Below are positions 1-64,000 of a stretch of 64,000 nucleotides of DNA, piece after piece. The stretch is from positions 71,915 to 135,914 of the forward strand of contig JALVPN010000040.1 in the NCBI GenBank assembly GCA_027031765.1, in the 5' to 3' direction. The notes under the pieces are model-generated. The model worked only from the letters and a program-made list of their open reading frames with translations. It was not told the origin of the DNA and did not search any database. Numbering within the stretch: position 1 is the stretch's first letter; every line of letters starts with the position of its first letter. Source of the stretch: Promethearchaeota archaeon (GTDB lineage: Archaea > Asgardarchaeota > Thorarchaeia > Thorarchaeales > Thorarchaeaceae). The position numbers and the translations under genes are program-made.

Positions 1-120
1 AGACAACAAGTATAATAAAGCAACACTTGAGTGACCGAGCGCAGATAATGTGAGGTGTGACCACTGTCAGACACACTAGAGATTAGCAGTGATGAAGCAA
101 TTCTGCGCATTGGACGCGCC

Positions 121-342
121 TTGTCTTCTGGCACACGACTGAGAATCCTCAGACTCCTCCTACAGGGCGAGAAGGATGTGACCCGGGTGGCCAAGCACCT
201 AGGTGGGACCGAAGCCAATGCCAGCGCTCAGATCAAGATACTTCAAGAATCTGGACTGGTTGAGTGCCGATACGAACCAGGACAACACGGGCTCAAGAAG
301 CTCTCACGCACGAAGGTCAGGCGCATCATAATAGAGCTGTGA
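121..342 (+). CDS. Small ArsR/SmtB-like winged-helix transcriptional regulator (TTG start uncertain; no in-frame ATG upstream)
   Basis: RLRILRLL...VTRVAKHLG...ASAQIKILQESGLV matches ArsR HTH-wing pattern; 73 aa. Confidence 0.45.
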   Translation: MSSGTRLRILRLLLQGEKDVTRVAKHLGGTEANASAQIKILQESGLVECRYEPGQHGLKKLSRTKVRRIIIEL

Positions 343-436
343 GGACTAGACGACCGCACACCACTCCAATCTCAAGTAGTGTTGCACACAACACCATGCA
401 ACGGTACAAGTCCCTAGCCCTCATTATGTGGTACAC

Positions 437-1063
437 CTACCCTGTGGCTGAGAGCAGCACTTTCCACCGCTGAATGCGCTTTAGGATGTTCGTCCGCTCT
501 TCCGGTCGGATTGCCTTCAGCCCCCTAGCACGGAGGAACCTGAGCACAAGATCCATGTCCCGCGCCACTCGTTCGTTGGGATACTCCGTAGTGATGAGGT
601 ATTCCTTGGCGGTCTGCAGGTATTCTGCAAGCAGACTTGCGGGTGCTTCACCAGTCCGTATCTCGTGTGCAATTGGGTCAAGGACACGTGCCACGCGTGC
701 ACTCGGAGAGGGGGCAGTCTCATGCGACCCCACTGTCACTGACTGGGGAGCCCCCTGTACTGGTTGCGTGCGCGACGCCGACCCCCGAGAAGAAGACACA
801 TGTGCACCTTGGTCTGCTGGCACTTCTCGGGTCTGGCCAGGGGCAGTGGTAGTGGATGCCACTACTGCATCGGACACTGGAGTGAATGGAGAAACGGGGG
901 TTGTCTGTCCTGAGGGGTGCGGGTTATCACTGCTGTGCTCAGTTGAACAGTCGGCTTGGCCTAGCAGGTAGCGGAGTTCTCTGAGCTGATCGAACAGCTC
1001 GACTAGTGTGGCCTGAATCTCGCCGATGAGTCTGCTGAGTCTGTCATAGTCCTTTGTGGGCAC
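437..1063 (-). CDS. Hypothetical protein: N- and C-terminal helical segments joined by a long S/T/P-rich low-complexity linker
   Basis: Long ORF; terminal helical segments look protein-like; no recognisable catalytic motif. Confidence 0.4.
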   Translation of the reverse strand: MPTKDYDRLSRLIGEIQATLVELFDQLRELRYLLGQADCSTEHSSDNPHPSGQTTPVSPFTPVSDAVVASTTTAPGQTREVPADQGAHVSSSRGSASRTQPVQGAPQSVTVGSHETAPSPSARVARVLDPIAHEIRTGEAPASLLAEYLQTAKEYLITTEYPNERVARDMDLVLRFLRARGLKAIRPEERTNILKRIQRWKVLLSATG

Positions 1064-1203
1064 ACGGGAGCCCCCATTCCTGACTGTGTCATACCTTGCG
1101 GGGCCAATCCAAATATGACTTTTGAGCTCGTCATGGGTGCAGAGGTATGGAACGGCTAGCTCTGCCCTTCGTGTAGATTGGCAGTACGCGGTCTAGCGAC
1201 AAC

Positions 1204-1211
1204 TTTAATAG
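1204..1211 (+). promoter_or_regulatory. TATA-box-like element (TTTAATAG) about 30 nt upstream of tRNA-Asp 5' end
   Basis: AT-rich octamer at the archaeal TATA distance from the mature tRNA 5' end (1237). Confidence 0.4.
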
Positions 1212-1236
1212 AATACCGATTGCGGATATCGGACAG

Positions 1237-1344
1237 GCCCCTGTAGTGTAGCCCGGCCTAGCATTCGAGACTGTCACACTTCGTGGATGGCAGTCCCGGA
1301 GGGCCACTCTCGAGACCCGGGTTCAAATCCCGGCGGGGGCGCCA
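1237..1344 (+). tRNA. tRNA-Asp(GTC) with 30-nt intron at canonical 37/38 position (1277..1306); CCA encoded
   Basis: Hand-folded: acceptor GCCCCTG/CGGGGGC (one G-U), D-stem GTGT/GCAT, anticodon stem CGAGA/TCTCG interrupted by intron, loop CTGTCA-C, T-arm CCGGG TTCAAAT CCCGG. Confidence 0.8.
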
Positions 1345-1439
1345 TCTCATCCAGTTTCCTACAGCAGGAAGTCCTCCTCTCTTCAAGGGCTCAGGGTTAT
1401 GGGGATGACAAGTGCCAGAAACAATTGACTGGCAGTGCA

Positions 1440-2756
1440 TCACATATGTATCAGTGCAGACTCTGGGACTTCCCTGAAGATGCTTCTTGCCGCACGGCCG
1501 ACCTGTAGTCGGTACTGCGGGGTCGTATATACCCGAATCACATCAAAGTACCCACGCATCACATCGCCAATCTTTGAGAACTCGGAGAGGTAGTGCGAAA
1601 CCTTCTGCCCCTCAATCATCTCGAAGATATTGACTTCCATGGGTTTCTCTTGGAGGGGGTTATATGGGACAGATGGTAGTGATGGCACATCGACAATTAC
1701 TGCTTCAACCGGTACATCAGCCCGTGTTGCAATCTCTTCCTGTATGCTCTCGCACACCTTTTTCTTGGTCAAGAGTTTGGAAACGAAACGGTCAGGCGTG
1801 TGGAGGATTTTCTCAAATGCCGACTTGTAGAGGACACGACAGTCGAGCATCTTCATGAGACGCGATGCCTCCCTTGTGTCCTCCGAATCTTGAGGGTCAA
1901 GACGCCGAATCTGTGAAATCATAGACACATCATCAAGGGCGAGAAACTCGTCCGGTGAGGAGAAGCGTGTCAGCCCGAGCGGCTCATCCGCTGCTGACAT
2001 CAGCTGGACCAGCATGACCTCAACACTGCGGACGGTCTTGTGGAAATAGACGTTCATGAACATCTCGTATCTTGCCACAAGGAACGCCTCAAGTGCGCCT
2101 CTCGCAGCCAAGGCAAACTCTAGGACGAGTTCGTCGGACACCTCCAAGCTGTCAATCAGGCGATGGAAGTCAACAAGACCATAACTTACGCCGCAATAGA
2201 AAGAGTCCCTAATGAGGTAGTCCAGTTTGTCTGCATCGACCTGTCCAGCAACCAAGCTCCCGAGTACGAGGTCTACACGATCTTTCAATGTCCCACGCAC
2301 CAGGCGGGCAATGCGTTCTTTTGAATACCCATTGTCGTCGAGTATATCCCCAATCCGACTCTTCTTTATAACCCACTCCGTGACGTCCTCATGGTTCATC
2401 CCACGGTGTTCCAGCAGAACCTCTTCGAACACATGGCTGAACGGTCCGTGCCCTATGTCATGTAGAAGAGCAGCAAGCCGCAGCTCGTCGAGGCGGTCAG
2501 AGTCTAGATCCAACTGTTCCAGTATTCTTCGACCCAACAAACTTGCAATGAACATGGTGCCGAGCGAGTGGCCAAACCGTGTATGCTCTGCAGTAGGATA
2601 TACGAAGTGCCCACCAGAGAGCTGTTTGATTCGGCGCAGTCGTTGAAAGGCGTGAGTGTCAATTATCTTCTGCTCGGTCTTCGACAACCTGATGAACCCA
2701 TGTATCGGGTCATTGACCTCCATCTCGAATGTCAACGTCTTAGCCTCGGCAATCAT
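1440..2756 (-). CDS. HD-domain phosphohydrolase (dNTP triphosphohydrolase-like)
   Basis: FQRLRRIKQL...HTRFGHSLG and LLHDIGHGPFSH HD motifs; 4-nt overlap with upstream co-oriented regulator gene. Confidence 0.7.
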   Translation of the reverse strand: MIAEAKTLTFEMEVNDPIHGFIRLSKTEQKIIDTHAFQRLRRIKQLSGGHFVYPTAEHTRFGHSLGTMFIASLLGRRILEQLDLDSDRLDELRLAALLHDIGHGPFSHVFEEVLLEHRGMNHEDVTEWVIKKSRIGDILDDNGYSKERIARLVRGTLKDRVDLVLGSLVAGQVDADKLDYLIRDSFYCGVSYGLVDFHRLIDSLEVSDELVLEFALAARGALEAFLVARYEMFMNVYFHKTVRSVEVMLVQLMSAADEPLGLTRFSSPDEFLALDDVSMISQIRRLDPQDSEDTREASRLMKMLDCRVLYKSAFEKILHTPDRFVSKLLTKKKVCESIQEEIATRADVPVEAVIVDVPSLPSVPYNPLQEKPMEVNIFEMIEGQKVSHYLSEFSKIGDVMRGYFDVIRVYTTPQYRLQVGRAARSIFREVPESALIHM

Positions 2757-3496
2757 ACGTCGGGTTCAAACAGTCGGAGCCTTTTCACAAGCTCCTCGAC
2801 CGTTGGAACCTGTGATATACACAGCGGGAGGTGCATGCCATCCGCGATGCGAACGGCCAGCGGATCCAGTTCTTTGACCCCCTGTAGAATGACAACAGCA
2901 GGCTTCACCGCCGGCGAGGTGCCAATTTGACTTGCTTTTATTGCCACCATTGGAGAACGCCCCGTTGAAACGTTGGTGAGGACTGCAGCTCTCTGGGTAG
3001 TGCCACCGTAGAGCCTGAGCAGCTGGTGGGGTGTGAGGCTCACAATTGCACTTACGCTGTCCAGTGCAGTATATCCGTATACGTCACGTCCCAGCAGCGC
3101 ACCATGTGTGAGCACTTTGCAGTCTAGGAACTGTACCAGCTGGCGGGCCGGGACTGGCACCCCAAACTCACGGCTGTCAAGGATGGCATCTGATGCAATC
3201 TCAGGCGAGATTAGTTTCTCAAGGGCCAGTGCAATACGCCCACCGTTTGCGGCATCCATTTCAAGCAGACCATCAACAAACCTCTTGATTGTGTCAACAC
3301 GAGGGGACTTCCTGCGTCCGCTCTCATAGTCACTTATGACGGACGGGGACACACCCAGATAGTCTGCAAGTGCTTTCTGTGACACTTGGAAGCGTTCGCG
3401 CCACTGACGCATGACTGAGCCCGGATCGTTCTCAGCGAGACATATCTCGCCAGCAATCGTTTCGGCAAGCCGTTGCAGTGACTCCCGACGGCTCAT
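2753..3496 (-). CDS. XRE-family HTH transcriptional regulator with C-terminal domain (ORF-track start at 3676 trimmed to internal Met)
   Basis: HTH_3 signature SQKALADYLGVSPSVISDYESGRR; the N-terminal 60 aa of the track ORF are low-complexity. Confidence 0.5.
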   Translation of the reverse strand: MSRRESLQRLAETIAGEICLAENDPGSVMRQWRERFQVSQKALADYLGVSPSVISDYESGRRKSPRVDTIKRFVDGLLEMDAANGGRIALALEKLISPEIASDAILDSREFGVPVPARQLVQFLDCKVLTHGALLGRDVYGYTALDSVSAIVSLTPHQLLRLYGGTTQRAAVLTNVSTGRSPMVAIKASQIGTSPAVKPAVVILQGVKELDPLAVRIADGMHLPLCISQVPTVEELVKRLRLFEPDV

Positions 3497-3810
3497 GAGC
3501 ACAACAGTAGTCACAGGGCTGATAAGAGTTGTGTAGCACAGTGGAGAAACGGGCAGACGATGAACACTTGCGTGCCAGCCCACCAGTCCAACAGTCCCGC
3601 GTATGACAACACTTGGCGGTGAGGACTGTTGTTCTCCCCCTCGGCACCTGCGCCGCAGAGGGGGACGTGTGGCCAATCATGACCACATAGATGGGGCAAA
3701 GAACCTCTCGGACAGCCCGGACAGGTCACCGGGCAACATCCATTATCACCACATGGATGAATCGAAGGACTCAAAGATGTCCACCGGTACTCTGGAAGAG
3801 AGGACAGGCC

Positions 3811-4581
3811 ATGTTCTTTGCGTTCTTGGTGGGAACTGCGGGTTCTGGAAAGTCACACCTCACGGCTGCCCTTGAGAAGTGGCTTGTAGCAGCTGACCTG
3901 AGCGTCACGGTTGTGAACCTCGACCCGGGCGTGGAAGACCCCCCATATACCAGTGATGTTGACATCCGGGAGTACGTTGACTATGGAGAGATAATGAAGA
4001 AGCTCGGTCTTGGGCCTAATGGGGCACTGGTCGCGTCACTGGACTTGGCGCTGGGACACATCGAGCAGATTCGTGAGGAGGTTCTTGAAACAGGTCGGGA
4101 CTACGTACTGGTCGACTGCCCGGGCCAGATGGAACTCTTTGCCTATCGGAACTCGGGCCCGCTCATGGTATCTGGGCTGAGGGGGACTGACAACGCACTG
4201 TCGCTGTATCTAGTGGACTCCAATATTGCAAGGACGCCAGCCGGATACCTTTCGTCTCTTCTACTCGGGGTCTCAATCAACATCCGGTTTGGCCTGGCCC
4301 AATTGAACGTACTGAGCAAGCCAGATATCCTCATGGAAAGAGAACGTGAGAGTATCCTCACATGGTCTTCCGACCCATATACGCTACAGGAGGCCCTTGA
4401 GGCGTCATCGGAGGGGCTAGTCCGAGAGTATTCCAGATCCATACTGATAATGCTTGAGGAACTCGGTGGGGCAACAGAGGTAATCCCCGTTTCTGCAAAG
4501 CACATGACGGGAATAGACACACTCTATGCATTCATGCAGCGCGTCTTTGCAGGTGGCGAAGACTACCTAACATACGAATAG
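3811..4581 (+). CDS. GPN-loop GTPase (XAB1/Npa3-like)
   Basis: Walker A GTAGSGKSH, NLDPG, GPN motif LGLGPNG, DCPGQME; start trimmed to MFFAFLVG. Confidence 0.75.
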   Translation: MFFAFLVGTAGSGKSHLTAALEKWLVAADLSVTVVNLDPGVEDPPYTSDVDIREYVDYGEIMKKLGLGPNGALVASLDLALGHIEQIREEVLETGRDYVLVDCPGQMELFAYRNSGPLMVSGLRGTDNALSLYLVDSNIARTPAGYLSSLLLGVSINIRFGLAQLNVLSKPDILMERERESILTWSSDPYTLQEALEASSEGLVREYSRSILIMLEELGGATEVIPVSAKHMTGIDTLYAFMQRVFAGGEDYLTYE

Positions 4582-4688
4582 TAGGAGGGCGTAGACTGCG
4601 GGACTATTTTGCCTATGTTTCAGGCGAACACGTAGACCTTGCCAAGGCAGAAATCGAGTCGCTCCTCAAGCTATGGGACGACTGTACC

Positions 4689-5624
4689 GTGCAATGGTCA
4701 GGTAGACTCGCTGTAATCCGGGCAGCAAGAGACCCTTCAGATTATCTACTTGGAAGGGCAGCGTTGCTGAAAGAGGCGGGCACGATTGTCCACCGGGGAT
4801 ACACGGATCAGGACAACGGCCTTGACATTTCAGATGACATACTATGCTCATGGATCCGTAGTGACAGCAAGTTCCACATCCGCACCCTCCATCTGCCGAC
4901 ATCCACATGTCCGTACGAGCCACAGGTGCTCATCAGGCAACTTGGGAGGATGGTGCAACACGTGTCCGGGGCGGAGGTCTCATTTGACTATGAGAGCACA
5001 AGGTTGCTGCTCGTATTCCACGAGTCTCAAGTCTTGCTGTGCCGCTCGAAGCGGTCAGACCTGCGACATGTTCTCATGGTTAAGACACCCAGGCGCAGGA
5101 AGTTCTTTCACCCGTCGATGATGAACTCAGTTCTTGCACGTGTGATGTGCAACCTTGCCCGCATCCGTCCGGGTGTGCGTGTTCTTGACCCGTTCTGTGG
5201 GGCTGGTGGAATACTCTGTGAGGCCGCATCTATTGGAGCAGTGCCCATTGGCATTGACCTCAACTGGAGGCTACTCAGAGGCGCCCAGGCAAACCTTGCA
5301 GACATAGGCAGCACAGGGCTCCTGATAAAAGGGGATGCACAGCATATCCCATTGACTCTGGGCGCCTGTGATGCGGTTGTCACTGACCCCCCATATGGCA
5401 AGGTGAGCTCAACACGGGGGTCTAAATCCAGAAACCTTGTATGGGCAATGCTCAGTCAGACGCAGGACATCCTCTCTGACCACGGCACCATTTGCATCTG
5501 TGGGAACAAGCCGATGGGGCTTCCCACCCTCGTGGAGAGAGCCGGGCTGCACATTTGTCGAGTTGTTGAAGTACCGGTACACAAGCAGCTCACACGCATA
5601 CTTGTTGTTGCAACATGCGCATAG
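4689..5624 (+). CDS. THUMP-domain tRNA/rRNA guanine-N2 methyltransferase (Trm11 / Trm-G10 family). A THUMP-like N-terminus continues in frame upstream to about 4605 with no ATG/GTG/TTG
   Basis: SAM motif VLDPFCGAGGILCEAA and DPPYG; in-frame upstream peptide YFAYVSGEHVDLAKAEIESLLKLW resembles Trm11 N-terminus; GGAGGG RBS at 4583. Confidence 0.65.
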   Translation: MQWSGRLAVIRAARDPSDYLLGRAALLKEAGTIVHRGYTDQDNGLDISDDILCSWIRSDSKFHIRTLHLPTSTCPYEPQVLIRQLGRMVQHVSGAEVSFDYESTRLLLVFHESQVLLCRSKRSDLRHVLMVKTPRRRKFFHPSMMNSVLARVMCNLARIRPGVRVLDPFCGAGGILCEAASIGAVPIGIDLNWRLLRGAQANLADIGSTGLLIKGDAQHIPLTLGACDAVVTDPPYGKVSSTRGSKSRNLVWAMLSQTQDILSDHGTICICGNKPMGLPTLVERAGLHICRVVEVPVHKQLTRILVVATCA

Positions 5625-5663
5625 TGGGACACCATTGCCAGTGGCGGGTATGTCGCACTGACA

Positions 5664-6077
5664 TTAGAACTGCCCAACAATGCGACCATCTCTTGTCGGG
5701 GGCGTGAACCACCTGATGAACTCTTGGAACTCACCTGTCCCATCGAAGTATAGCGTGACAGTGATTGCCCCCAGTGGGGGGTGGACATCATCGTGTACCA
5801 GCCTGAGTTTCCCCATATAGGCAGCCTGTTTGTCAAGAACCAGAGTAGCCGATACTCCATCCCAGCCAGACTCAAGCACAACTCTTGTTGCATCAATTGT
5901 ACGTGAGTCGTGTATCATTTGCCGGAGCCACGATACTGGAGAGCGACCACTGGACTCTGCACTAATCTCTTCTTGCGTTGTTGCGGGGTCTATATTGGGA
6001 AAAATATTCAGCACTGCTTCGCGCACACGGGCAGGGTCTTCAGTGGGTCTCACGGGGCACCGGATTTCCACCCGCAT
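5664..6077 (-). CDS. UPF0201/DUF54-like small archaeal RNA-binding-type protein (start trimmed to MRVEIR)
   Basis: Pattern VRPTEDPARVREAVLNIFP resembles archaeal UPF0201 N-terminus; about 137 aa. Confidence 0.4.
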   Translation of the reverse strand: MRVEIRCPVRPTEDPARVREAVLNIFPNIDPATTQEEISAESSGRSPVSWLRQMIHDSRTIDATRVVLESGWDGVSATLVLDKQAAYMGKLRLVHDDVHPPLGAITVTLYFDGTGEFQEFIRWFTPPTRDGRIVGQF

Positions 6078-6618
6078 CTGCAATGAACCTCCTCGCAATC
6101 TCTTCTGCCACCTGACGGAGCTCCTCAACGGATCCTTCATTGACAATCATTATGTCACTCATTGCAATTACACCACCCAGCCCTACGGAGATCTCACGTA
6201 GGTCGCGCTCACGGAACTCGTCCCAACTCCGTGGAGCATCCTCTCGTCCCCGGGCCACCAGCCGTGCAAAACGTGTCCTGGGTGAAGAGTGCACACTCAC
6301 AGTTGTGACCGCGTCTGCGTATCTGTCAAACACCTCAACCTCGACGATGCTGCGACAGCCCTCAATCACGACAAGGGGCGCATCCGCCTTCTTGAGCTCC
6401 TTGATACACTGTTCTGCAACTGCTCCAGGCCCATGCTCATCTCTGAGCTCAAGCATTATCTTGCGTGTGTTTGCAGGATTGGGGCTGAGCCCGCGACGGG
6501 TGGCCTCCCGTCGTATCACATCGCCCATGACAACAATGGGCACACCATGATTGCCAAACACGGTTGCGAGTTCTGTCTTTCCGGCGCCAGGCATGCCTGA
6601 AACAATCACAAGCTTCAC
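6040..6618 (-). CDS. P-loop nucleotide kinase, UPF0200/adenylate-kinase-like (GTG start; ORF-track 5' extension to 7014 rejected)
   Basis: VKLVIVSGMPGAGKT Walker A a few residues from the start, as in the archaeal UPF0200 family; LVVIEGCRS. Confidence 0.55.
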   Translation of the reverse strand: MKLVIVSGMPGAGKTELATVFGNHGVPIVVMGDVIRREATRRGLSPNPANTRKIMLELRDEHGPGAVAEQCIKELKKADAPLVVIEGCRSIVEVEVFDRYADAVTTVSVHSSPRTRFARLVARGREDAPRSWDEFRERDLREISVGLGGVIAMSDIMIVNEGSVEELRQVAEEIARRFIADAGGNPVPRETH

Positions 6619-6847
6619 GAAATCGCCCCGGTGAGTGGTTCTCCTGAGCGTTGATAGCTGATGTTCTTTGTGTTTTGCGGTCTGACTGCACCCAACTCCC
6701 TGTGGGAACATTGGTCTTCGAGTTGTGTGGCAGGGCCAGCACCCCGGTCGGATTATTATGTTTCGAATCCCCTCGGAAACGGCAGCGTGGGACGCACCCC
6801 ATTGGAACACATCATTTATTCGGAGGAAGTGAGATGGTGGACGCAAG

Positions 6848-7408
6848 TTGAAGACGGTCAGGGCATTTCTCAGCGTCGACATAAAGGACAGGCCGCTCGT
6901 GGTGCATATAACACACATCCAGCAACAGCTGGACACCACCTCAGCAAGCATGAAACTGGTCGAGCCGGAGAACCTGCACTTTACATGGAGGTTTTTTGGA
7001 GAGACAGCCATCACGAAGATTGACCAGATGCGCCAGACGCTTCAAAATCTTGTATTCTCAGCGTTCACGATAGAAGTGGGGGGAGTGTCTGCATTCCCAA
7101 GCCCCTCACGCCCCCGGGTGGTCTGGGTGGGGGTGAAACACAACAACGACATGATGGTCAGGCTCAAACAACAGACGGACAGTCTGCTCGCCCGACTCGG
7201 CATCCCGCCGGAGAAACGGTTCGTCCCACATGCAACAATCGCAAGAATTCGACGCATTCATGACAGTCGTGCCCTTGGCGAGAACATTGGAGCACTGAGG
7301 GATGTTACCGTAGGCACTATGACTGTCGACGCAATCACCATGAAACAGAGTACACTGACACCATCGGGCCCGATATACAAGACACTGTGGGAAATACGTG
7401 CGAGGTAG
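6848..7408 (+). CDS. ligT: RNA 2',3'-cyclic phosphodiesterase / 2'-5' RNA ligase LigT (2H phosphoesterase)
   Basis: Two H-x-T-x motifs (LHFTWRF and PHATIARI); N-terminus VRAFLSVDI typical of LigT. Confidence 0.7.
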   Translation: MKTVRAFLSVDIKDRPLVVHITHIQQQLDTTSASMKLVEPENLHFTWRFFGETAITKIDQMRQTLQNLVFSAFTIEVGGVSAFPSPSRPRVVWVGVKHNNDMMVRLKQQTDSLLARLGIPPEKRFVPHATIARIRRIHDSRALGENIGALRDVTVGTMTVDAITMKQSTLTPSGPIYKTLWEIRAR

Positions 7409-7409
7409 G

Positions 7410-7546
7410 TGGTGGGCCGGGGGAGACTTGTCCCGTCGGGGGAGCCCCAACGACGTTTGAACTCCCGATCTCTTGCATTCTGTTGCTGGAGGGCCTTTGC
7501 CCCAGCCACCCCAAGCAAGCATCATACCAAGCTAGACTACCGACCC
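7410..7546 (-). tRNA. tRNA-Pro(GGG) with two introns: 31 nt at 37/38 (7478..7508) and 29 nt in the T-loop at 59/60 (7427..7455); CCA encoded
   Basis: Hand-folded on minus strand: acceptor GGGTCGG/CCGGCCC, D-arm GTCT AGCTTGGTA TGAT, anticodon stem CTTGC/GCAAG, loop TTGGGG-T, T-stem GGGAG/CTCCC with TTCAAA-[intron]-T. Confidence 0.65.
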
Positions 7547-7842
7547 ATCTACCTTGCACGGTGGCAGCCCATGCTTTCATGGGGCCTAGTCTAAGGACGG
7601 ACGCACCCAAAATAAAGCTTGCCAAAGAGTAGAAGGAGGAGCCCAAGGGGGAGGGAGGGGCGTTGGTGTTGGAGGAGGAGCAGAACCAAGCGCCACCACT
7701 CTCATTTACGGACAACAGCAGGTCGTGTCTGCTGATGCAACCTGCAACACTGCCTACGGAAACACTGTTGCAATGGCGTGCCACGCATGGAGCATGCACC
7801 TCACGACGCACAGTGGTAGGACTGGGCTCTCGGCTTGTGGCG

Positions 7843-7850
7843 TTTAAATA
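7843..7850 (+). promoter_or_regulatory. Archaeal TATA box TTTAAATA upstream of the Roadblock-GTPase operon
   Basis: Consensus-like TATA about 110 nt upstream of the most likely start (GTG 7961). Confidence 0.45.
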
Positions 7851-7960
7851 GCCCCTTCACGACTCCATTCCGATTGGAATGTCTAAAGGCAGACCTAGGG
7901 CTGGCAGTGCAGTCCGGGCGCACTGTGTGCACGAGTGGCACAGGGCCACACGAACGAGAT

Positions 7961-8920
7961 GTGGGAGATGATGTATTGAACGACCTGAGTGACACGCTAC
8001 AGAACATCAAGATGATTACAGGAGTTGAGAATGTGGTCCTGGTGCAGAAGGACGGGGTGCCTGTCGCAAGTGCCGGGGTATGGTTTAGCAAGGAAGAGGT
8101 CTTTGCCGTTGCATCGTCCGCTTCTGCAATCTTTGGGGTCGCCCGTCTGATCCACAACGACTTCAAATACCTCCTGATGGAATCGGACACGTCAAAGGTG
8201 TTCTTGGCAGCGCTGCCCAATGACCCCGACTACTTCCTGACAATCACGACGGCCCCACGTGTGAACCTTGCTGCACTGTTCATTGAAATGCGCAGAAACC
8301 TCTCCCACCTGTCCTTTCTCCTACGACAACAGGCTGAAGGCCGCGCACCACCTCTCAGATCGTATAGCCTCGACGAGACCCAGAGGGTGCTCCGGGGGTT
8401 TGCCGTTTCAGAAGGTGACGGGACATCGTATGTGCTCTCACGCACAGTTGTTTCACTTGACCGCAGTCATGCTGTTGCTCTCCGGTCACTGCTCCGACAG
8501 ATCAGCGACAGCATCCCACGTGTGAGTTCGGTATTCCTATCACTCACCGGAGGCGTCCGGATTTCGCTGGACGGGTTCACTGATGACCGCCTTGCGGCCA
8601 TGTCATTTGCGCTGCACGATGCATCGGAGAGAGTAATCCGTACCCTCCGCAACAGTTCTCTGGCGACTGTTCTCTGTGAAACCGACTCGGTGAGACACTT
8701 TACATACTCAGTTCCAAACGGCGTCTTCAGCCTCTGGGTGGAGAAGTCGAGTCAGAAGCTTGGCTTGATGCGACTGCTCCTGAAACATTTCATCACGGAG
8801 ATGCGGCGAGTCCTGGCATCGGCATCGGTTGTCAGACCATCCATCCCGGCAGACCTGAGGGAACTGCTGCTGTCAGGGATTTCCGAAGAGTCAATACTGA
8901 TGACGAGGCGAGAACAATGA
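7961..8920 (+). CDS. Tandem Roadblock/LC7 (MglB-like) domain protein (start uncertain: GTG 7961 or ATG 8012; track start 7835 overlaps the TATA box)
   Basis: N-terminal IKMITGVENVVLVQKDGVPVASAG...AVASSASAIFGVARLI and C-terminal VSSVFLSLTGGVRISLDGFTDDRLAAMSFALHDASERV both fit the Roadblock fold pattern. Confidence 0.55.
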   Translation: MGDDVLNDLSDTLQNIKMITGVENVVLVQKDGVPVASAGVWFSKEEVFAVASSASAIFGVARLIHNDFKYLLMESDTSKVFLAALPNDPDYFLTITTAPRVNLAALFIEMRRNLSHLSFLLRQQAEGRAPPLRSYSLDETQRVLRGFAVSEGDGTSYVLSRTVVSLDRSHAVALRSLLRQISDSIPRVSSVFLSLTGGVRISLDGFTDDRLAAMSFALHDASERVIRTLRNSSLATVLCETDSVRHFTYSVPNGVFSLWVEKSSQKLGLMRLLLKHFITEMRRVLASASVVRPSIPADLRELLLSGISEESILMTRREQ

Positions 8921-9837
8921 CGTACTCGGTTCTCCGGCTGATTGAGGTCATGGGTGACCAGTTCTCCGAACTCCTCAACACAGTCCTGACCAGGGTTCCG
9001 GTTCTGGTCGTTGGCAAGGACGTTGAACTTGTGGATGACCTTACGGAGAGCCTTGCTCTCCTGTGCCCACATCGGCGCAAGCTGCTGTTCTGGCGGGACT
9101 TCACAACCGAAGAGGAGATACAGACCGTCTGGGACGAGGAGAAACACGACTATGAAGTGAGCCGCACTGTGGTCATTGGGCTGGCGTCAAATCTCAGACT
9201 TGCTCTTGACAGGATATCACAGTTCATGGGGTGGATAATGTCGGTACCGCTGGAGATATCAATACTCGGACTACGTGTGACCGAGGACTCGTTATCAGAT
9301 GTGGTCGACCGGGTTTCAGGTCCCAATGGAAACTGCGGAGTCCTACGCGTTGAGTCACCTTCGGTAATGGCCTTCTCGCTGGCCCGCCAGAGGACAAGCA
9401 CCCTTGCTGTCGAGCGGCGCATAGTATCCAAAATCCTGAAGAGGAAGCACCAGTCACTTGAGCGTATCCGACGACTCCTCAAGAAGTCACTACGGGGAGT
9501 CCCGCAATCAAACAGCCTCCTCAGTGTAGTCCTGCAACTTGACGACGAGTCGGAGAAGATAACGCGCGACGTCTTTGACGAGGAGATTGGCATCTATGTA
9601 CATGCGGCCCGCCGTGCTGTAACGCTGCTCTCAAGGATACGACTTGCAAGAGAGTTTGATGTCCCGGCCGAGCTCACAGAGCGGAACCTCTGCGAGGCCA
9701 TCGGTTGGGACGGTGGCGCACTGACAGACTTGCTGCAGTTCATGCGTGCCGAGTGGCATGAGGACTTCTCGGACTGTGTCAAGGGTAGCACCCTGTCCGA
9801 CCTCGGAGCATGGGTGGACAGTATGTGGGGTGGTTAG
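8917..9837 (+). CDS. Hypothetical 306-aa protein, middle gene of the Roadblock-GTPase operon (ATGA overlap with upstream gene)
   Basis: Long ORF, translationally coupled on both sides; no recognisable motif. Confidence 0.5.
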   Translation: MTYSVLRLIEVMGDQFSELLNTVLTRVPVLVVGKDVELVDDLTESLALLCPHRRKLLFWRDFTTEEEIQTVWDEEKHDYEVSRTVVIGLASNLRLALDRISQFMGWIMSVPLEISILGLRVTEDSLSDVVDRVSGPNGNCGVLRVESPSVMAFSLARQRTSTLAVERRIVSKILKRKHQSLERIRRLLKKSLRGVPQSNSLLSVVLQLDDESEKITRDVFDEEIGIYVHAARRAVTLLSRIRLAREFDVPAELTERNLCEAIGWDGGALTDLLQFMRAEWHEDFSDCVKGSTLSDLGAWVDSMWGG

Positions 9838-9838
9838 A

Positions 9839-10429
9839 ATGATAATTGACTATGGCAATCGCACGGTTTCGCTCAAGATTGTCTTCTTTGGTCCGGCCAT
9901 GAGCGGGAAGACGACTGCAATCCGCTGGCTCTTCAATGCCTTTGGATGTGCTGACCGACTCGTATCAATTGAGAACACCGTTGGACGGACAATGTTCTGT
10001 GACTTTGGAACACTGTCGTTTGACCTTGGTGGTGGGTGGCGAATTGACGCACATGTGTGGTCAGCCACAGGCCAAGATTTCTACAGATCCACACGAGAAG
10101 TTGTGTTGGTCGGCACGGATGGCGTTGTCTTTGTTGCAGACTCGCAGGCGATACTATTGAATGAGAACATTGCTAGCTGGCGCGAGCTCACAAGGATGCT
10201 GGAAGGAGGCGACAGCACATTCCCAGTGGTCGTGTGTCTGAACAAGCAGGATTTGCCGGACTCCATAGACGAGTCCAAGTTCAGGGAATACCTTTCATTG
10301 CCAAAGTGTGTCGCAGTCTTCAGGAGCGTTGCAAAGGACGGTGTCAACATCCTAGAGGCTTTCGAATACCTCTTCCGCCTTGCGATGCAGTCCAGCTTGC
10401 TTGCAACAACGCCGCCAATGGAGATATAG
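9839..10429 (+). CDS. Ras-superfamily small GTPase (MglA/Arf/Sar-like), starts 1 nt after upstream stop
   Basis: G1 GPAMSGKTT, G3-like WSATGQD, G4 NKQD; about 196 aa. Confidence 0.65.
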   Translation: MIIDYGNRTVSLKIVFFGPAMSGKTTAIRWLFNAFGCADRLVSIENTVGRTMFCDFGTLSFDLGGGWRIDAHVWSATGQDFYRSTREVVLVGTDGVVFVADSQAILLNENIASWRELTRMLEGGDSTFPVVVCLNKQDLPDSIDESKFREYLSLPKCVAVFRSVAKDGVNILEAFEYLFRLAMQSSLLATTPPMEI

Positions 10430-10659
10430 ATCAACGCTCCCGCTCACGGGCTGGCCATCCGTGAGACCACGCAGCCGCCAGTGGTCAGATGGGGCAAGTA
10501 CACATTGTAGCCGCGGGGCGGCTCACAGATTGAGAACCACAGGCCCTCAAAGTGCCACGGCCTGTCGACAGGCCCAAGACTTGCAGTCAGCTGTACCATG
10601 CCAGAAATGTTATCAGGACTGTGTTTCATGTCCCGACAAGTGTTGTTGCGAGCCTGGTC

Positions 10660-12396
10660 ATGGGAGCTCACAGTGCAACTCTTGCTCAACAACAGGCAAC
10701 GTGGGGGTCTTGGTTGAACTCGGCAGAACCGGAAACACGATTTGTCTTTGTGACTGGTGGCGTGCTATCGGGGATAGGAAAAGGCGTCACCACCGCTTCA
10801 CTGGCCAAACTGTTCCAGTTCCGGGGTTACACGGTCAGGATTATCAAGATTGACCCGTACCTGAACATCGACCCCGGTACCCTGAACCCTATTGAACATG
10901 GGGAGGTCTTCGTTACCGACAAGACCTGGGTCTTCGTCCCTGTGCCCGGTTTTGAGTTCTTGATATCAGAGATTGACCAGGACTTTGGAACATATGAGCG
11001 TTTCACCGGGATTGAGGTATCACCTTCTCAGAACATAACATCCGGTCAAATCTACATATCGGTAATCTTGGGTGAGCGCAGGGGCTCATTTCTTGGGCGC
11101 ACAGTGCAGATAATTCCACATGTCACTGATGCAATCAAGAAGAGGATATGGGAGATAGTCGATACACCGCCATGCCCCGATGTGGTGCTTGTTGAGATAG
11201 GGGGGACAGTCGGTGACATCGAGGCAATGCCGTTCCTTGAGGCTGTGCGTCAGCTGGTCCTTGAAGTGGGGCGGAGCCGTGTTGCCCTTGTACATGTGAC
11301 ACTCGTGCCATACATGAAATCCGTTGGCGAGTTCAAGACAAAGCCGACTCAACACAGTGTACGGACACTTCAGGGGCTCGGCTTGCAGCCTGACATAATC
11401 GTATGCCGCGCGGACAAGGAACTTGGCGATGCTGCGCGCGCAAAGATTGCCCTTTTCTGCAATGTGCCAGAGAGCCGGGTCATCTCCAACCCGGACATCC
11501 CTGTGACCTACGAGCTCCCGCTCTCCTTTGAGCGGCAGGGACTGGGCAAGATACTAGTTGAACACTTTCAAATGGAACATCGGAAGCCAGACACGGGATT
11601 GTGGGAGCGAGTTGTCAGCACCTTCCAATCATGTACGGGGAGCATTGCCATAGCAATGCCAGGGAAGTATACTTCGCTGAGCGACTCGTACAAGAGCATC
11701 AATGAGGCCTTGCGTCACGCTGGTGCTGCATGCGGTGTCCGGGTCGATGTGAGGTGGATTGACACTGATGATGACCCGGATGTCGCCTCACTCCTAGCCC
11801 CCATGGAAGGGATTCATGGGATACTGTTGACACCAGGTTTTGGGGCACGCGGTGTCGAGGGAATGATAAACGCCGCGACAATATCCCTCGACCACGGCAT
11901 CCCGTTTCTAGGCATCTGCTACGGGGCACAGCTCGGCACCGTCGCTTTCGCCCGCAAGATGATGGGCTGGAAAGATGCCCACACCACAGAGGTGAACCCT
12001 CACACCTCACACCCAGTTGTAGACCTGTTGGAAGAACAACGACGGACTCAGGATAAGGGGGGGACCATGCGTCTTGGGGGGCAGGAGATACGCATAGTCG
12101 AGGGGACACGCCTCCACGAGCTGTACGGGGAGAAGTGCACTCGTGAACGCTTTCGTCACAGGTACCATCTAATCAATGACTATGTCGACAAGATGCGGGA
12201 GAAAGGCATGGTAGTATCTGCATACGATAGCACGGGTCGAATGGTAAACGCCGTGGAGGTCACAGACCACCCCTTCTGGATAGGTGTCCAGTATCATCCA
12301 GAATTCCGCTCGCGTCCTGGTCACCCACACCCATTGTACTTGGGATTCGTAAAGGCTGCAATTCAACACCAGAAGAGGGGAGGAGGGGCAAGCTGA
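10660..12396 (+). CDS. pyrG: CTP synthase (alternative TTG start at 10714)
   Basis: FVTGGVLSGIGKG, GTVGDIE, glutaminase domain with GICYGAQL and HPEF. Confidence 0.9.
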   Translation: MGAHSATLAQQQATWGSWLNSAEPETRFVFVTGGVLSGIGKGVTTASLAKLFQFRGYTVRIIKIDPYLNIDPGTLNPIEHGEVFVTDKTWVFVPVPGFEFLISEIDQDFGTYERFTGIEVSPSQNITSGQIYISVILGERRGSFLGRTVQIIPHVTDAIKKRIWEIVDTPPCPDVVLVEIGGTVGDIEAMPFLEAVRQLVLEVGRSRVALVHVTLVPYMKSVGEFKTKPTQHSVRTLQGLGLQPDIIVCRADKELGDAARAKIALFCNVPESRVISNPDIPVTYELPLSFERQGLGKILVEHFQMEHRKPDTGLWERVVSTFQSCTGSIAIAMPGKYTSLSDSYKSINEALRHAGAACGVRVDVRWIDTDDDPDVASLLAPMEGIHGILLTPGFGARGVEGMINAATISLDHGIPFLGICYGAQLGTVAFARKMMGWKDAHTTEVNPHTSHPVVDLLEEQRRTQDKGGTMRLGGQEIRIVEGTRLHELYGEKCTRERFRHRYHLINDYVDKMREKGMVVSAYDSTGRMVNAVEVTDHPFWIGVQYHPEFRSRPGHPHPLYLGFVKAAIQHQKRGGGAS

Positions 12397-12461
12397 CAAT
12401 CTGGGGGCCGGTTTTGTGAGCCTTTATTATGCATTTGACGCTACAGTGGCGTGTGGACTAG

Positions 12462-13613
12462 ATGCATTCATGGGAACACGACTTGCTCAAACTGGTACGC
12501 GAGATAGAGCGGGTAGAAACTACAAAACGCAAGTTCGGTGACGCAATGAGAACAATCAAGGACTCGATTGATTTCTCACGTTTCCGTGCCATAGCGGAGA
12601 CTACGCTGGAACCGACACTTATTGCCCGAGTAAGTGAAACCTCTCTCTCGGGGCTACGTATTGCGGGCATAGATGGTGGACTGGTGCGGAAACAATTCCA
12701 GTCAATGAACCTGTTGCTCACACGTGGTGTTGCAGTAGTGTTCAGCTTTGGGCCTGAAGAGGGGCCACATGTGGAGTTCTATCCCGAACCGTTCCCGGAA
12801 CCGAGAGTTACCCCTGTCCTCCCGATTCTGTCACCTACCGAGCTTGATCAGATGGCTTCGCTTGAACGTGTTTCCACAGAGCTCCGTGTCGCGTTAGGAG
12901 TGCTTGAACGCTTCCGTTCAAACTTGATATTGCTTGACGGGAGCCTATTCTATCATCCCCGCGACAGGCCCCAGAGAGGGTCACCAGTCTTTGAGAAGTT
13001 CCAAGAGGTGCTGGCACTATATCGGCGCATGTATGGACTTGCAATGGAACGGAATACAACGCTGGTGGGAGTGGTCAAGGATGGACGTTCGACCCGTGTG
13101 ACAAGTGTCTTGGGTGATATCCTCCCCCATATTGTGCGCGACCCCGCCATTTTCGAGACCATGCAGGATGTGGACTACAGGTGGTTACTCAAGATGTCAC
13201 GGGACTGCGATGTCCTTGACACTTTCATGGATGTGGGTGAGCGCACCTTTGCTTTCAGGTACTCTTCGGAAATCAACTCCAGTGTGAATGCTCCTGATGA
13301 CCTGCTTGCGTGGGCATCATCCATCATTGTGACCTATCTCAAGGCCGCCCGCGATGACCTGCCCATACGCATAGAGGTGCTGACCAGTCCTGACGACCCA
13401 TTGGGTCAGCTTGATAGAGCACTCTCTGCAATACTGCCACTCTCGTCGCAACACCCCGAATACGGCGTGCCTGCGCCCATCCTTGAGGCCGATGCCCGTG
13501 CACGGATTACCAGCAACGAGAGCCAGCTGATTGTCGACCGTCTGATGGCAATGTCAGGGCTCACGTATGTGATGCTTGAGAGGCGGCGGTCACGGAATCC
13601 ATTCAGTGGATGA
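12462..13613 (+). CDS. nurA: NurA 5'-3' nuclease
   Basis: IAGIDGG motif and length typical of NurA; ATGA overlap with downstream herA. Confidence 0.7.
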   Translation: MHSWEHDLLKLVREIERVETTKRKFGDAMRTIKDSIDFSRFRAIAETTLEPTLIARVSETSLSGLRIAGIDGGLVRKQFQSMNLLLTRGVAVVFSFGPEEGPHVEFYPEPFPEPRVTPVLPILSPTELDQMASLERVSTELRVALGVLERFRSNLILLDGSLFYHPRDRPQRGSPVFEKFQEVLALYRRMYGLAMERNTTLVGVVKDGRSTRVTSVLGDILPHIVRDPAIFETMQDVDYRWLLKMSRDCDVLDTFMDVGERTFAFRYSSEINSSVNAPDDLLAWASSIIVTYLKAARDDLPIRIEVLTSPDDPLGQLDRALSAILPLSSQHPEYGVPAPILEADARARITSNESQLIVDRLMAMSGLTYVMLERRRSRNPFSG

Positions 13614-15130
13614 TGAACATGAGAATGAACACATTGACGGAACGGTTGGGAACCGTAATATGCACTGACAGTGGGCCCAGTGTGACACGGTTCTCATTCG
13701 TAGTTGAGGCTGAGGAACCTTCGAACACAGTAAAACGCGGTGAGTTTGTAGGTGTACATCTGGACTCAGCAACTGTGATTGCACGGATCCAGGACATCAT
13801 ACGGCTGAACCGCTACTTTGAGCACGCTGAGGCTGTGCGGGAGTATCAGTCTCGCGGCACTCCGCTCAGGTCGATTTTCCCCACCGACCGTTGGCAGTAC
13901 ACGGTCGCCGAGGCAGGAGTATTGGGCTTCTGGATGAATGACCGACCAGTCCGACCGTTCTCAGCAGTATCACCTGGTGCCACTGTCCGACGAGTAGATG
14001 AGAGGGTTCTTGCAGCATTTCTAAGGCTAGACCCAGAGCGCGGACTCAACCTAGGCCGGATTAGCCATCACGACCTCCAATTCACACCGTCCCTAGAGCG
14101 TCTACTCTCGAAACACCTTGCAGTCCTAGCGATGAGCGGGGCCGGCAAGTCGTATTTCATTTCGGTGCTCCTAGAAGAGCTGTTACTGAGACCACGCGAG
14201 TATGGACGCATTGCAGTTGTTGTCATCGACGTCCACGGTGAGTACACGTATCTACAGGACATCGACGTTGGAGAACAGGGGCGCCCGGGCACTGAGATTG
14301 AGGTCGAGCACATCCGGGGCCCACACATCCAAGTGTCAGTGCCCCGCCTCAGTGCAGACGCAATGGGTGCACTTGTTGCTGGCATGAGCGCAGTCCAGAA
14401 GCGTGACCTACGGCGAGTGCTTGCTGACATCCGGAAGGAAACAAAGGAATACACACTCACAGTCCTGATAGAACGAGTACGTGCGGATGAGCAAATCAGT
14501 CGGAATACCCGTGACGCCCTAGTCAGCTGGCTCGTAGACCTTGACGAAACCCGACTCTTCGGGCTGGAGCCGGTACCTGACCTCCAGAGGGTTGTACGCC
14601 CAGGAAAGCTCACCCTGATTGACCTCAGTGACTTCATCAGCCTGAAGAAGAAGCAGATTGTAGTGGCCCACATAGCGAATGAGCTCCTAACAATGCGTCG
14701 TCGACAGCGCATCCCCCCCTTTCTACTCGTGTTGGAGGAGGCACACCAGTTCTGTCCAGAGAGCCGTCAGGAGTTGGCACTTCCGCGGGCCCGGTTAGAA
14801 ACAATTGCTCGCGAGGGGCGCAAGTTCTATGCCCTGTTATGTCTGGTTTCACAGCGGCCCGTCAAACTCTCTACGACAATCCTAAGCCAGTGCAGCAACC
14901 AGGCAATCTTCAGGACAACAAATCCGTACGACCTTGACCACATTGGAAAGAGCAGTGAGGGTATCGACCGTGCGTCGCTCGATGCAATCACGACGCTTGA
15001 GGTGGGTGAGGCATTGTTCGTTGGCGAAGCAGTATCACATCCCACCTTTGTGAAAATCCGGAGGCGGATGTTTGAGCCTCCAGACTCATCTGAGAACCTC
15101 CTTGATGCGCTACGTGATGCTGACAAGTGA
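13610..15130 (+). CDS. herA: HerA bipolar DNA helicase (FtsK/HerA ATPase)
   Basis: Walker A LAVLAMSGAGKSY, Walker B-like LLVLEEAHQF, about 500 aa. Confidence 0.75.
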   Translation: MMNMRMNTLTERLGTVICTDSGPSVTRFSFVVEAEEPSNTVKRGEFVGVHLDSATVIARIQDIIRLNRYFEHAEAVREYQSRGTPLRSIFPTDRWQYTVAEAGVLGFWMNDRPVRPFSAVSPGATVRRVDERVLAAFLRLDPERGLNLGRISHHDLQFTPSLERLLSKHLAVLAMSGAGKSYFISVLLEELLLRPREYGRIAVVVIDVHGEYTYLQDIDVGEQGRPGTEIEVEHIRGPHIQVSVPRLSADAMGALVAGMSAVQKRDLRRVLADIRKETKEYTLTVLIERVRADEQISRNTRDALVSWLVDLDETRLFGLEPVPDLQRVVRPGKLTLIDLSDFISLKKKQIVVAHIANELLTMRRRQRIPPFLLVLEEAHQFCPESRQELALPRARLETIAREGRKFYALLCLVSQRPVKLSTTILSQCSNQAIFRTTNPYDLDHIGKSSEGIDRASLDAITTLEVGEALFVGEAVSHPTFVKIRRRMFEPPDSSENLLDALRDADK

Positions 15131-15163
15131 CAGGCCATGTCAGCAGCGCTGCCTGTGAGTACT

Positions 15164-15241
15164 TGGCGGGCGCACCAGGATTTGAACCTGGGACGTCTTG
15201 GTCCGAAGCCAAGCGCCCTATCCAGACTAGACCATGCGCCC
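15164..15241 (-). tRNA. tRNA-Arg(TCG), no intron, CCA encoded
   Basis: Acceptor GGGCGCA/TGCGCCC, anticodon stem CTTGG/CCAAG, loop CTTCGGA, T-arm CCAGG TTCAAAT CCTGG. Confidence 0.8.
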
Positions 15242-15315
15242 ATTCGGGAGGGTGTTACTAGGCTCTTAAGGACTTCTGTCAAGCAACACTAGTTCTAAGC
15301 CAAACACCCAGCGCG

Positions 15316-16002
15316 CTACTGCCGCAGCACAAAGACCCCTGAGGCTGTCCCAACATGTACTTCGTCAGCCATCCCCACGAACAGGCCAGTTTCTACAACT
15401 CCGGGAACCATCTTCAATGCCACCTCTACTTCAGCAGGGTTTTCAATCGGCTCCGGGAATTCCAGATCCAGGATGAAGTTGCCGTTGTCAGTCACCACTG
15501 GCCCGACTTTTCTTTCAGCTTGGCGAAGATGAGGCACAACCCCCATGTCTGCAATTTTCCTCATAACAATGTCGCAGGCGAAAGGAATGACTTCAACTGG
15601 GACAAAGAAGTGGGTCGCAAGCCTATCGACAAGTTTGGACTCATCCACAATGATGATGAAACGCTTGGCTGCAGAGGCAACAATCTTTTCCTGTAGTAGC
15701 GCCCCACCGCCACCCTTTGTAAGGTTCAACTGCTGGTCGACCTCGTCAGCCCCGTCCACTGCAATGTCTATTGACGGGTTCCGACTTAGGTCTGTGAGGG
15801 GGATTCCGTGTTTGATTGCAAGACGGTATGACTGGTATGAGGTTGGTACTGCAAGGAAATCCAAATCTTCGCGCACTGTGTGCTCTCCCAGTATCCGGAT
15901 GAACTCGGCAACTGTGGATCCGCTGCCAAGACCAACGACTCCATGTGGAGGCAGTTCCCGAATGGCACTCTGCGCGGCCCTGAACTTTGGAGTGGTACTC
16001 AT
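15316..16002 (-). CDS. rpiA: Ribose-5-phosphate isomerase A
   Basis: GLGSGSTV, DGADEVD, KGGGGALLQEKIVA. Confidence 0.8.
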   Translation of the reverse strand: MSTTPKFRAAQSAIRELPPHGVVGLGSGSTVAEFIRILGEHTVREDLDFLAVPTSYQSYRLAIKHGIPLTDLSRNPSIDIAVDGADEVDQQLNLTKGGGGALLQEKIVASAAKRFIIIVDESKLVDRLATHFFVPVEVIPFACDIVMRKIADMGVVPHLRQAERKVGPVVTDNGNFILDLEFPEPIENPAEVEVALKMVPGVVETGLFVGMADEVHVGTASGVFVLRQ

Positions 16003-16262
16003 GGGGACACCACGGGCGTAAGGCACGGCCAGTTACAAAACCCTTACGGCAAAGTGCCCCATGCAGCCCCCATGACGGCCCAACGAGGACTGGTGCCGGT
16101 GCAGAGCAAGGATACGACCGGTCAGCAGTGGTATGGACATGCGCAGCAATCTGGACTGGTGCCGACGTGTCACGGCACGCGAAAACATATTTGACGCCCC
16201 AATGCAGCCTCCTCCACCCAGCCCGGTCATGGATGGCATCATGCACCGAGTGGTGAAAGGCA

Positions 16263-17267
16263 TTGACGAGGTTCCTTGAGGACTGCCGTGCGGGCATCAT
16301 GGCACAAGTGGAGGGGATTCCGGCCACACTCAAGTCGGTTGATCCGCTCCAATCAGACGCTCTGACATCAGTCAGGAGGCTGGTCTTTACCGGTTGCGGA
16401 GACTCGTTTGCCGTGGCGGACTATGCGAGATGGTTGTTCTTGGCATGTGGGCTGAACGCCACCTACATCACACCGCCAGCACTACCAGTGTTGCCACTTG
16501 ATGAGGACTCACTAGTTGTGGGAATTACAGCCTCTGGGCGGAGCTTGGCAACCGTTGACGCACTAGACCATGCGAGCCGTGAGGGGGCACAGACTGTAGT
16601 GCTTACGGACAACCCCAATGGTCCGGCAGTCAAACATGCAGAAACAGTATGGCTCACCCGTTCCAATGCACCAAGTTATGACATCAGCCCTGCATCACCG
16701 ACCACATGTGCAATGGCATTCCTCCTAGGGCTGGCCGCATTCCTTGACACGCCAGTTTCAATGGGCATCAGACACGACCTCCCACTCCTCGTGAAGACCG
16801 CCCCGGAAACTGTCCGTCTGGCGCAGAGTGTTGGACTTGAAACTGCCTCATGGCTGGATGTCACGCACCCAATCTATCTCATATCAGAGGGGCCGTGTCA
16901 TGTGGCAGCTCAGATTGGGATGATGAAATTCAACGAGTATTCAGTCACACGGGGAGTGGCGGCCGTGCGAGAAGAGTTCCGACATCACTGGGCCCTGTCA
17001 GTGGGAGCTGGTGACAACGCACTGCTGATTGTCGGAGAAGAGGCCAATGACACGGACATGCGGTACGTCGAGGTTCTACGTACGCATCTCGGAATGCGGG
17101 GCACTACTGTTTCCCCGCCCGCATCACTCAATCTCCACTCCCTCTTCTCGCGGGTAATCCCACTAGTAATCGCGCTCCAGCTAGCAGCGTACCAAACAAC
17201 ATCTAGGTTCGCCCCATCGACAAAGGGGTTCAGAATGCCCCATGCAGGAGCGTTCAAAATCTACTAG
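16263..17267 (+). CDS. SIS-domain phosphosugar isomerase (GlmS C-terminal / AgaS-like)
   Basis: VFTGCGDSFAVADYA and GITASGRSLATVDAL SIS motifs. Confidence 0.6.
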   Translation: MTRFLEDCRAGIMAQVEGIPATLKSVDPLQSDALTSVRRLVFTGCGDSFAVADYARWLFLACGLNATYITPPALPVLPLDEDSLVVGITASGRSLATVDALDHASREGAQTVVLTDNPNGPAVKHAETVWLTRSNAPSYDISPASPTTCAMAFLLGLAAFLDTPVSMGIRHDLPLLVKTAPETVRLAQSVGLETASWLDVTHPIYLISEGPCHVAAQIGMMKFNEYSVTRGVAAVREEFRHHWALSVGAGDNALLIVGEEANDTDMRYVEVLRTHLGMRGTTVSPPASLNLHSLFSRVIPLVIALQLAAYQTTSRFAPSTKGFRMPHAGAFKIY

Positions 17268-17557
17268 GCTGTCGTATCTGGAACACTTGTTCCATGGAGG
17301 ACGATGGCAACGAAACGCAACTCTTTTTATGTAATCATACCATACAACAAGGTGTCCATAGCGACGGTCAGGACAGATGATATGCTAGTTGTCAGGCCAC
17401 ATGGAAATGCTTTTATTCCCACATAGCGCTCCGATGTGTGCTCAGGCAGGATTGCTTCCCGACATGCATGGCCGCGTACCATCTGTCAGATATCAGGGAA
17501 GTGTACAATCTCAAACATCGGGCCGGGATGTGACCCTGCATGTCGGTGTGTACGTAG

Positions 17558-17664
17558 GGGCTCGTGGCGCAGCCAGGTAGCGCAGCAGGCTTTTAACCTG
17601 ATGGCCGCGGGTTCAAAGAAGCGCGAGAGTTCCTCGCGGTTGGGGTATCCCGCCGAGCCCGCCA
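17558..17664 (+). tRNA. tRNA-Lys(TTT) with 30-nt intron in T-loop at 59/60 (17618..17647); CCA encoded
   Basis: Acceptor GGGCTCG/CGAGCCC, D-arm GCGC AGCCAGGTA GCGC, anticodon loop CTTTTAA (27:43 G-A mismatch), T-stem GCGGG/CCCGC split by intron containing CGCGAG..CTCGCG hairpin. Confidence 0.6.
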
Positions 17665-17811
17665 TGCCCCTTCACAAGGAAGACGCAATCTGCCGAGTAA
17701 TACAACGGGGCGACTATTGCGGGATGTGTGTACTCCGTTCTATGGGGTTCATGCATCGGGAAGCATCTGAGTCCGCAGTAGTACCCCGTCCTGCCCCCCG
17801 GGTGTCAGAAC

Positions 17812-20800
17812 ATGGTCGGCGAGAGGCGTGACAAATACTGGCCGGTAATTGAGAGCTTCTTCAAGGAGTATGGGCTTGTTGGACAGCACCTAGACTCGTT
17901 CAACCGTTTTATCCGAGAGGAGCTCCAGCAGGTCGTAGACAGTGTCAGCGAGATTAAGCCGAAGATTGAGGGCTACACCGTAGCTCTGGGCAAGATAGAA
18001 GTGCACCCCCCGTCAATCCGCGAGGCGGATGGCAGTGAGCACCCACTTTACCCCAACGAGGCACGAATCCGTAATCTGACCTACGCCAGTAAACTATTGC
18101 TAGAGTGCACTCCAATCCGTCGTGATGGGTCAACGACCACGCGACTTGAAACTGTAAGAATCTACATAGGCGACCTGCCAATCATGCTGAGGAGTGAAAC
18201 ATGTCTTCTACACGGCATGACTGAGGAGGAGCTCATCAAACATGGTGAGGACCCAAAAGACCCCGGGGGTTACTTCATAATCAACGGTTCGGAACGTGTC
18301 CTAGTAACACAGGAAGACCTCGCTCCGAACAGGATTCTGATTGAGGAGGCGAGTAAGAGTTCAAGCTACACACACATAGCCAAGGTGTTCTCGACTTCTA
18401 GGGGGTTCCGTGCACCAGTCACTATCGAACGAAAACGGACTGGTGAGTTGCGTGTGTCGTTTCCCTCAGTACCAGGGAAAATCCCACTGGCCATCTTGAT
18501 GAAGGCCCTAGGACTCGAATCGGACAAGGACATTGCAGATGTAATATCAGACGACGAGGAAATCCGAAATGAGCTGATAGTCACAATTGAGCAGTCGGCC
18601 CCGATAAACGCCCCACGTGACGGCTCTGGAGGGTCGACAGTCGAGAATGCCCTTGATTTCATAGGGAAGCGTGTGGCTGTTGGACAGACAAGAGAATACC
18701 GACTTGCGCGCGCCGAAAAGGTCCTTGACCGATATCTATTGCCACACATTGGGACTGAGCCAGAGGACCGCCTCCAGAAAGCATACTACCTAGGACAGAT
18801 GGTCGAGCGCCTCCTCGAACTCGTGCTGGGGAAACGTCAGCCCGATGACAAGGACCACTATGCGAACAAGCGTCTGAAACTCTCAGGTGACCTGCTTGTT
18901 TCCCTCTTCAGAGTAGCGCTGTACTCGTTGACACGAGATATCAAGTATCAGCTTGAGCGGACGGCCGTCAGGGGACGGAAGCCTAACATCCGGACAGCTG
19001 TCCGTGCAGATGTGATTACACAGCGGCTCAAGCACGCACTTGCTACTGGCAACTGGGTTGGTGGTAAGGCAGGAGTATCACAACTCCTCGACAGAACCAA
19101 CTACATCTCCTCACTGTCGCATCTCCGCCGCGTCGTATCGCCCTTGTCAAGGTCGCAACCACATTTCGAGGCGAGAGATCTCCACTCCACCCATTGGGGA
19201 AAGGTCTGTCCCAATGAAACCCCGGAGGGGCCAAATTGCGGTCTTGTGAAGAACATCGCCATGATGGCATACATCTCGGTTGGCACAAATGAGGACGCCG
19301 TCGAACAGGCACTCATGCAGGCCGATGTCGAGGCCATCGAGGCCCGGCAGGGCCGGCGTGGTGCCAAGTGGGCTGATGTGTTCCTCAATGGTCGGCTTGT
19401 AGGCGTACATGCGGCGCCCAAGCTGCTTGTCAGGGCAATCCGTCAGAGGCGTCGTGCCGGCGAGATTGACCAGGAGGTAAACATAGCATACTATGAGGAC
19501 ACCAATGAGGTCCAGGTGAACTGCGATGCTGGACGCGTCCGGCGCCCCCTCATCATAGTGGAAAATGGACAGAGCCGGCTGACCGATGAACACCTGAGGA
19601 TGATTGAGGAAGGCGAATGGACATTCAACGACCTGCTGCGCAACGGGATTATGGAATTCCTAGATGCAGAGGAGGAGGAGAACACACTGATTGCAATGTA
19701 TCCGGAGGACATACGTCCCAACACGACCCACCTAGAAATCGTACCCTCCACCATACTTGGCATCTCCGCAGCTCTCATCCCCTTCCCAGAGCATAACCAG
19801 TCGCCCCGGAACGTCTACATGGCAGGAATGGCCAAGCAGTCTGTCGGGGTGCCCGCTTCCAATTTCAAGTTCAGGGCAGATACACGTTCCCACTTTTTCC
19901 ACTACCCGCAAGTCCCACTGGTCAAGACGCGGGCTATGGACTCCATAGGATACGAGGAACGACCCGCCGGGCAGAACTTTATTGTTGCAATCCTATCATT
20001 CGAAGGGTACAACATTGAAGATGCTCTGATTCTGAACAAGGCCTCAATTGACCGGGGTCTGGGACGCAGTACATTCTGCCGGGTGTACGAGAGTGAGGAG
20101 CGCAAATATCCGGGAGGTCAAGAGGATCGGTTCGAGATACCTGACCGTAGTGTCCGGGGCTATCGTGCATCAGAGTCATACCGCAACCTCGGGGAGGACG
20201 GCATTATTGAAACGGAGGTCGAAGTGCAAGGAGGCGATGTCCTGATAGGGCGGACTTCACCCCCACGTTTCCTAGAAGAGTACTCCGAGTTTGAAATCAC
20301 GTCACCAAACCGCCGAGAAACATCAGTGGCAGTACGTCACGGAGAGTCCGGTGTTGTGGACAGTGTAATCCTAACGGAAACAATTGATGGCAACCGCCTT
20401 GTAAAAGTCAAGGTGCGAGACCTCCGCATCCCAGAACTCGGGGACAAGTATGCATCACGGCACGGACAGAAAGGGGTAATCGGATACCTCGCACCACAGG
20501 AGGATCTCCCCTTCACCGAGGACGGTGTCGTACCAGACCTTGTACTGAACCCACATGCTATACCAAGCCGGATGACAATCGGTCAAATCCTTGAGATGAT
20601 AGCCGGAAAGGCAGCTGCAATGGAGGGCAAACAACAGGATGCAACTCCCTTCTGTGGTGTGACGGAAGAGGAGCTGTTTGGTCTCCTCAAGAAGCACGGC
20701 TTTCAGCACACTGGTCGCGAAACTATGTATTCGGGCGTTACAGGTGAGAAGCTGAAGACCGATGTGTTCATTGGCTGTGTATACTACATGAAGCTACACC

Positions 20801-21177
20801 ACATGGTGGCGGACAAGATCCATGCGAGGGCCCGTGGACCAGTCCAAATCTTGACGCGCCAGCCAACTGAGGGGCGGGCCCGCGAGGGCGGCCTGCGTTT
20901 TGGTGAGATGGAACGCGACGTGCTCATCGGTCACGGTGCTGCAATCTTGCTGAAGGGACGCTTACTTGACGAGTCCGACAAGAGTACGATGCTTGTCTGT
21001 GAAGAGTGTGGCCTGATAGGCGTGTACGACCGTAACAAGGATCAGTACTATTGCCCAATCTGTGGCCCAAGCGCGAGAATCAGCAGTGTGGTTGTGTCTT
21101 ATGCGTTCAAGCTCTTGCTCCAAGAAATGATGTCCCTTGGCCTTGCATGTCGCCTGCGCCTCAAGGAGATGATCTAG
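17812..21177 (+). CDS. rpoB: DNA-directed RNA polymerase subunit B (unsplit)
   Basis: 1121 aa with the universal RpoB segments (GQKGV, conserved LGxxEMERD-type loop MKLHHMV..GGLRFGEMERD), C-terminal Zn ribbon CEECG..CPICG. Confidence 0.95.
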   Translation: MVGERRDKYWPVIESFFKEYGLVGQHLDSFNRFIREELQQVVDSVSEIKPKIEGYTVALGKIEVHPPSIREADGSEHPLYPNEARIRNLTYASKLLLECTPIRRDGSTTTRLETVRIYIGDLPIMLRSETCLLHGMTEEELIKHGEDPKDPGGYFIINGSERVLVTQEDLAPNRILIEEASKSSSYTHIAKVFSTSRGFRAPVTIERKRTGELRVSFPSVPGKIPLAILMKALGLESDKDIADVISDDEEIRNELIVTIEQSAPINAPRDGSGGSTVENALDFIGKRVAVGQTREYRLARAEKVLDRYLLPHIGTEPEDRLQKAYYLGQMVERLLELVLGKRQPDDKDHYANKRLKLSGDLLVSLFRVALYSLTRDIKYQLERTAVRGRKPNIRTAVRADVITQRLKHALATGNWVGGKAGVSQLLDRTNYISSLSHLRRVVSPLSRSQPHFEARDLHSTHWGKVCPNETPEGPNCGLVKNIAMMAYISVGTNEDAVEQALMQADVEAIEARQGRRGAKWADVFLNGRLVGVHAAPKLLVRAIRQRRRAGEIDQEVNIAYYEDTNEVQVNCDAGRVRRPLIIVENGQSRLTDEHLRMIEEGEWTFNDLLRNGIMEFLDAEEEENTLIAMYPEDIRPNTTHLEIVPSTILGISAALIPFPEHNQSPRNVYMAGMAKQSVGVPASNFKFRADTRSHFFHYPQVPLVKTRAMDSIGYEERPAGQNFIVAILSFEGYNIEDALILNKASIDRGLGRSTFCRVYESEERKYPGGQEDRFEIPDRSVRGYRASESYRNLGEDGIIETEVEVQGGDVLIGRTSPPRFLEEYSEFEITSPNRRETSVAVRHGESGVVDSVILTETIDGNRLVKVKVRDLRIPELGDKYASRHGQKGVIGYLAPQEDLPFTEDGVVPDLVLNPHAIPSRMTIGQILEMIAGKAAAMEGKQQDATPFCGVTEEELFGLLKKHGFQHTGRETMYSGVTGEKLKTDVFIGCVYYMKLHHMVADKIHARARGPVQILTRQPTEGRAREGGLRFGEMERDVLIGHGAAILLKGRLLDESDKSTMLVCEECGLIGVYDRNKDQYYCPICGPSARISSVVVSYAFKLLLQEMMSLGLACRLRLKEMI

Positions 21178-21179
21178 GA

Positions 21180-25057
<3,878 letters not shown>

Positions 25058-25171
25058 TAAGAGCGGGCTACGATGAGTCGCTCATATGTCGATAACATTA
25101 AAACCGAACATCAGTGATGAGGGCCTGGCATTGAAACCAGTTGGAAACGACAAGAGAAGAGGTTGTAGTAG

Positions 25172-25465
25172 TTGAGTTTGAACCAGTCAATTGCCAGTGC
25201 AGTCAGTACCGGAAAGTGCAAGATTGGCGCAAGAGCAGTACTTGATGCCATCAGGAATGGTGAAGCAAGACTTGTGGTTGTGGCGGCCAACTGTCCCAAG
25301 AACCAGTACGAGGACATCATGCACTATGCAGCACTCGGGTCGGTAAAGGTCTACGAGTTTGGGGGGACTTCATGGGATTTGGGCGAGATTGCAGGAAAAC
25401 CATTCATGGTTTCGGCTATTGCAGTCATTGAGCCGGGTGACTCACAAATCCTTAGTATTGTCTGA
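25172..25465 (+). CDS. rpl30e: Ribosomal protein L30e
   Basis: KCKIGARAVLDAIRNGEARLVVVAANCP pattern; 97 aa; canonical position after rpoA2. Confidence 0.85.
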   Translation: MSLNQSIASAVSTGKCKIGARAVLDAIRNGEARLVVVAANCPKNQYEDIMHYAALGSVKVYEFGGTSWDLGEIAGKPFMVSAIAVIEPGDSQILSIV

Positions 25466-25496
25466 GGCGAGTCCATTGGCCCGCGTCAAGCTCTCA

Positions 25497-25910
25497 ATGG
25501 AAGACATGGCACTCATTGCCCAGTTCGAACGGATTACCGGTGCGTCGGCTGTGGATGTTGTGCGGGACGACGAGGGGGACCGCATAATCCTTGTCGTCAG
25601 ACCAGACCAGCTGGCCAAGGCGATTGGAAGGGGAGGAGGCAACGTACGTGCGGCAGCAGATGCGTTTGGTATGGCCGTCGATATCGTACAATTCGCGGAA
25701 ACCGTGGAGGAGTTCATCAAGAACGCACTGGCGCCGGCGCGTGTGGAAAACGTCAGGATTATCGAACACAGGGATGGCAACCGTGTTGCAGTAGTAACCG
25801 TGAGGCACGAGGACAGGGGGATTGCAATCGGACGTGACGGTCGCAATGTGGCCCGGGCCAGGATTCTTGCAAAACGTCATTTTGACCTTGACAATGTGAC
25901 CATTATCTGA
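25497..25910 (+). CDS. nusA: Archaeal NusA (two KH domains), start trimmed to MEDMALIA
   Basis: KH GxxG motifs IGRGGGNV and IGRDGRNV. Confidence 0.8.
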   Translation: MEDMALIAQFERITGASAVDVVRDDEGDRIILVVRPDQLAKAIGRGGGNVRAAADAFGMAVDIVQFAETVEEFIKNALAPARVENVRIIEHRDGNRVAVVTVRHEDRGIAIGRDGRNVARARILAKRHFDLDNVTII

Positions 25911-26208
25911 GGGGCCGCCTCATCACTGGCGGGAGCCCCCGATATAAGGAACATGTGTTAATATGACATCCCAAGCCCCGAATGTACCTGCACCGCCACA
26001 TGGTCGTGCACGAACGCCGGTTGTGGAATGTTCAGGACAACAATCAAAATAGGAACGACTATGAGGGGGAATGATGAGAACATACATCTGGGACTTGCAG
26101 ACAATGAAACACCTCCCATGGAGGCACCGTGGATTCCTCCGAACAGATTGCATTCGCCATAGGGGCCGGTGGCCTGCGTGACCAGAAGGTCATGATGTCC
26201 TGTCCACA

Positions 26209-26218
26209 TTATTATATA
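26209..26218 (+). promoter_or_regulatory. TATA-like TTATTATATA about 70 nt upstream of kae1
   Basis: Only strongly AT-rich decamer in the nusA-kae1 spacer. Confidence 0.3.
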
Positions 26219-26286
26219 CACTGACGACCTCTGCACATACATCGGGCAGTAGCCGGATATGCGGCATAGAAGCCGGAGGAAGTATA

Positions 26287-27279
26287 TTGGTGACGATATG
26301 CTTGGGCCTTGAGGGAACCGCCCACTCGTTCGGAGCGGGTGTAGTGTCCAGCGACGGGAAAGTCATGTCGAATGTCTGGGACATGATTCGCCCTCAAAAG
26401 GGGGGCATCCATCCCCGAGAGGCAGCCCGACACCATTCCGAGAAGGGACCCACAATCATCCGACATGCGCTTGAAGAGGCAGGAGTGACGGCACAGGATA
26501 TACAACTTGTCGCATTCTCAAGGGGACCTGGTTTGGGGCCCTGCCTCAGGACGACTGCAACGATGGCCCGCGTGCTGGCATTGCACCTATCAGTCCCACT
26601 TGTAGGGGTCAACCACTGTGTTGCACACATCGAAATTGGCTGCCTGGAGTCAGGGTTTCAAGACCCGGTAACCGTGTACGTTTCAGGCGGGAATACGCAG
26701 GTCATCGCCTTTGCAGGAGGCCGCTTCAGAACCTTTGGCGAAACCCTAGACATTGCGATTGGAAACATGCTGGATGTGTTTGGGAGGAGTGCGGGAATGC
26801 GTTTCCCTGCTGGACCAGAAATCGAACGTGAGGCACAACTCGGCCGAGAGTATCATGCCCTCCCATACTCGGTAAAGGGGATGGACTTGAGTTACTCAGG
26901 GATGCTGACAGCGGCCAGACGGTTGCTCTCAGGAGGAGTCCCCCTGCCCGATGTGTGTTTCAGCATTCAGGAAACCGCATTTGGAATGTTGGCCGAGATT
27001 GCTGAGAGGGCGATTGCGCACACCAAGAAACGTGAACTCTTGCTCACAGGAGGAGTGGCACGGAACAGCCGCCTGACAGAGATACTCAGTGGCGTGGCGG
27101 TGCGCCATGATGTACGGTTCCACAGGGTTTCGCCATCGCTCGCCGGAGATCAGGGGGCAATGATTGCTTGGACAGGTATCCTGCAGTATCTTGCTGGAAA
27201 CACTGTTGATGTCGCGGAGTCACAGGTACTACCGCGGTGGAGAACCGACGAACAGGAGATAAGATGGAGGGCGATGTGA
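26287..27279 (+). CDS. kae1: Kae1/TsaD tRNA N6-threonylcarbamoyladenosine synthase (KEOPS catalytic subunit)
   Basis: ICLGLEGTAHSFGAGVV and VNHCVAHIEIG metal-binding motifs. Confidence 0.9.
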   Translation: MVTICLGLEGTAHSFGAGVVSSDGKVMSNVWDMIRPQKGGIHPREAARHHSEKGPTIIRHALEEAGVTAQDIQLVAFSRGPGLGPCLRTTATMARVLALHLSVPLVGVNHCVAHIEIGCLESGFQDPVTVYVSGGNTQVIAFAGGRFRTFGETLDIAIGNMLDVFGRSAGMRFPAGPEIEREAQLGREYHALPYSVKGMDLSYSGMLTAARRLLSGGVPLPDVCFSIQETAFGMLAEIAERAIAHTKKRELLLTGGVARNSRLTEILSGVAVRHDVRFHRVSPSLAGDQGAMIAWTGILQYLAGNTVDVAESQVLPRWRTDEQEIRWRAM

Positions 27280-27911
27280 TGGTAGAGTATACGGTGATTG
27301 CAGTTGGGGCGGAATCAGAAATACTGAGGACTCGACTCTGGAGCCGGGAGCTTGTGGTGAAACGTAGACCCGCAAAGCCGTACTTGCATGACAAGATTGA
27401 TGCATATCTTAGGAGATATAGGACAGTACGTGAGTGCAAGATGCTTGCGTATGCCCGTGGGCTTGGGATACCGACGCCAGCAGTCTATGCAGTGGACTTG
27501 GCAGAGTGTTCAATTGTCATGGACTATGTTGACGGGGTGCAGCTCAAGGAGTTGGTGGGCCACGTTTCACCCGAGCAGTTAGTAAGACTCTGCAAGAGGT
27601 TTGGTGAAATGATTGCAGGACTCCATCGTGGTGATGTGGTCCATGGTGACCCGACCACCAGCAATGTCCTCGTAGAGCCGAGTGGGAGGATGTGGATTGT
27701 TGATTTTGGGCTCGCTGATGTCAACGCAACGGTGGAGATGAAGGGGGTCGACCTCCACCTAGTCAGACGCGCACTTGAAACCACTCATTGGCAACACCAA
27801 GAGCAGATGCTGAAGGCTGTACTGGACGGGTATCAGAGCATCGTGGGCGACGGTGCAGACGAAATCACAAGGCGGATGGAGGAAATCCGTCAGCGTGGGC
27901 GTTATCACTAG
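27279..27911 (+). CDS. bud32: Bud32/PRPK atypical kinase (KEOPS); TGATG start/stop overlap with kae1
   Basis: GAESEIL glycine loop, VVKRR lysine, HGDPTTSNVLV catalytic loop, IVDFGLA. Confidence 0.85.
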   Translation: MVEYTVIAVGAESEILRTRLWSRELVVKRRPAKPYLHDKIDAYLRRYRTVRECKMLAYARGLGIPTPAVYAVDLAECSIVMDYVDGVQLKELVGHVSPEQLVRLCKRFGEMIAGLHRGDVVHGDPTTSNVLVEPSGRMWIVDFGLADVNATVEMKGVDLHLVRRALETTHWQHQEQMLKAVLDGYQSIVGDGADEITRRMEEIRQRGRYH

Positions 27912-28095
27912 GCGACCGTGAACCCAGGCCCTACTCGACACCATGGCCGCCAACACGTTCTGGTGGTACATTCTGTCACGGGTAGGGTCATAGAATGGTG
28001 TTGGGCTTGGAACGCAAAGCAACCTTTATATCGGCACCAGTGGGGCCACAGCAGGGCTTCCCTTCTCTGAATCCCGTATAGACAGAGGTATTCAC

Positions 28096-28557
28096 ATGGC
28101 AAGAATGCACACGAGGCGAAAGGGACGGTCTGGCAGCAAGCGCCCATCGGCCCTACGTGCCCCTGAGTGGCTCGATGAGGAGAAGACACCCGAATGGGTC
28201 GAGTCCAAGGTGGTTGAACTCGCAAAGGCTGGCAACTCTCCTTCGATGATAGGAATGATAATGAGAGACCAGTTTGGTATACCTCTGGTCAAGGTTATAA
28301 CGGGAAAGAGAATAGTGACAATTCTACTTGAACATGGACTCGCAAGGACAATCCCTGAAGATTTGCGGAACATGATTGCGAGAGCTGCACGGATACGAAG
28401 GCATCTTGAAGATAACAAGAAAGACTTTGTTTCGAAGAGGAGCCTGCAGCTGGTTGAGAGTAAGATTCACCGACTCTCAAAGTACTATCGGCGGAAGGGA
28501 GTCCTACCGAGTGACTGGAAGTACAGCCCAGATCAGGCTGCAATATACCTACGCTAG
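28096..28557 (+). CDS. rps15: Ribosomal protein S15 (uS15 / S13e)
   Basis: MARMHTRRKGRSGSKRP N-terminus and C-terminal S15 fold pattern. Confidence 0.9.
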   Translation: MARMHTRRKGRSGSKRPSALRAPEWLDEEKTPEWVESKVVELAKAGNSPSMIGMIMRDQFGIPLVKVITGKRIVTILLEHGLARTIPEDLRNMIARAARIRRHLEDNKKDFVSKRSLQLVESKIHRLSKYYRRKGVLPSDWKYSPDQAAIYLR

Positions 28558-28614
28558 TTTCAGCAGAGAACAGCTTGATGTTGGTACGACCGCCCTTTGG
28601 AAGTACGGTTGTGC

Positions 28615-28983
28615 CTACTGTTGCTTAGAGCCGACCTTGACGAGGATGTCTAGTAAGACCGAGAGCAACTCTGCAGTCTTTGCAAGAGCATCAAGGTTAG
28701 ACTCCTTCTCGAACAGTGACAACAGGGCTTCAATCTTGGACGAAACGACTGTGCGGACACTGCTGACCACAGTAGCAGGCATACCCTCATCAGCCGTCCC
28801 GTCAGTTGGTGTGGGCTCCGGCCCAAACCTTCGGTCACACGAGGCACAGTACACTTTGTCCTTCACTTTGAACAGAGGGGCTCCACAGTTAGGACAGGAC
28901 TCCGCAAGCATCGTTGCCCCACGACGCAGTAGTTCGGCCATCCTCTTGATTGCCGCATCGCTGTTTTCTGGCATCGGCATCAC
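28615..28983 (-). CDS. Zn-ribbon protein, autoantigen-p27 (PF06677)-like
   Basis: CPNCGAPLF...CASC C4 ribbon after helical N-terminus. Confidence 0.5.
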   Translation of the reverse strand: MMPMPENSDAAIKRMAELLRRGATMLAESCPNCGAPLFKVKDKVYCASCDRRFGPEPTPTDGTADEGMPATVVSSVRTVVSSKIEALLSLFEKESNLDALAKTAELLSVLLDILVKVGSKQQ

Positions 28984-29136
28984 CCAACAGAGCCGTGTGA
29001 AACGATATAAGCGATTGTACGATTATGAGCGAGCTCGTTGGTGCGTAGAGAAACTTTGATATGGCTAAGTCAGGTGGTTGTTCATGTTGTTCGCACTCGG
29101 TTTGTGCGCATAGACAATTCCCTAGAGGTGAGTCCA

Positions 29137-29403
29137 ATGATGGACCCCGAGACGGAGAGAAGTATTGAACAATCAAAGCTGCTGCTGAGGCAGATATCAG
29201 AGGACACATCAGTCCCCCGCAATATCAGACGCGCTGCAAATGAGGCGATTGCAGTTCTTGAGAACGAGGACGACTCGCCAGCGGTCAGGGCTCAGAATGC
29301 AATCTCCATTCTGGACGAGCCGAGCCAGGATCCCAATTGCCCGAACCATGCGCGAACAAAAATATGGCATGTTTCGAGTCTACTGGAGCCAATCCGTGAC
29401 TAG
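29137..29403 (+). CDS. UPF0147 family protein (start trimmed to MMDPET)
   Basis: EDTSVPRNIRRAA...VRAQNAISILDE...DPNCPNHARTKIW matches conserved UPF0147 blocks. Confidence 0.55.
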   Translation: MMDPETERSIEQSKLLLRQISEDTSVPRNIRRAANEAIAVLENEDDSPAVRAQNAISILDEPSQDPNCPNHARTKIWHVSSLLEPIRD

Positions 29404-29511
29404 AGCCCAGTTGGGACGAGTAACGCAGCTGTTGGTCGGACATTCAGTTGACCAGTCAGCCTCGTAGGTTCTCCCTGAGGCTGACATATGTTCTTGGGCC
29501 AGTGTTTGGAC

Positions 29512-30993
29512 ATGATCAGGGCAAGGATTAGAGGGATATACTCGCAATCGCTGACGCAGATTCTACTCCAAAACCACTTTGAGATTGTCCAGCCGACTCC
29601 AGAAGTCGCCCGCAGATTTGGGCTCCCCTTCAGGAGTGACATTCCCGATGTGGACATATGGGACCGAAGTGACCTCCAGGGGATTGTAGCAATTGCGTTT
29701 GAGTCTGTTCTTGAGCGTCTTGCAGAAGTTCTCCGGAGGCGTCTAGGATGGGTGATAACTAGGACGCCGAGGGTGGCCAAGAGCTCAATATATAGGGGGC
29801 GGGTCATAGGTCGTGACGAGAAGACTGGACATGTGCGCGTCGACCTAGGGACAATCACGGGGCTGCTGCCAGACCAAGGTCATCAGCGTGGGAATTATGT
29901 CATGGTGCAGGTACGCGCGCACGACTACGGACGCAAGGCCCCAATCCTCTCATCGAGCATAACCATTCCTGGGAAAGCCGCAGTTCTTCTTCCAGAGCCG
30001 GTCGTACGACTGAGTACAAAGATTAGAGATGCTGAAAGACGACGAGAACTCTTGCGGCTTGGTAGACGGTTGCAAGGACATACAGACGACTGGGGGATTC
30101 TCTGGCGGACTGCTGCCGAGTCGTTGACAGAAGAGGAGTTGTACGAAGAAGTCGACAGCCTCCTAGATGTTGCCCAGCAGGTGTACTCGGACTTTCAGGG
30201 TATGGACGATGTCGGCCTGCTTTTCGAGGGCACCAGCAATGCGGACATAGAGTTTCCAGCTGAGGTGAAAGATGCCCTAGACAAGACGCGTGCAAAGATA
30301 AGACCCACAATCACGCGACACCACTTCTACAAGAGTGCAGGGTATGCGCCATTAGTCGAGCTTGCCGAGTCGGTGATAGAGGACAGGCCCAGTGAACGTG
30401 CATACATCACAGCAAAGCTGGAGAAAGTAATCCAACGGGACATGCCAAAGAAGAACGACCCGGTCAACATAGAACATGTCAAGCTTGATGGGCGAAACAT
30501 CGTCCTGTCAAGAGGTAGGGTCGTGGACATCAACACACGCGGTCTTCTCATAAGGAGACAGTTTAGATACACGAGCAGAAAGCTGAAGATTGAACCGGAC
30601 TGCCTTGATAGAGTGGATGTTCCACGCGACGAGGGCGACTATGCGGTTACGCGTGTTGTCCCGGGTTCGTCAACACTTGTCACGCATTACTACTCTCGTG
30701 ATGGACATCTAAAAGGCACATACTTCAACATAAACACAGGTGTGGAAGTCTACCCCGGCAATGGAACCACCCCATGTCGTGTCAGGTATATTGACCTAGA
30801 GATTGATGTTGTTGCACCCTTGAACGATGAGCCAAGAATAATAGACCAGCACTTACTGAGGCGAGCTGTTCAACGGGGATTCATAACAGCAGGGATGGCA
30901 GCACGGGCACAGGCAAGAGCCGAAACAATTCTCAATGAGATTACTGAAGTGCAGAAACGGAACACCTCATCAAGCGCGGGCATAGACAGGTAG
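29512..30993 (+). CDS. FAU-1 / RNase E-G-like archaeal RNA-binding ribonuclease
   Basis: N-terminus IRARIRGIYSQSLTQILLQNHFEIVQP resembles FAU-1; about 490 aa. Confidence 0.6.
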   Translation: MIRARIRGIYSQSLTQILLQNHFEIVQPTPEVARRFGLPFRSDIPDVDIWDRSDLQGIVAIAFESVLERLAEVLRRRLGWVITRTPRVAKSSIYRGRVIGRDEKTGHVRVDLGTITGLLPDQGHQRGNYVMVQVRAHDYGRKAPILSSSITIPGKAAVLLPEPVVRLSTKIRDAERRRELLRLGRRLQGHTDDWGILWRTAAESLTEEELYEEVDSLLDVAQQVYSDFQGMDDVGLLFEGTSNADIEFPAEVKDALDKTRAKIRPTITRHHFYKSAGYAPLVELAESVIEDRPSERAYITAKLEKVIQRDMPKKNDPVNIEHVKLDGRNIVLSRGRVVDINTRGLLIRRQFRYTSRKLKIEPDCLDRVDVPRDEGDYAVTRVVPGSSTLVTHYYSRDGHLKGTYFNINTGVEVYPGNGTTPCRVRYIDLEIDVVAPLNDEPRIIDQHLLRRAVQRGFITAGMAARAQARAETILNEITEVQKRNTSSSAGIDR

Positions 30994-31153
30994 GGAGTAG
31001 GGCATACAGGTCATAGGCACGATTAGTTGATGGCTGTATGATAATCTTGCACACGGATCCGGCATTGTGGGCCTGTGGATGCATTCATCAGCACATGTGT
31101 GGCATGCAGCCTTGCAGGTGAGCTTTTATTACTGCAAATCGAGGAGGACGGAT

Positions 31154-32503
31154 ATGCCCAGTGGCACTGCAGAAGACACCGTGGGCCCCGCGGAGCTCCG
31201 CCGAGTGATGGCCGACCACAGACTTGGAGAGAAACGTCTGTTGATAGTGGTCGGCCCGCAGCCGCAGTCACTTGTTGCGGCTGCAATACTCTGTCGTGCA
31301 GCAGTGAGAAAGAGAGTACTTGTCCATACAACATTCCTTGAGCCGGTTGTGGGAACACACGAATTGGAAACACTACTCGCAGACTTCAAGGACCATGATA
31401 CTGTCATGATTGGTGTGAAACCTGATGGGAAATTCACACTGCAAGGCGAGTGTATAGTCATTGGTGCTGGAACAGGGATGGGCTCGGCAGCTCCACAGAC
31501 CGACTCGATATCTGCAGCGGCGGCTACGTATGTCATTGCACATGAGTGCTTCGGGACTGGAAAAGGCGACATTGGGTTGGCCGCCATGGGCATTGTGATA
31601 GAGCACACGCATGCTCCTCCGACCCACGGGGTTGACGCGGAAATTGTCAGCTCGGCCCTTGCCCAAGGGGAACTGGAACTGCTGAAAGGGTTCAGGCTCT
31701 ATGGAACTGGTACCCTATCTGTGGTCGATGCACTGTACCACTGTATCTCGCCGTGGCTGCCGGGCATCTCTGGCAAGAGAGAACAGTGCGAGGCCATCAT
31801 TGCGGATGCGAATCTTCCGTTTGTGCGACGGACTCTCCCGATACTCCAGCTTTCTCGCGAAGAGAAACAAAAGGTCACGATGGGGCTTGTCCAACACCTC
31901 GACTCTGAGAAATTATCGCAACTGCTTGGGACTGACTATCTTGCACGGTTCATGGGCAGTGAGGGCGAGGTCATACAGGTGTCAGACATCTATGCTCTCT
32001 TGAGAACCGCATGGACGAGGAGGAGGCTTGGACTCGGTCTTGCAGTCCTCATTGGCGACTTGAAGTCCGCACAGCAGGAACTCCGGAATCTTCATGTGCG
32101 CCACTGCAAGGACGTTATTGCACATGTCGATATGATACAATCCGCCCTCGAGGCCACCGGGACACTGACTGAGGGCACAACAATCACAGAAATCGAGATT
32201 AATGGCATAGACACGGTAATCCTCTCAGATTTGGGACGGATTGCCTTAGAAACAAACACAGTAACATCACCAGGACTGTTGCTGCGCACCAATCAGGGAC
32301 TGGAGCAACCGGTGGCATTTGTGTGGCGCCCAAGCGTGCTGACGCTACAGAAGGTTCTCAAGGCAGGCATGGTGCAGGGGATTGCCATGCGTTCGACATC
32401 AGACAACTCGGTCTCGCTCAGGGCGGGGGCAGAACCATTCCAACGGTTCCACAGCATGGCAGAGAACCTCCTTGGAGGGAAAGACGAATGCGGGCCACCA
32501 TAG
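31154..32503 (+). CDS. Hypothetical protein, possible DHH-fold RecJ/Cdc45-like with degenerate catalytic motifs (low confidence)
   Basis: Size and secondary-structure-like pattern only; canonical DHH aspartates not evident. Confidence 0.3.
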   Translation: MPSGTAEDTVGPAELRRVMADHRLGEKRLLIVVGPQPQSLVAAAILCRAAVRKRVLVHTTFLEPVVGTHELETLLADFKDHDTVMIGVKPDGKFTLQGECIVIGAGTGMGSAAPQTDSISAAAATYVIAHECFGTGKGDIGLAAMGIVIEHTHAPPTHGVDAEIVSSALAQGELELLKGFRLYGTGTLSVVDALYHCISPWLPGISGKREQCEAIIADANLPFVRRTLPILQLSREEKQKVTMGLVQHLDSEKLSQLLGTDYLARFMGSEGEVIQVSDIYALLRTAWTRRRLGLGLAVLIGDLKSAQQELRNLHVRHCKDVIAHVDMIQSALEATGTLTEGTTITEIEINGIDTVILSDLGRIALETNTVTSPGLLLRTNQGLEQPVAFVWRPSVLTLQKVLKAGMVQGIAMRSTSDNSVSLRAGAEPFQRFHSMAENLLGGKDECGPP

Positions 32504-32748
32504 TACTGTCATTTGCGTCTGAAGTAGTTGCGTCGCAAGTGGGACAGGCACTGCTACCCGACAACAGAGGAGTGCCCGATGGTCTTAGAATTAGGATGGG
32601 AGAATGTGGCCCAATCCTCACGGTGGTCGTGGAGTGTGACAAGGGGGCGGGCACACTACGCAATACGATAGACGACATACTTGAGGCAGTGGATGTCACA
32701 CTTAGAACGCGTGACGCCATCTTCACGGCGGCGACCAATGAGTCATAG
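32488..32748 (+). CDS. pcc1: Pcc1-like KEOPS subunit (16-nt overlap with upstream gene)
   Basis: MRATIVLSFASEVVASQVGQALLPD...LTVVVECDKGAGTLRNTIDDILEAVDV fits Pcc1 pattern; 86 aa. Confidence 0.5.
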   Translation: MRATIVLSFASEVVASQVGQALLPDNRGVPDGLRIRMGECGPILTVVVECDKGAGTLRNTIDDILEAVDVTLRTRDAIFTAATNES

Positions 32749-32919
32749 ACTCGTGTGGCAACAGGTCGGCTGAACCTAGTCCGCATGTGGGCCATGATGT
32801 CAACGTCCCAGACGGTGCTCTTCCAGCTATCCCACATCTGAGAAACAAGCCCGATAGGGAAGGACTTGCTGCCCAGTGGATAACATTAAATGTTGATGAA
32901 CATGATAGAAGACCACAGT

Positions 32920-33020
32920 GCCGGGGTATCCAAGTGGCTACGGAGACGGTCTCGAAACGCATCGTCGAGTGAACCGTTGGGGCAATCCCCGCGTGGGTTC
33001 GAATCCCTCCCCCGGCGCCA
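32920..33020 (+). tRNA. tRNA-Ser(CGA), class II, 15-nt intron at 37/38 (32957..32971); CCA encoded
   Basis: Acceptor GCCGGGG/CCCCGGC, 3-bp D-stem, anticodon stem ACGGT/ACCGT, long variable arm TGGGGCAATCCCC hairpin, T-loop TTCGAAT. Confidence 0.7.
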
Positions 33021-33099
33021 TCCAACCCTTTCGTTGATATGAGGATTGACACAATGTACTGTCACTCGAATCGGGCACCCGTATTATAGGTGGAAAGTG

Positions 33100-33222
33100 G
33101 CGAACCAAATGGTGCGGAGGGCGAGATTTGAACTCGCGAACCCCTACGGGAGTACCCCGTTGCCCGATTTTTCACTGGAACAACATCCGGGTCCTAAGCC
33201 CAGCGCCTTTGACCAGGCTTGG
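33100..33222 (-). tRNA. tRNA-Leu(TAG), class II, about 35-nt intron at anticodon-stem/variable-arm junction (about 33142..33176); CCA encoded
   Basis: Acceptor GCGGAGG/CCTCCGC, D-arm GCC AAGCCTGGTCAAA GGC, anticodon stem CTGGG/CCCGG, loop CTTAGGA, variable arm TCCCGTAGGGGTTC, T-arm GCGAG TTCAAAT CTCGC. Confidence 0.55.
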
Positions 33223-33704
33223 CAACCTCCGCTTGTTGGAGAAGAGTTGCAGCCTGGGCTGTTATAATCCTTTGGCTAGTACGATGGAGGGCAGCCAGTG
33301 GGGGGGAGCAATATCGCAAGGTCACACATGTCAAACTTGAGCCACTGGCCTAGAGCTGGTGGGGGCAGGCAAACGGGGCGACATCCCAGCATCTGAACCA
33401 TCACTGATACGACTCAATGGCATTCGTGGGCCACATGCAAATCCCTTGTCAGCCTCGCACTCTAAGGAGCTGCCGTGCCAAGTACAGTGCAATGGCCATC
33501 AAACTGTGGAGTTGACATCACTTACGCACTCATTCAGAATCCGTGCGTGCTTCCTTTTCGGAACTCGTTGCTGAAAGGGAACATACCAAATGAGAGTATA
33601 AATCCTTGAACCATCATAAGACGGGGCATATGCGTCGTGTTTGAATTACTAGATCCAGAAATTGGTGACAGGTTTGCCACGACACATGACCTGGATGATG
33701 CTGG

Positions 33705-33836
33705 TCAGTCGCGGACCTCCCAGTTGTGTTGACACCGTGGGCAACGCATCAGACGACGATAGCCCCCTGTCGGTAGAAGCTCTTTCTTGACGAGCGCTAC
33801 ATCCTTGAAGCCACACTTTGGACACTTTTCGCTCAT
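33705..33836 (-). CDS. 43-aa zinc-ribbon protein (absent from ORF track, below length cutoff)
   Basis: MSEKCPKCGF...RLMRCPRCQHNWEVRD: two CxxC pairs, clean ATG..TGA ORF. Confidence 0.4.
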   Translation of the reverse strand: MSEKCPKCGFKDVALVKKELLPTGGYRRLMRCPRCQHNWEVRD

Positions 33837-34115
33837 GGCCACTCACGCGATTCGAAGTTCACACAGTCAGATTATCTAGTTTGCTGTTATGTACTGCAAA
33901 CACGTGACCGATATACGGACGAATCAAAGTGAAGTGGGGCACCATTGCAGGGACTGGGGGTTTCCGTCCTAGTGACACTGGGAGGACATGAGATAGCCAC
34001 CAATGCGTCTCGTGGAGCTACTGCACAGCGGTTGCATGGGCCGAGCGGGTAATATGCAGATGACACCGGGTTTAAAGATAGACCTAGCCCTAACGGATAG
34101 CTCGGGTATGTTGTC

Positions 34116-34400
34116 ATGAAGCCCATTGAGGAAAGAGTAAGAAGCGTACTACGACAGGATGGGATAGATTGCCATACCGTGTATGCGATGCCAGATCCAG
34201 ATGCCAAGAAGATACTCCTAGCATTTGGTGCCAACAAAAACCGCAGGCTCACAACAAGCAGAATCGAACGGATTCTGAACTCAAGTGGTCTTGGACGTTT
34301 CAATGTGCCAAGGGAGTTCCAGAGACTGAGCGCTGCATTTCTTCACCTTGAGGTTACGCTAGGTGCCGATACCCCCGTCCCAGATGACAATGCACGTTGA
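34116..34400 (+). CDS. Hypothetical 94-aa protein
   Basis: ORF with protein-like composition; preferred over overlapping antisense ORF 33887..34303. Confidence 0.3.
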   Translation: MKPIEERVRSVLRQDGIDCHTVYAMPDPDAKKILLAFGANKNRRLTTSRIERILNSSGLGRFNVPREFQRLSAAFLHLEVTLGADTPVPDDNAR

Positions 34401-34433
34401 AACAGGAAGCAGACGGAGGCGTCACAACTGGAC

Positions 34434-35183
34434 TTGGAACTGACGGACAGACGGTTCTTGGTCACAGCTGCGTCGCGCGGACTTGGGTACAGCGTTGCCA
34501 GCGTTCTAGTTGACGAGGGGGCGAGGGTCATAATCTGCGGTCGGAATCAGGACGCTCTTGAGGCCGCAACGGATGCGCTTGGTGGGACTGCCCATTATGT
34601 GGTGGCCGACCTGTCAAAACGTGAGGATATAGCAAGGCTGGCCGAAGAGGTGAACGGGCATTTCGAGGAGTTGGACGGACTATTTGTGAATGCGGGAGGG
34701 CCGCGCCCAGGTAGGTTCGACGATGTCTTGGACAGCGACTGGGCTGACGCATTCCAGCTTACGGTGATGAGCGCGGTTCGCTTGACGAAGAGCATTGTAC
34801 CCCTGTTGCGAAAGTCTGAAACCCCAAGTATCCTATATAGCACTTCAATCTCGGTCAAGCAGCCTATTGACGGTCTAGTGCTCTCGAACTCCCTAAGACT
34901 GAGTGTCATAGGACTCATGCGGACACTAGCACGGGAGCTGGGAACAATTGGAATCAGAATCAATGCAGTCTGTCCAGGGTATTTCTCGACACGACGTGTT
35001 CAGGAGCTGATAGGCGACAACCAAAAGATGGCACAAGAAATCATTCAGGCCATCCCACTCGGCAGGATGGGCGAGCCCATCGAGTTTGGCCGCATATGTT
35101 CATTCCTCATGAGCCCACTGGCCAGCTATGTCCATGGGGCAGTAGTGTTGATTGATGGGGGAATATATCGAGGCATGACGTAG
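34434..35183 (+). CDS. Short-chain dehydrogenase/reductase (SDR)
   Basis: TAASRGLGYSVA Rossmann motif and SDR catalytic region. Confidence 0.85.
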   Translation: MELTDRRFLVTAASRGLGYSVASVLVDEGARVIICGRNQDALEAATDALGGTAHYVVADLSKREDIARLAEEVNGHFEELDGLFVNAGGPRPGRFDDVLDSDWADAFQLTVMSAVRLTKSIVPLLRKSETPSILYSTSISVKQPIDGLVLSNSLRLSVIGLMRTLARELGTIGIRINAVCPGYFSTRRVQELIGDNQKMAQEIIQAIPLGRMGEPIEFGRICSFLMSPLASYVHGAVVLIDGGIYRGMT

Positions 35184-35188
35184 GTGTA

Positions 35189-36241
35189 CTACGCAAACAT
35201 CCGGCGGAGCGCGACCACGGCATATCTCCGGACTTGGTCGTCCTCGTCATCAATGAGTTCCTGCAGGAGAGGTGCTGACGGGGCGAACCGTGCTACGCCC
35301 ATCGCCCAAGCAGCATGTCGTCGGACACGCACATCATCGGAGCACAATAGTTGTGCTATGGCGCGGAGGACAAAGTCAGACCTGTCAGCAACAAGAATGC
35401 GAATCAGTCGGATCTGTTCGTTTGGCTCGGCCTGGTGCAACGCATCGACCAGACACTGTAGTGCATGTGCACTGTGCATGCCCAACAGAGCGCGGGCTGC
35501 CCACTCGCGTACCGAATCAGAGGAATCTTCCAACGCCGCCAGCAGACACATGATTGAGGATGGGGCGCTTATTTTTGCAAGCGCCCACGCGCTGGATTGC
35601 CTGACCTCAGGATGCGAGTCGCCCAGTAGGGTGCAGAGCGTACCTATGGCCCGGTCATCAACAGAGTTGGTCATAGCGTATATAGCCTCAACCCGGAGTT
35701 CGAGCGGGACGGACTGGTCGCGTGCCATGAAACGAAGTATGCGCTGTGCCTCACTAGAGCTGGACAGGGAGAGGAGATGAACTGCCCACTTCCTCACATT
35801 GAATGGTTCCTCATCGCTAAGCAGCAGGTCAGCCACATGTAAATCAGGACTGTTGTCGTGGATTCTGTAGGCCGCCTGTAGTCCGCGGACACGAATTTCG
35901 GAGCTGGAATCTTGCAGGGCATGCAACACAATCTTGTGGCCAGATTTCGAGTCAAGAAAATCTACCAAGCGCAGTAGCCGTAGTCGATGTTGGTGGTAGT
36001 GCGCATCATCACTTCCGAAAACGGCCTCGACGAATTCCAAGAATGGGGCAGGCGATTCGTTAGCAATGCGGATAAGAGTATTTCTTGTGCTAGTCGAGTC
36101 CTGTCCGAGGAGGGCAAGTAGCCGACGGATGTCACGAGAATGCCGAGCTTGCTTCCTCGGAGGCTTAGCAGGCAAAGAGAGGTCACCGTGACCCATATTT
36201 GTCAACATAGAGGGCGAGCAGCAGAAATTGCTACTCGCCAC
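35189..36241 (-). CDS. HEAT-repeat (PBS-lyase type) protein
   Basis: Repeated DSSDSVREWAARALLGMHSAHAL / DDVRVRRHAAWAMG units. Confidence 0.7.
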   Translation of the reverse strand: MASSNFCCSPSMLTNMGHGDLSLPAKPPRKQARHSRDIRRLLALLGQDSTSTRNTLIRIANESPAPFLEFVEAVFGSDDAHYHQHRLRLLRLVDFLDSKSGHKIVLHALQDSSSEIRVRGLQAAYRIHDNSPDLHVADLLLSDEEPFNVRKWAVHLLSLSSSSEAQRILRFMARDQSVPLELRVEAIYAMTNSVDDRAIGTLCTLLGDSHPEVRQSSAWALAKISAPSSIMCLLAALEDSSDSVREWAARALLGMHSAHALQCLVDALHQAEPNEQIRLIRILVADRSDFVLRAIAQLLCSDDVRVRRHAAWAMGVARFAPSAPLLQELIDDEDDQVRRYAVVALRRMFA

Positions 36242-37430
36242 TCATCAGAGCTCTCAGTCGTTCCATTTCTGCAAGCATTTCCGACTGCAGTGTAGTCTTG
36301 GTACTGCCGGCTGTGCTCGTCTGCGCGGTAGGAACTGTAGGTGCCGTGGAAACACCACCACCGGGAGGACCACCACCAGGAGGACCACCACCAGGAGGAC
36401 CACCACCAGGGGCACCACCACCAGGGGCACCACCACCAGGAGGACCACCACCAGGAGGACCACCACCAGGAGGACCACCACCAGGAGGACCACCACCAGG
36501 AGGACCACCACCGGGAGGACCACCACCAGGAGGACCACCACCAGGGGCACCACCACCAGGAGGACCACCACCAGGGGCACCACCACCAGGAGGACCACCA
36601 CCAGGGGCACCACCACCAGGAGGACCACCACCAGGAGGACCACCACCAGGAGGACCACCACCAGGAGGACCACCACCAGGAGGACCACCACCAGGGGCAC
36701 CACCACCAGGAGGACCACCACCAGGGGCACCACCACCAGGAGGACCACCACCAGGGGCACCACCACCAGGAGGACCACCACCAGGAGGACCACCACCGGG
36801 AGTTAGTGTAACAGAAGTGGCAGGTGCCGCTGACCCAGGCACGCCTACACTTGGTGGTCCTGCTTCAACCTCTTCGGATTCGACAGAAGTCCCAGCCATC
36901 AGCGTGAGTTTCTGCAGATAATCGCGTCGTGCTTGGTCGGCAGCTGTTGCAGTGGCAAGTATCTCTTTCAACTCCTCATCTCTTGCAATTGCCTGTCGTA
37001 CGACCTCGAGTCGATCTCGATAGAGGGTGGTGAGGAGCTCTCTTAGACTATCGTCAATTTCGCCTTTGTCCGCATAGTAGTCGACTGCAACCAGTGCCTG
37101 CTGAAGCGCATTCTCCTCAATCTTTAGGAAGACGAGTGCCTCGTTGGGATCTTTGATGAAGGACACCCTTCTTGTTCCCGAGATGCCAGCTGAAACATCA
37201 CCGGTCGATGCAATTATGGCCCGAATCCCGTCCAAAACACCACTGCCACGGGTCTGTCTGATGCGGTGAATGAGGTACAGAATAGTAAGCCATACAGGAA
37301 TAGAGTATATAATCATCAGCCATGCGTACGCTCCGAATGGAAAACCAAGAGGGCGCATGACACTCTCAATATGGCTGAACACGCTCATTATGGCGGATGT
37401 GATATCTCCATAAATATCCAACAACTGCAC
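36231..37430 (-). CDS. Membrane-anchored protein with N-terminal TM helix, helical segment and about 30 tandem PGGGP/PGGGA pentapeptide repeats
   Basis: AWLMIIYSIPVWLTILYLI hydrophobic helix; repeats GGPPGGGA/PPGGG; 11-nt overlap with downstream HEAT gene. Confidence 0.6.
   Translation of the reverse strand: MQLLDIYGDITSAIMSVFSHIESVMRPLGFPFGAYAWLMIIYSIPVWLTILYLIHRIRQTRGSGVLDGIRAIIASTGDVSAGISGTRRVSFIKDPNEALVFLKIEENALQQALVAVDYYADKGEIDDSLRELLTTLYRDRLEVVRQAIARDEELKEILATATAADQARRDYLQKLTLMAGTSVESEEVEAGPPSVGVPGSAAPATSVTLTPGGGPPGGGPPGGGAPGGGPPGGGAPGGGPPGGGAPGGGPPGGGPPGGGPPGGGPPGGGPPGGGAPGGGPPGGGAPGGGPPGGGAPGGGPPGGGPPGGGPPGGGPPGGGPPGGGPPGGGPPGGGAPGGGAPGGGPPGGGPPGGGPPGGGVSTAPTVPTAQTSTAGSTKTTLQSEMLAEMERLRALMSGE
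36355..36805. repeat. Near-perfect 15-bp tandem repeat (ccaccaccaggagga / variant ggggcacc), about 30 copies, coding
   Basis: Visible by eye; all six frames give long artefactual ORFs in the track. Confidence 0.9.
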
Positions 37431-37827
37431 TCACCATCTGCGCTTCATACAAGATTTGCATCTCGTCTGCTGTATTTGAGCTTTCTTGTGGGTCTTGATC
37501 CCTTGTATCACCTAGTGTCACAGCGACGGGTGCACATACTACGGGCCAACAATGGTTAGTACACAATCACTCATAAAGATGTTCGTTGTGGAGTACAGAT
37601 GGATTAGACGAGATAGCTGAGAGTGTCCTGTATTACTGTACCCTACATTTGAAGGACGACGAATATGGGGCCCGGTCTGAGAGGACTCAAGGGCAAACTA
37701 ACCCAGTCCTTCCTGCGGCCATCTCTTCGTGTGCCAGATAGGTGCCGTGTCCATAGCCTACACTGGCACAAATGACATGGAGATGTACTGTGACAGGGTG
37801 GAATGTGAGGATGCCCCAAGAGTAGCC

Positions 37828-37835
37828 TTTTATAT
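37828..37835 (+). promoter_or_regulatory. TATA box TTTTATAT about 27 nt upstream of tRNA-Thr
   Basis: Consensus-like archaeal TATA at correct spacing. Confidence 0.45.
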
Positions 37836-37858
37836 CGATACGCAACTCGCAGACATGT

Positions 37859-37964
37859 GCCCCAGTAGCAAAGTGGTCTACTGCACCTGACTTGTAAGGT
37901 TGTAGTGAGACCTGCTCGTCAAGAAATCAGGAGATCGTGGGTTCAAATCCCACCTGGGGCTCCA
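37859..37964 (+). tRNA. tRNA-Thr(TGT) with 29-nt intron at 37/38 (37897..37925); CCA encoded
   Basis: Acceptor GCCCCAG/CTGGGGC, anticodon stem CCTGA/TCAGG, loop CTTGTA-A, T-arm GTGGG TTCAAAT CCCAC. Confidence 0.75.
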
Positions 37965-38059
37965 CATTTCTACACGTTGCTCATACCTGTGACCATGCAT
38001 ACATCTGAAGCCGGGGCTGATTCCATGCCAGTCACATAGGGAAGTGGGAAGTATATGCC

Positions 38060-38353
38060 CTATCCAACTACCAACTGTACGACGAAGAGAAGGATGGTGA
38101 CTGTGGACACCAGAGCGATAGCAGCTCCAATCTTGAACGGAAACTTCCGGGTCTTGTGGTGCAACGAGAACATAGCACCAACAAGTCCAAGACCCCCACC
38201 AATTAAGCCTAGGAGAATCAATGTGGTTTCCGGAACCCGCCACTCACCCCGCCTTGCACGCCACTTGTCCCATGCCATGACAACTAGGGCCGAGAGATTG
38301 ACAGCAAGCAAATAGGAAACAAGAACCCAGACCAAGGGACTAGACAATGCCAT
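38060..38353 (-). CDS. DUF1294 family small membrane protein
   Basis: MAWDKWRARRGEWRVPE...GGGLG...HHKTRKF signature of DUF1294. Confidence 0.6.
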   Translation of the reverse strand: MALSSPLVWVLVSYLLAVNLSALVVMAWDKWRARRGEWRVPETTLILLGLIGGGLGLVGAMFSLHHKTRKFPFKIGAAIALVSTVTILLFVVQLVVG

Positions 38354-38354
38354 G

Positions 38355-39566
38355 TCAGTCATCCATCCTTCGGGCCGCTGCTTCAAGAGCACTTACGAGG
38401 GGGAGCTGCTCCCCCGTAAGGAAGCTTATGCAGGCACCGCCCCCGGTGCTAATGTGGGTTATGGAAGACTCAAGCCCCACCCTCCGTGCAAGAACCCCAA
38501 GATGGCCGCCACCTACGACTGTAACGCCGCCGCAGCTGGCGATTGCCTCCAGCACTCTGATAGAGCCATGTGCGAATGCCTCCCGTTCAAAACAGCCGAG
38601 GGGGCCATTGGCGAAGACGACGGCTGAACGTCCAATGATTTCCTCAAATGCCTCAAGTGTCTTGGGCCCAACATCAAGGACTGGACGCCCCTGAAGAGCA
38701 TCAAGAGAGCAATCGACCCGTCTGCCGTCCTGTTCAATCGCTCCATCTTGAGGGAGCACGATGATATCGGAGAATTCGGATAGCAAACGACATGCAACAT
38801 CAAGAACCGAGTCAGAACCGCTGATTGCAGATACATACCTGGGTGGGACTTGTCCGTTGGCTGCGAGGAAGAGAGTTGCGACAAGGCCGCCAAGCAGTGC
38901 ATGGTCGACCCGTTCAGAGCGCAGGAGTTTCTCCAGTGTCTTGACCTTGTCTTGGACTTTGCTCCCGCCGAGTACGAGAGTCCAGGGGTGTTTCGTGGTT
39001 GCTGTCACCTCCGTTAGGATGCGTATCTCCTTTTCAAGGAGCCGACCAGCCACGGATGGTAACACAACCGTGAAACCAACAATAGAGGGCTGGGATCGGT
39101 GCGCAGCGCCGAATGCATCATTGACGAACAGGTCAAAGAAATGGTACAGTTCCTGTACTATCGGTTCCTGAGCGACCACCTCAGGGGGTTCCCGCTTCAG
39201 CTCTCCCGGAAAGAAGCGGACATTCTCTAGGACGACTATTTGGCCAACCTCAACTCTTTGAATGGCCCGTTTTGCGCTCTCGCCGAAAATGTCGTCAACA
39301 AAGGACGCATTGAACCCCATCTCTCGTAGAAGACGGACGTGCGACTCCAAAGACACAAAGTCACTGGATTCGGGACGCCCCTGGTGTGCCATTAGGACAA
39401 CGGCGCTCTCGGATAGTTCCTCAAGTGTAGGACAGACAGCCCTAATGCGGCTGTCATCGAGGATTTCATGAGTGTCAGGATTTAGTGAGGAGTTGAGGTC
39501 TGCGCGCACAAGAACCCTTTTGCCGGCAACCTCGACATCGTCGAGTGTCTTGAATGGTAAGCGCAA
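38355..39566 (-). CDS. pgk: Phosphoglycerate kinase (TTG start; ORF-track extension to 39701 overlaps tRNA-Met and is rejected)
   Basis: GKRVLVRADLN, VVLMAHQGRP, C-terminal GGG..ACISFLTGE motifs. Confidence 0.85.
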   Translation of the reverse strand: MRLPFKTLDDVEVAGKRVLVRADLNSSLNPDTHEILDDSRIRAVCPTLEELSESAVVLMAHQGRPESSDFVSLESHVRLLREMGFNASFVDDIFGESAKRAIQRVEVGQIVVLENVRFFPGELKREPPEVVAQEPIVQELYHFFDLFVNDAFGAAHRSQPSIVGFTVVLPSVAGRLLEKEIRILTEVTATTKHPWTLVLGGSKVQDKVKTLEKLLRSERVDHALLGGLVATLFLAANGQVPPRYVSAISGSDSVLDVACRLLSEFSDIIVLPQDGAIEQDGRRVDCSLDALQGRPVLDVGPKTLEAFEEIIGRSAVVFANGPLGCFEREAFAHGSIRVLEAIASCGGVTVVGGGHLGVLARRVGLESSITHISTGGGACISFLTGEQLPLVSALEAAARRMDD

Positions 39567-39621
39567 CTTCTCAGTCTCCGCAGCGGTTTCCGTCGTGCCG
39601 GGATAGAAGAGGTCGAGAGGG

Positions 39622-39791
39622 TGGTGCCGCAGGAGGGCGACTCGGCCACTCCTCAAGACTCGGGGAGCAGCATTCGATCCCTCGACTTCGAGATTTCTCA
39701 TCTCCGGCCAGCCATTAATATGACCCCACGGGCAACCGGAACACCGGTCAGATTATGAGTCTCGCGCCCTACCAGGCTAGGCCACTGCGGC
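39622..39791 (-). tRNA. tRNA-Met(CAT), probably elongator, with two introns: 58 nt at 37/38 (39696..39753) and 35 nt in T-loop at 59/60 (39639..39673); CCA encoded
   Basis: Acceptor GCCGCAG/CTGCGGC, D-arm GCCT AGCCTGGTA GGGC, anticodon stem CGAGA/TCTCG, loop CTCATA-A, T-stem GAGGG/CCCTC. Confidence 0.55.
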
Positions 39792-39926
39792 ACATCTCGT
39801 TGGGCGGAGATACCTCTCGACGACGGTGCTGATGAGATGTGTACGACTAATTAAGGTTATGATGGCAGTGCCAGTACAGCCGGACGGGAGCAGCAGGATG
39901 CAGAACGCGAGGAGCGACTGACAGGC

Positions 39927-41852
39927 CTATTCAGAAACTGGGCCCTCGTCCGAGAGTATCGTTTCAATCTCCCGGGCAATCAGATCCCTCACGACTTTCC
40001 CGTCAACACGACCCCGCAGCTCCTTCATAGCCACGCCCATGAGGCCGCTAAGCGCATGTTCTCTATGTTCTAGTACGAAGGCAACACGTTCACGGACAAT
40101 CTCTGCAACCCGTGCAGATACTTCGCTCATGTCAATACGGCGTAACCCGAGCTCGTTCACTGCATCATCGACCGTTCCTGTCGGGTTCTCGGCCAAGTGA
40201 CTCAGGATTGGTACAATGGCCTTGGGGTCTACAGTACCACGTGATATGGCAATGAACAAGTCGACCAAGTGATCTTGAGCCAATCGTTCTGTTGGCACAT
40301 TGTCGCGGTGGAGACTGACCAGTGTGTCAAGCAAGGTCGACGCAACTAGTGTTGGAGAGGCCCCCGTTTTACTGACAATCTCTTCGAACTCATCCCAGTG
40401 CACAGACCGTACAAGTTTTGATGCAAGCTCTTCGCTGAGCCCGTAGTCGCGCACGAAACGTGCCTGTTTGGCCTCAAGTGTTTCCGGCATCATACGCCGA
40501 ATCCGTTCAAGACGCTCGGCAGTCACCACAACGGGCCGGACATCTGTTTCAGGATACATGCGTTCTGCTCCAGGCCGTGGGCGTGCATATTTGGATCCAC
40601 CATCAGGGAGTGGAGTACGGGTTTCGGCCGGAACACCACACAGTGCAACACGAGCACGATCTGCAACCGCCTTCAGTGCGGCCTTGGCACGCTCATATGG
40701 TGCGGCGACAATTATCACAGCATCATCAGGACTGGCGCGTACTGCCTCACGTAGCTGTAGCACCTCATCCTCAGATATACCATATTTGGGCAACTCGTCT
40801 GTATGAAACAGCCCTGAAACACCACCCCAGAACCGGGCATAGTCTGCGAGTTCCGTTCCAAAACGTCGTCCGGGCTGCAGTTCTCTTCCGACCAGACCCG
40901 CAAAGCCGGGAAGTCGAAGTGCAAGAACGACCCCACCAGCAGCGGTAGTCCTACGAATTACCTTCGATTTGCTGTTAACGAACACATCTGTTACGTCGTG
41001 AATGTCTTCAGTCAAGCTTGATGCAGTCACATCCCGACGCTGGAGCTCGTCGCGGATTTCAAGCAGACGCAATTGCCGTAGAGCCTCAAGCTCTACAACA
41101 CGAGCGAGCATCCCGAGCTCCTGGAGGCCCTTGATTTCAGTCACTGCACCGTTGCGTATAGAAACATTGATGTCCTGGCGGATTGTGCCAAGTCCTCGTT
41201 TCACCCGTCCAGTAGACCTCAGGAGATAGCCAATCTGGAAGGCGACTTGCTGTGCCGCCTCGGGAGAGGTTATGTCGGGTGCGGTAGCAATCTCAATCAG
41301 AGGGATACCGAGACGATCCAATCTGTATACCCTCATGTTCTGGCGGTCATCCTCGGACATCTTCCGGGCCGCATCCTCTTCCAAGCAGATTGTCTGAATT
41401 CCAATCCGTGTAGTATTCACAACCATATGGCCATCCATGGCAATCACGGCGGTTCTCTGGAACCCGGATGTGTTGCTGCCATCAATGACTATCTTTCGCA
41501 TGGGATGAATTTCATCAACGGGTTTTGCATCAAGAAAAGTTGCCATTGTCAGACAGATGTCGATGGCATCCTCACACATCTCATGCGGGGGCTCCTCATC
41601 AGCCTCGACCAGACATGTGGTGTCACTGTAATACTCGTAACAGAATAGCTTCTTCTTCTTGAACTCAAAGAGTGCCGCAGGATCCACCTCACCCATTTCA
41701 CTCTGAGTCGGACGCAACCGGCGTACAAAGGTGCCATCGGGTGCATCATCACGGATGACCGGAGGACAGTGACAGAACAGTTTTCGCCGAGTATCCAGTT
41801 GTTGGTGGAGTTCCAGACCCACTTTGAGACCGATGTCCTTGTAGTCTGGCAC
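39927..41852 (-). CDS. gatE: Glu-tRNA(Gln) amidotransferase subunit E (GTG start, GGAGG 11 nt upstream)
   Basis: GLKVGLELHQQL N-terminal motif, C-terminal GatB/YqeY-type domain. Confidence 0.85.
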   Translation of the reverse strand: MPDYKDIGLKVGLELHQQLDTRRKLFCHCPPVIRDDAPDGTFVRRLRPTQSEMGEVDPAALFEFKKKKLFCYEYYSDTTCLVEADEEPPHEMCEDAIDICLTMATFLDAKPVDEIHPMRKIVIDGSNTSGFQRTAVIAMDGHMVVNTTRIGIQTICLEEDAARKMSEDDRQNMRVYRLDRLGIPLIEIATAPDITSPEAAQQVAFQIGYLLRSTGRVKRGLGTIRQDINVSIRNGAVTEIKGLQELGMLARVVELEALRQLRLLEIRDELQRRDVTASSLTEDIHDVTDVFVNSKSKVIRRTTAAGGVVLALRLPGFAGLVGRELQPGRRFGTELADYARFWGGVSGLFHTDELPKYGISEDEVLQLREAVRASPDDAVIIVAAPYERAKAALKAVADRARVALCGVPAETRTPLPDGGSKYARPRPGAERMYPETDVRPVVVTAERLERIRRMMPETLEAKQARFVRDYGLSEELASKLVRSVHWDEFEEIVSKTGASPTLVASTLLDTLVSLHRDNVPTERLAQDHLVDLFIAISRGTVDPKAIVPILSHLAENPTGTVDDAVNELGLRRIDMSEVSARVAEIVRERVAFVLEHREHALSGLMGVAMKELRGRVDGKVVRDLIAREIETILSDEGPVSE

Positions 41853-41853
41853 C

Positions 41854-43203
41854 TCAGTCTGCACCTCCGGGGGACGTATAGAATGTGTACTCACTACGGT
41901 CAGACATCTCGCCAACAAGTGGTCTGCGCATGAGTGCACAGACCTTATCAGGCTGCTTCACATTTGCAAGCAGCCACATCAGTTTGGTAAGGGCTGTTTC
42001 TGGGAGCATGTCGCCACAAGGTATGACGCCCATCTCTTGCAGTTCAACACCAGGACGATATACATTCATGTTGACACGACCGTGAATGCATTGGCTTGTC
42101 ATGGCGACAATGACGCCAGAGTCTATTGCCTCCTTGAGTGACGCATGCAAGTGAACGGGGGCATGACCGAGTCCGGTCCCCTCCAATACGATACCGCGCA
42201 CTCCGTTCTGAAGCAGTGTGTCAATCATCATCTGGGGGATTCCAGGATACATCCTTAGGAGGACAACCCTATCCTCAAAACGGGGCCGGACTCGCACTTT
42301 CCGTGTCGTGTCCCGACGCCTGAGAGGACTGGCGATTTCGAAGATTTCGGTTCCACGTACGCGGTACAAGGGATGTGCATTTACAGATTGGAACGCGTCT
42401 CTGCGGCTCGTATGTAACTTTCGGACCCGGGTGCCCCGATGAGCTATTGCTGTACGGTCATCTGTCGTGCCATGCATCACAACCATGACCTCCGCAGCAT
42501 CCGCATGCCCTGCGACAAGAACAGATGCGACTAAGTTCATGGCTGCGTCAGATGATGGCCGATCAGATGACCGTTGGGAGCCGACGAGTACAACTGGTAC
42601 AGGCAAGCCCTCAAGTGCGAAAGAAAGGGCAGCGGCTGTGAACCCAAGTGTGTCTGTACCATGCGCAACAACAATACCATCAACGCCTTTGCGCACTTCA
42701 GTCGCAACAGCACGTGCAATGCGACCCCAGTCTGATGGGTGGATGTTTTCTGAAAGACGACTCATCAGGACTCTGGCGTTGATACTTGCGAAGGTTTCAA
42801 GCTCTGGGACTGCCAAGTAGAGGTCTTCAGCTGTCAGGGCAGGGCTGACTGCCCCCGTAAAATAGTCCACTCTACTGGCAATCGTACCGCCAGTGCTAAG
42901 GATTGAAACCGTTGGCAGTGATGGGGCTGGATGAGCTGCTGCGCGTCCGGGACGGGGAGCACGCCTGACGCGTTTCACTCGTTTGATAGACTTGACTCGA
43001 CTGAGGTTCACACCAATGTTGTAACCGTTCGCCAGCTTGATTACTATGTGACTGGGATTGCTGCCCACCTGGCTGCGGGGCATCAGAACCCCTTCGTACT
43101 CTGTGTCATGACAGGTCAGACGGACTATGTCACCGACCTTGACACCAGTAGAAGTCAGTCTTGCCAGTACCAGTCCCCGATAGCCAGACTCCTTCAAGCT
43201 CAT
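41854..43203 (-). CDS. gatD: Glu-tRNA(Gln) amidotransferase subunit D (asparaginase-like)
   Basis: ILSTGGTIAS and HGTDTLGFTAA asparaginase motifs; stop 1 nt from gatE start. Confidence 0.85.
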   Translation of the reverse strand: MSLKESGYRGLVLARLTSTGVKVGDIVRLTCHDTEYEGVLMPRSQVGSNPSHIVIKLANGYNIGVNLSRVKSIKRVKRVRRAPRPGRAAAHPAPSLPTVSILSTGGTIASRVDYFTGAVSPALTAEDLYLAVPELETFASINARVLMSRLSENIHPSDWGRIARAVATEVRKGVDGIVVAHGTDTLGFTAAALSFALEGLPVPVVLVGSQRSSDRPSSDAAMNLVASVLVAGHADAAEVMVVMHGTTDDRTAIAHRGTRVRKLHTSRRDAFQSVNAHPLYRVRGTEIFEIASPLRRRDTTRKVRVRPRFEDRVVLLRMYPGIPQMMIDTLLQNGVRGIVLEGTGLGHAPVHLHASLKEAIDSGVIVAMTSQCIHGRVNMNVYRPGVELQEMGVIPCGDMLPETALTKLMWLLANVKQPDKVCALMRRPLVGEMSDRSEYTFYTSPGGAD

Positions 43204-43425
43204 GAGCGCACACCTATTGAAACATGAAACGTAGTGCCTGTGGGCATCATCAGTGAAATGATGGAGATTGCTCCTTGCAGGGTACTGCCGCTGTGTAGGC
43301 TTTGAGACGCATGCAGTGGGCATGGCACCAATGGCAAACATACCTGCTGTGGTCAGTACGGCGGTTGAGGTGATTGTTGAGCTGGTGATAAAGGCTTCGA
43401 CTCGTTGACATGACAATGCCTCTCT

Positions 43426-43989
43426 TCAGATGACGCCAAGTAACGACAGCAAACCAATTGCAATGAACAGGAGTCCTGTGAGGTAGTGGACTGTGCCGGA
43501 TTCTACAACAGTTGTAAGCCGATTCCCGAACAGTGCACCGACTAGATTGACCACCAAGAAGCCAAGAGTGGCACCTGCAAAGACGGCGAGGGGAAACTGC
43601 TCAGTCGCAGATAGAGCAAATATGGCAAGCTGGCTCTTATCGCCGAGTTCGGAGAGCAGAACAGTTACAAACATCCCCGGAAGAGTATGGGATGGGGCAC
43701 ATGACTCGTCGGCGTGAGTCTCTACGTGCAGGACAATGTACGCTCCGAGGACTACAAATGCGACTCCAGCAATCCAAGAAAGGACATCAAGCGGTAATAG
43801 AAGACCGAAGAAATATCCCACAGCGATTGTGAGCGCGGTAGCTAGGCAGAGCGCTAACATAGACACTATCAGGACTGCGAATGGGCGATGTGTCTGGGCA
43901 CTGAAACAGACTGTTCCCAGCATCGTCTTGTCACCGATTTCGGTGAGAGCAACCGCCGCAAATGCATATAGAAAACTAGCGCCGCACAT
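43426..43989 (-). CDS. UPF0016 / GDT1-TMEM165 family membrane protein (putative cation/H+ exchanger)
   Basis: Two E-x-G-D-K-(T/S) motifs (TEIGDKTML and SELGDKSQL). Confidence 0.7.
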   Translation of the reverse strand: MCGASFLYAFAAVALTEIGDKTMLGTVCFSAQTHRPFAVLIVSMLALCLATALTIAVGYFFGLLLPLDVLSWIAGVAFVVLGAYIVLHVETHADESCAPSHTLPGMFVTVLLSELGDKSQLAIFALSATEQFPLAVFAGATLGFLVVNLVGALFGNRLTTVVESGTVHYLTGLLFIAIGLLSLLGVI

Positions 43990-44032
43990 ATTCGCTCCTC
44001 GTGTTGGCCCAAATCGTGTGCTATTGAGCTAG

Positions 44033-44150
44033 TGGTGCGGGAGGCGGGATTTTCACACCATGCGCCAACCGGATGGTGGTTTGAACCCGCGAACCCCTTC
44101 GGGAGCAGATCTTAAGTCTGCCGCTTTTGGCCAAGCTTAGCAACTCCCGC
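44033..44150 (-). tRNA. tRNA-Leu(TAA), class II, 30-nt intron in T-loop at 59/60 (44050..44079); CCA encoded
   Basis: Acceptor GCGGGAG/CTCCCGC, D-arm GCT AAGCTTGGCCAAA AGC, anticodon stem GCAGA/TCTGC, loop CTTAAGA, variable arm TCCCGAAGGGGTTC, T-stem GCGGG/CCCGC. Confidence 0.6.
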
Positions 44151-44261
44151 TTCGTAGCGGCCTGACCCCGTTCAGTTACCCGAAGGGCCTCTCCGCAGAG
44201 CTGCTGGAGGACACAGTGTACTTCAACTCTTTGGTCAGGCCAAGACGGTTGAGTCGGAAGC

Positions 44262-44269
44262 TTTTAGTT
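44262..44269 (+). promoter_or_regulatory. TATA-like TTTTAGTT about 28 nt upstream of tRNA-Val
   Basis: AT-rich octamer at promoter distance. Confidence 0.35.
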
Positions 44270-44293
44270 CAAACAATGGGGAGTCTTAGCCGT

Positions 44294-44371
44294 GGGGCGA
44301 TGGTCTAGCCCGGCTATGATGTCTCGTTTACACCGAGAAGGTCGCTGGTTCAAATCCGGCTCGCCCCACCA
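44294..44371 (+). tRNA. tRNA-Val(TAC), no intron, CCA encoded
   Basis: Acceptor GGGGCGA/TCGCCCC, anticodon stem TCTCG/CGAGA, loop TTTACAC, T-arm GCTGG TTCAAAT CCGGC. Confidence 0.85.
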
Positions 44372-44437
44372 TATTGCCACGTTTGTGTTGCAACAACTCG
44401 TTGCCCCTGTCGACGGGCGAGAAGCACATTGCCACTA

Positions 44438-45145
44438 TCAAGGGGCGGACACGCGAACGACAACATGGAACTCTTGGGTATTGGTGTCCAGCACAACTGC
44501 ACGGAAACTGCAGAAGCGGGAACTAGCAGTCCCCATCCGGAAATGATTGACTGTCTGAGGTGTGGGCCGCGCTTTGATTGCGGCGATTACGTGCCCATCT
44601 GGACGGACAAGGTGCGCGTAGCGTTCAATCAGCTTGATTGTGCCACTAGGGGTGGTCGTCACGTCAACGAGTAGCAAGTCCACACTAACTCGAAGGGCCT
44701 CTGTGGGCAGTCTGAAAGCATCCGCAAGTACAACCGACACAGAGGAGTGTGCTGCTGAAACGAGGGAGAGTTCTCTAAGAAACCTCGGGGAAACCTCAAT
44801 TCCAATGACGCGTACACCGGCCTCACCCAAGAACTTGAGGAAGCCTCCGGCTGAGCTGCCGATGTCAATGGCGTACGCCTGCCGTGATGGAACAATTCCG
44901 ACTAGATTCAGAAGACATCTGAGCTTTTCGTAGCCCCGCGGGCGGTCGGCATGCGGAGAGAGGACAACAATATGTTCATTGCCGGATACCTGTGTCGAGG
45001 GTTTGGCCACACGGCCATTGACAATCACAAGGCCGCTCCGGATTGCCCGCTTTGCGGACTGTCTCGATGAGAACAAGCGCTGCGCAACAAGCCAGACGTC
45101 AAGCCGTGTCACCGCTTTCAACCCCAAGTAGTGTTCTGGCCTCAT
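44438..45145 (-). CDS. TlyA-like rRNA 2'-O-methyltransferase (S4 RNA-binding domain plus FtsJ-like MTase)
   Basis: S4 motif RLDVWLVAQRLFSSRQSAKRAIRSGLV; SAM site AIDIGSSAGGF. Confidence 0.65.
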   Translation of the reverse strand: MRPEHYLGLKAVTRLDVWLVAQRLFSSRQSAKRAIRSGLVIVNGRVAKPSTQVSGNEHIVVLSPHADRPRGYEKLRCLLNLVGIVPSRQAYAIDIGSSAGGFLKFLGEAGVRVIGIEVSPRFLRELSLVSAAHSSVSVVLADAFRLPTEALRVSVDLLLVDVTTTPSGTIKLIERYAHLVRPDGHVIAAIKARPTPQTVNHFRMGTASSRFCSFRAVVLDTNTQEFHVVVRVSAP

Positions 45146-45881
45146 GAGGAATGAACAGGTGTATTGGGATTCTGCGGAGATATGGCCCAATTGCAGCAAC
45201 AATGCCGCTTGCACGAGAACTCTGCTTACAGCGGAGAGAGAACTCAAAGAGCCCAAGTGCTTCAATCTTGTCAACATCACGGGTGTGACCTGTCCGTTCC
45301 AAGGCGGCACGAATCATATCAGCTGTGACACCGAATACGAGCAAGCGCTCGTGGGGCTCTGAGAGCCAGCCGAATATTCGATTGAGGAAGACATCTGACA
45401 ACCGTGCCTCAATGCGATGCTGGGGGACATTGATGTTAGTAAGCACAACACTTGCTGGCAGGTTGTCAACGAGTACATAGGCCCTTGCGATTGACCTCAC
45501 CGATGCGTCGTTCATGTGGAACTGCGCTCGTAGTGTGTGAAGCGGGACAAGAGCATCGCACCTTACAGTCATTACGCCGAGATTCACATAGAGTCCGTAG
45601 CCCACACGTCCAACGTCGGTGAGAAAACCTTGGTACTGGCCGCCGAGCTTCAGAACCGACAAGGAGGGTGCTGCCCCCAACTCGCGTGCAATGAAGTTTC
45701 TGGCAAACTCGCTATCGGAACCGGAGAGAGCGACTGACACATGGTCATGAGATGTTGTTTTCACAGACAAGACGCGTGCATCAAGCTGGCTCAACAGATG
45801 GTCAATGTGTCGCCGTATATGGAACAATAGGGCTTTCTTTCGAGGGCCGTATGCACGGACGAGCAGCGTGAGCTGTTCCAA
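45099..45881 (-). CDS. Conserved-looking hypothetical protein (260 aa)
   Basis: Long ORF with globular-protein composition; no motif recognised. Confidence 0.4.
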   Translation of the reverse strand: MEQLTLLVRAYGPRKKALLFHIRRHIDHLLSQLDARVLSVKTTSHDHVSVALSGSDSEFARNFIARELGAAPSLSVLKLGGQYQGFLTDVGRVGYGLYVNLGVMTVRCDALVPLHTLRAQFHMNDASVRSIARAYVLVDNLPASVVLTNINVPQHRIEARLSDVFLNRIFGWLSEPHERLLVFGVTADMIRAALERTGHTRDVDKIEALGLFEFSLRCKQSSRASGIVAAIGPYLRRIPIHLFIPHEARTLLGVESGDTA

Positions 45882-45966
45882 GTGAACTCACCATATCCGA
45901 GCCGAGTGAGCAGCGAGGCTAGATGGAGGAATAGGACGGACAGGCAAAGGGGCAACCAACTGGTAA

Positions 45967-46494
45967 CTAGATACTTGAGGTAGCCTCCAAATCTGCACGT
46001 AGTTCTTCAACCTGCTTCCTAAGAAACCGGATTGCCTGGCTATTGTCGACATACTCAAGCCGCCCGTTGCAGACGGGACACCTAAATGAGAGAGTCATGG
46101 CCCGTTCAAATGGAACTGGTGAAGAATCACGGTTCACACAGACATACAGGTCGTTGTTGGTCTCGTGCTCAAGACGCTGTTCGAGGCGGCTAAGAACCAT
46201 CCGCTTCTTGCGGTTCACAAGTGCCTGCGCTCTTCTTGGATCTATATGCCAATAATAGAGAAACCAGCCTGTACTGGTGTCTCGCACGCGTCGGTAGGAT
46301 GCTAGGTGGTTGTCATGGAGCTTGTACAGGATTCTGCGCACCGTGTTCAGCTTCAAATCAGTCTTCGTAGCAATCTCCTCGTCCGTGGTTTCATCGGTAT
46401 TCACAAGAACGGTTGCTACATCTACACCCTCCTTGCCTGCGATTTCTTCTACGACAAGGCGGAACAGGTCATCATTAAAGCTCGACTGTGTCAT
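45967..46494 (-). CDS. tfe: Transcription factor E (TFIIE-alpha homologue)
   Basis: Winged helix N-terminus plus Zn ribbon CVNRD...CPVCNG. Confidence 0.8.
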   Translation of the reverse strand: MTQSSFNDDLFRLVVEEIAGKEGVDVATVLVNTDETTDEEIATKTDLKLNTVRRILYKLHDNHLASYRRVRDTSTGWFLYYWHIDPRRAQALVNRKKRMVLSRLEQRLEHETNNDLYVCVNRDSSPVPFERAMTLSFRCPVCNGRLEYVDNSQAIRFLRKQVEELRADLEATSSI

Positions 46495-46697
46495 CTAGAT
46501 GTTCACCCAGGCGATTAGCTCATGCTCTTGGAAGCTCGGGACACGCGAGAAGGCATATAGTTGCAATCCAAAGTATAGTTATCCCAGAGGCTATTTAAGG
46601 ACTCTGACCTGTCCGTACAGAGCGTCCTCTGACTGGTCGGAGCCGGAGCAGGAATACCGATATCCAGAGGGTAGTTAGCTCCCGGACAGTGGAACTC

Positions 46698-47282
46698 CTA
46701 GTTGCTGGACTGACGTTTCTTCTGAGGTTTCCGCCGCTTCACGATGACACGGTCACCAAGAGTCACCGCAGAAGTCCTCGTACCGTGGCTCGCCCGGATT
46801 GGAACAGGGTCAATGGGCTCAAGGAGAGAAATCCCAAGCTCCCGTTCAAGGCCTCTGATTGTCTTGCCCGTTGGTTTGAGCCGCCCAGACTCGATTGCCT
46901 GCAGCGTCGAAATCCGCTCGCCGATGCGTTGTGCGAGCTCCTCCTGACTCATACCGGCCTTTTGCCGAGCCCTGCGGATTATGTCAGCATAGTCTTCGAC
47001 GAGAATCATGTCGTCTAGGGTTGTCTGGTGCTTCCGAGAAACCGGCCTTCGAGGGACTCTTCGCGCAACATGTACTGGACGCGTGCTGTGGTGTGTAGCC
47101 GTACGTGGGCTCTCAGTCCAGGATGGAGAGTGCGGCACTTGTGCCGGTGGAGCTGTAGAGTGTGTACTTACGCGACCGAAGCGTGCAGCACATGTGGGAC
47201 AAAGGAGCATCAAGGCACCCTCAATGCGTACCTGTCGGCCCTTGCCACGCATGCTGCGTCCGCAGAGCTCACAACTTGACAT
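46698..47282 (-). CDS. Archaeal MBF1-like protein (Zn ribbon plus XRE HTH)
   Basis: CELCG...CPTC ribbon; HTH SQEELAQRIGERISTLQAIESGR. Confidence 0.65.
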   Translation of the reverse strand: MSSCELCGRSMRGKGRQVRIEGALMLLCPTCAARFGRVSTHSTAPPAQVPHSPSWTESPRTATHHSTRPVHVARRVPRRPVSRKHQTTLDDMILVEDYADIIRRARQKAGMSQEELAQRIGERISTLQAIESGRLKPTGKTIRGLERELGISLLEPIDPVPIRASHGTRTSAVTLGDRVIVKRRKPQKKRQSSN

Positions 47283-47421
47283 AGGTGTGCCTCCATTGAC
47301 TACACCGACAGGTCACACATAAAGATTGTCAAACCGATGTGTAATACGACTCATACTGTGGCTATCTCAAAGCAATCCTTAAAACCGTACTAACTGATTG
47401 TCCGAAGCGGGTGTTTCATGA

Positions 47422-48624
47422 ATGCCGGGATCTGCTGATGCCAGAAAAGAGAGTAGCGTTGGTGAGGCATCATATTCCCAGAGCTACACAAGGCATCTTG
47501 AACGCAGACTCAGAGCACTTGAAACCGAGAAGCAAATCCTTCATGCGGAACGGACACGTCTTGAACGAGAGACGCAGTCTTTGCGTACTGAACTGGAGAA
47601 GCTCAGGCAGGCACCGCTGATTACCGCGACAATAATTGAGATGCTTGATGATGGCCGGGCCATTGTCAAGAGCTCGACGGGCCCAAACTTTGTTGTCCAT
47701 GTTGCCTCATCAATTCCAAGGGACAGACTCCAGCCGGGAATGCGAGTCGCACTCAATCAGAGGTCGTTTGCAGTAACACAGGAGCTCCCACCACCCAAAG
47801 ACCCTATGATTCGGGCGATGGAAATCGAGGACGCGCCTGATGTTTCATACGCGGATATTGGGGGCCTCAAAGAACAACTGCGCGAAATCCGGGAAACGGT
47901 AGAGCTGCCGCTTGTCAGACCGGAACTGTTCGAGGAGGTTGGGATTGAGCCACCGCGGGGCGTTCTGCTGACTGGACCACCAGGTACTGGTAAGACATTG
48001 TGCGCTAGAGCAGTGGCACACGAAACGAACGCGACGTTCATACGGGTGATAGGATCCGAGCTTGTCCAGAAGTTCATTGGAGAGGGGGCAAGACTCGTTA
48101 GAGAGATATTCATGCTTGCGAAGGAGAAGGCCCCCACAATAGTCTTCGTGGACGAACTAGATGCTGTTGGGGCGCATCGACTGGATATAGCTACCTCTGG
48201 AGACCGCGAAGTACAGAGGACATTGATGCAACTCCTTAGCGAACTCGATGGATTTGAGGCCAGGGGACAGGTTGCTGTTATGGGGGCGACGAACCGACCG
48301 GACATACTGGATTCGGCACTGCTCAGGCCTGGTAGGTTTGACCGGATAATCAATTTTCCCCTCCCAGATGAAGTGGAACGCCTTGAAATCTTCAAGATCC
48401 ACACAAGGGGAATGAATATCGACGAGGACATAGACTTTTCAAGACTGGTACAGCTCACATTAGGTAGGACTGGCGCAGATATCAAGGCCATATGCACGGA
48501 GGCTGGAATGGTTGCCATCCGCAGTAATCGTACACGAGTGACGCAGGAGGACTTTCACAGAGCCATTGAGAAGCTACAGGACAGGGGCACTGGGACCTCA
48601 ATCCCGACCGGGCTGTATTGTTAG
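47422..48624 (+). CDS. pan: Proteasome-activating nucleotidase (AAA+ ATPase)
   Basis: N-terminal coiled coil, Walker A GPPGTGKTL, Walker B IVFVDELDA, second region of homology. Confidence 0.9.
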   Translation: MPGSADARKESSVGEASYSQSYTRHLERRLRALETEKQILHAERTRLERETQSLRTELEKLRQAPLITATIIEMLDDGRAIVKSSTGPNFVVHVASSIPRDRLQPGMRVALNQRSFAVTQELPPPKDPMIRAMEIEDAPDVSYADIGGLKEQLREIRETVELPLVRPELFEEVGIEPPRGVLLTGPPGTGKTLCARAVAHETNATFIRVIGSELVQKFIGEGARLVREIFMLAKEKAPTIVFVDELDAVGAHRLDIATSGDREVQRTLMQLLSELDGFEARGQVAVMGATNRPDILDSALLRPGRFDRIINFPLPDEVERLEIFKIHTRGMNIDEDIDFSRLVQLTLGRTGADIKAICTEAGMVAIRSNRTRVTQEDFHRAIEKLQDRGTGTSIPTGLYC

Positions 48625-48668
48625 GTGTTCCATCGGCTGCTCAGTTTCAACGGTTGCTGGGAAACATA

Positions 48669-49493
48669 ATGCGTCTTCGTGAATACCTCCAACGCAAATT
48701 GACCCCGCAGGTGCCACCAGAGGTAAGGTTACCTACAGGGTATCATGTTGTCGGTCACGTTGCGCTACTGAGCCTCCACGACGAAGCAATCGAGTACGCG
48801 ATGCACATCGGAGAAGCCATACTTGGCTTCGACCCTCGAGTGAGAACCGTGGCAATCCGCAGTGGCCCAACTCGGGGAATGTACAGGGAACCATCCTACG
48901 TTGTAGTGGCAGGTACACCGCAATGCGAAACTGTTCACATTGAGAACGGAATCAGATATGCGGTCAATCCACTCAGACTGACATTCTGTGGGGGCAACAA
49001 GCATGAACGGATTAGACTGGCGAAGCAAGTCAGGGGAGCTGAATGCATAGTAGACATGTTTGCTTGTGTGGGGCAGTTCTCGCTGCAGGTAGCAGCGCAC
49101 CCAAGGACAAGGGTTATTGCAATCGAAATCAACCCGGAAGCTTGCCGCTACTTGAGAAGGAACATCCGGCTCAATGGGTTCCACAATGTTTCAGCAGTCA
49201 TGGGCGACTGTCGAAACGCACATCCGATAGACTGGGCGAACCGCATCATAATGGGATATCTGCACGGAACCATCAGGTACCTGCCAGCGGCTCTTGAAAC
49301 TTTGAGGCGTGAGGGAGGTACAGTCCACATGCATTCGACACTCCCACATAGGCACATGGATCAGACGGTGGGTGCAATGACACGGCTGTGCGAAGAGCAT
49401 GGCTATAGGTCGGATATTGAAGTAAGACAGGTCAAGAAGTATGCCCCGGGAGTGGATCACTTTGTCTTTGACATCGTTGCATCTGCTGCGTGA
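48669..49493 (+). CDS. Trm5/TYW2-family (Met-10+ like) tRNA methyltransferase
   Basis: DMFACVGQFSL SAM motif, NIRLNG. Confidence 0.7.
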   Translation: MRLREYLQRKLTPQVPPEVRLPTGYHVVGHVALLSLHDEAIEYAMHIGEAILGFDPRVRTVAIRSGPTRGMYREPSYVVVAGTPQCETVHIENGIRYAVNPLRLTFCGGNKHERIRLAKQVRGAECIVDMFACVGQFSLQVAAHPRTRVIAIEINPEACRYLRRNIRLNGFHNVSAVMGDCRNAHPIDWANRIIMGYLHGTIRYLPAALETLRREGGTVHMHSTLPHRHMDQTVGAMTRLCEEHGYRSDIEVRQVKKYAPGVDHFVFDIVASAA

Positions 49494-49752
49494 CAAGTTT
49501 GCGCTCTTCGTTACGAAACCTTCAGGGAACATCGAGGAGGGTGTATCATATACTCGTGATGTCAGTCCACCTGTGCGGCGAAAGAGGAGCAAGGAGTACG
49601 TGTTTCGGGGAACCGTCTAGTCGGACGCGTTCCGGCTCAGTCACAGTTACTCTGTCAGGACGGTCTGCATGGGCCAAGCACAAGCGTTTTATCGTTCATA
49701 ATACTGATGGAAAACGACAAGGAGCGAGAGATCTGAGATGGGCTTCAGGGGA

Positions 49753-50112
49753 ATGTCACCACGTCAGATTGCCCGGCTAATGAAGAAGATGGGAATCGAG
49801 CAGAAAGAGGTCGAGGGTGTCAAGTCGGTCAGAATCCTGTTTGCAGACAAGGAGTGGGTAATTGAGAGCCCGCAGGTCCTCCTGATAAAGCAGGCAGGTA
49901 GCGAGTCGTTCCAAATCTCGGGCAAGAGGACGGAGAGAGCACCCGACGAACAGAGAGAGGCTGAAGTGGAAAGGCCAAAAGTAGAGATACCGATGGAGGA
50001 CGTCATGCTTGTCGCAAGCCAAGCAGGTGTGGATCCGGAGGCGGCCAGACAGGCCTTGCTTGAAACTGATGGTGACCTAGCAGCAGCAATCCTGAAACTG
50101 AAGCACTCGTGA
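49753..50112 (+). CDS. nac: Nascent polypeptide-associated complex alpha subunit
   Basis: NAC domain plus C-terminal UBA-like DPEAARQALLETDGDLAAAI. Confidence 0.75.
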   Translation: MSPRQIARLMKKMGIEQKEVEGVKSVRILFADKEWVIESPQVLLIKQAGSESFQISGKRTERAPDEQREAEVERPKVEIPMEDVMLVASQAGVDPEAARQALLETDGDLAAAILKLKHS

Positions 50113-50115
50113 AGT

Positions 50116-50745
50116 CTAGTAGCCTTCAAGACGCTCACGAATCATTCTGATTCGAAAGAAGTCCTCCCGCTCCCGCTCTTCAAGTGCTAGTTTCACAAAG
50201 TGAACTGTTGCTTCGAGGCGAGGGAGGACCGTGTTTTCCAGTGCGGAAACACGTCGTTTCGTGCGTTCAATTTCAAGCGCAAGACGTTTGACCGTTGACT
50301 CCACCTCTGCAAGGCGGATGATGGCAGTGAGGGCTTTCTTGAACGTCGCGGCCATTTCGTCGAACTGAGCAGTGGAGTCAATCATCGAGTAGGGGACTTC
50401 AGGAGTATGCTGTTCGAGGGAAATCACAGGTACGCGGACGCCCATCAGTGACCTGGGAGATATCATTAGTTCGGCATCAGTTCCACTTGCCTCTGCAAAC
50501 TCAAACACTCTCGCAGGCCCCATTACCATCTTTGCTTGTGTCAGTGCAGTAAAGGCTTCACTGAGCAGGGACTCGACAGCAGCACGGACACTACGAATCT
50601 CGGCAATGGCATTGAAGAACTCCATCGTAAGCGAGTCGCACTTCTCCTTTAGCAGGTCATGTCCTCTCTCAGCCAGCCGCATTCGACTCTTGAAACGCAG
50701 CAATTCCATCCGTGTTGCCTTTGTCCCCGGGATAATCTTGCTCAT
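50116..50745 (-). CDS. atpD: A/V-type ATP synthase subunit D
   Basis: MSKIIPGTKATRMELLRFKSRMRLAERGHDLLKEK coiled-coil N-terminus typical of subunit D. Confidence 0.85.
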   Translation of the reverse strand: MSKIIPGTKATRMELLRFKSRMRLAERGHDLLKEKCDSLTMEFFNAIAEIRSVRAAVESLLSEAFTALTQAKMVMGPARVFEFAEASGTDAELMISPRSLMGVRVPVISLEQHTPEVPYSMIDSTAQFDEMAATFKKALTAIIRLAEVESTVKRLALEIERTKRRVSALENTVLPRLEATVHFVKLALEEREREDFFRIRMIRERLEGY

Positions 50746-50807
50746 ATGGGGCCACTCCTGAGGTCAGTGGTTCTGCAAGCCAGGTATGAAATCATCTGCC
50801 GCCAAGC

Positions 50808-51086
50808 CTAGGCGAAAATCACGGCCAGTGATGCAACGACAACAACCAGCGTGCACGAGAGGCTCCAGTTGAGGAGGTGATGGGCACCCTGCTGCGGATG
50901 CTCGTCAATCATGCCGGTCGTAAGTAGTGTCATCAAGGAGATGAACAAGAATGCAAATGGCAGTGAGGCAGACTTGCTCGTGAGGGGTGTCTTTGTAGCG
51001 AGGATAATGGCTGCAAGTGCACCAAAGACCAAGAAACTAAGAATCATAACAGATAGAAGGACATGCTGGACTCTCTCTGTATCCAT
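50808..51086 (-). CDS. Small hypothetical membrane protein
   Basis: Three hydrophobic helices; no homology recognised. Confidence 0.35.
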   Translation of the reverse strand: MDTERVQHVLLSVMILSFLVFGALAAIILATKTPLTSKSASLPFAFLFISLMTLLTTGMIDEHPQQGAHHLLNWSLSCTLVVVVASLAVIFA

Positions 51087-51504
51087 TTCAGTATACTCCC
51101 TTGTCGGTCACACGCAGGGTGAGTGGATTCCGACGTTGTCAGTTGAAAAAGGTTTTGACATGTGTTCCAACGGACTGTGCAGAACGGAGCCGGGTAACGA
51201 AGTTGATGATGGAAACGACCCCTACTGGCACTGCGGTACCGTGGTGCTGCCAACTTTGACGGGACACCGAATTCGGAGGGTAGTGTAGTACTGAGCTCAG
51301 TTTCGATACCCTCGACTAGGGGTACGAAGTGGAGTGTACAAAACGCCACAACCAACGAGCTCACTAGTGGCAGCGCAGGCCCTCAGCCAACTAGTCCCAT
51401 GTGCAGGCACTTCATATGATTCAGGGACAACAATACTGAAACCACACCACTTATATCCGGCCCGCTGTATTACACAAACTACTCGTGATACGGCTAGGTA
51501 GGCT

Positions 51505-52488
51505 GTGCAGACAATGACTATTGCAGTCCATGAAAGTGCACTAATACGACACTTCAACACTCGCAGAGAGACCTTACGTGCGTGGGAGGAACGCATTGGT
51601 GCCCGCTTCTCACCGTTTCGTGGGTTCAAGATGCCAGACAGTCGCTTGTACTGTGAACATCCAGATTTTCTGGACAGCATAGTGGACCTGATAATAACCA
51701 ACGAACGGCACATATTCCTCCGGGGACCTGTCGGCTCTGGCAAAAGCACGCTGATGTTGCTGGCGCTGAGAGACTTGCCGACTTTGGCAGACCGCCGTGG
51801 TAACAAGTTCATTACAGGATACGTAGGGATGACAGGGCTCTATGAGAAACAGATGGCGGCCGCAATAGCAGACTCGTTGCGTGTCAAGTACCGCCGGTCA
51901 TGGGAATCGAGTCAAATCATTGAGGCTGTGGCGAGAGAGTGCGTCAGGCGGTACGTTGAGGAGCACTGTCGTACGGCGTTGTTCATAGAGGATGTGGCTG
52001 ACAATCAGGAAGCTGCATTCCACAAGCTCCGTTATCTAGCGGATCTCCCAACAGAGGAGATGAAAGAAGAATATGGGGGGGCCCTAGACGAGCCAGTAGT
52101 GACTTTGATTATGAGTGGCACCATGATGTATTGGAATGCCATGTTGAGCTTCTTGCCGCAGATAGCCGATAGGACAGAACCCCTTGATGTGCCACCATTT
52201 GATGACGCGAAGGCAAAGGAGTTCATAGGACGACGACTGGCATACGCACGCGGTGAGATTGACAGCTTCGACCCTAATGACTTTGACATCTATCCCTTTG
52301 AGGAAGAGGCTATCGAGATAATAAATGCTGCAGCTAGGGGGAACCCGCGGGACATAAGGATGCTCGCAAGAGGTTGCCAACAGGTGGCTGCTGAGCGGCT
52401 CAAGGAAACTGGGGACCCATCAATTACAGTTGAGATAGCAACACTCGTTGTCGATGCATATTCCGCACTTTTGAAGGAGGTGCAGTGA
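51505..52488 (+). CDS. AAA+ ATPase of the archaeal Arch_ATPase (PF01637-like) type
   Basis: Walker A GPVGSGKSTL, Walker B ALFIEDV; about 327 aa. Confidence 0.5.
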   Translation: MQTMTIAVHESALIRHFNTRRETLRAWEERIGARFSPFRGFKMPDSRLYCEHPDFLDSIVDLIITNERHIFLRGPVGSGKSTLMLLALRDLPTLADRRGNKFITGYVGMTGLYEKQMAAAIADSLRVKYRRSWESSQIIEAVARECVRRYVEEHCRTALFIEDVADNQEAAFHKLRYLADLPTEEMKEEYGGALDEPVVTLIMSGTMMYWNAMLSFLPQIADRTEPLDVPPFDDAKAKEFIGRRLAYARGEIDSFDPNDFDIYPFEEEAIEIINAAARGNPRDIRMLARGCQQVAAERLKETGDPSITVEIATLVVDAYSALLKEVQ

Positions 52489-52799
52489 CTGTGAGCCTTC
52501 TGGGAAAGTACAGGCGTGAGGAGAAAGAGAGAGGCGAAGAGGAGCCGAAAAGAACACCTGCTGCCACTAGCAGTACACGCGTGGTAAGACGCCGGTCTAC
52601 GGCCTCTTCAGTTCCCAACAAGGAGCGGAAAAGCCCGATAATGAGCTTCTCTGTGGCCTCTGACCTGCGTGCCTGTCTGCAGGCCGTCAGGATGGAGAAG
52701 GCAATCAATCTGAGCATGTGGGTTGAACGCACACTTAGGGAGGCTGTAATCAGAGAGTTCCCAGAGATTGCACAGGCTCATCTCCGTAGTGATGCATAG
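52485..52799 (+). CDS. Ribbon-helix-helix (CopG/Arc-like) DNA-binding protein with basic N-terminal tail; GTGA overlap with the ATPase gene, GGAGG RBS 4 nt upstream
   Basis: C-terminal MSFSVASDLRACLQAVRMEKAINLSMWVERTLREAV fits beta-alpha-alpha RHH. Confidence 0.5.
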   Translation: MTVSLLGKYRREEKERGEEEPKRTPAATSSTRVVRRRSTASSVPNKERKSPIMSFSVASDLRACLQAVRMEKAINLSMWVERTLREAVIREFPEIAQAHLRSDA

Positions 52800-53015
52800 T
52801 GCGACCCGCATATGTCAAGTCCACTTGTCCCCACCGGCCACTCAATACCCAAAGAAATCACGTCCTACGCCTAACGCTGGAAAACCCAGTCCTACTGGTA
52901 TTAGGAGTAATACAGCCAGACAGCCCTGGATTCCTCTCCATGGTAGCAATCTGGGTGGGTTCCCGGGATTGAAACAGTAGTCGAGGCAGACAAGGTAGTA
53001 GGTGACCGCAGAAAG

Positions 53016-54413
53016 TCACATGGTGCGTCGTCCTTTCAGCTCCGAGTACTCAACAACCTTCGCGATGGCAAGGCACGCCGTATGAGGGTCATCATAGCAG
53101 GGGATACGGTTCATCTCAAGGAGATCCTTGCCTGGCTTTCCTACATCACCAGCAAGCCAAACACCCACCACGGGCTTGTCTGCACCCGCAAGCCGTGCCC
53201 CCTCCAGAGTACCGGCCGCATGTTCTGTCTGTGTCATTCCTGCGAAGGTCGGCACGCCACATATTACCAATAGAGTATCGATATTTTCATCACTGAGTAG
53301 TAGCTCAGTAGCAACACGGTACTCACGGCGTCCGCCGCTTGCCACCACGTCTACGGGGTTGCGAGTGGCGGCCATCGGGGAAAGAATCTGGCGGAGCTCA
53401 CGGCGCGTTTCCTTGGACAGCTCAGGTACGTTCAATCCAAAGTACGATGCGGCGTCGGCCGCAAGAACACCTGCACCGCCGGTATTACTGATGATACCAA
53501 TATTACGGCCACACGGCGAAGGTTGGTAGTCAAAGAGTTTGCACACCTCAAGCAGTGAGTCGAGGGTAGGAATCATGACGGCCCCGGCTTGGCGAACCAT
53601 ACCTTCGAATATTTTTGCTGAGCCGGCCAGTGAGCCTGTGTGTGACTGTGTGGCACGACCGCCGGCCTTACTGAGCCCGCCCTTTAGCACTACCACGGGC
53701 TTTGCCATTGCGGCCTGTCTGAGAGACTCGAAGAAAGGACGGCCTTTGTCTACGCCTTCCACATAGATTGCTATGACGTGGGTCCTATCATCTTCTGTGA
53801 AATACCTAAGCACCTCTGAGAAACTGACATCAGCCGCGTTCCCCAAACTCGCAAACTTGCTGACCCCAATCCTCTTCGCACGTGTATTGTATATGGTCAT
53901 TCCACCAAGAGCACCACTCTGTGAGAGAAGGGCTATGTTCCCACGTTCTGGCATCATAGTGAAAGTCCCGTTGAAGAGACGGCTGTTCGAAACTCCGACA
54001 CAGTTGGGGCCTATGATGCGCACACCTGCTTCCCGAGCTGCATGCACGAGCTGGTTTTCCAGCTGCTTCCCTTCGGGGCCGGTTTCGCTGAAGCCACCAG
54101 AAATTACAACAGCATGGCGTGCTCCGGCGGCCCGAACCTCGTACATGAGTGCAGGACAGTACTTCGCCGCTACTGCAATGATTACTAGGTCGACTGGCAC
54201 CGGTAGTTGGCGGAGGCTGGGGTATGCACGTACGCCCAACACACGCTCGCGACTCCGCGTTACAGGGAACACCTCAACCTCGGACGCAAGGAGATTCATG
54301 AGAATCGAGTTGCCTAGCTTCCGATAGTCGGCTGACGCCCCAACTAGAGCGACTCTGCGTGGATTGAAGAAAGGATCCAAATCATTGTAGGCGTCATATT
54401 CGCCGTATGACAT
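53016..54413 (-). CDS. ADP-forming acetyl-CoA synthetase alpha subunit (CoA-binding / succinyl-CoA-synthetase-like)
   Basis: RRVALVGAS CoA-binding N-terminus; conserved phospho-histidine region SHTGSLAG. Confidence 0.85.
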   Translation of the reverse strand: MSYGEYDAYNDLDPFFNPRRVALVGASADYRKLGNSILMNLLASEVEVFPVTRSRERVLGVRAYPSLRQLPVPVDLVIIAVAAKYCPALMYEVRAAGARHAVVISGGFSETGPEGKQLENQLVHAAREAGVRIIGPNCVGVSNSRLFNGTFTMMPERGNIALLSQSGALGGMTIYNTRAKRIGVSKFASLGNAADVSFSEVLRYFTEDDRTHVIAIYVEGVDKGRPFFESLRQAAMAKPVVVLKGGLSKAGGRATQSHTGSLAGSAKIFEGMVRQAGAVMIPTLDSLLEVCKLFDYQPSPCGRNIGIISNTGGAGVLAADAASYFGLNVPELSKETRRELRQILSPMAATRNPVDVVASGGRREYRVATELLLSDENIDTLLVICGVPTFAGMTQTEHAAGTLEGARLAGADKPVVGVWLAGDVGKPGKDLLEMNRIPCYDDPHTACLAIAKVVEYSELKGRRTM

Positions 54414-55684
54414 AGGCAAGGGCGACAACACACCTGATTTATGTGTAACTAGTGAAATTCAGTACGGAAGTACTTGTAGACCATTTCGGGGGTTGGGTAC
54501 AAAAGTGTCATGGGATGTCTGCAACGTACGCACGGTGTCCGGCCTAAGAGGGGAGGGCAGCGCCGCTCTGTAATAGTGCTGTATAGTGTATGGGTCGTAT
54601 TGCGTGTATTACGACCATGGATGAGCTTTGGACGCGAGCGAGAAACAACTGACATTCAACATTAGAGCAAAGTAGAACGCCAATGTAACTCCACATCTGC
54701 TAGAAGCGGTGCAGATTGAGCCAGACAGATGGCCTATTCGATACCCCGCAGACTTGTCATGAGGACAATCATGTGTGTTGCAGCTTCAAGGGCTAGTGGA
54801 CTCAGGCGGCAGTTTGCGGCACAGAAGCTGCAGAGATATTTCAATGCAAATCGTGCAGCAAGGGGGCAAGAGTACCCACTACGTGTTATCTCAACGGATC
54901 TGCGTACGTCAAGTATTCCAAGCCACCCAGCAACAACAAGGCAGTCAGTGCCGAGTCACGCAGCACACTCATGTGTAGCGGAACTGTAGAATACACTCTG
55001 CACCCAAGCGGTATTGTTCATATAACAGGTAATACGCGTGATACGTCACGTAGATGCTCCTCTTTGGCGAAACGTCCACGCTCGCCAATTGAAATGGAGC
55101 AGGAAGTGGTAGCTGGCAGCAGACAGAACACCAAACTCTGTAGCAAGAAACCCGGGCCACCGGGGTTCTACGAGGCACTGGAACCGTATAACACTACAAC
55201 CGAGGCCGTACGTCAATCCGACATCACAACGTGGATCACTATCACTACAAGGAACCACAAGTAGCCGACATGCCGGTCACCTTTGGACACACGACATAGG
55301 GCGGTAACTACGCAGTACGTGGGGCTCCATCCATAGGCGAAACCCGCGTGCAAGCCGCCTGCATTCGTTAATACTCGTAATACTAGTGATACAGCAATAC
55401 GGCCAATCCACATCTACAGCATGGTGAACCAGGAAGATTCAGCACCCGCTGCTGTTCTAAGATTAGAACTATGTATTCCTGTTGTCAAGAATATAGTGAG
55501 TGTGTCGTACCAGACAGAAGCATATAGACCACGAGCAATCCAGTCCAACTGCACCGTCCAGCATCTCTATCTCCTCGGAACAGACCTCCAGATTTGGGTA
55601 CGGTGTCAGAAGGACACTCAGGTCTGCAAGAGGTACGACACACTCGAGCCCGGTCTACACTCACTACAGGCCAGGCAGTTCTAG

Positions 55685-56239
55685 CTAGTCCAGACGTAGC
55701 GCAAGCGGAGACTGCAACAAGTCCAGTGCGTCAAGAACCACGCGTTCAGCAGCCCTGTACGCTTCAACGTCCTCTGGGGAGAGAGAGTGCCTTGCTGCGA
55801 GTGCTTCGCGGATGCTGCGGTATGCACCAACCCTAGTCGCTACCTCCTCGAAGGGCCTGAAAATACTGAGCTCAAAGAGGCCCAGATACGCCAGGACGAG
55901 CAGGGTATAGATGGAACGCATGACATTTCGCCGCGCTTGCTTCAGAGTTCTGTTGAAGGCGCCGCGCGAAACCCCCTTTCCACCGCGCGGCCCTCTACCC
56001 CTAAGTGACGCCTTCTGTTCGTATGAAACGCGGCCCTCTGATGCATCATCTGTGAGGAGATCAATCAACAGTGTTTCGAGCTGCGTGCTGGTCAGACTGG
56101 AGCGTTCAAGAAGAATGCGCAAGATTGGCTCCCGTAGCACAAGGCGCACTTGTGATACCATCTCCGTCAACGACCCGTCATCTTTTCTTTCTTCGTTCAA
56201 CAGCTCACGCTCCGCCACTGATGAAACGGCGCTCATATT
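55685..56239 (-). CDS. Hypothetical protein in low-GC island (start uncertain)
   Basis: Helical protein-like composition; no motif. Confidence 0.3.
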   Translation of the reverse strand, partial: NMSAVSSVAERELLNEERKDDGSLTEMVSQVRLVLREPILRILLERSSLTSTQLETLLIDLLTDDASEGRVSYEQKASLRGRGPRGGKGVSRGAFNRTLKQARRNVMRSIYTLLVLAYLGLFELSIFRPFEEVATRVGAYRSIREALAARHSLSPEDVEAYRAAERVVLDALDLLQSPLALRLD

Positions 56240-56382
56240 GGCCAATTCACGCGAATCGTCGCTATAAGGCCGTCTGCAAATCCATGTCCACCGGGGGTCC
56301 GGGTGGATACAATTCTGTATACGGCAGAGCTTAAAGCCATATCTGTGTATGAGGCGTGATAGGCGTATTACACTCGATTCAA

Positions 56383-56886
56383 TTATGGCCGTGTTGGCAC
56401 CCACCAAGACTCCTCAGGAGGAACAAATGTAAATGCAAGGACGAGATTGCCACGAACCTGGTCAAACTCATAGACTGCAAACGTTATTGACTCATCATCC
56501 CGATGCCACGAAACATATCTGAGCGCAACTTGACGTCTGAAAAACGCCCGACAATAGCGACGTACCGCGATGAACAGATTGCGATACCGGCGGCGCTGCG
56601 ACGGGCGGATCCCCCAACGTTCGAGGATGAACCGGTTCGCGAGGGAGTTGCTAGATATGAGGATTGGATGCATCACCCTCGTTGACCGACCAGCAACAGC
56701 AGACTCAAGCATGCGTCTAAGGCAAGCAGGAATCCCGGCAAGCACAGATGGGGTCGCGGCTAGGTCTACTGCACCAGTCCCTCCAGAATTGACGGATGTC
56801 ATCACCATCAGAAGGATAGTTTGGTCATCCGCAATAAAAACACCCCAAAATTCGCCGCCGCCACAACTCTCTGCATGACAATGCAC
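56383..56886 (-). CDS. Hypothetical protein in low-GC island, 25-nt overlap with downstream ORF
   Basis: ORF only. Confidence 0.3.
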   Translation of the reverse strand: MHCHAESCGGGEFWGVFIADDQTILLMVMTSVNSGGTGAVDLAATPSVLAGIPACLRRMLESAVAGRSTRVMHPILISSNSLANRFILERWGIRPSQRRRYRNLFIAVRRYCRAFFRRQVALRYVSWHRDDESITFAVYEFDQVRGNLVLAFTFVPPEESWWVPTRP

Positions 56887-57105
56887 GACTTATCCAACGC
56901 ATCAATGATGTCATGAATCGTCATGCAATCAGAGAGGAACCGACAGAGCACCACTGGTACATGCGACACGGGAATGTGACAAGTTGTATTGGTACTCATG
57001 TGAGTAATACGACCAATACGAATATTATCAGTGGAATATAGTGCACGATTTGCCACTTCATCGTATTAATATCGGCACAAGAAATAGAGCGGCTAGGGAC
57101 TCCCT

Positions 57106-59454
57106 GTGAAACAACAGGCGACAATTCACATCAGAGGAATCGTCCAGGGTGTGGGGTTCAGGCCCTTCGTGTATCGTGTAGCCACGCAAAACAGACTCAA
57201 GGGTTACGTGCTGAACCTCGGCGATGCAGGTGTTAGAGTTGTCCTTGAAGGCGAGCGGAACAACATAGAGGCCACAATCAGACAGATCAAGAATCACCCA
57301 CCGTCAATCGCAAGAATCGACGACATGGAAATTCGCTGGTCTTACGCCACAGGACAGTTTCCCGATTTCAGAATTGCCAAGTCCAGCAGCACAGCTACTG
57401 CAGATGTGACCCGGATTCCGCCTGACATCGCAACATGTGAGGACTGCGTCCGCGACATCTTCGACCCAAACTCTCGGTGGTATCAGTATCCATTTACGTC
57501 CTGCGCTGCTTGCGGGCCAAGATACTCCACCATTACGGATTTGCCATACGACAGACCAAACACCACCATGGCTGACTTCCCATTGTGTAATACATGTCAT
57601 AGCAGTTATACAGACCCTGGGAATAGACGGTACCATGCTCAGACAACGGCATGCCCCATATGTGGCCCGCGCTACGTACTGCTGGACAAGGAAGGTAACA
57701 CAGTTGCCACCGAGAGGCCACTCCTTGCCGCGGCCCACCTGCTTGCAGATGATAGAGTGCTCGCTTTACATGGAACCTCCGGAACCCACCTTGTCACTAT
57801 AACTAGCACTCCAGAACCGATTTACCACTTGCGTGAACGAAAGAGGCGGCCCCAGAGACCCTTGGCCGTCATGGCCCGTGGCATGAGCGCAGTCGCTGCC
57901 TTCGCCACTCCTACAACGAGAGAAGCAGAGGAGATGCAGTCATGGCGTAGGCCAATCGTCCTAGTCAGCCGCCGGAGTGTGCCAATGTCCGGGTCTACGG
58001 TCACAGCTGAGTCGCTTGACGCCATAGCGCCCGGCCTCGATACAATTGGCGTGATGCTGCCCTACTCTCCAGCGCACCATATCCTCTTCAACACCCTAAA
58101 TGAGGACGCCCTAGTGATGACAAGCGCAAACCCCACGGGCCTGCCAATGTATATCGATTCCTCTGACATCGTGAAACACCTGCATGAGATAGCAGACTAC
58201 TTTCTTGTCCACAACCGCAGAATACATCAGCGGTGTGACGACTCAGTACTCAAATACATCGCCGGCAGACGCGTCTTCATCCGTCGCTCGAGGGGATACG
58301 TGCCCGAGCCGATCCATACAGACTGGCGACCCAAAGGTACCACAGTCGCAGCCCTCGGCCCTGAAGAAAAGGTCACAGGGACAATCGCCAAGGCTGGTGT
58401 GTTTTACCCAACACAACACATAGGTGATACAGACAGCATCGAAAGCATCGAGTTCCTCACTCACGCAATGAACCACCTGAAGCATCTGTTGAGAATTGAA
58501 CGGTTCGATGCCATTGCGTGTGACCTGCACCCACAGTTCCTCACTACCGAGACCGCCGAAATCATTGCTCAGGAAACGAACACCTCCCTCACACGAGTGC
58601 AACACCACCATGCGCACCTCGCGAGCCTCATAGTAGATAGCAACCTTTCTAGTAATACCCGTATCGTGTGTATTACCGCTGATGGATATGGCTATGGCCC
58701 CAACGGGGAAGCTTGGGGCGGTGAGGTACTCGTGGGCGGTCTCAAAGATGTCACTTGGTACGGAGGTCTCATGCCCAGCAGGTTGTCAGGAGGCGACCTC
58801 GCCGCAAGATATGCCACTAGGAGCCTCATCGGGATTGCCACACCCATTTCCAGTGAAGAGCAGCTCCTGACAATTGCAGGAGGAAACAAGATCTCAGAAC
58901 GAAAACGCCTGACTGAATCAACTCTTCAACTACTAGTACATTCAGCTGAAAGAGGTGTGAACGCAGTTACCACCTCGAGTGCAGGGCGATTTCTCGATGC
59001 CGTGTCTGTAGCTCTGGGCATATGCTCAGAAAACACATACGACGGCGAATGTCCAATGAAACTCGAATCAGTGGCCAGAGACAACGGGACAAGGATCAGA
59101 CCGCACTACATTGACCGACGAGGTAGCCCCCTCATAGACACTGGTGCCGCACTTCAGCAAGTCCTGGAACTGATACAACAGCGGGTGCCACGGGCAGGAA
59201 TAGCTTTCGCTGCACAGTGGTTCCTTGGTGAGGCACTTGCCCAGATTGCGTGTATGGCCTCCCAGGAGCAGTCAATACCTCAGGTTGGGTTTTCCGGAGG
59301 AGTGGCACTCAACAGGAATATCACACGAGCCGTGGAGAGAGTCGTTAGCGACCATGGAGTGCAACTCCTGCGCCACTGGCGAGTCCCACCTGGAGATGGC
59401 GGAGTTTCCGTTGGGCAGAGTGCAGTCACCATGGCCCAGCTAGCACTTGAGTGA
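57106..59454 (+). CDS. hypF: Hydrogenase maturation carbamoyltransferase HypF
   Basis: Acylphosphatase N-terminus VQGVGFRPFV, two CxxC Zn-finger pairs, YrdC and Kae1-like domains. Confidence 0.9.
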   Translation: MKQQATIHIRGIVQGVGFRPFVYRVATQNRLKGYVLNLGDAGVRVVLEGERNNIEATIRQIKNHPPSIARIDDMEIRWSYATGQFPDFRIAKSSSTATADVTRIPPDIATCEDCVRDIFDPNSRWYQYPFTSCAACGPRYSTITDLPYDRPNTTMADFPLCNTCHSSYTDPGNRRYHAQTTACPICGPRYVLLDKEGNTVATERPLLAAAHLLADDRVLALHGTSGTHLVTITSTPEPIYHLRERKRRPQRPLAVMARGMSAVAAFATPTTREAEEMQSWRRPIVLVSRRSVPMSGSTVTAESLDAIAPGLDTIGVMLPYSPAHHILFNTLNEDALVMTSANPTGLPMYIDSSDIVKHLHEIADYFLVHNRRIHQRCDDSVLKYIAGRRVFIRRSRGYVPEPIHTDWRPKGTTVAALGPEEKVTGTIAKAGVFYPTQHIGDTDSIESIEFLTHAMNHLKHLLRIERFDAIACDLHPQFLTTETAEIIAQETNTSLTRVQHHHAHLASLIVDSNLSSNTRIVCITADGYGYGPNGEAWGGEVLVGGLKDVTWYGGLMPSRLSGGDLAARYATRSLIGIATPISSEEQLLTIAGGNKISERKRLTESTLQLLVHSAERGVNAVTTSSAGRFLDAVSVALGICSENTYDGECPMKLESVARDNGTRIRPHYIDRRGSPLIDTGAALQQVLELIQQRVPRAGIAFAAQWFLGEALAQIACMASQEQSIPQVGFSGGVALNRNITRAVERVVSDHGVQLLRHWRVPPGDGGVSVGQSAVTMAQLALE

Positions 59455-59486
59455 CACGACTCAGCCAGAACGCCACACGGCAGACA

Positions 59487-60098
59487 TCACGAACCACCCG
59501 ATACCGCTGCCACTCCCAAATCGAGCGCGGCTGAGTTTATAGCCTCATAGCGACCTCCAAAGGCACTCCGCACTACAGCCCTAGCAGTTCCAACACCAAA
59601 AGGAAGCAGACCTAGGCCTAGAACGGCACCAAACATTACCATGTTGACTGCACGAGGACTGCCAGCCTTCTGGGCAAGGGTCATTGCATCGACCTTCGTG
59701 ACCTCAACTCCAAACGGCGACATCAGACGGTCAATCTCGGCCTCGGACGGGTACCTATCATGACCCATCGAGACCGCAACTGGATACTGGACATGCGTGT
59801 TCATCACCACATGGCCACCGGGACGTACAAGGGAAATCTCGCGTAGTGTTTCTAGCGGTTCAAAACCGATGATGACGTCACCAGTGCCAATATCAACAAT
59901 AGGCCCCAAGGCGCCATCCCCAATGCGGACGAATGATACAACATGTCCGCCCCGCTGAGCCATTCCATGGATCTCACCAACACGGACATTGTTTGACTCG
60001 TTCAGAGCAGCCTGCGCCATTATCTGGGCCAGCGTCAATACACCCTGACCGCCCACACCGGTCACAACAATATTACGTGTAATACCAGTCCTAGCCAT
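59487..60098 (-). CDS. iorB: Indolepyruvate ferredoxin oxidoreductase beta subunit
   Basis: IVVTGVGGQGV...HGMAQRGG gamma-domain motifs. Confidence 0.8.
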   Translation of the reverse strand: MARTGITRNIVVTGVGGQGVLTLAQIMAQAALNESNNVRVGEIHGMAQRGGHVVSFVRIGDGALGPIVDIGTGDVIIGFEPLETLREISLVRPGGHVVMNTHVQYPVAVSMGHDRYPSEAEIDRLMSPFGVEVTKVDAMTLAQKAGSPRAVNMVMFGAVLGLGLLPFGVGTARAVVRSAFGGRYEAINSAALDLGVAAVSGGS

Positions 60099-61991
60099 TC
60101 ACACACCTCCCTGTTTGATTGCCCCCTGAGGACAGACATGTACACAGCTACCGCAGTAGTTGCAAAGGGCTGGATCAATGGCAGCCTGACCCGTTTCCTG
60201 ATTCAGATACATGGCAGGGCAGGAGAACCGGTTCAGACAACGCCGACATCCATTGCAGAGGTCCACATCAACGTAGTACGGCTCTGGAAACACACCCGTA
60301 CTCCGCCGTTCAGCCGCAGTGAGCAGAGCGCATGGTGCACGCGAGACCAAGACACCTGGGGCACGGTTGTCCCTTACCCACTGCACTAGCTGACGCACCT
60401 CAGCGACTACTTCAGATAGTGGCTGAAACGGGTCTACAGTCCTAACATACTCCACGCCGAGACCCCTACACACATCCTCGATTCTTAGGGGCGGTACAGA
60501 CTCCTGCATCCCAGTGAGTCCAGTTCCCGGATGTGGCTGGTGGCCGGTCATAGCAGTTGTACGATTGTCGAGGACAACCAGACAGATTGGATGGCGGTTG
60601 TACACAGCATTGGCGAGACCCGGCAGTCCTGATGCGAAGAAGGTGCTGTCCCCAATCGTCGCTACGACATCCTGGCCGGTCACGCGCGCAATGCCGCACG
60701 CAGTTGTTATTGAAGAACCCATGTCAAAGAGGATGTCCGCTGTTTCAAGCGGAGGTGCAATGCTGAGAGTATAGCACCCAATATCCGACGGATATATCGC
60801 CTTCCCACGAGTCGCAGCACGGATTGCATAGTACGTAGCACGGTGCGGGCAGCCAGGACATAGCAGAGGAGGACGCGGTGGCAAGTCACGCACCGAACGG
60901 GCCCTCTCCTCAGCCGCATCCCAGTCAATCGGCGACTCGACACCAAGCACACCGGTCATGGCCCGCATCACAATACGAGTGTTGAACTCAAACGTCCGGG
61001 GGAGCACCCCCTGTTCCTTTCCAACAATACGGACATCAATACTATGAAGCTGTGCCAGACGGCGCAGGTGGGTTTCAAGGACAGGTTCGAGCTCTTCAAC
61101 TACGAGAACAGTCGGATGTGCTTCTAGAAACCGTGCAATCATATCTTCAGGAACAGGATGAGTCATCCCGAGTTTCAATACAGCTGCACTGATACTTAGG
61201 GCCTCAATGGCCTCCCGCACATAGTTGTAGGAAACCCCACTGGTCACAACACCAAACTCCCCCTCACCAGTGACAAAGTTCAGAGGAGTCGCTTCAGAAA
61301 CCTCGCGTGCACGCTCGATTTGCCTCAACAGTGCAGGATGCTGCTTCCGTGCTACAGCAGGGATTGGGACGAAACGCAAGGGCTCCTTCTTAAACACTAC
61401 ATGTTCAGGAGGGCGTGCAATTGGACCAAGGGGCACAGGAGCCCGGGTATGGTTCACACGAGTGGTGGTTCTCAGCAACACCGGCAGCTCAAGCTCCTCT
61501 GAAAGATCATACGCAGCAAGAACCATAGCCTTGGCCTCTGCGGGATCAGCAGGCTCCAGCATGGGCATGTTGGCCATCAGTGCATAGTACCGGCTGTCAT
61601 TTTCGTTCTGACTGCTCCACATGCTGGGGTCGTCCGCAACTACAATGACCATGCCCCCACGCACCCCAACATATGCAAGTGAGAGGAACGGATCAGCAGC
61701 AACATTCAGGCCAGGGCCCTTACATACCATCATTGACCGGACTCCTGCAACAGCGGCCGCACCGGCAACCTCAATCGCAACCTTTTCGTTGGCACTGAAC
61801 TCAAAGTAGAAGTTCTCCATGTGCGGAGCCATCTGCGTGAGACTGTTTCCAATCTCGCTGCTCGGCGTCCCCGGGTACAATGCAACAAGCCGTACGCCCG
61901 CTTCGAGAACTGCACGCGCAATGGCCTCATTTGCCAACAACAACAGCGTTTCCCCCACTGCGTCCTGCAACAGTTCCTTTGCTTTCACCAA
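60099..61991 (-). CDS. iorA: Indolepyruvate ferredoxin oxidoreductase alpha subunit (TPP, 2x[4Fe-4S])
   Basis: TPP region GDSTFFASG; C-terminal CNGCRRC...CPAMY and CNYCGSCVHVCP ferredoxin motifs. Confidence 0.85.
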   Translation of the reverse strand: MVKAKELLQDAVGETLLLLANEAIARAVLEAGVRLVALYPGTPSSEIGNSLTQMAPHMENFYFEFSANEKVAIEVAGAAAVAGVRSMMVCKGPGLNVAADPFLSLAYVGVRGGMVIVVADDPSMWSSQNENDSRYYALMANMPMLEPADPAEAKAMVLAAYDLSEELELPVLLRTTTRVNHTRAPVPLGPIARPPEHVVFKKEPLRFVPIPAVARKQHPALLRQIERAREVSEATPLNFVTGEGEFGVVTSGVSYNYVREAIEALSISAAVLKLGMTHPVPEDMIARFLEAHPTVLVVEELEPVLETHLRRLAQLHSIDVRIVGKEQGVLPRTFEFNTRIVMRAMTGVLGVESPIDWDAAEERARSVRDLPPRPPLLCPGCPHRATYYAIRAATRGKAIYPSDIGCYTLSIAPPLETADILFDMGSSITTACGIARVTGQDVVATIGDSTFFASGLPGLANAVYNRHPICLVVLDNRTTAMTGHQPHPGTGLTGMQESVPPLRIEDVCRGLGVEYVRTVDPFQPLSEVVAEVRQLVQWVRDNRAPGVLVSRAPCALLTAAERRSTGVFPEPYYVDVDLCNGCRRCLNRFSCPAMYLNQETGQAAIDPALCNYCGSCVHVCPQGAIKQGGV

Positions 61992-62311
61992 CCTGCCGAC
62001 CTCGCGCCTTCGTCACAATGCCTCCCCAACAACTCGCACTATCAGTTTTATGGTGTCGGCCCACAGTTAGAACACGTGTTCTATTCGTAAAGACCCCTCT
62101 GTTTCGTGTGGAACTGGCAAGACACAAAATATACCAATTAACCAAACATATTTATATCAGTTTTCAGTACGTGCCTTAAGCTCTTTCTAAATATATAACA
62201 ACAAGTACATACAGGTCCAGCTCTTCAAGAGTTCCACTCGAAACAATGGGGTGTATCACGGTACGGGTTGTATTACTCGTGCTACAACGTTACGCTCTAT
62301 GGAACACGTGT

Positions 62312-62617
62312 TCATACAGCCACGGGCAACTCGCGTTCGATGCTAAAGGCCCTCACTTTGAGGATATCACGGTAGTTGGCAAAGAGCTGGTCAAACTGAT
62401 CCTTCATATGGACTGGTACCATTATGGCTGAGTCGGTGACTACCTCGCATAGCGGTGACGAGTCGACTAGTCCCGGCTTTCGTCGCGTTTTGAGGCCGCC
62501 CCGTGTCTTCCATGTATATGTGTAGCCATAGAGCTCCTTTGTGAATGCAATCCTCCTGGCATTCCGTTGGCGTGAATTGATACAATCGTAGACATAGAGC
62601 ACAGTTTCCATTGTCAA
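62312..62617 (-). CDS. Hypothetical 101-aa basic protein (weak Cas2-like N-terminal pattern, no array nearby)
   Basis: ORF only; VLYVYDC..RRIA pattern is suggestive but not diagnostic. Confidence 0.25.
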   Translation of the reverse strand: MTMETVLYVYDCINSRQRNARRIAFTKELYGYTYTWKTRGGLKTRRKPGLVDSSPLCEVVTDSAIMVPVHMKDQFDQLFANYRDILKVRAFSIERELPVAV

Positions 62618-62861
62618 CCGGTGCTCTTTCGCTCCCGGGCAGATTTGAAAATGCGTACTACAGGGGTTGTGCCAGCCTACAACGGTGGCATGCTACACGA
62701 GAGAATCCGCTTCCAGTATCCTACAAGTGTCATCCAATCCAGTACTCTTTTTTGCTTGTATGGATGGGGAAGACTTAAAGCCCCCATGTTGTGCGACTCG
62801 CAGTGCGCCGTTGTCGTGCACAGACTATTGGCCACCTTGTAATCTCGACCTGGTGAGATGC

Positions 62862-64000
62862 ATGAATACGATTGGGCTACGGAGGGAAGACAAGCCCTTC
62901 GAGAGGCGAGTGCCACTGGTACCGGAGCACGTCAGCGAGCTGATTGTTGCCCATGGCATTTCTTTTGTAGTTGAGCCCTCCCCGGATCGCGCTTTCACCA
63001 ACAAGGAGTTCGAGTCGGCCGGAGCGAGGCTCGGTGACATCCGCAGCCCGGATGTCCGGGTAGTCCTTGGAATCAAGGAGATGCCTTCTGACCTCTTTGA
63101 GGCCGGAAATGTTTACGTCTTCTTCAGTCACACAATCAAGGGCCAAGAGCACAACATGCCGATGCTCCGTGCACTACTGAGTGCAGGTGCGACCTTGATA
63201 GACTATGAGTGTATCGTTGATGATAGTGGTAGGCGCCTCATCTTCTTCGGCAACTGGGCGGGTATGGCTGGAATGGCTGACACACTTAGGGTCTTTGGGG
63301 CCCGACTGGCATACGAACGCATATCGCCAAACCCTTTCCTTGATCTTCCACCAACGTACGAATGTGCCTCTCTCGACCATCTCCGTGGAGAGATTGCAAA
63401 GGTTGCCGAACGCATCGAGTCGCACGGACTGCCGGCATCCCTGAAACCTGTTGTTGTTGGCTTTGCAGGGTATGGAAATGTTTCTCGCGGGGCGCAAGAG
63501 TTGTTCGACATACTGCCCCACGAAACCGTAGCACCAGAGGAGCTCGACGAGGTTGAGTCGACTGCTGATGTATTGTACAAGTGTGTCTTCAAGGAGGAGC
63601 ACATGGTTGAACCGGCTGACCCGTCAATAGAGTTCGACCTCCAGGACTACTATAGACATGGGTCTTCAAAGTATCGTGGAGTCTTCGAGCGGTACATCCC
63701 ATACTTAACGGTTCTAATGAACTGTATCTTCTGGGCTGACAAGTATCCCCGTCTTGTAACAAAACGGTTCATTCGGGAACACTGGGTGAGCCCATCTAGG
63801 CGGCTCAAGGTTGTTGGTGACATTTCGTGTGACCTTGAAGGTGCCATCGAGTTCACTGTCATGACGACAAATCCTGAGAGCCCCGCCTTCACATACCTCG
63901 TGGATGAAGACCGCGCTGTGAGCGGAGTGGAGGGCAATGGGCCAGTAGTAATGGCAATCGACAACCTGCCAACGGAACTGCCGCGCGAGTCGTCGCGCTC
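62862..64000 (+). CDS. Saccharopine dehydrogenase / alanine-dehydrogenase-PNT family protein, 3' end beyond window
   Basis: I translated this open frame myself; it is absent from the track because no stop lies in the window. MNTIGLRREDKPFERRVPLVPEHVSELI..GISFVVEPS N-terminus typical of LKR/SDH. Confidence 0.7.
   Translation, partial: MNTIGLRREDKPFERRVPLVPEHVSELIVAHGISFVVEPSPDRAFTNKEFESAGARLGDIRSPDVRVVLGIKEMPSDLFEAGNVYVFFSHTIKGQEHNMPMLRALLSAGATLIDYECIVDDSGRRLIFFGNWAGMAGMADTLRVFGARLAYERISPNPFLDLPPTYECASLDHLRGEIAKVAERIESHGLPASLKPVVVGFAGYGNVSRGAQELFDILPHETVAPEELDEVESTADVLYKCVFKEEHMVEPADPSIEFDLQDYYRHGSSKYRGVFERYIPYLTVLMNCIFWADKYPRLVTKRFIREHWVSPSRRLKVVGDISCDLEGAIEFTVMTTNPESPAFTYLVDEDRAVSGVEGNGPVVMAIDNLPTELPRESSR

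Follow-up and report, generated by a model that had tools for sequence, protein, structure and literature searches.

What interrupts the tRNA genes in this stretch of archaeal DNA, how might the interruptions be removed, and from which lineage does the fragment come? The 64,000-nt stretch analysed here (the window) holds ten tRNA genes, eight of which carry introns. Ten introns of 15–59 nt are present, two each in tRNA-Pro(GGG) and tRNA-Met(CAT) and one in each of the remaining six interrupted genes. We propose that the window derives, with high probability, from the chromosome of an uncultured Thorarchaeote, and that all ten are short bulge-helix-bulge (BHB) introns; we infer that they are spliced by proteins. 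The evidence lies in the reconstructed tRNAs, the folds at the exon–intron junctions, and comparison with related genomes.

tRNA genes and their introns

Run with default settings, ARAGORN finds only the two continuous genes, Arg(TCG) and Val(TAC), at 118 bits. The Rfam tRNA model locates seven of the ten loci, five with large inserts and Lys without its T-arm, and places no T-loop intron correctly. An insert scan, in which stretches of every length from 10 to 70 nt were removed at each position of either strand and the products scored by ARAGORN, recovers Asp, Lys, Ser, Thr, Leu(TAG) and Leu(TAA) at 114–125 bits; three other clusters, scoring at most 102.6 bits, are spurious. Pro(GGG) and Met(CAT) escape this single-insert scan because each contains two introns, and their loci were located through the 5′ halves of their T-arms. 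Removal of all ten introns yields ten full-length cloverleaf tRNAs of about 112–120.3 bits (ARAGORN), every one with an encoded CCA end (Table 1). The 88-nt product of tRNA-Leu(TAG) has the variable arm TCCCGTAGGGGTTC, with the same architecture as in Leu(TAA). A scan of the window for a 7-bp acceptor stem combined with U8, A14, R15 and a 3′ CCA returned the same ten genes and no further tRNA-like loci. Exons are colinear and contiguous, and the window shows no split or permuted tRNA genes.

The initial annotation had counted introns in eight of the ten genes and non-canonical positions in five; the ten complete tRNAs obtained after insert removal bear out the first count, and the second holds as well. 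Arg and Val are continuous, as it had stated, both being found by ARAGORN and by Rfam. It had assigned a single insert each to Pro and Met, overlooking a second, anticodon-loop intron in both genes (31 nt in Pro, 59 nt in Met). Two of the checks that it had put forward, ARAGORN after insert removal and a search for BHB or hBH folds at the junctions, gave restored T-arms in complete cloverleafs and five strict and five relaxed junctions, respectively.

Table 1. Positions of the tRNA genes, their introns and rpoB in the window, with detection scores
Feature	Position	Strand	Intron(s)	Detection and score	Remarks
tRNA-Asp(GTC)	1237..1344	+	30 nt, 1278-1307 (38/39)	Rfam 46.5 bits with 32-nt insert; spliced 119.8 bits (ARAGORN)	Encoded CCA; alternative register 37/38 at 1277-1306
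tRNA-Pro(GGG)	7410..7546	-	31 nt, 7478-7508 (37/38); 29 nt, T-loop, 7428-7456 (58/59)	Doubly spliced 116.6 bits (ARAGORN)	T-loop intron at 7427-7455 if 59/60
tRNA-Arg(TCG)	15164..15241	-	Continuous	ARAGORN and Rfam, 59 bits	
tRNA-Lys(TTT)	17558..17664	+	30 nt, T-loop, 17618-17647 (59/60)	Spliced 119.1 bits (ARAGORN)	148 nt upstream of rpoB
rpoB (RNA polymerase subunit B)	17812..21177	+			Lineage marker and synteny anchor
tRNA-Ser(CGA)	32920..33020	+	15 nt, 32957-32971 (37/38)	Rfam 41.4 bits; spliced 115.1 bits	
tRNA-Leu(TAG)	33110..33232	-	35 nt, 33152-33186 (43/44)	Rfam 49 bits with 47-nt insert in variable region	Intron at anticodon stem/variable region junction
tRNA-Thr(TGT)	37859..37964	+	29 nt, 37897-37925 (37/38)	Rfam 59 bits; spliced 120.3 bits	
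CAU-anticodon tRNA (elongator Met, or Ile2)	39622..39791	-	59 nt, 39695-39753 (37/38); 34 nt, T-loop, 39639-39672 (59/60)	Doubly spliced 116.2 bits (ARAGORN)	
tRNA-Leu(TAA)	44033..44150	-	30 nt, T-loop, 44050-44079 (59/60)	Spliced 114.5 bits	
tRNA-Val(TAC)	44294..44371	+	Continuous	ARAGORN and Rfam, 59.5 bits	

Folds and registers at the splice junctions

At the junctions, a central helix of 4 bp (H) pairs the 3′ end of the intron with four exon nucleotides ending two bases before the 5′ splice site: nt 32–35 for the anticodon-loop introns, 54–57 for those in the T-loop and 38–41 for the 43/44 intron. Both splice sites thereby fall in 3-nt bulges between the exon helix (anticodon stem or T-stem) and the intron hairpin. 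The strict motifs are those of the Pro T-loop intron at 58/59 (hBHBh′; H 4/4, h 4, h′ 5), Leu(TAA) (hBHBh′; H 4, h 5, h′ 6; also the minimum-free-energy fold), Leu(TAG) at 43/44 (H 4/4, h 2, h′ 8), the Met anticodon-loop intron (hBHBh′; H 4, h 5, h′ 3) and Thr (H 4/4, h 5). The relaxed ones have three of four central pairs, lack an outer or inner helix, or are shifted in register. Three introns combine H 3/4 with both flanking helices: the one in the Pro anticodon loop (h 5), that of Lys (h 5, h′ 2+6) and the one in the Met T-loop (h 5, h′ 8). Ser forms an hBH motif (H 4/4, h 6) without h′, its 5′ splice site lying in the terminal loop, and Asp a relaxed HBh′ (H 3/4, h′ 5) in which the outer helix is absent and an 8-bp alternative helix sequestering the anticodon is a rival fold. 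For eight of the ten introns in the register first assigned, shuffled introns match the observed H and h′ pairing in 0.005–2.5% of trials. The Asp and Pro T-loop introns were at chance level (46% and 40%) in this test, which covered first registers only, and fit only after re-registration.

Could the same mechanism operate in other registers, with 59/60 for all four T-loop introns, 37/38 for Asp and a 33-nt Leu(TAG) intron at 44/45? ARAGORN scores the alternatives equally for Pro (58/59 or 59/60), Asp (37/38 or 38/39) and Leu(TAG) (43/44 or 44/45), and we chose these three registers by motif quality only. The mature Asp RNA is unchanged by the choice, the mature Pro and Leu(TAG) RNAs score the same, and of the T-loops in the set TTCAAAT occurs most often. 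Against this, the strict motif that the Pro T-loop intron forms at 58/59 is reduced to one of four central pairs at 59/60, and Thorarchaeota tRNA-Asp does include TTCAAGT T-loops. A homologous Asp intron in another Thorarchaeota locus (L001) lies at the same junction as that of the window, and it retains the conserved C38 only with a 38/39 cut. Leu(TAG) cut at 43/44 has all four central pairs and a variable arm matching that of Leu(TAA). We regard these other registers as rather unlikely and retain those of Table 1. Earlier placements are adjusted to that extent: an insert after TTCAA(A) or ATCGAA is indeed present in four genes, but the 59/60 site said to be shared by all four does not extend to Pro, which fits a strict BHB only at 58/59, and of the three genes placed at 37/38, Ser and Thr stay there while Asp fits 38/39 better. 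The 35-nt insert described for Leu(TAG), between anticodon stem and variable arm, stands. The sites are thus 37/38 in Pro, Ser, Thr and Met, 38/39 in Asp, 43/44 in Leu(UAG), 58/59 in Pro, and 59/60 in Lys, Met and Leu(UAA).

Are the interrupted genes functional? Relaxed junctions, as in Asp and in the Pro anticodon loop, would fit pseudogenes or decaying copies, with inserts left in place and functional intronless copies elsewhere. Eight of the ten genes would then have to be dead, even though their exons are intact and as conserved as those of intronless orthologues; those of Lys match the intronless gene of Thorarchaeota locus L002 at 100% identity. Intronless Thorarchaeota orthologues of Lys (n = 12) and Asp (n = 9) have the exon junctions predicted here, in a comparison that covers these two of the eight interrupted genes. 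Furthermore, among 12 T-loop introns (three from the window and nine orthologous Lys introns), the only class in the covariation set, 88.8% of helix cells are paired versus 33–57% when partners are slid. Compensatory changes occur in eight of nine inner-helix (h′) pairs, indicating selection on the fold, and the covariation score was matched by none of 500 shuffles. Of some 124 tRNA genes in 68 Thorarchaeota loci, about 79% have the same architecture, with one or two BHB-type introns. Decay is thus a very improbable explanation, and we favour functional genes with introns that would be spliced from their transcripts.

Host lineage and splicing enzyme

Intron density and T-loop introns had led the initial annotation to assign the fragment to a Thermoproteales-like lineage. 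The appeal of a TACK origin is understandable: Thermoproteales are the classic case of tRNA genes with about 70% intron-containing members, 59/60 introns and multiple introns per gene (PMC4090602; cited in PMC11291895), and the window has a G+C content of 54%. RpoB, the sole marker used besides gene order, points elsewhere. Its sequence is 85–89% identical to that of about 65 Candidatus Thorarchaeota or Promethearchaeota MAGs, compared with 55–67% for Thermoproteota, Bathyarchaeia and Methanomethylicota; within this range, Thermoproteota, Desulfurococcales and Sulfolobaceae lie at 58–67%. Among the best 61 RpoB loci the labels are Thorarchaeota, Promethearchaeota or uncultured archaeon. In 57 Thorarchaeota loci tRNA-Lys immediately precedes rpoB, and most of these loci have tRNA-Asp close by; the window also encodes a Roadblock/LC7-domain protein. 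On these markers the window is assigned to an Asgard archaeon (Thorarchaeota) and not to Thermoproteales, a source that we consider highly improbable. Because RpoB and synteny place the host in Thorarchaeota, high intron density and T-loop introns are not diagnostic of Thermoproteales; the tempting shortcut from density and 59/60 introns to that order is corrected by Asgard archaea sharing both.

Least credible of all is that the inserts are group I or II introns, scars left by mobile elements on integration into tRNA att sites, or products of misassembly. tRNA genes are indeed targets of archaeal integrative elements, which often use the 3′ half, but inserts of 15–59 nt are too short for self-splicing introns, the Rfam matches in the window are to tRNA only with no ribozyme core, direct repeats of the 3′ part of the tRNA are absent, a BHB-like fold bounds every insert, homologous introns occur in other MAGs, and a Logan contig that was indexed independently shows identity over 7.6 kb, the Lys intron included.

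For the BHB introns that we propose, the archaeal splicing endonuclease EndA would cut both bulges and the ligase RtcB would join the exons. Because half of the junctions are relaxed and several sites are non-canonical, a broad-specificity endonuclease would be needed, in agreement with the relaxed specificity that the initial annotation had deduced. Processing of T-loop and 43/44 introns is not expected of the euryarchaeal α4 and α′2 enzymes or of the eukaryotic ruler mechanism. Pfam scans of 50 ORFs found no EndA or RtcB gene in the window. The enzyme may be the (αβ)2 form with an L1 loop published for Asgard and TACK archaea; PMC5829648 assigns an (αβ)2 EndA carrying the L1 specificity loop to Asgard archaea, a Thorarchaeote among them.

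How do these introns compare with known ones? Four of them (Pro, Ser, Thr, Met) share the 37/38 site of canonical archaeal and eukaryotic introns, and in them nt 32–35 pair with the intron in the manner of the textbook BHB; unlike canonical introns, six of the ten sit elsewhere. Non-canonical sites at 20/21, 45/46, 53/54, 56/57 and 59/60 are known (PMC4090602). The introns of Thermoproteales and Crenarchaeota (Marck & Grosjean 2003; Sugahara 2007, 2008; Fujishima 2010; reviewed in PMC4090602) are the same kind of short element bounded by hBHBh′, HBh′ or hBH motifs, and sites 20/21, 37/38, about 45, 53/54, 56/57 and 59/60 are common ground. They are alike, too, in that genes hold up to three introns, about 70–80% of genes are interrupted and intron presence varies between close relatives; the host is different, here Asgard (Thorarchaeota) and not TACK. 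Also comparable are the intron-rich tRNA genes of the same superphylum (PMC11291895, and a survey including Thorarchaeota SMTZ1-83, PMC5829648), with most genes interrupted, non-canonical and multiple introns, and a predicted (αβ)2 EndA with L1. In Atabeyarchaeia and Freyarchaeia, 92–95% of tRNA genes contain introns, often at non-canonical sites and with several per gene (PMC11291895). Those papers concern other genomes and, in the parts used, hold no per-site map for Thorarchaeota. The phenomenon is thus already published for Asgard archaea, and our finding is confirmatory rather than surprising.

Intron turnover in Thorarchaeota

Are the introns stable features of these genes? Among genomes with RpoB 85–89% identical to that of the window, the syntenic Lys gene has an intron at 37/38, 43–45, 53/54 or 59/60, or none. 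The Asp gene has one at 20/21, 37–39, about 45/46, 53/54 or 56/57, or none. Judged by these orthologues, the introns are evolutionarily labile, apparently gained, lost or relocated between close Thorarchaeota relatives. The unconstrained interior of one Lys 59/60 intron subfamily is 77–81% identical to Lys 43–45 introns of other genomes, a likeness reached by none of 300 architecture-preserving shuffles, which suggests that one intron was relocated within the gene. That BHB introns are mobile in Thorarchaeota, now or recently, is conceivable, and we advance it tentatively. Were this so, the 'large-scale intron transposition' described for Thermoproteales would reach beyond that order, to the archaeal relatives of eukaryotes.

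In genomes with introns of this kind, most tRNA genes escape standard gene finders. With two of ten genes found by ARAGORN and seven of ten loci by Rfam, it would therefore be a mistake to take missing tRNAs in Asgard MAGs as a sign of incompleteness. The turnover followed here orthologue by orthologue for Lys and Asp is not described in the portions of PMC11291895 and PMC5829648 used. The comparison provides a compact data set, open to testing, on the rate at which BHB introns come, go and change place in those archaea that are most closely related to eukaryotes.

tRNA genes and their introns

The window holds ten tRNA genes, whose introns are listed in the table. Run with default settings, ARAGORN reported only two tRNAs, tRNA-Arg(TCG) and tRNA-Val(TAC), and the Rfam tRNA model scored at or above its gathering score at seven loci, with large inserts in five and a match to tRNA-Lys that lacked the T-arm. 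Each possible 10–70-nt insert was deleted in turn along the plus and minus strands, and the resulting 7.8 million constructs were passed to ARAGORN. Six genes emerged at 114–125 bits (Asp, Lys, Ser, Thr, Leu(TAG), and Leu(TAA)); outside the real genes there were just three spurious clusters, at no more than 102.6 bits. tRNA-Pro and tRNA-Met were absent from this single-insert scan because each carries two introns, and both were recovered by a search for the 5' half of the T-arm together with direct reading of the sequence. Plain 5'-half pattern scans for tRNA genes were too noisy, and a candidate tRNA-Pro(TGG) at 9991 was rejected, since it lies inside an ORF.

With ten inserts removed, all ten genes yield full-length tRNAs of 112.5–120.3 bits in ARAGORN, a range that includes the continuous Arg and Val genes (118 bits). 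These ten genes were also the only tRNA-like hits of an independent search that required a 7-bp acceptor stem together with U8, A14, R15, and CCA. The initial annotation was therefore right that eight of the ten genes are interrupted, and the introns themselves number ten; the set of genes is probably complete. A 3' CCA is encoded by every one of them, as it is in Thorarchaeota orthologues of tRNA-Lys and tRNA-Asp.

Coordinates of tRNA genes, introns, and overlapping ORFs in the window, with predicted bulge–helix–bulge (BHB) pairing (H, central helix; h, outer exon helix; h', inner intron helix)
Feature	Strand	Intron site	Length (nt)	Position	Remarks
Asp intron	plus	38/39 (37/38 gives same product)	30	1278–1307	HBh' only: H 3/4, h' 5
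Pro intron 1	minus	37/38	31	7478–7508	H 3/4, h 5
Pro intron 2	minus	58/59	29	7428–7456	strict: H 4, h 4, h' 5
tRNA-Arg(TCG)	minus			15164–15241	ARAGORN; continuous
Lys intron	plus	59/60	30	17618–17647	H 3/4, h 5, h' 2+6
Ser intron	plus	37/38	15	32957–32971	H 4, h 6; 5' site in terminal loop
Leu(TAG) intron	minus	43/44	35	33152–33186	strict: H 4, h 2, h' 8
Thr intron	plus	37/38	29	37897–37925	H 4, h 5
Met(CAU) intron 1	minus	37/38	59	39695–39753	strict: H 4, h 5, h' 3
Met(CAU) intron 2	minus	59/60	34	39639–39672	H 3/4, h 5, h' 8
Leu(TAA) intron	minus	59/60	30	44050–44079	strict: H 4, h 5, h' 6; equals MFE fold
tRNA-Val(TAC)	plus			44294–44371	ARAGORN; continuous
ORF	minus			7335–7811	overlaps tRNA gene; no Pfam match
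ORF	plus			17436–17831	overlaps tRNA gene; no Pfam match
ORF	minus			32723–33052	overlaps tRNA gene
ORF	minus			37878–38243	overlaps tRNA gene
ORF	minus			38355–39701	5' end overlaps tRNA gene

For the Thr and Asp genes, the top ARAGORN readings, Tyr(GTA) and Gly(GCC), were rejected in favor of Thr(TGT) and Asp(GTC), identities backed by the BHB register, by the G73 discriminator and Asp-type D-arm, and by orthologues. The CAU tRNA (39622–39791, minus) is not an initiator, because it has a G1–C72 pair, and its unusual T-loop begins with A54 (AUCGAAG); its sequence is compatible with either an elongator Met or an Ile2 (agmatidine) tRNA.

The mechanically called ORFs that overlap tRNA genes are likely spurious or have over-extended starts, as where the PGK ORF runs into the tRNA-Met gene. 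Adjoining tRNA-Leu(TAG), about 33233–33890 (~650 nt) contains no ORF of at least 80 aa and no Rfam match, permissive settings included. A sub-threshold match to the C/D-box sRNA sR7 at 41547–41606 (minus; 21.9 bits, E = 1.1) has recognizable C and D boxes; it shares its strand with the GatE ORF, inside which it lies, and probably arose by chance.

Splice-site registers and BHB folds

All ten junctions can be modeled as strict or relaxed BHB motifs, the fold that intron splice sites were expected to form. In the geometry used, a 4-bp central helix pairs exon nucleotides x-5 to x-2 with intron nucleotides y-5 to y-2, and the cut falls after the second base of the 3-nt bulge at both sites; for 37/38 introns, nucleotides 32–35 pair with the intron (PMC4090602). 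In the T-loop introns the T-stem serves as the outer helix and the central helix is formed with nucleotides 54–57. The central helix of the 43/44 intron takes up nucleotides 38–41, which the BHB thus draws away from the anticodon stem.

The 35-nt insert of tRNA-Leu(TAG) was borne out, its removal giving a variable arm, TCCCGTAGGGGTTC, with a shape matching that of Leu(TAA). Four T-loop introns had been placed at 59/60, which holds for Lys, Met, and Leu(TAA), but the Pro intron fits a BHB at 58/59, with just one of four central pairs forming at 59/60. A D-arm pattern scan of metagenomes for tRNA-Pro returned only intronless tRNA-Pro(CGG) of unrelated organisms and no Pro orthologue. Likewise, the canonical 37/38 site stands for Ser and Thr, but the Asp intron is better placed at 38/39, with an identical mature product. 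A strict BHB for Asp at 37/38 does not fit (H 2/4), and two-intron or nested-intron models and a 3' hairpin model were dropped for the 38/39 HBh' register, which is backed by a homologous Asp intron in the related Thorarchaeota locus L001, where the conserved C38 is retained only with a 38/39 cut.

Shuffled intron sequences equaled the observed H plus h' pairing in 0.005–2.5% of trials for eight introns in their first registers. In those registers the other two, the Asp and Pro T-loop introns, were at chance (46% and 40% of shuffles), and they fit only after re-registration, the shuffle figures covering first registers alone.

In the Asp pre-tRNA, the anticodon region can also pair with the middle of the intron (1266–1295); the resulting 8-bp helix, GACUGUCA / UGGCAGUC, dominates the MFE fold and competes with the anticodon stem. 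In the homologous L001 intron, too, the anticodon stem has its 3' strand duplicated. We rejected a C/D-box guide function for the 59-nt Met intron, which has CUGA at its 5' end and GAUGAGA at its 3' end: the GAUGAG is the complement of the CAU anticodon loop demanded by the BHB, and C'/D' boxes are not evident.

The mechanistic reading, that these are BHB introns that would be removed by broad-specificity splicing, is supported. From established knowledge, EndA would cleave both bulges and RtcB would then join the exons; the relaxed and non-canonical sites would require an endonuclease of broad specificity. Pfam scans of 50 window ORFs for EndA and RtcB found neither. Kaneta et al. report for Asgard archaea, including a Thorarchaeote, an enzyme type that is otherwise characteristic of TACK: an (αβ)2 EndA bearing the L1 loop (PMC5829648).

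Host lineage and orthologous tRNA genes

Which organism carries these genes? RpoB (17812–21177) shares 85–89% amino-acid identity with about 65 Candidatus Thorarchaeota or Promethearchaeota loci, whereas identity is only 55–67% to Thermoproteota, Desulfurococcales, Sulfolobaceae, Methanomethylicota, and Bathyarchaeia. Pfam scans of the ORFs identified RNA polymerase, NusA, L30e, Kae1/Bud32, GatDE, PGK, PAN, Trm5/Tyw2, TFE, NurA/HerA, a GPN-loop GTPase, and a Roadblock/LC7-domain protein, a content that fits an archaeal housekeeping region. The Thermoproteales-like lineage proposed from intron density is therefore wrong; judged by its sequence, the host is an Asgard archaeon (Thorarchaeota). 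The Roadblock/LC7-domain protein and the GPN-loop GTPase (ATP_bind_1), at 7835–8920 (plus) and 3691–4581 (plus), belong to eukaryote-like families and are consistent with an Asgard host.

In 57 Thorarchaeota loci, rpoB is immediately preceded by tRNA-Lys. This tRNA gene is intronless in 12, one of which (L002) is identical to the spliced window product and therefore fixes the 30-nt window intron at exactly 59/60. Elsewhere the intron lies at 37/38 (16–28 nt, five loci), 43–45 (30–32 nt, about 27), 53/54 (two), or 59/60 (about ten), and one locus, L004, has two, at 44/45 and 59/60. A Logan contig from run SRR13622960 is identical to window positions 17588–25202, Lys intron included. In the Thorarchaeota loci tRNA-Asp, usually a few hundred bases away, is similarly variable: nine copies are intronless, about 15 (L001 among them) have an intron at 37–39, and others have introns in the D-loop (20/21) or at 45/46-like, 53/54, or 56/57 positions, with three in L009 (20/21, 37/38, and 53/54). 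BLAST of the remaining window tRNAs against the rpoB loci found orthologues for Asp alone. The L002 locus also carries a tRNA-Arg(TCG) with a 33-nt T-loop intron (about 17632–17742 of that locus, minus), and the window Arg(TCG) gene is continuous.

Twelve T-loop introns were aligned, nine of them from orthologous Lys genes and the other three from the window. Under the BHB fold 88.8% of the cells in this alignment are paired (slid controls, 33–57%), and eight of nine inner-helix pairs show compensatory changes, matched by none of 500 shuffles. Across 68 Thorarchaeota loci totaling 1.17 Mb, a BHB-plus-ARAGORN pipeline called about 124 tRNA genes, of which 26 are intronless, 77 have one intron, and 22 have two. 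In this sample, which is dominated by Lys and Asp orthologues, interruption is about as frequent as in the window (80%), whose value is therefore typical of the phylum.

Possible intron mobility and known systems

Are these introns related to one another? In an all-against-all comparison, most cross-gene similarities did not exceed the shuffled-null maximum, and a single one survived a stricter test. In four Lys genes with 59/60 introns (L016, L019, L024, and L073), which are not independent of one another, the unconstrained intron interior is 77–81% identical to the 43–45 introns of tRNA-Lys upstream of rpoB in L014, L021, and others, a level attained by none of 300 hairpin-preserving shuffles. 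The likeness may reflect one intron relocated within the same gene. The window Lys intron shows no significant similarity to the 43–45 introns (0.65, p = 0.23). That BHB introns are actively or recently mobile in Thorarchaeota is a tentative proposal, and we lean somewhat against it.

In element type, insertion sites, and multiplicity, the window matches the tRNA introns of Thermoproteales and other Crenarchaeota (PMC4090602). Within the Asgard archaea, a study of Atabeyarchaeia and Freyarchaeia gives 92–95% of tRNA genes as intron-containing, with introns often at non-canonical sites and several per gene (PMC11291895). The intron-rich tRNA genes described here are of an already known type, in a lineage where they are expected.

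Follow-up and report, generated by a model that had tools for sequence, protein, structure and literature searches.

Predicted tRNA-Pro(GGG) and tRNA-Met(CAT) genes with two BHB introns each in a Thorarchaeota-like archaeon

Two interrupted tRNA genes and their neighbours

The window, a stretch of 64,000 nucleotides with a G+C content of 54%, carries on one strand a tRNA-Pro(GGG) gene and a tRNA-Met(CAT) gene, each of which is divided by two inserts into three exons (Table 1). In unspliced form, neither gene is called by ARAGORN, which reports two uninterrupted tRNAs in the whole window, and neither is among the seven window tRNAs recovered with Rfam at gathering threshold. A permissive Rfam scan gives no tRNA match in the unspliced Pro region and only a partial RF00005 match of 13.8 bits in the unspliced Met region, against a gathering score of 29; across the whole window, the same permissive scan yields no further partial tRNA matches. 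Once both inserts are excised in silico, ARAGORN reports tRNA-Pro(ggg) and tRNA-Met(cat) of 77 nt each (137 - 31 - 29 and 170 - 59 - 34, respectively), including the CCA that both genes encode. These lengths agree with the 76-77-nt cloverleaf that the original prediction had expected after two excisions. The minimum-free-energy folds of both spliced products are cloverleaf-like, with the acceptor, anticodon and T arms seen. Interrupted genes are the rule in this stretch, as introns are present in 8 of its 10 tRNA genes. TATA-like words are observed upstream of both genes, CTTTATTTT about 62 nt from tRNA-Pro and CCTTAATTAG about 55 nt from tRNA-Met.

Table 1. Coordinates of the two tRNA genes, their exons and introns, and the adjacent protein-coding genes in the window
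Feature	Position	Strand	Length	Description
ligT (RNA 2',3'-cyclic phosphodiesterase)	6848..7408	+		Pfam LigT_PEase / 2_5_RNA_ligase2
tRNA-Pro(GGG)	7410-7546	-	137 nt	two introns
tRNA-Pro exon 1	7509..7546	-	38 nt	positions 1-37, anticodon GGG
tRNA-Pro intron 1	7478..7508	-	31 nt	canonical 37/38, relaxed BHB
tRNA-Pro exon 2	7457..7477	-		positions 38-58
tRNA-Pro intron 2	7428..7456	-	29 nt	T-loop 58/59, full hBHBh'
tRNA-Pro exon 3	7410..7427	-		positions 59-73 and encoded CCA (7410-7412)
pgk start codon TTG	39564..39566	-		gene 38355-39566
tRNA-Met(CAT)	39622-39791	-	170 nt	two introns
tRNA-Met exon 1	39754..39791	-		5' exon common to 16 orthologues
tRNA-Met intron 1	39695..39753	-	59 nt	canonical 37/38, full hBHBh'
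tRNA-Met exon 2	39673..39694	-		positions 38-59
tRNA-Met intron 2	39639..39672	-	34 nt	T-loop 59/60, near-canonical BHB
tRNA-Met exon 3	39622..39638	-		positions 60-73 and encoded CCA (39622-39624)

The exon-intron boundaries were assigned with a scan of all cut-site pairs for the bulge-helix-bulge (BHB) motif, in which a 4-bp helix H lies between two 3-nt bulges, cleavage is placed after the second bulge nucleotide and the outer helices h and h' are scored. Good motifs are found at three of the four junction pairs, and the strong motifs coincide exactly with the boundaries that restore the cloverleaf. Specifically, Pro intron 2 (H 4/4, h 4, h' 5) is the top candidate of its whole precursor and Met intron 1 (H 4/4, CTCA:TGAG; h 5, h' 3) is a joint top candidate, while Met intron 2 has an H of 3/4 with an A54.G mismatch, an h of 5 formed by the T stem and an h' of 8. 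The anticodon-loop intron of tRNA-Pro is the relaxed one: H is 3/4, h has 5 bp, and the 5 bp of h' (GCTGG/CCAGC) are displaced by a G.A mismatch. This motif is weaker than in the orthologues, and because of the G36.A mismatch in H and the G.A mismatch at the start of h', the 5' site of the 37/38 intron sits in an internal loop. In shuffled precursors, a BHB motif of like quality arises somewhere in 5-15% of the copies; taken by itself, the motif therefore carries no more than moderate weight.

Both genes lie close to protein-coding genes. The stop codon of ligT, TAG at 7406-7408, is separated by 1 nt from the end of tRNA-Pro at 7410, and the two genes are convergent, just as had been predicted. 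The LigT protein has an identical copy on contig JAGSHO010000391 of assembly GCA_029855965.1, and the closest homologues of LigT (49-60% identity) and of PGK (62-66%) belong to Candidatus Thorarchaeota. The mechanical pgk ORF extends to an ATG at 39701, inside tRNA-Met. The original prediction took this part of the ORF for a spurious 5' extension and placed the pgk start at TTG 39566, and protein data agree: the deposited PGK (P0119, 100% identical) has 403 aa, which matches a start at this TTG, and among the best 120 homologues listed most have 400-409 aa and almost all cover 100% of the query. These observations also bear on whether the two regions are protein-coding, with a merely coincidental likeness to tRNA. 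Mechanical ORFs do span both regions (the pgk ORF from ATG 39701, and the minus-strand ORFs 7335-7811 or 7106-7525). However, the deposited annotation leaves the interval from ligT to its next gene empty, the deposited pgk begins downstream of tRNA-Met and its homologues measure 400-407 aa with full coverage, and the nucleotide sequence of the tRNA exons is conserved over dozens of species in which the flanking DNA is unalignable. A coding origin of the two regions is thus barely credible.

Intron states and covariation among tRNA-Pro orthologues

For comparison, the original prediction had suggested Pyrobaculum, Thermofilum and Caldivirga, which proved to be the wrong lineage, because the window is Thorarchaeota-like (Asgard) and such genes are common there. 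With one genome taken for each GTDB species, a pattern scan in which G26 of the 5' exon was relaxed returns 70 loci, nearly all titled Thorarchaeota. With G26 fixed, the scan returns zero loci across the genomes, as G26 is specific to the window gene; apart from this base, exon 1 is the same in 65 distinct genes of Thorarchaeota. Of these 65 genes, one type is intronless (loci L059 and L075), 25 are interrupted at 37/38 alone and 39 carry a second intron as well. This second intron is placed at 58/59 in 30 of the 39 genes and at 59/60 in the other 9, with a full 4-bp H in 38 of the 39, and it is absent from 26 of the 65 genes, the intronless type included. The exons are almost invariant across the 65 genes while the introns diverge, and the BHB motif is retained in 64 first introns and 39 second introns. 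The genomic setting is shared as well: in loci found through ligT homologues, tRNA-Pro occupies a like convergent place with one intron (L005 and L006) or two (L007 and L008), and a convergent ligT adjoins tRNA-Pro in 70 of 77 loci. At another ligT locus (L003/L004), no tRNA-Pro follows ligT, and just two 13-nt copies of the tRNA 3' end are observed.

The genes with fewer introns reveal what the uninterrupted tRNA looks like. In L059 and L075, the exons are contiguous and both the 37/38 site and the T-loop site are empty. The intronless gene of L075 scores 54.6 bits on the Rfam tRNA model over model positions 1-71, and a one-intron Pro orthologue scores 47.9 bits. The absence of the L075 and L059 genes from a multi-source Rfam search at gathering filters is a filter artefact. 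The intronless gene differs from the spliced product predicted for the window only at G26 and at one compensated T-stem pair. Additionally, the predicted mature T loop of the window gene, TTCAAGT, is that of uninterrupted orthologues, and once spliced, its T arm (GGGAG TTCAAGT CTCCC) is identical to the unbroken T arm found in one-intron orthologues, for instance in L005. This identity fixes the 58/59 junction independently of the BHB motif.

The paired elements of the introns covary. In the 65-gene alignment of Pro intron 1, 86% of the cells are paired, versus 30-51% in controls with slid partners, and double or compensatory changes occur in 8 of 8 h'/inner pairs. For the 58/59 intron (30 genes), 90% of the cells are paired, versus 41-63% in the slid controls; H is paired in 100% of the sequences, and compensatory changes are seen at 5 h'/inner pairs, for example CGTCG/CGACG, CGAT/ATCG and CAACC/GGTTG. 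The position of the second intron follows the T-arm sequence, in that all 58/59 introns reside in GGGAG/CTCCC arms, whereas GGGCG/CGCCC arms carry only 59/60 introns. The former arms allow a shifted outer helix (A52:U60, G51:C61, G50:U62, G49:C63) and the latter cannot form it; at 58/59, such a one-step register shift of the T stem would give the 3-nt bulge. A link between T-arm sequence and intron site is suggestive at this point, and it is confounded by phylogeny.

Taken together, decisive support for the predicted introns comes from comparison: identical exons are joined directly or separated by one or two introns at the same sites. With ARAGORN, the BHB motifs and the orthologues pointing the same way, the claim of two introns per gene, one canonical and one in the T loop, is borne out. 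We consider it very probable that 7410-7546 and 39622-39791 are functional tRNA genes, each with two BHB introns predicted to be removed by protein-dependent splicing.

The CAT gene and its long anticodon-loop intron

Since a CAT anticodon is shared by several tRNAs, the identity of the second gene needs to be considered. The CAT gene has G1:C72 instead of the A1:U72 of archaeal initiator tRNA-Met, and its anticodon stem, CGAGA/TCTCG, is without three consecutive G:C pairs; it is not an initiator. Archaeal elongator tRNA-Met typically begins GCC...GTGGC and has A31:U39 next to CUCAUAA, while tRNA-Ile2 typically has a GGG start and G31:C39. The GCC..., GTGGC and A31:U39 of the CAT gene presumably fit the elongator type, and the gene looks like an elongator tRNA-Met. 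Alternatively, it could be tRNA-Ile2, in which C34 is converted to agmatidine to read AUA. Archaeal tRNA-Ile2 genes likewise have a CAT anticodon, ARAGORN cannot separate the two, and a second CAT tRNA for comparison was not found in the window or the fetched loci; however, the elongator-like features just named are present in the gene, and we regard the Ile2 assignment as unlikely. The two-intron structure would be unaffected by it.

A metagenome scan with the 5' exon, together with pgk-derived loci, provides 16 further Met genes, which carry one, two or three introns behind an identical exon 1. In orthologous loci, the gene lies just downstream of gatE and is often followed by pgk, as in the window. 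This conserved synteny, like that of ligT and tRNA-Pro, fits single essential genes. All 16 orthologues have the canonical intron, 56-65 nt in length and with an H of 4/4, and in six of them it is the sole intron. The T-loop intron at 59/60 is found in seven genes, namely the window gene and six orthologues, in which it measures 30 nt. Elsewhere, an additional intron is located at 45/46 (L095), and a site near 45/46 also seems to be interrupted in the gene of L084, which is truncated where its contig stops. The genes of L086 and L087 contain three introns, including one at 56/57 and a 29-nt insert nested at the 3' junction of the canonical intron. The one-intron Met orthologues score 51-53 bits on the Rfam tRNA model, which brings the range for one-intron Pro and Met genes to 47.9-53.4 bits. 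The anticodon-loop intron of the window gene had been described as unusually long at 58 nt. It is indeed long, but its length by the BHB rule is 59 nt, and this length is not peculiar: as an intron of 56-65 nt is kept across the relatives, 59 nt is a property of the family, not an oddity of the window copy.

By the BHB rule, the mature T loop of tRNA-Met would read ATCGAAG, in which A54 and G60 are atypical; the orthologues have C or T at position 54 and T at position 60, and the alternative junction would give ATCGAAT. Such bases could fit a picture in which the Pro and Met loci were decaying tRNA pseudogenes, whose inserts are never removed and whose functional copies reside elsewhere. The failure of the unspliced sequences with Rfam and ARAGORN, the relaxed BHB of Pro intron 1 and a view confined to a 64-kb window of the genome also suit that explanation. 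Decay, however, does not account for exons that are near-invariant in 65 distinct Pro and 16 Met orthologues as the introns diverge, nor for inserts at exact BHB-compatible sites with compensatory changes. Furthermore, the slot beside ligT or gatE is occupied by the gene at every intron count (0, 1 or 2), and CCA is encoded. We therefore judge pseudogene decay to be highly improbable and retain the reading of both loci as functional genes.

Met intron 1 contains a GGGGTCAT core. Its GGGGTCA(T) is invariant in 16 of 16 distinct orthologous introns, whereas the strand with which it pairs and the remainder of the intron vary. In several lineages, the core is embedded in a near-copy of the mature anticodon arm (CGGGGTCATAATCTCGG versus CGAGACTCATAATCTCG). 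A 59-nt intron with an invariant internal core raises the question of whether the inserts are another kind of element, such as a piece of a group I/II intron, a mobile element of small size or, as in tRNA-Trp, an intron that houses a box C/D guide RNA. In many Met orthologues, ATCTGA at the 5' end of the intron and CTGATGAGG close to its 3' end resemble box C/D words, and there is a weak SNORD93 match (14.3 bits, E = 5.8). In box C/D RNAs, RUGAUGA is found close to the 5' end and CUGA close to the 3' end, together with D'/C' boxes and guides of 10-12 nt. The Met intron, by contrast, shows the D-like word (CUGA) at its 5' end and the C-like word (UGAUGAG) at its 3' end, which is the reverse order, and the spacing leaves no proper room for guides; it is rejected as a box C/D RNA. 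The window copy of the C-like word reads AGATGAG; the TGAG within this word is conserved because it pairs with the anticodon-loop CTCA in the BHB. Group I and II introns possess a ribozyme core of hundreds of nucleotides, for which inserts of 29-59 nt are far too short, and Rfam matches none of the inserts to such introns. No Rfam family reaches threshold on the Pro or the Met region. It is accordingly most improbable that the inserts are elements of these kinds, and BHB introns remain the preferred reading.

There is a small chance that the long anticodon-loop intron of Thorarchaeota tRNA-Met is more than a passive spacer. Its core could be a recognition site for a precursor-specific modification, for example a guide-RNA-directed Cm34; it could act as a switch, with core and exon in competition for the BHB strand GATGAG; or it could belong to a stable circular intron RNA. 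Alternatively, the intron could record the growth of BHB introns through inserts that land in splice sites already present, a course to which the nested third intron of L086 and L087 points. A putative guide RNA of Thorarchaeota would be complementary to GACUCAUAAUCU.

Predicted splicing, known systems and significance

Based on the motifs and their conservation, we propose that each gene would be transcribed into one precursor, whose exon-intron junctions would fold as BHB motifs, each a 4-bp helix with a 3-nt bulge on either side. EndA, the splicing endonuclease of archaea, would cleave each bulge behind its second nucleotide without need of the mature tRNA body, and an RtcB-type ligase would then join the three exons and probably circularise the introns. 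Splicing of both precursors in vivo and the identity of the enzymes as EndA and RtcB are inferred from sequence. The relaxed 37/38 site of tRNA-Pro and the T-loop sites would need an endonuclease of broad specificity. In line with this, Asgard archaea, including one Thorarchaeota MAG, are described as having an (alpha-beta)2 EndA with an L1 loop and multi-intron tRNAs (PMC5829648).

The closest parallel in gene structure is provided by the Thermoproteales. As summarised in PMC4090602 and PMC4033280, tRNA-Pro(UGG) of Pyrobaculum islandicum is interrupted at 25/26, 37/38 and 56/57 (Sugahara et al. 2007/2008), multiple non-canonical BHB introns occur in the order, with 56/57 and 59/60 of the T loop among the catalogued positions, and the multi-intron tRNAs are processed by a broad-specificity (alpha-beta)2 EndA. 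The likeness consists in short introns with BHB or relaxed BHB motifs, at 37/38 and at non-canonical sites including the T loop, in up to three introns per gene and in their invisibility to standard tRNA finders. The host, however, is a crenarchaeote there and a Thorarchaeota-like Asgard archaeon here. Position 58/59 was not found in the literature considered. Moreover, similar introns are spread over many tRNAs by transposition in the Thermoproteales, whereas the T-loop introns of Pro, Met and Lys in the window show no clear resemblance to one another when compared by eye.

Within the Asgard superphylum itself, 92-95% of the tRNA genes of Atabeyarchaeia and Freyarchaeia are stated to have introns, and more than half to have several (Valentin-Alvarado et al. 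2024, PMC11291895), and another Asgard survey covers Thorarchaeota SMTZ1-83 (Kaneta et al. 2018, PMC5829648). The window shares with these genomes the very high proportion of interrupted genes and the many non-canonical and multiple introns. These papers differ from the present analysis in giving genome-level statistics for other lineages or for one Thorarchaeota MAG; the Pro(GGG) and Met genes, the 0/1/2-intron polymorphism over about 65 Thorarchaeota species and the Met core were not found in the text considered.

More distant systems are also informative. In Haloferax volcanii, the intron-containing precursor of elongator tRNA-Met is the substrate of a box C/D guide by which C34 is methylated (Joardar et al. 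2011, cited in PMC6601510). The two cases resemble each other in an elongator tRNA-Met with a conserved canonical intron, and the former offers a possible reason for intron retention. They differ in that the guide RNA is known in Haloferax volcanii, and the Thorarchaeota Met intron is itself not a C/D RNA; a link of this intron to Cm34 would be speculation. In Cyanidioschyzon merolae and cryptophyte nucleomorphs, the D and T arms harbour BHB introns, and the genes interrupted two or three times include that of elongator tRNA-Met (PMC3728597; PMC4090602). These are eukaryotes with a Sen-type endonuclease, and the likeness implies no direct relationship.

Two-intron Pro and Met genes are an ordinary feature of Thorarchaeota-type archaea, and multi-intron tRNAs with non-canonical BHB introns are already known from the Thermoproteales and Asgard lineages; the genes described here do not overturn current understanding. 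They do matter for annotation. Because such genes escape standard tRNA finders (ARAGORN, and Rfam on unspliced sequence), genomes of the group seem to be without tRNA-Pro(GGG), elongator tRNA-Met and others, and adjacent ORFs become over-extended, as with pgk here. Asgard archaea are the archaeal lineage closest to eukaryotes. In this lineage, the Thorarchaeota genes constitute a clean natural series, with 0, 1 or 2 introns and a T-loop site at 58/59 or 59/60 in tRNA-Pro and 1-3 introns in tRNA-Met, which is well suited for following the gain, the loss and the possible sliding of BHB introns.

Introns of the tRNA-Met family

All 16 distinct anticodon-loop introns found in the tRNA-Met genes of the window and of the orthologue loci (L079 and L081-L095) share an invariant GGGGTCA(T) core, which is preceded by a covarying 5' hairpin, while the strand that pairs with the core varies from lineage to lineage. 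In five loci (L083, L085 and L090-L092), the core is lengthened to CGGGGTCATAATCTCGG, which nearly duplicates the mature anticodon arm. Additionally, the core permits an alternative internal bulge-helix-bulge (BHB) motif that shares the 3' site.

Two tRNA-Met orthologues, at L086 and L087, carry three introns, namely a 65-nt canonical intron, a 30-nt intron at the T-loop site 56/57 and a 29-nt insert with BHB-like junctions of its own. The 29-nt insert occupies the exact junction where the canonical intron ends and exon 2 starts, so these genes have two introns back to back at a single site.

Coordinates of the features described, by locus
Feature	Locus	Position	Strand
tRNA-Met anticodon-loop intron	window	39695-39753	−
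Three-intron tRNA-Met	L086	12128-12326	+
Three-intron tRNA-Met	L087	638-836	+
tRNA-Lys(TTT)	window	17558-17664	+
tRNA-Ser(CGA), class II	window	32920-33020	+
Intronless tRNA-Pro	L075	4688-4761	
Intronless tRNA-Pro	L059	1009-1082	
ligT and tRNA-Pro(GGG), convergent	window	6848-7546	+ (ligT), − (tRNA)
Direct copies of tRNA-Pro 3' end (CCGGCCCACCATT)	L003/L004	2086-2096, 3116-3126	−
Roadblock/LC7-like protein	window	7976-8920	+
Small Arf/Ras-family GTPase	window	about 9839 onward	+

Other tRNA genes and their detection

By the recorded count, eight of the ten tRNA genes in the window bear introns (Asp, Pro, Lys, Ser, Leu, Thr and Met are named), and the Arg(TCG) and Val(TAC) genes are without introns. 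The tRNA-Lys(TTT) gene, whose anticodon loop is free of introns, is the third window gene with a T-loop intron. Its Rfam alignment covers only the first 58 nt at 31.9 bits; excision of a 30-nt insert after position 59, whose junctions form a relaxed BHB (central helix H 3/4, outer helix h 5, inner helix h' 2), yields a 77-nt tRNA-Lys accepted by ARAGORN. Over the interval of the tRNA-Ser(CGA) gene, ARAGORN calls an Arg(tcg) with a 5-nt intron; once a 15-nt intron at 37/38 (H 4/4, h 6) is taken out, the product is instead an 86-nt class-II tRNA-Ser(CGA).

In the multi-source Rfam search with gathering filters, both intronless tRNA-Pro genes were missed, yet a search confined to a short stretch finds the L075 gene at 54.6 bits, and fast-filter negatives are therefore unreliable for tRNA-Pro.

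The ligT and tRNA-Pro neighbourhood

The CCA end is encoded in the tRNA-Pro orthologues, including the window gene, except in one two-intron clade (L007, L008, L015, L028, L036, L048, L060, L061 and L074), in which CTTTCT or CTCTCT directly follows the discriminator A.

Downstream of the tRNA-Pro promoter region lie the Roadblock/LC7-like gene (a weak Pfam match) and the small Arf/Ras-family GTPase gene, both placed by mapping the deposited annotation of L001 genes to the window; Asgard genomes typically contain such a pair.

At the locus of the closest ligT homologue (L003/L004, 60% identity), tRNA-Pro is absent after ligT. There, the tRNA-Pro 3' end occurs as two direct copies, one on each side of a 304-aa ORF, a predicted membrane protein for which a Pfam search gave no match; the arrangement resembles a scar left at the 3' end of the tRNA by an insertion or rearrangement.

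Seen in the window and among loci L001-L078, the convergent arrangement of ligT and tRNA-Pro(GGG) is kept in 70 of 77 Thorarchaeota loci, and it holds whether the tRNA has no, one or two introns. RNA ends with a 2',3'-cyclic phosphate are the substrate of LigT, and the archaeal splicing endonuclease EndA yields ends of the same type.

Follow-up and report, generated by a model that had tools for sequence, protein, structure and literature searches.

The window, a stretch of 64,000 nucleotides from a Promethearchaeota archaeon, carries a gene for a membrane protein that probably functions as a flexible cytoplasmic tether presenting a portable binding helix at its C-terminal end. The protein is the positional orthologue of an Asgard family named 'hypothetical', and in this genome only the perfection and the length of a Pro/Gly repeat set it apart from the family. 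No known organisms are more closely related to eukaryotes than the Asgard archaea and, to our knowledge, it is largely unclear by what means the eukaryote-like proteins of their cytoskeleton, ESCRT and small-GTPase systems are bound to the membrane. With its anchor, its long tether and its nearly invariant end helix, the protein is a candidate membrane recruitment factor that can be tested. If no partner exists, what is left would be a conserved hypothetical protein with a low-complexity linker of an ordinary kind. The features of the locus are listed in Table 1.

Table 1. Positions of the tether gene, its encoded elements and the adjoining features in the window
Feature	Positions	Strand	Details and basis
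Tether gene	36231..37430	(-)	399 aa, GTG start, uncharacterised Asgard family member (ORF list)
N-terminal amphipathic helix, aa 1-28	37347..37430	(-)	AF2 helix 2-28, pLDDT about 80
Transmembrane helix, aa 34-59, with basic HRIRQTR directly after it	37254..37331	(-)	AF2 helix 34-59
Juxtamembrane motif IIASTGDVSxGxxGxKK..F, aa 72-91	37158..37217	(-)	invariant in the Thorarchaeota branch
Helical hairpin, aa 95-178, helices of 27 + 52 residues	36897..37148	(-)	AF2 helices 95-121 and 127-178, pLDDT above 90
Disordered Pro/Gly-rich linker, aa 181-377, 197 aa	36300..36890	(-)	AF2 pLDDT below 50
15-bp tandem array, 29.9 copies, encoding PGGG[P/A] x29-30	36354..36802	(-)	Tandem Repeats Finder
Conserved C-terminal amphipathic helix KTTLQSEMLAEMERLRALMSGE, aa 378-399	36234..36299	(-)	AF2 helix 380-396, pLDDT about 85
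RNA stem-loop across the tether stop codon	36213..36239	(-)	11-bp stem, dG -24.7 kcal/mol, z = -5.7
HEAT-repeat protein, 350 aa as longest ORF	35189..36241	(-)	HEAT_2 E = 1e-26, HEAT_PBS E = 2e-6

The tether gene belongs to a conserved Asgard family

The GTG start of the tether gene is backed by the N-termini of the homologues (MQL...). We found 185 homologues with 50-60% identity to the tether protein, every one named 'hypothetical'. Among the species representatives of the Thorarchaeota the family occupies 70 loci, and it was single-copy at each locus examined. Upstream of the tether gene the order is GDT1-GatD-GatE-PGK-DUF1294, in agreement with other Thorarchaeota, and the block from GatD to DUF1294 marks the gene as the positional orthologue. 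Divergent members from the Sifarchaeia (P0126 and P0160, which are also syntenic) and from Heimdall-type Asgard archaea (the P0165 type, from Heimdall and 'Asgard group') have the same architecture, which is thus conserved across three Asgard branches. The gene is accordingly no orphan of this genome. The statement of the preliminary description that no such family had been described was borne out by the database names and by the searches with Pfam and NCBIfam, where no family was assigned to the protein, to its N-terminal part or to the distant members.

SHOCT matched one distant member only, and weakly (E = 0.08). Among the PDB sequences, the only profile match was to myosin VIIa with its charged single helix (E = 0.003), and this match was judged spurious. 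Foldseek gave no match below E = 0.3 in the PDB, and the fold searches yielded generic hairpins only. No description of the family was found in the literature on Asgard proline-rich, WH2, MIM or Arf-neighbour proteins, and no near relatives of the tether protein were found in the metagenome contigs searched. A look-up of its exact sequence gave no recorded protein.

The charge distribution predicts a cytoplasmic linker

The transmembrane helix, the helical region and the short C-terminal helix of the preliminary description were all recovered in the AF2 model. The best 19-residue segment reached a mean Kyte-Doolittle hydropathy of 2.8 in the family. Lysine and arginine were enriched on the C-terminal flank of the transmembrane helix in each of the 186 members (mean 3.73 versus 0.06), and the N-terminal flank was almost devoid of them family-wide. 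By the positive-inside rule alone, the tether is probably a single-pass protein whose N-terminus faces outward while most of the chain is cytoplasmic, and for the N-terminal helix a position outside the cell or at the interface is predicted. Because of this charge bias the linker and the end helix are placed in the cytoplasm, and the tether is therefore not expected to be a surface spacer. Of the earlier proposal of a flexible tether or a surface spacer, the membrane-anchored Pro/Gly tether is supported and the surface spacer is not.

An extracellular stalk with the opposite topology (N-in/C-out), in which, as in TonB or an S-layer stalk, the Pro/Gly region bridges the membrane and the cell surface, is very unlikely. 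A Pro-rich spacer behind an N-terminal anchor is a typical trait of TonB-like and cell-surface proteins, and a weak compositional Extensin match to the tether protein was obtained with Pfam, far below the cut-off (E = 0.001). This reading is contradicted by the uniform charge bias, by the missing signal peptide and by the Thorarchaeota branch, which has no Ser/Thr-rich stalk of the glycosylation type. In addition, the C-terminal motif also occurs on P0164 and P0167, two scaffolds that have no transmembrane helix and are apparently cytosolic.

Between the anchor and the linker lie two further elements. The invariant columns of the juxtamembrane motif are I73, A74, S75, T76, G77, D78, S80, G82 and G85. 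The motif is missing from the Sifarchaeia and Heimdall-type members, and the AF2 confidence is low over it. An interpretation of GISGTRR, which is GxSGxKK in relatives, as a Walker-A motif was rejected since there is no GK[ST]. The family pattern of the hairpin, about 27 + 50 residues, is followed by the tether protein, and the same hairpin geometry was seen when P0165 was modelled with AF2.

The linker contains a homogeneous tandem array

In the AF2 model the disorder of the tether protein spans about residues 180-378. The linker consists of 29% proline and 48% glycine and is, like those of the family, a Pro-rich disordered segment of 100-200 residues. It is the longest of the 51 linkers measured in the window and at 50 loci, where the median was 126 residues; elsewhere in the family the linkers had 101-151 residues. 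The composition shifts by branch from PGGG to PSGG and further to PT/PA/PPPPP. In the Heimdall-type members many linker positions are invariant, and the 'spacer' there probably bears binding motifs of its own.

The Tandem Repeats Finder aligned the 15-bp units with 92% matches and no indels. The score of 765 was far above that of any relative. At the protein level 29 contiguous PGGG[P/A] units were counted (aa 211-355, 36366..36800), and the corresponding 435 nt contain only three variants of the DNA unit: 19 copies of CCTGGTGGTGGTCCT, 8 of CCTGGTGGTGGTGCC and 2 of CCCGGTGGTGGTCCT. The glycine codons are identical, and the self-similarity of the array peaks at a shift of 150 bp. The roughly 30 PGGGP/PGGGA units described earlier were thus found again, as 29-30 units in the 399-residue reading frame. 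That such a repeat would be prone to changes in copy number agrees with the linker lengths of 101-197 residues among the relatives. A frameshift or a non-coding repeat, considered earlier as a way in which the description could fail, did not apply. The repeat is coding because conserved modules, the N-terminal domain and the C-terminal helix, flank it in one frame, as in about 50 intact homologues.

The homogeneity of the array, with its three unit variants, indicates a recent in-frame expansion. The spacer has probably expanded in this genome by in-frame slippage or by unequal exchange of the 15-bp unit, each gain of which would alter the tether length and keep the frame. The array would then be a natural case of in-frame variation in tether length.

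In an alternative reading, for which the small number of unit variants speaks, the gene and its Pro/Gly linker are real and the number of about 30 units came from a mis-assembly in which the array was collapsed or expanded. Contigs of metagenome-assembled genomes (MAGs) often end inside the repeat (L032, L034, L036, L038, L052, L057, L058, L066, L069 and L073-L076), and the halves of the gene lie in different frames in L010, L024, L043, L053 and P0061. In the window, however, an unbroken frame connects two conserved modules, the contig extends for at least 64 kb across the array, and the P/A pattern of the units is internally structured with a higher-order period of 150 bp and not a featureless run. 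We consider an artefact of array length rather improbable, though of some weight. Since the tether gene is broken or frameshifted in many MAG assemblies, it is easily mis-annotated.

A very high content of proline and glycine predicts a disordered, spring-like chain. The linker shares the pentapeptide period and the high Pro + Gly content (77% in the window) with the elastin repeat VPGXG and the flagelliform silk repeat GPGGX. These are secreted structural polymers, whereas the tether segment is short, is predicted to be intracellular and is part of a membrane protein. The exact pentapeptide is not conserved in the family because the relatives use PSGG, PT or PA.

The C-terminal helix is the best-conserved part of the family

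The last 22 or so residues are the best-conserved part of the tether family, with 15 invariant positions within those 22. The motif L..EM..E..R.[KR] was present in 236 of the 250 proteins retrieved, always 5-9 residues from the end, and its residues L, E, M, E and R are invariant in all branches. The tether protein carries this family motif and ends in LQSEMLAEMERLR followed by ALMSGE; the window contains the motif a single time. Inspection by eye showed no fit to UIM, VIM or further helical motifs.

At the inner membrane face the end helix probably recruits a partner. In the mechanism that we favour, the N-terminal helix and the transmembrane segment would hold the tether protein in the membrane, and the membrane-proximal hairpin of 27 + 52 residues would probably serve for oligomerisation or as a second docking module. 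The disordered Pro/Gly-rich stretch of 100-200 residues would act as an entropic spacer, and the end helix of 22 residues as a portable short binding motif that captures a soluble or membrane-proximal partner. We infer from this layout that the end helix would bind its partner in trans, that the hairpin may oligomerise and that the linker may behave like a spring.

The end helix might instead dock onto the hairpin of its own chain or of a neighbour, and the outcome would be either a closed, autoinhibited form or an elastic mesh close to the membrane. Only these two helical elements are conserved, both are confidently predicted, and a few hairpin positions (L..E, A, Y..R) are invariant in all branches. 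The hairpin sequence, however, diverges strongly between the branches, whereas the end helix is nearly constant, and the motif is kept on P0164 and P0167, where no homologue of the hairpin could be recognised. Such self-association is therefore unlikely.

A more specific form of the tether model is that the family is an Asgard-specific membrane adaptor for eukaryote-like machinery and the end helix the archaeal equivalent of a short linear motif of eukaryotes. We regard this as a speculative proposal with a small chance of being right. Through the Pro-rich tether the helix could then recruit one of three candidates to the inner membrane face: an MIT-domain ATPase such as Vps4, if the helix is MIM1-like; a roadblock/Rag-Arf GTPase module, if the protein is LAMTOR1-like; or actin or profilin, if the Pro-rich region works together with a WH2-like helix. 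None of these candidates is favoured.

Similar layouts occur in known tethered proteins

A parallel in layout is offered by ZipA. It likewise lacks a signal peptide and is bitopic with an N-out/C-in anchor, next to which lies a basic juxtamembrane stretch; a long Pro-rich tether without structure then leads to a C-terminal partner-binding element, the latter being putative in the tether family. ZipA is a bacterial divisome anchor without a conserved hairpin and ends in a globular FtsZ-binding domain (ZipA_C), whereas the tether family is archaeal (Asgard), has the hairpin and ends in only a 22-residue helix. The sequences of ZipA and the tether family are unrelated, and no Pfam match to ZipA_C was obtained with the tether protein or the distant members. 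TonB also has an N-terminal transmembrane anchor followed by a Pro-rich spacer. Its spacer is periplasmic and leads to a globular TonB_C domain, whereas the linker of the tether is predicted to be cytoplasmic and no C-terminal domain follows; the tether protein had no Pfam match to TonB_C.

A disordered linker of variable length, ending in a highly conserved short helix or peptide by which partners are recruited, is likewise found in FtsZ with its linker and peptide, in the ribosomal stalk proteins P1/P2 and in the MIM1 tails of ESCRT-III. The tether family differs from these by having no FtsZ, stalk or Snf7 core domain, and the Snf7/ESCRT-III core fold was not found in the tether. The hydrophobic register of the end helix (i, i+4, i+7, then K/R) presumably resembles MIM1, which we take as a lead only. 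The consensus of MIM1 at the C-terminus is (D/E)xxLxxRLxxL(K/R) (PMC7240154). M385, M389 and L392 agree with the three L positions of this register and R393 with its K/R position, where most relatives have K. The position of the conserved arginine of MIM1 is occupied by Glu388, a conserved glutamate in the family.

LAMTOR1, the anchor of the Ragulator, is also membrane-anchored and mostly extended, and its helices dock onto partner dimers. It has a lipid anchor in place of the transmembrane anchor of the tether family, and the sequences are dissimilar. Truncated roadblock dimers of Asgard archaea have been proposed to offer a site for a partner helix (PMC10933270). The WH2 profile gave no match at E values up to 5 with the hairpin construct of the window and the distant members, or up to 0.1 with the full protein; RLK(A/K)(L/F) resembles the LKKV of WH2 only loosely.

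The downstream HEAT gene is a neighbour in this window only

Downstream of the tether gene, ribose-5-phosphate isomerase was found at a distance of 0.1-0.7 kb in 66 related loci. In the window this gene is displaced by about 20 kb, to 15319-15987, and the HEAT gene adjoins the tether gene here only. A HEAT orthologue with 48% identity is present in L001, another Thorarchaeota genome, where it is paired with a short-chain dehydrogenase (SDR) gene and lies, oppositely oriented, about 7 kb from the tether gene. In the Heimdall-type members the tether gene adjoins an Arf-family GTPase with a C-terminal extension; as a parallel to LAMTOR1 this adjacency is weak evidence because it lies inside a wholly syntenic block of one lineage. 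The HEAT gene may have become the neighbour of the tether gene by a lineage-specific rearrangement. A scan with Rfam of 32600-34500, which spans the ORF-poor region 33300-34430, gave two tRNAs only, at 32920-33232.

The preliminary description had suggested testing whether the HEAT protein binds the C-terminal helix and had named the neighbour an overlapping gene with PBS-lyase-type HEAT repeats. The repeats were confirmed by HEAT_2 and HEAT_PBS. With the CpcE/CpcF/NblB equivalogs the protein reached 26-29 bits against cut-offs of 220-330 bits and is, as judged from these scores, a generic HEAT solenoid and no bilin lyase. The overlap of 11 nt exists only for the longest reading frame, which starts with GTG 36241. 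This GTG lies inside the stem-loop at the junction, for which none of 200 shuffled sequences folded equally well. Since this strong hairpin spans the tether stop codon, the overlap is probably an artefact of ORF calling, and the ATG at 36208, directly past the stem, is the likelier start of the HEAT gene.

HEAT solenoids commonly bind helical peptides, and the two genes are adjacent on the same strand, with overlapping reading frames if GTG 36241 is used; the orthologue is kept in at least one other Thorarchaeota genome. A co-translated pair in which the HEAT solenoid binds the C-terminal helix is nevertheless highly improbable, given the isomerase at 66 loci, the single distant and inverted HEAT orthologue, the putative GTG start within the stem-loop and the different neighbour in the Heimdall-type members. 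A HEAT partnership as a conserved feature of the family was rejected, the adjacency being confined to this window. Hairpins spanning the stop codon recur at other loci, where they are weaker.

Architecture of the tether protein and its family

The tether gene is real, and its product belongs, as a divergent member, to an uncharacterised protein family restricted to Asgard archaea. A preliminary description of a membrane-anchored protein with about 30 PGGGP/PGGGA repeats was borne out by the ORF, by Tandem Repeats Finder and by an AlphaFold2 model built on a 29-sequence alignment. The N-terminal TM helix, the helical region and the short C-terminal helix, described for the non-repeat segments, were all predicted.

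Features of the tether gene, its protein and its surroundings
Feature	Position	Strand	Remarks
Tether gene	36231..37430	-	399-aa ORF
N-terminal helix	aa 2-28		AlphaFold2
TM helix	aa 34-59		AlphaFold2
Juxtamembrane segment	between TM helix and hairpin		low order in AlphaFold2
Helical hairpin	aa 95-121 + 127-178		AlphaFold2, pLDDT above 90
Disordered stretch	aa ~180 to 378		AlphaFold2
C-terminal helix	aa 380-396		AlphaFold2, pLDDT about 85
HEAT-repeat protein	35189..36241	-	HEAT_2 E = 1e-26
RNA stem-loop	36213-36239	-	11-bp stem; dG -24.7 kcal/mol, z -5.7
Ribose-5-phosphate isomerase	15319-15987	-	~20 kb from tether gene

When the non-repeat N-terminal part of the protein was used as a query, 185 proteins were matched at 50-60% identity, mostly of 260-345 residues with a few shorter, truncated fragments. 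All were unnamed or 'hypothetical' in the database, and the source organism, where named, was nearly always Candidatus Thorarchaeota. With one genome scanned for each GTDB species, 70 loci were obtained; almost all bear the title Thorarchaeota or Promethearchaeota, and a dozen are called 'uncultured archaeon' or 'archaeon'. Their identity was never above 58%, so the window comes from a divergent lineage not represented among the species scanned; in agreement, an exact-sequence look-up of the protein gave no record, and no close relatives were found in the scan of metagenome contigs. As had been proposed, no described family accommodates the protein, since searches of Pfam, NCBIfam and PDB sequences revealed no relationship. 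The family alignment showed four conserved elements: the TM region, a juxtamembrane motif (IIASTGDVSxG, invariant), hairpin positions and, most strongly, the nearly invariant C-terminus K[ST][ST]LQSEMLxEMERL[KR]xLMxG[DE].

Only 10 matches came from a profile search run exhaustively over 1.84 billion representatives. P0126 and P0127, two distant proteins of full length, show the Thorarchaeota layout of TM helix, hairpin, Pro-rich linker and terminal helix, the latter being ASLRSEMLNELRRLKKYM and SDLRREMMDELNRLKRLI. With two additional profile searches, three groups of distant members were obtained. The first comprises relatives of P0126, one labelled Sifarchaeia by its source; for another, P0160, the gene order matches that in Thorarchaeota, with ribose-5-phosphate isomerase, T2SSE and tRNA endonuclease alongside. 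The second is a large Heimdall-type or 'Asgard group' subfamily with the C-terminal end ISGLRMEMLRELARLKKFMSEETQ, and the third (P0164/P0167) has no TM helix and retains both the Pro-rich region and the terminal helix. In the AlphaFold2 model of the Heimdall-type P0165, the elements of the tether protein are predicted again (TM 16-45, hairpin 73-99 and 105-153, disorder 154-300, helix 301-323).

The end-helix motif L..EM..E..R.[KR] was found in 236 of 250 retrieved proteins, in each case 5-9 residues from the C-terminus. Of the 14 without it, P0128 is an unrelated scaffold and the rest are fragments or frameshifted copies. P0128, a metagenomic protein of 475 aa, contains AIDKARSDYLRTLAAMSGTTVE, which matches the end of the Thorarchaeota hairpin almost exactly; it is otherwise unlike the family, its N-terminus having several TM segments, its C-terminal domain being different and its end rich in Cys. 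The linker composition follows the branch: Thorarchaeota linkers have PGGG or PSGG, those of the other branches are rich in PT/PA and contain PPPPP runs, and many positions of the Heimdall-type linker are invariant.

Topology

In all 186 motif-bearing members, K+R was more abundant in the 15 residues that follow the 19-mer of highest hydrophobicity than in the 15 that precede it (means 3.73 and 0.06), and in the window protein the TM helix is followed by HRIRQTR. Under the positive-inside rule, this bias predicts a short N-terminus outside and a cytoplasmic hairpin, linker and end helix. The proposed role as a surface spacer was thus unsupported. Most likely, the protein is a cytoplasmic membrane-anchored flexible tether that presents a conserved terminal helix to a putative partner.

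The tandem array

Only the repeat is special to the window. Tandem Repeats Finder reported 29.9 copies of a 15-bp unit at 36354..36802 (92% matches, no indels), scoring 765 versus 463 for the next best among the relatives (33-bp unit, 8.4 copies). The 29 contiguous PGGG[P/A] units (aa 211-355, 36366..36800) are encoded by just three variants, CCTGGTGGTGGTCCT (19 times), CCTGGTGGTGGTGCC (8 times) and CCCGGTGGTGGTCCT (twice), with one Gly codon throughout. Self-similarity peaks at a 150-bp shift, showing a 10-unit higher-order period. The linker of 197 aa is the longest of 51 measured (others 101-151 aa, median 126 aa). This length, the DNA homogeneity far above that of the relatives and the identical Gly codons indicate that the array is a lineage-specific, probably recent in-frame expansion or homogenisation. 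With a 15-bp unit, slippage alters the tether length and keeps the reading frame.

In many other Thorarchaeota MAGs, the gene is frameshifted inside the Pro/Gly repeat (L010, L024, L043, L053, P0061) or the contig ends there (L032, L034, L036, L038, L052, L057, L058, L066, L069, L073-L076). The family is therefore liable to truncated or wrong annotation, and assemblies of the region, including the assembled copy number, call for caution.

Genomic neighbourhood

The window represents housekeeping chromosomal DNA of a Thorarchaeota-type Asgard archaeon, with RNA polymerase subunits, Kae1, GatD/E, PGK, PAN, intron-bearing tRNAs and a roadblock/small-GTPase cluster. The downstream gene does encode HEAT repeats, as described; a function as phycobilin lyase was rejected, the scores being far under the equivalog cut-offs. 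An association of the HEAT protein with the tether, also proposed, was unsupported: by tblastn over all loci, ribose-5-phosphate isomerase lies 0.1-0.7 kb downstream of the tether gene in 66 loci, and the HEAT protein occurs in the window and L001 only. In L001 it is ~7 kb away in opposite relative orientation, beside the same short-chain dehydrogenase gene. In the five loci with called genes, the isomerase comes next after the tether gene and is followed by T2SSE, tRNA endonuclease, HycI and IF-2B. The distant isomerase in the window indicates a large rearrangement in this lineage, which produced the tether-HEAT adjacency. RNA polymerase B/A'/A'' genes, Kae1 and others separate the isomerase from the tether gene.

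The stem-loop at the junction takes in the tether stop codon as well as the GTG at which the HEAT ORF putatively starts, and none of 200 shuffles folded as well. The HEAT start is likelier the ATG at 36208, which makes the described 11-nt overlap a probable artefact of ORF calling. At the 3' end of the tether gene, other Thorarchaeota loci (e.g. L044, L068, L001, L065) have weaker hairpins that span the stop codon.

Known analogues and possible partners

The closest functional analogues are ZipA, TonB and the 'linker plus terminal peptide' modules of FtsZ, the ribosomal stalk and ESCRT-III, but the defining domains ZipA_C, TonB_C and Snf7 are absent from the tether protein. Elastomeric Gly/Pro repeats resemble the linker in composition alone. 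The end helix resembles MIM1 in its hydrophobic register and terminal basic residue, but has Glu at the site of its key Arg; it did not match the WH2 profile. The top Foldseek matches were ESCRT-I headpiece hairpins, weak at E of 0.3 or higher.

In five Heimdall-type loci (L077 at 9112-10038, L078, L080, L081, L082), the gene after the tether homologue, in the same orientation, encodes a ~308-aa protein with an Arf-family GTPase domain (E = 5e-22) and a ~130-aa C-terminal extension lacking a Pfam match. This adjacency is only a lead, because the entire block is syntenic in 5/5 loci of one lineage. Dimers of truncated roadblock proteins in Asgard archaea are expected to accept a helix from a partner (PMC10933270), which makes a LAMTOR1-like reading of the tether family conceivable.

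Other features of the window

At 7835-10429 (+), three ORFs lie together: one of 361 aa with two Roadblock/LC7 stretches, one of 306 aa that matches no family and one for an Arf/Ras-family small GTPase of 227 aa. They recall the roadblock and small-GTPase pairing described for MglA/MglB (PMC10933270). Rfam tRNA genes at 1237-1341, 32920-33017, 33113-33232 and 37859-37961 presumably carry introns, given their length of 98-120 nt; ARAGORN misses them and reports only two intron-less tRNAs (Arg-tcg, Val-tac). The ~1.1 kb at 33300-34430, flanked by two tRNAs on one side and the short-chain dehydrogenase gene on the other, contains no convincing long ORF and no Rfam match even at a permissive threshold; a 94-aa ORF at 34116-34400 (+) might be real.

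Follow-up and report, generated by a model that had tools for sequence, protein, structure and literature searches.

Asgard archaea are more closely related to eukaryotes than any other known organisms, but hardly any experiments have addressed their chromosome biology. In the window (the whole 64,000-nt stretch of DNA analysed here), a gene for an AAA+ ATPase is followed directly by a small gene whose product is probably an RHH protein. Across a whole Asgard class the two genes are conserved to the level of the proteasome ATPase, and no function has been described for them. What does it do, and does it belong to the chromosomal core or, as the first-pass annotation of this DNA thought likely, to an accessory module of the kind found in partition, defence and mobile elements?

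A core operon of Thorarchaeota

The genes and the junction element considered here are:

51514 to 52488, forward strand: AAA+ ATPase gene, 324 aa, AAA_22/ExeA-like by sequence and Orc1/Cdc6-like by predicted fold
52476 to 52480, forward strand: Shine-Dalgarno-like GGAGG within the final ATPase codons, 10 nt 5' of GTG 52491
52491 to 52799, forward strand: small partner gene, 102-aa product
50808 to 51086, reverse strand: TM92, a 92-aa small membrane ORF, divergent, between atpD and the ATPase gene; only a possible member of the system
55685 to 56236, reverse strand: orf18x, about 183 aa from an internal ATG (the mechanical ORF extends to 56407), with a weakly DUF134-like HTH

ORF calling gives a longest ATPase frame of 327 codons (GTG 51505 to TGA 52486-52488) and a longest small frame of 104 codons (GTG 52485 to 52799). 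ATPase homologues are 324 aa long and begin MTIA(V/I), so we place the ATPase start at ATG 51514 rather than 51505. Similarly, homologues of the small protein begin MSLLGKYR and the deposited protein P0121, identical to the window's small product, has 102 aa; the small gene therefore starts at GTG 52491 rather than 52485, 2 nt past the ATPase stop. The GTGA stop/start overlap described previously is physically present at 52485, but the homologue starts indicate that it is probably not the true junction, and we dropped it in favor of GTG 52491. The GGAGG ribosome-binding site described with it was found, and its position is conserved: across Thorarchaeota junctions, GGAGGT or GAGAGGT, encoded by the terminal ATPase codons (K/R-E-V), lies about 9-12 nt upstream of the small-gene start. 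Among the Thorarchaeota loci with a callable junction (two scans that overlap in part gave 45 and 41), all have a stop-to-start spacing from -4 to +2 nt. Spacing and conserved element together support tight translational coupling, at the 52491 junction rather than at GTGA.

The surrounding gene order is fixed in Thorarchaeota (PAN-TYW2-NAC-atpD-TM92-ATPase-small-acd). A scan of GTDB species genomes, seeded with a narrow alignment of the ATPase family, identified 85 ATPase loci (80 retrieved), about 75 of them from Thorarchaeota. The same nine-gene order occurs in nearly all loci, and the position is fixed in about 70 Thorarchaeota species. Mean identity is 81.7% for the ATPase, 79.9% for PAN, 73.1% for acd, and 70.2% for atpD. 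The ATPase family is narrow, with 26 matches among 1.84 billion representatives. The small ORF is conserved wherever the ATPase is, and its 331 clusters, conserved at 55-72% identity over the full length, rule out a spurious call. Orthologous pairs also occur in Gerd/Heimdall-type and Freyarchaeota-type loci. The housekeeping flanks reported earlier, atpD and acd, agree with the Pfam families of the orthologues (atpD and ADP-forming acyl-CoA synthetase). Of the two findings that the first-pass annotation had held would count against an accessory module, a core ATPase gene with fixed synteny is what we observe, whereas the small ORF is a real gene. The pair is a chromosomal, vertically inherited core operon of Thorarchaeota.

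Two other genes recur nearby. TM92 adjoins the pair in nearly all Thorarchaeota loci; in one divergent lineage (L002) an unannotated 88-aa ORF, equated with TM92 by position alone, fills the equivalent slot just after the small gene on the same strand. Homologues of orf18x are found near the pair in Thorarchaeota. In Gerd/Heimdall-type loci they follow the small gene at a distance of about 1.1-1.5 kb, and in Frey-type loci they come closely 3' of the RHH gene. At one locus (L090) the orf18x homologue starts at 5478, on the same strand as the RHH gene, whose end is at 5475. This neighborhood makes orf18x a candidate third component.

An initiator-like ATPase and a peptide-bearing partner

By sequence, the nearest named families of the ATPase are ExeA-like (TIGR03015 and AAA_22), and its JGI name is ExeA. 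A P-loop is present and Pfam AAA_22 is a weak near miss (26.4 bits versus a cut-off of 27, E 9.7e-6). Other models score further below their cut-offs: TIGR03015 at 24.2 bits versus 324.5 (E 1.9e-5, residues 65-288), TIGR02928 at 12.3 versus 181.3, and the Pfam ORC-CDC6-like family PF24389 at 19 versus 27. Distant relatives pass the AAA_22 cut-off at 34-60 bits, which supports kinship with AAA_22 at the superfamily level. An N-terminal G-x4-P-F motif ahead of the P-loop is conserved in the superfamily alignment.

The AF2 model (pLDDT 87.8) predicts a soluble protein of 324 aa with two domains, the AAA+ base and the lid; strands 2 and 3 are separated by two helices at the site of the initiator-specific motif. 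The protein stops after the lid helices, at residue 324. The model has no winged-helix domain, and no winged-helix or HTH Pfam match was found; Pfam and the model likewise gave no transmembrane or peptidoglycan-binding domain. All of the structural neighbors are DNA-acting AAA+ proteins, namely Cdc6/Orc1, TnsC, and MuB. We assigned the following motifs:

G71 to T79: Walker A, GPVGSGKST
E159-D160: acidic pair, reading E-D, not the usual D-E
T203: sensor 1
R220: arginine finger, preceding strand 5
R279: sensor 2, in a G-N-P-R motif

The alignment shows no variation at G71, G74, G76, K77, D160, R220, and R279 and almost none at E159 and T203. Hydrolysis may be slow because the acidic pair is E-D and some distant relatives have N in it. 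As modeled, the ATPase has an Orc1/Cdc6/TnsC/MuB-type fold with the set of nucleotide-binding and hydrolysis motifs intact and no DNA-binding domain of its own.

The small protein has a tripartite architecture:

Residues 1 to 10 (DNA 52491-52520, forward strand): invariant N-peptide, MSLLGKYR(K/R)E
About residues 11 to 40: variable charged linker
About residues 41 to 95 (DNA 52611-52775): C-terminal part, with an invariant VPNKERKSPI and then a probable RHH domain and EFPxIA motif

A synthetic version of the N-peptide reads MSLLGKYRREEKER. The first 47 or so residues form a charged, basic stretch (9 R, 5 K, 7 E), of which residues 10-34 are predicted to be disordered (AF2 pLDDT <50), in line with the basic Glu/Lys/Arg-rich tail of about 50 aa noted previously. 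For the C-terminal part AF2 predicts an extended segment (50-56) and two helices (57-70 and 74-89). Pfam RHH_1 matches 5 of 22 family members (best E 2.2e-4); Pfam gave no match for the window's own protein. NCBIfam YlcI_YnfO_N matches at E 0.006, and the Frey-type partner has an Arc/Mnt-like FNVRMP strand. PDB profile searches with the whole protein and with the C-domain alone returned nothing significant (NikR and Rv0298 align in register at E of about 1, which is not significant), and neither did Foldseek against the PDB. Thus, of the earlier description as an RHH DNA-binding protein, the conserved gene is secure, and the fold is probable rather than proven, resting on the RHH_1 matches and the predicted strand and two helices. 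We found no link to the aCcr1 RHH cell-cycle regulators, which are reported for Sulfolobales and their viruses.

A six-frame translation of the window contains the N-peptide motif just once, and the peptide is portable to a different partner. At a locus labelled Bathyarchaeota (L089), a gene for a KaiC-like ATPase (PF06745, E 2.2e-59) overlaps the AAA+ stop by 4 nt, and the N-terminus of its product carries the peptide three times, as SVLSKYKK twice and GVLSKYKK once. A triplicate peptide on a KaiC-like partner right after the orthologous ATPase is hard to explain otherwise than by a relationship between peptide and ATPase. KaiC-like genes also adjoin the more distant relatives P0257 and P0267, but their products lack the peptide, so we do not count that neighborhood as evidence.

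A candidate operator, a proposed mechanism, and its rivals

A conserved 25-bp element of GTnnTAC heptads that may be an operator precedes the ATPase gene, in the interval from the TATA box to the ATG. Promoter-like and heptad sites in the window are:

51441 to 51457, forward strand: BRE/TATA-like element ACCACACCACTTATATC, read from the sequence as a putative promoter
51467 to 51491, forward strand: candidate operator, three 9-bp-phased heptads, GTATTAC-ac-AAACTAC-tc-GTGATAC
55029 to 55044, forward strand: extra heptad pair GTAATACgcGTGATAC in an ORF-less stretch, tentative
55368 to 55400, forward strand: 9-bp-phased heptad array TTAATACtcGTAATACtaGTGATACagCAATAC, tentative

The promoter-like block, ACCAC-ACnnTTTATAT, occupies the same position in an alignment of 70 Thorarchaeota upstream regions. 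The operator family consensus, GTATTACaaGAAGTACttGTGATAC, is an imperfect palindrome; the consensus is also written GTATTACAAGAAGTACTTGTGATAC. Within 120 nt upstream of the ATPase ATG, the strict motif GTAWTAC-N11-GT[GAT]WTAC is present at 60 of 70 non-redundant Thorarchaeota loci, with near-variants at the other 10; the distance from operator end to ATG is 11-38 nt (median 21). Elsewhere there are only 24 matches to the strict motif in 1.95 Mb, both strands scanned. In Gerd/Heimdall-type loci a related GAAATACttGTATTAC precedes the ATPase gene, and a motif that contains GTAWTAC and is likewise related precedes the small gene.

Judged from sequence, the element at 51467-51491 is a candidate autoregulatory operator of the operon. 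Because one conserved heptad set sits after the TATA box and ahead of the start codon, the small protein may autoregulate its own transcription, presumably by binding the heptads. The conserved element could instead bind a different regulator. Heptad pairs at 9-bp spacing number 2, versus 0 in 200 dinucleotide shuffles, and the extra arrays are confined to one ORF-less stretch of this genome. A search of Rfam for structured RNA in that stretch and in the 427-nt spacer upstream of the ATPase gene returned no match at E ≤ 1 except one far below threshold, and repeats within the spacer are unremarkable.

We propose, with a probability of about 0.5, that the pair is a split DNA-targeted AAA+ switch, in which the RHH adaptor recruits or regulates an ORC/TnsC-like ATPase on DNA. 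The small protein would dimerize via its C-terminal RHH domain and bind the 9-bp-phased GTnnTAC heptads. Its invariant N-peptide, MSLLGKYRKE, held on a flexible charged linker, would dock onto the AAA+ ATPase, and the ATPase, having no DNA-binding domain, would be recruited to, or regulated at, the RHH-marked DNA, where it may assemble or disassemble in an ATP-dependent manner. Both the contact between peptide and ATPase and the action on DNA are conjectural steps of this scheme. The pair may serve to organize or segregate the chromosome, or to control a small regulon in an ATP-dependent way. A bolder version, speculative and on balance rather unlikely, is an unrecognized Asgard DNA-transaction machine in which RHH dimers arrayed on the phased heptads would, through the docking peptide, nucleate an Orc1/Cdc6/TnsC-like AAA+ oligomer on the chromosome or trigger its disassembly, serving segregation or organization like ParABS/SegAB, or replication control, with an AAA+ motor in place of the ParA ATPase. 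If true, near-universal presence and PAN-level conservation would point to an essential housekeeping system of Thorarchaeota. The 10-residue peptide, the 25-bp DNA element, and the small soluble ATPase provide handles for testing; if the model fails, the locus is still core and not accessory.

The two products could also be co-expressed and functionally separate, the RHH protein being an autorepressor only, the ATPase an ExeA-like factor that assembles or remodels some protein or envelope substrate, and the N-peptide put to some other use. The ExeA member that has been characterized functions in the assembly of secretins and does not act on DNA. Besides the best sequence matches (AAA_22 and ExeA-like TIGR03015) and the JGI name, this reading draws on the constant TM92 neighbor in Thorarchaeota, on a T2SSE ATPase 2.6 kb upstream in Gerd-type loci, and on the more distant relative P0267, which adjoins T2SSE, T2SSF, and pilin genes; the position of the operator suits simple autorepression. 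However, the T2SSE neighborhood is absent in Thorarchaeota, the ATPase has no transmembrane or peptidoglycan-binding domain, and its structural neighbors all act on DNA. One distant relative even has a fused C-terminal wHTH (matching MarR_2/HTH_24), and the triplicate peptide on a KaiC-like partner also argues against separate functions. We consider this reading doubtful.

Improbable, in our judgment, is that the pair and orf18x are dedicated to regulating hypF or hydrogenase maturation and metabolism. AAA+, RHH, orf18x, and HypF genes are neighbors in three Asgard lineages (Thor, Gerd/Heimdall-type, and Frey-type): the order is ATPase, small, orf179, HypF in Gerd/Heimdall-type loci and ATPase, RHH, orf169-197, HypF in Frey-type loci, the first three forming a tight co-directional run at L090. 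Every lineage, however, has hypF either on the other strand or separated by several genes, and there is no hypF near the Bathy-type locus. A heptad site does occur at 57004, about 100 nt upstream of hypF in the window, but we could not establish that the hypF promoter has a conserved heptad operator. The matches inside hypF (57587, with equivalents at L009, L011, and L065) encode the codons of the HypF C-N-T-C zinc finger, and we rejected them as operators, as they look coding-derived. An ATPase conservation of 81.7% would also be unusual for a single-target regulator.

The Cdc6/Orc1 fold, with its two helices at the initiator-specific motif, also brings to mind an origin-associated factor, a winged-helix-less Orc1/Cdc6 paralogue guided to origin repeats by the RHH protein. 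Repeated heptads in the nearby 1.25-kb ORF-less stretch and a cumulative GC skew peak near 52-54 kb fit this idea. Yet the skew change coincides with a change of coding strand, the ORF-less stretch is filled by a gene of about 409 aa in other Thorarchaeota genomes, and the spacer upstream of the ATPase gene is usually only about 180-200 nt; neither region is AT-rich. The low TIGR02928 score also speaks against it, as does a 2025 survey finding that core replisome composition holds across archaea, including Asgard (PMC12680538). We rank an origin of replication low, as very unlikely.

Finally, an accessory, horizontally mobile cassette of partition, defence, or toxin-antitoxin-like type between housekeeping genes is scarcely credible: pairs of an ATPase and a small RHH protein are common in partition, defence, and mobile cassettes, and the ATPase has a weak PHROG match to a MuB-like "DNA transposition protein" (E 0.0022), but a core gene with fixed synteny in about 70 species and PAN-like conservation defeats this reading. 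We found no relatives in PLSDB plasmids or INPHARED phages (tblastn) or in IMG/VR viral contigs (motif-seeded scan), no PADLOC defence model match reaching E 0.01 (best E 0.023), no att-type direct repeats of ≥14 nt flanking 50.7-53.1 kb, and no tRNA, integrase, or transposase beside the pair. PADLOC and PHROGs yielded marginal P-loop or MuB-like matches at most. The GC content of the pair (0.50-0.54) is that of the flanks, with no compositional anomaly.

Comparison with known systems

The ATPase resembles Orc1/Cdc6 proteins in its predicted AAA+ base and lid, the helices at the initiator-specific motif, the arginine finger before strand 5, and the G-N-P-R sensor 2. Use of this fold for gene regulation rather than initiation is reported for Orc1-2 (PMC9738581). 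Unlike Orc1/Cdc6, the window ATPase has no C-terminal winged helix, and DNA recognition would come in trans via the RHH protein. Sequence models miss it (TIGR02928, 12 versus 181 bits; ORC-CDC6-like, 19 versus 27), and only a few Asgard and related lineages have the family.

The nearest families by sequence are the ExeA/GspA-like AAA_22 proteins (COG3267; TIGR03015, PEP-CTERM-associated ATPase). ExeA/GspA proteins have a transmembrane segment, a periplasmic peptidoglycan-binding domain, and an ExeB/GspB partner. In contrast, the window ATPase, which falls just under the AAA_22 cut-off and far under that of TIGR03015, lacks both a membrane part and a peptidoglycan-binding part, and it is paired with the probable RHH protein instead of an ExeB-like partner. 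TnsC, MuB, and TniB are small AAA+ proteins that have no sequence-specific DNA-binding domain and are controlled by a short partner peptide (MuA-MuB, TnsB-TnsC). Here, however, there is no transposase, transposon end, or mobility at the pair, which is a fixed chromosomal core gene set; the partner is of RHH type and the peptide N-terminal.

The earlier analogy with systems that combine an ATPase and an RHH partner proved useful. As in SegAB, ParF-ParG, and delta-omega, the ATPase gene precedes the RHH gene at a tight junction, with cis sites by the operon. The architecture of the small protein would fit theirs, with a conserved N-terminal part that may contact the ATPase, a variable middle, and a C-terminal part that probably binds DNA. 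SegB has a conserved N-terminal SegA-binding part and a C-terminal RHH DNA-binding part, with lineage-specific insertions between them, and the site to which it binds adjoins segAB (bioRxiv 10.1101/2025.04.15.649018; PMC8682754). For omega, the DNA targets are arrays of heptad repeats (PDB 2bnw). By sequence, the repeated cis sites looked for in ParA/RHH partition systems appear to lie beside this operon too, as heptads upstream in 60 of 70 loci and variants in the rest. The ATPase, however, belongs to the AAA+ initiator/ExeA group and not to the ParA proteins with a deviant Walker A, and the heptad period at the window locus is 9 bp. If the split-switch model holds, a portable peptide tag would join this ATPase family to RHH or KaiC-like partners, and the pair would be an AAA+-based counterpart to the ParA and RHH logic of SegAB, ParFG, and delta-omega.

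Conservation and junction of the gene pair

We identified the following two genes as a conserved unit.

51514-52488, forward strand, AAA+ ATPase gene
52491-52799, forward strand, gene for a small, probably RHH-type partner protein

The window comes from the chromosome of a member of the Thorarchaeota (Asgard archaea), and all close homologues of both proteins come from Thorarchaeota MAGs. Scanning a single genome for each GTDB species yielded 85 loci. The best 80 of these were retrieved and include about 75 Thorarchaeota loci with 77-86% identity, one divergent Thorarchaeota lineage with 65%, and eight MAGs labelled Heimdallarchaeota with 42-44%. Nine window proteins were mapped onto all loci. 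Gene order is constant in essentially every Thorarchaeota locus: PAN, TYW2, NAC, atpD (-), a 92-aa membrane ORF (-), the ATPase, the small protein, acd (-) and, farther on, orf18x (-), which encodes a putative HTH protein.

Mean identity to the window protein (60-68 Thorarchaeota loci per protein; 12 loci for orf18x)
ATPase, 81.7%
PAN, 79.9%
acd, 73.1%
atpD, 70.2%
NAC, 61.5%
Small protein, 56.9%
92-aa membrane ORF, 49.6%
TYW2, 48.4%
orf18x, 46.7%

The first-pass annotation viewed the pair, flanked by the unrelated genes atpD and acd, as a likely accessory module. This is contradicted by the constant synteny and conservation across Thorarchaeota, in which the ATPase is a core gene with fixed neighbors. 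The mobile-element checks proposed there were also negative: no relatives of the pair occur in IMG/VR viral contigs, PLSDB plasmids, or INPHARED phages, and no direct repeats of at least 14 nt (att-like or otherwise) flank it. No tRNA adjoins the pair, there is no GC anomaly, and the best PADLOC match has an E value of only 0.023. The small ORF is not spurious, because it was found in every retrieved locus that extends past the ATPase gene. The pair is core, not accessory.

The A/V-type ATP synthase subunit D gene (50116-51086 (-) region) has the 92-aa membrane ORF as its sole upstream companion; no other ATP synthase subunit gene adjoins it, an arrangement retained across Thorarchaeota. Cumulative GC skew over ~48000-58000 climbs to a maximum at ~52-54 kb and then drops; this turn coincides with a switch of the predominant coding strand and is not read as a replication landmark.

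Called mechanically, both ORFs start with GTG (51505-52488, 327 codons; 52485-52799, 104 codons), and the GTGA overlap reported initially is literally present. However, homologues shift both starts. ATPase homologues are 324 aa long and begin MTIA(V/I), placing the start at ATG 51514. Small-protein homologues open with M-S-L-L-G-K-Y-R and a deposited protein identical to the window product has 102 aa, placing that start at GTG 52491, 2 nt past the ATPase stop. In all Thorarchaeota loci with a scorable junction, the start codon is placed -4 to +2 nt relative to the stop, and a conserved GGAGGT or GAGAGGT, encoded by the final ATPase codons (K/R-E-V), lies ~9-12 nt upstream. The GGAGG noted in the first-pass annotation is read in the window at:

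52476-52480, GGAGG

Translational coupling is well supported, via a junction other than GTGA. Of the original proposal, the pair and its coupling stand and the accessory status falls.

The ATPase and its small partner

By sequence, the ATPase is a weak AAA_22/ExeA-like P-loop protein (AAA_22, 26.4 bits with a cut-off of 27; TIGR03015, E 1.9e-5; ORC-CDC6-like, E 6e-4). The family is very narrow: HMMER, run exhaustively over 1.84 billion cluster representatives, found 26 proteins at E <= 1e-3. The chain comprises an alpha/beta base and a helical lid in addition to an N-terminal helix, and it terminates after the lid without a winged helix. Helices 111-121 and 132-149, between strands 2 and 3, are joined by a basic, nearly invariant loop (VKYRRSWE); they occupy the position of the Orc1/Cdc6 initiator-specific motif (ISM), of which, from the order of elements, we infer that they are the counterpart. 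All the catalytic motifs are preserved, with little or no variation in the family:

G71-x2-G74-x-G76-K77-S-T, Walker A
E159-D160, acidic pair, reversed relative to the usual D-E
T203, sensor 1
R220, Arg finger
R279, sensor 2, inside G-N-P-R

More distant relatives exceed the AAA_22 cut-off (34-60 bits). One of them, P0261, has a fused C-terminal winged HTH that scores against MarR_2/HTH_24, so members of the wider family can be fused to a DNA-binding domain; the C-terminal extension of another, P0255, looks winged-helix-like by eye, with no detection by Pfam. Distant relatives of 490-504 aa are encoded immediately after a degenerate KaiC-like gene in loci L087 and L088 (5361-12015) and L086 (5382-7473); those in L087 and L088 also adjoin a pilin gene, two T2SSF genes, and one T2SSE gene.

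The small protein is tripartite in both alignments made (35 Thorarchaeota sequences; 22 sequences across three lineages). An invariant N-terminal peptide, MSLLGKYR(K/R)E, is followed by a linker that differs in both length and sequence and has many E, K, R, S, and T residues, and by an invariant C-terminal block, VPNKERKSPI-(M/V)SFS(V/I)xx(D/E)LRxCLQA(V/I)RxxKAINLS(M/L)WVExxLR(E/D)A-xx-EFPxIA. In the AF2 model, the linker is disordered (pLDDT <50 at residues 10-34), residues 50-56 are extended, and residues 57-70, 74-89, and 91-97 are helical. RHH_1 matches 5 of the 22 family members (best E 2.2e-4), RHH_3 and CcdA match one each, NCBIfam YlcI_YnfO_N gives E 0.006, and NikR and the antitoxin Rv0298 align in register at E ~1; Foldseek returned no match. 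A Freyarchaeota-type orthologue carries a textbook Arc/Mnt-like strand, T-N-F-N-V-R-M-P (Arc, E 0.017). These lines of evidence, individually weak, are consistent, and the small protein is probably an RHH protein.

A candidate operator, a portable peptide, and the wider neighborhood

The 220 nt before the ATPase start were aligned for 70 non-redundant Thorarchaeota loci. The consensus has a BRE/TATA-like block, ACCAC-ACnnTTTATAT, then TTGTATTACAAGAAGTACTTGTGATAC, which can be read either as three heptads repeating every 9 bp (GTATTAC, GAAGTAC, GTGATAC) or as an imperfect palindrome whose arms are 11 nt long. The strict motif GTAWTAC-N11-GT[GAT]WTAC lies at most 120 nt from the ATPase ATG in 60 of the 70 loci, ending 11-38 nt (median 21) before it, and the other 10 have near-variants; both strands of 1.95 Mb contain only 24 further matches. 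The window copy is:

51467-51491, GTATTACacAAACTACtcGTGATAC, downstream of CTTATAT at 51450-51456

Gerd/Heimdall-type loci have a related GAAATACttGTATTAC immediately upstream of the ATPase start, and a TATTTATATTT box followed by another GTAWTAC-containing motif in the 59-69 nt that separate the small gene from the ATPase gene. As the motif accompanies both genes across lineages only 42-44% identical, it is most simply a candidate operator of the pair's own operon, to which the RHH protein may bind.

The 92-aa ORF and the ATPase gene are 427 nt apart in the window (51087-51513), versus ~180-200 nt in most Thorarchaeota loci and 350-665 nt in a minority. The additional ~230 nt, which have no Rfam match, fall between the ATPase promoter and a conserved TTcAAAAAGgTTgtGt block (near 51142).

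Relatives at 45%, 40%, and 33% identity come from Heimdall/Gerdarchaeota, a Bathyarchaeota-labelled MAG, and Freyarchaeota, respectively (source names). In the Bathyarchaeota-type locus L089 (2167-4208), a 64-aa RHH-like ORF precedes the ATPase gene, and a KaiC-like ATPase gene (PF06745, E 2.2e-59) overlaps the ATPase stop by 4 nt. The KaiC-like protein begins with three copies of the same motif as the Thorarchaeota small-protein N-terminus (MSVLSKYKK, SSVLSKYKK, GVLSKYKK). The motif occurs once in all six frames of the window and is absent from the KaiC-like proteins of L086, L087, and L088. Since it keeps to the N-terminus of whichever protein is encoded directly after the ATPase, it is best explained as a candidate ATPase-docking element.

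Gerdarchaeota-type order is T2SSE (-), TFB (-), a 193-aa ORF (-), ATPase, small protein (MSLLQKYRK...), orf179, and HypF (-). Freyarchaeota-type order is ATPase, a 143-155-aa RHH protein, an orf18x homologue (3 nt past the RHH stop on the same strand in L090), and HypF. In Thorarchaeota, a few genes separate the pair from the orf18x homologue and HypF. An AAA+/RHH/orf18x/HypF neighborhood is therefore common to three Asgard lineages. The orf18x-type protein is uncharacterised (~170-197 aa; weak DUF134-like HTH, E 0.037).

Window 55685-56236 (-) and 57106-59454 (+), orf18x and HypF
L077 9389-12285, orf18x-type gene and HypF region near the pair
L090 5478-8299, the same
L092 5818-8753, the same

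The 1.25 kb between acd and orf18x (54432-55684) contains no ORF >97 aa. Other Thorarchaeota genomes have a fast-evolving ~409-aa gene in this slot (37-84% identity among loci; weak HEAT_2 match), to which tblastn found no match in the window. Heptads number 37 in the window versus 14.9 in shuffles, and the ORF-less stretch includes operator-like, 9-bp-phased arrays:

54597-54612, reverse strand, heptad array
55029-55044, heptad array
55368-55400, heptad array

A ~60-nt non-coding element, at 55450-55512 (- strand) in the window and in ~60 related loci such as L029 (11195-11251), is invariably found between the stop of orf18x and the 409-aa gene. Its sequence is ACGACACACTCAtact...aTACATAGTTCTAATCtTAGAAC followed by a T-rich tail, and it contains a GTTCTAA/TTAGAAC hairpin. 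Conservation is 76-87% over ~55-67 nt in most related Thorarchaeota loci, with shorter exact cores in the rest. Rfam returned no match to the element; possible identities are a small RNA, a terminator, and a promoter with a 5' leader. Four Rfam tRNA matches of 98-120 nt, uncalled by ARAGORN (1237-1341, 32920-33017, 33113-33232, 37859-37961), are probably intron-containing archaeal tRNA genes.

Proposed mechanism and comparison with known systems

We propose that RHH dimers would occupy the phased heptads of the operon's promoter, resulting in repression or tuning, and that the flexible tail would present the N-terminal peptide to the ATPase. Having no DNA-binding domain of its own, the ATPase would be recruited to, or switched at, RHH-marked DNA, where it would assemble or disassemble with ATP. 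We give this skeleton (RHH on heptads, peptide docking, ATPase at marked DNA) a probability of roughly 50%. The data show the conservation, the coupling, the fold, the intact motifs, the architecture of the partner, the cis element, and the portability of the peptide; both molecular contacts, the action on DNA, and the physiological role are what we infer.

Alternatively, the two proteins could be functionally separate, the ATPase having an ExeA-like, non-DNA role. The TIGR03015 match would fit this unlikely scenario; the ATPase differs in falling narrowly under the AAA_22 cut-off and in lacking the ExeA membrane and peptidoglycan-binding parts. The proximity of orf18x and HypF suggests either a larger conserved neighborhood or a hydrogenase-maturation link; that the pair is a dedicated HypF or hydrogenase-linked regulator is improbable, and several genes can intervene. 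An origin-associated, initiator-like factor would fit the ISM-like helices; it is a very doubtful reading. Unlike Orc1/Cdc6, the ATPase has no winged helix, and it fails Orc1/Cdc6 models. An accessory cassette, despite the unrelated flanking genes, can be dismissed almost entirely given the fixed synteny.

Literature searches found no paper describing this family. A 2025 Asgard replisome survey covers canonical Cdc6-1 and Cdc6-2 (PMC12680538), and the passages retrieved from it do not mention the pair. The uncharacterised pair shows strong conservation within a restricted set of lineages and lends itself to direct testing.

It belongs to none of the Orc1/Cdc6, TnsC, ParG, omega, or SegB families, and the ATPase is not of the ParA type. 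TnsC/MuB-type AAA+ proteins are controlled by a partner-protein peptide, and a similar logic may apply here. SegB is described as having conserved N- and C-terminal parts with lineage-specific insertions between them, and a binding site that adjoins segAB (bioRxiv 10.1101/2025.04.15.649018; PMC8682754). The pair resembles this system in combining an ATPase with an RHH partner, a putative N-terminal ATPase-interacting region, and operon-adjacent cis sites. The proposed mechanism would unite the SegB-type and TnsC/MuB-type logics, and the pair may work most like a hybrid of an Orc1/Cdc6 or TnsC-type AAA+ switch and a ParG, omega, or SegB-type RHH adaptor.
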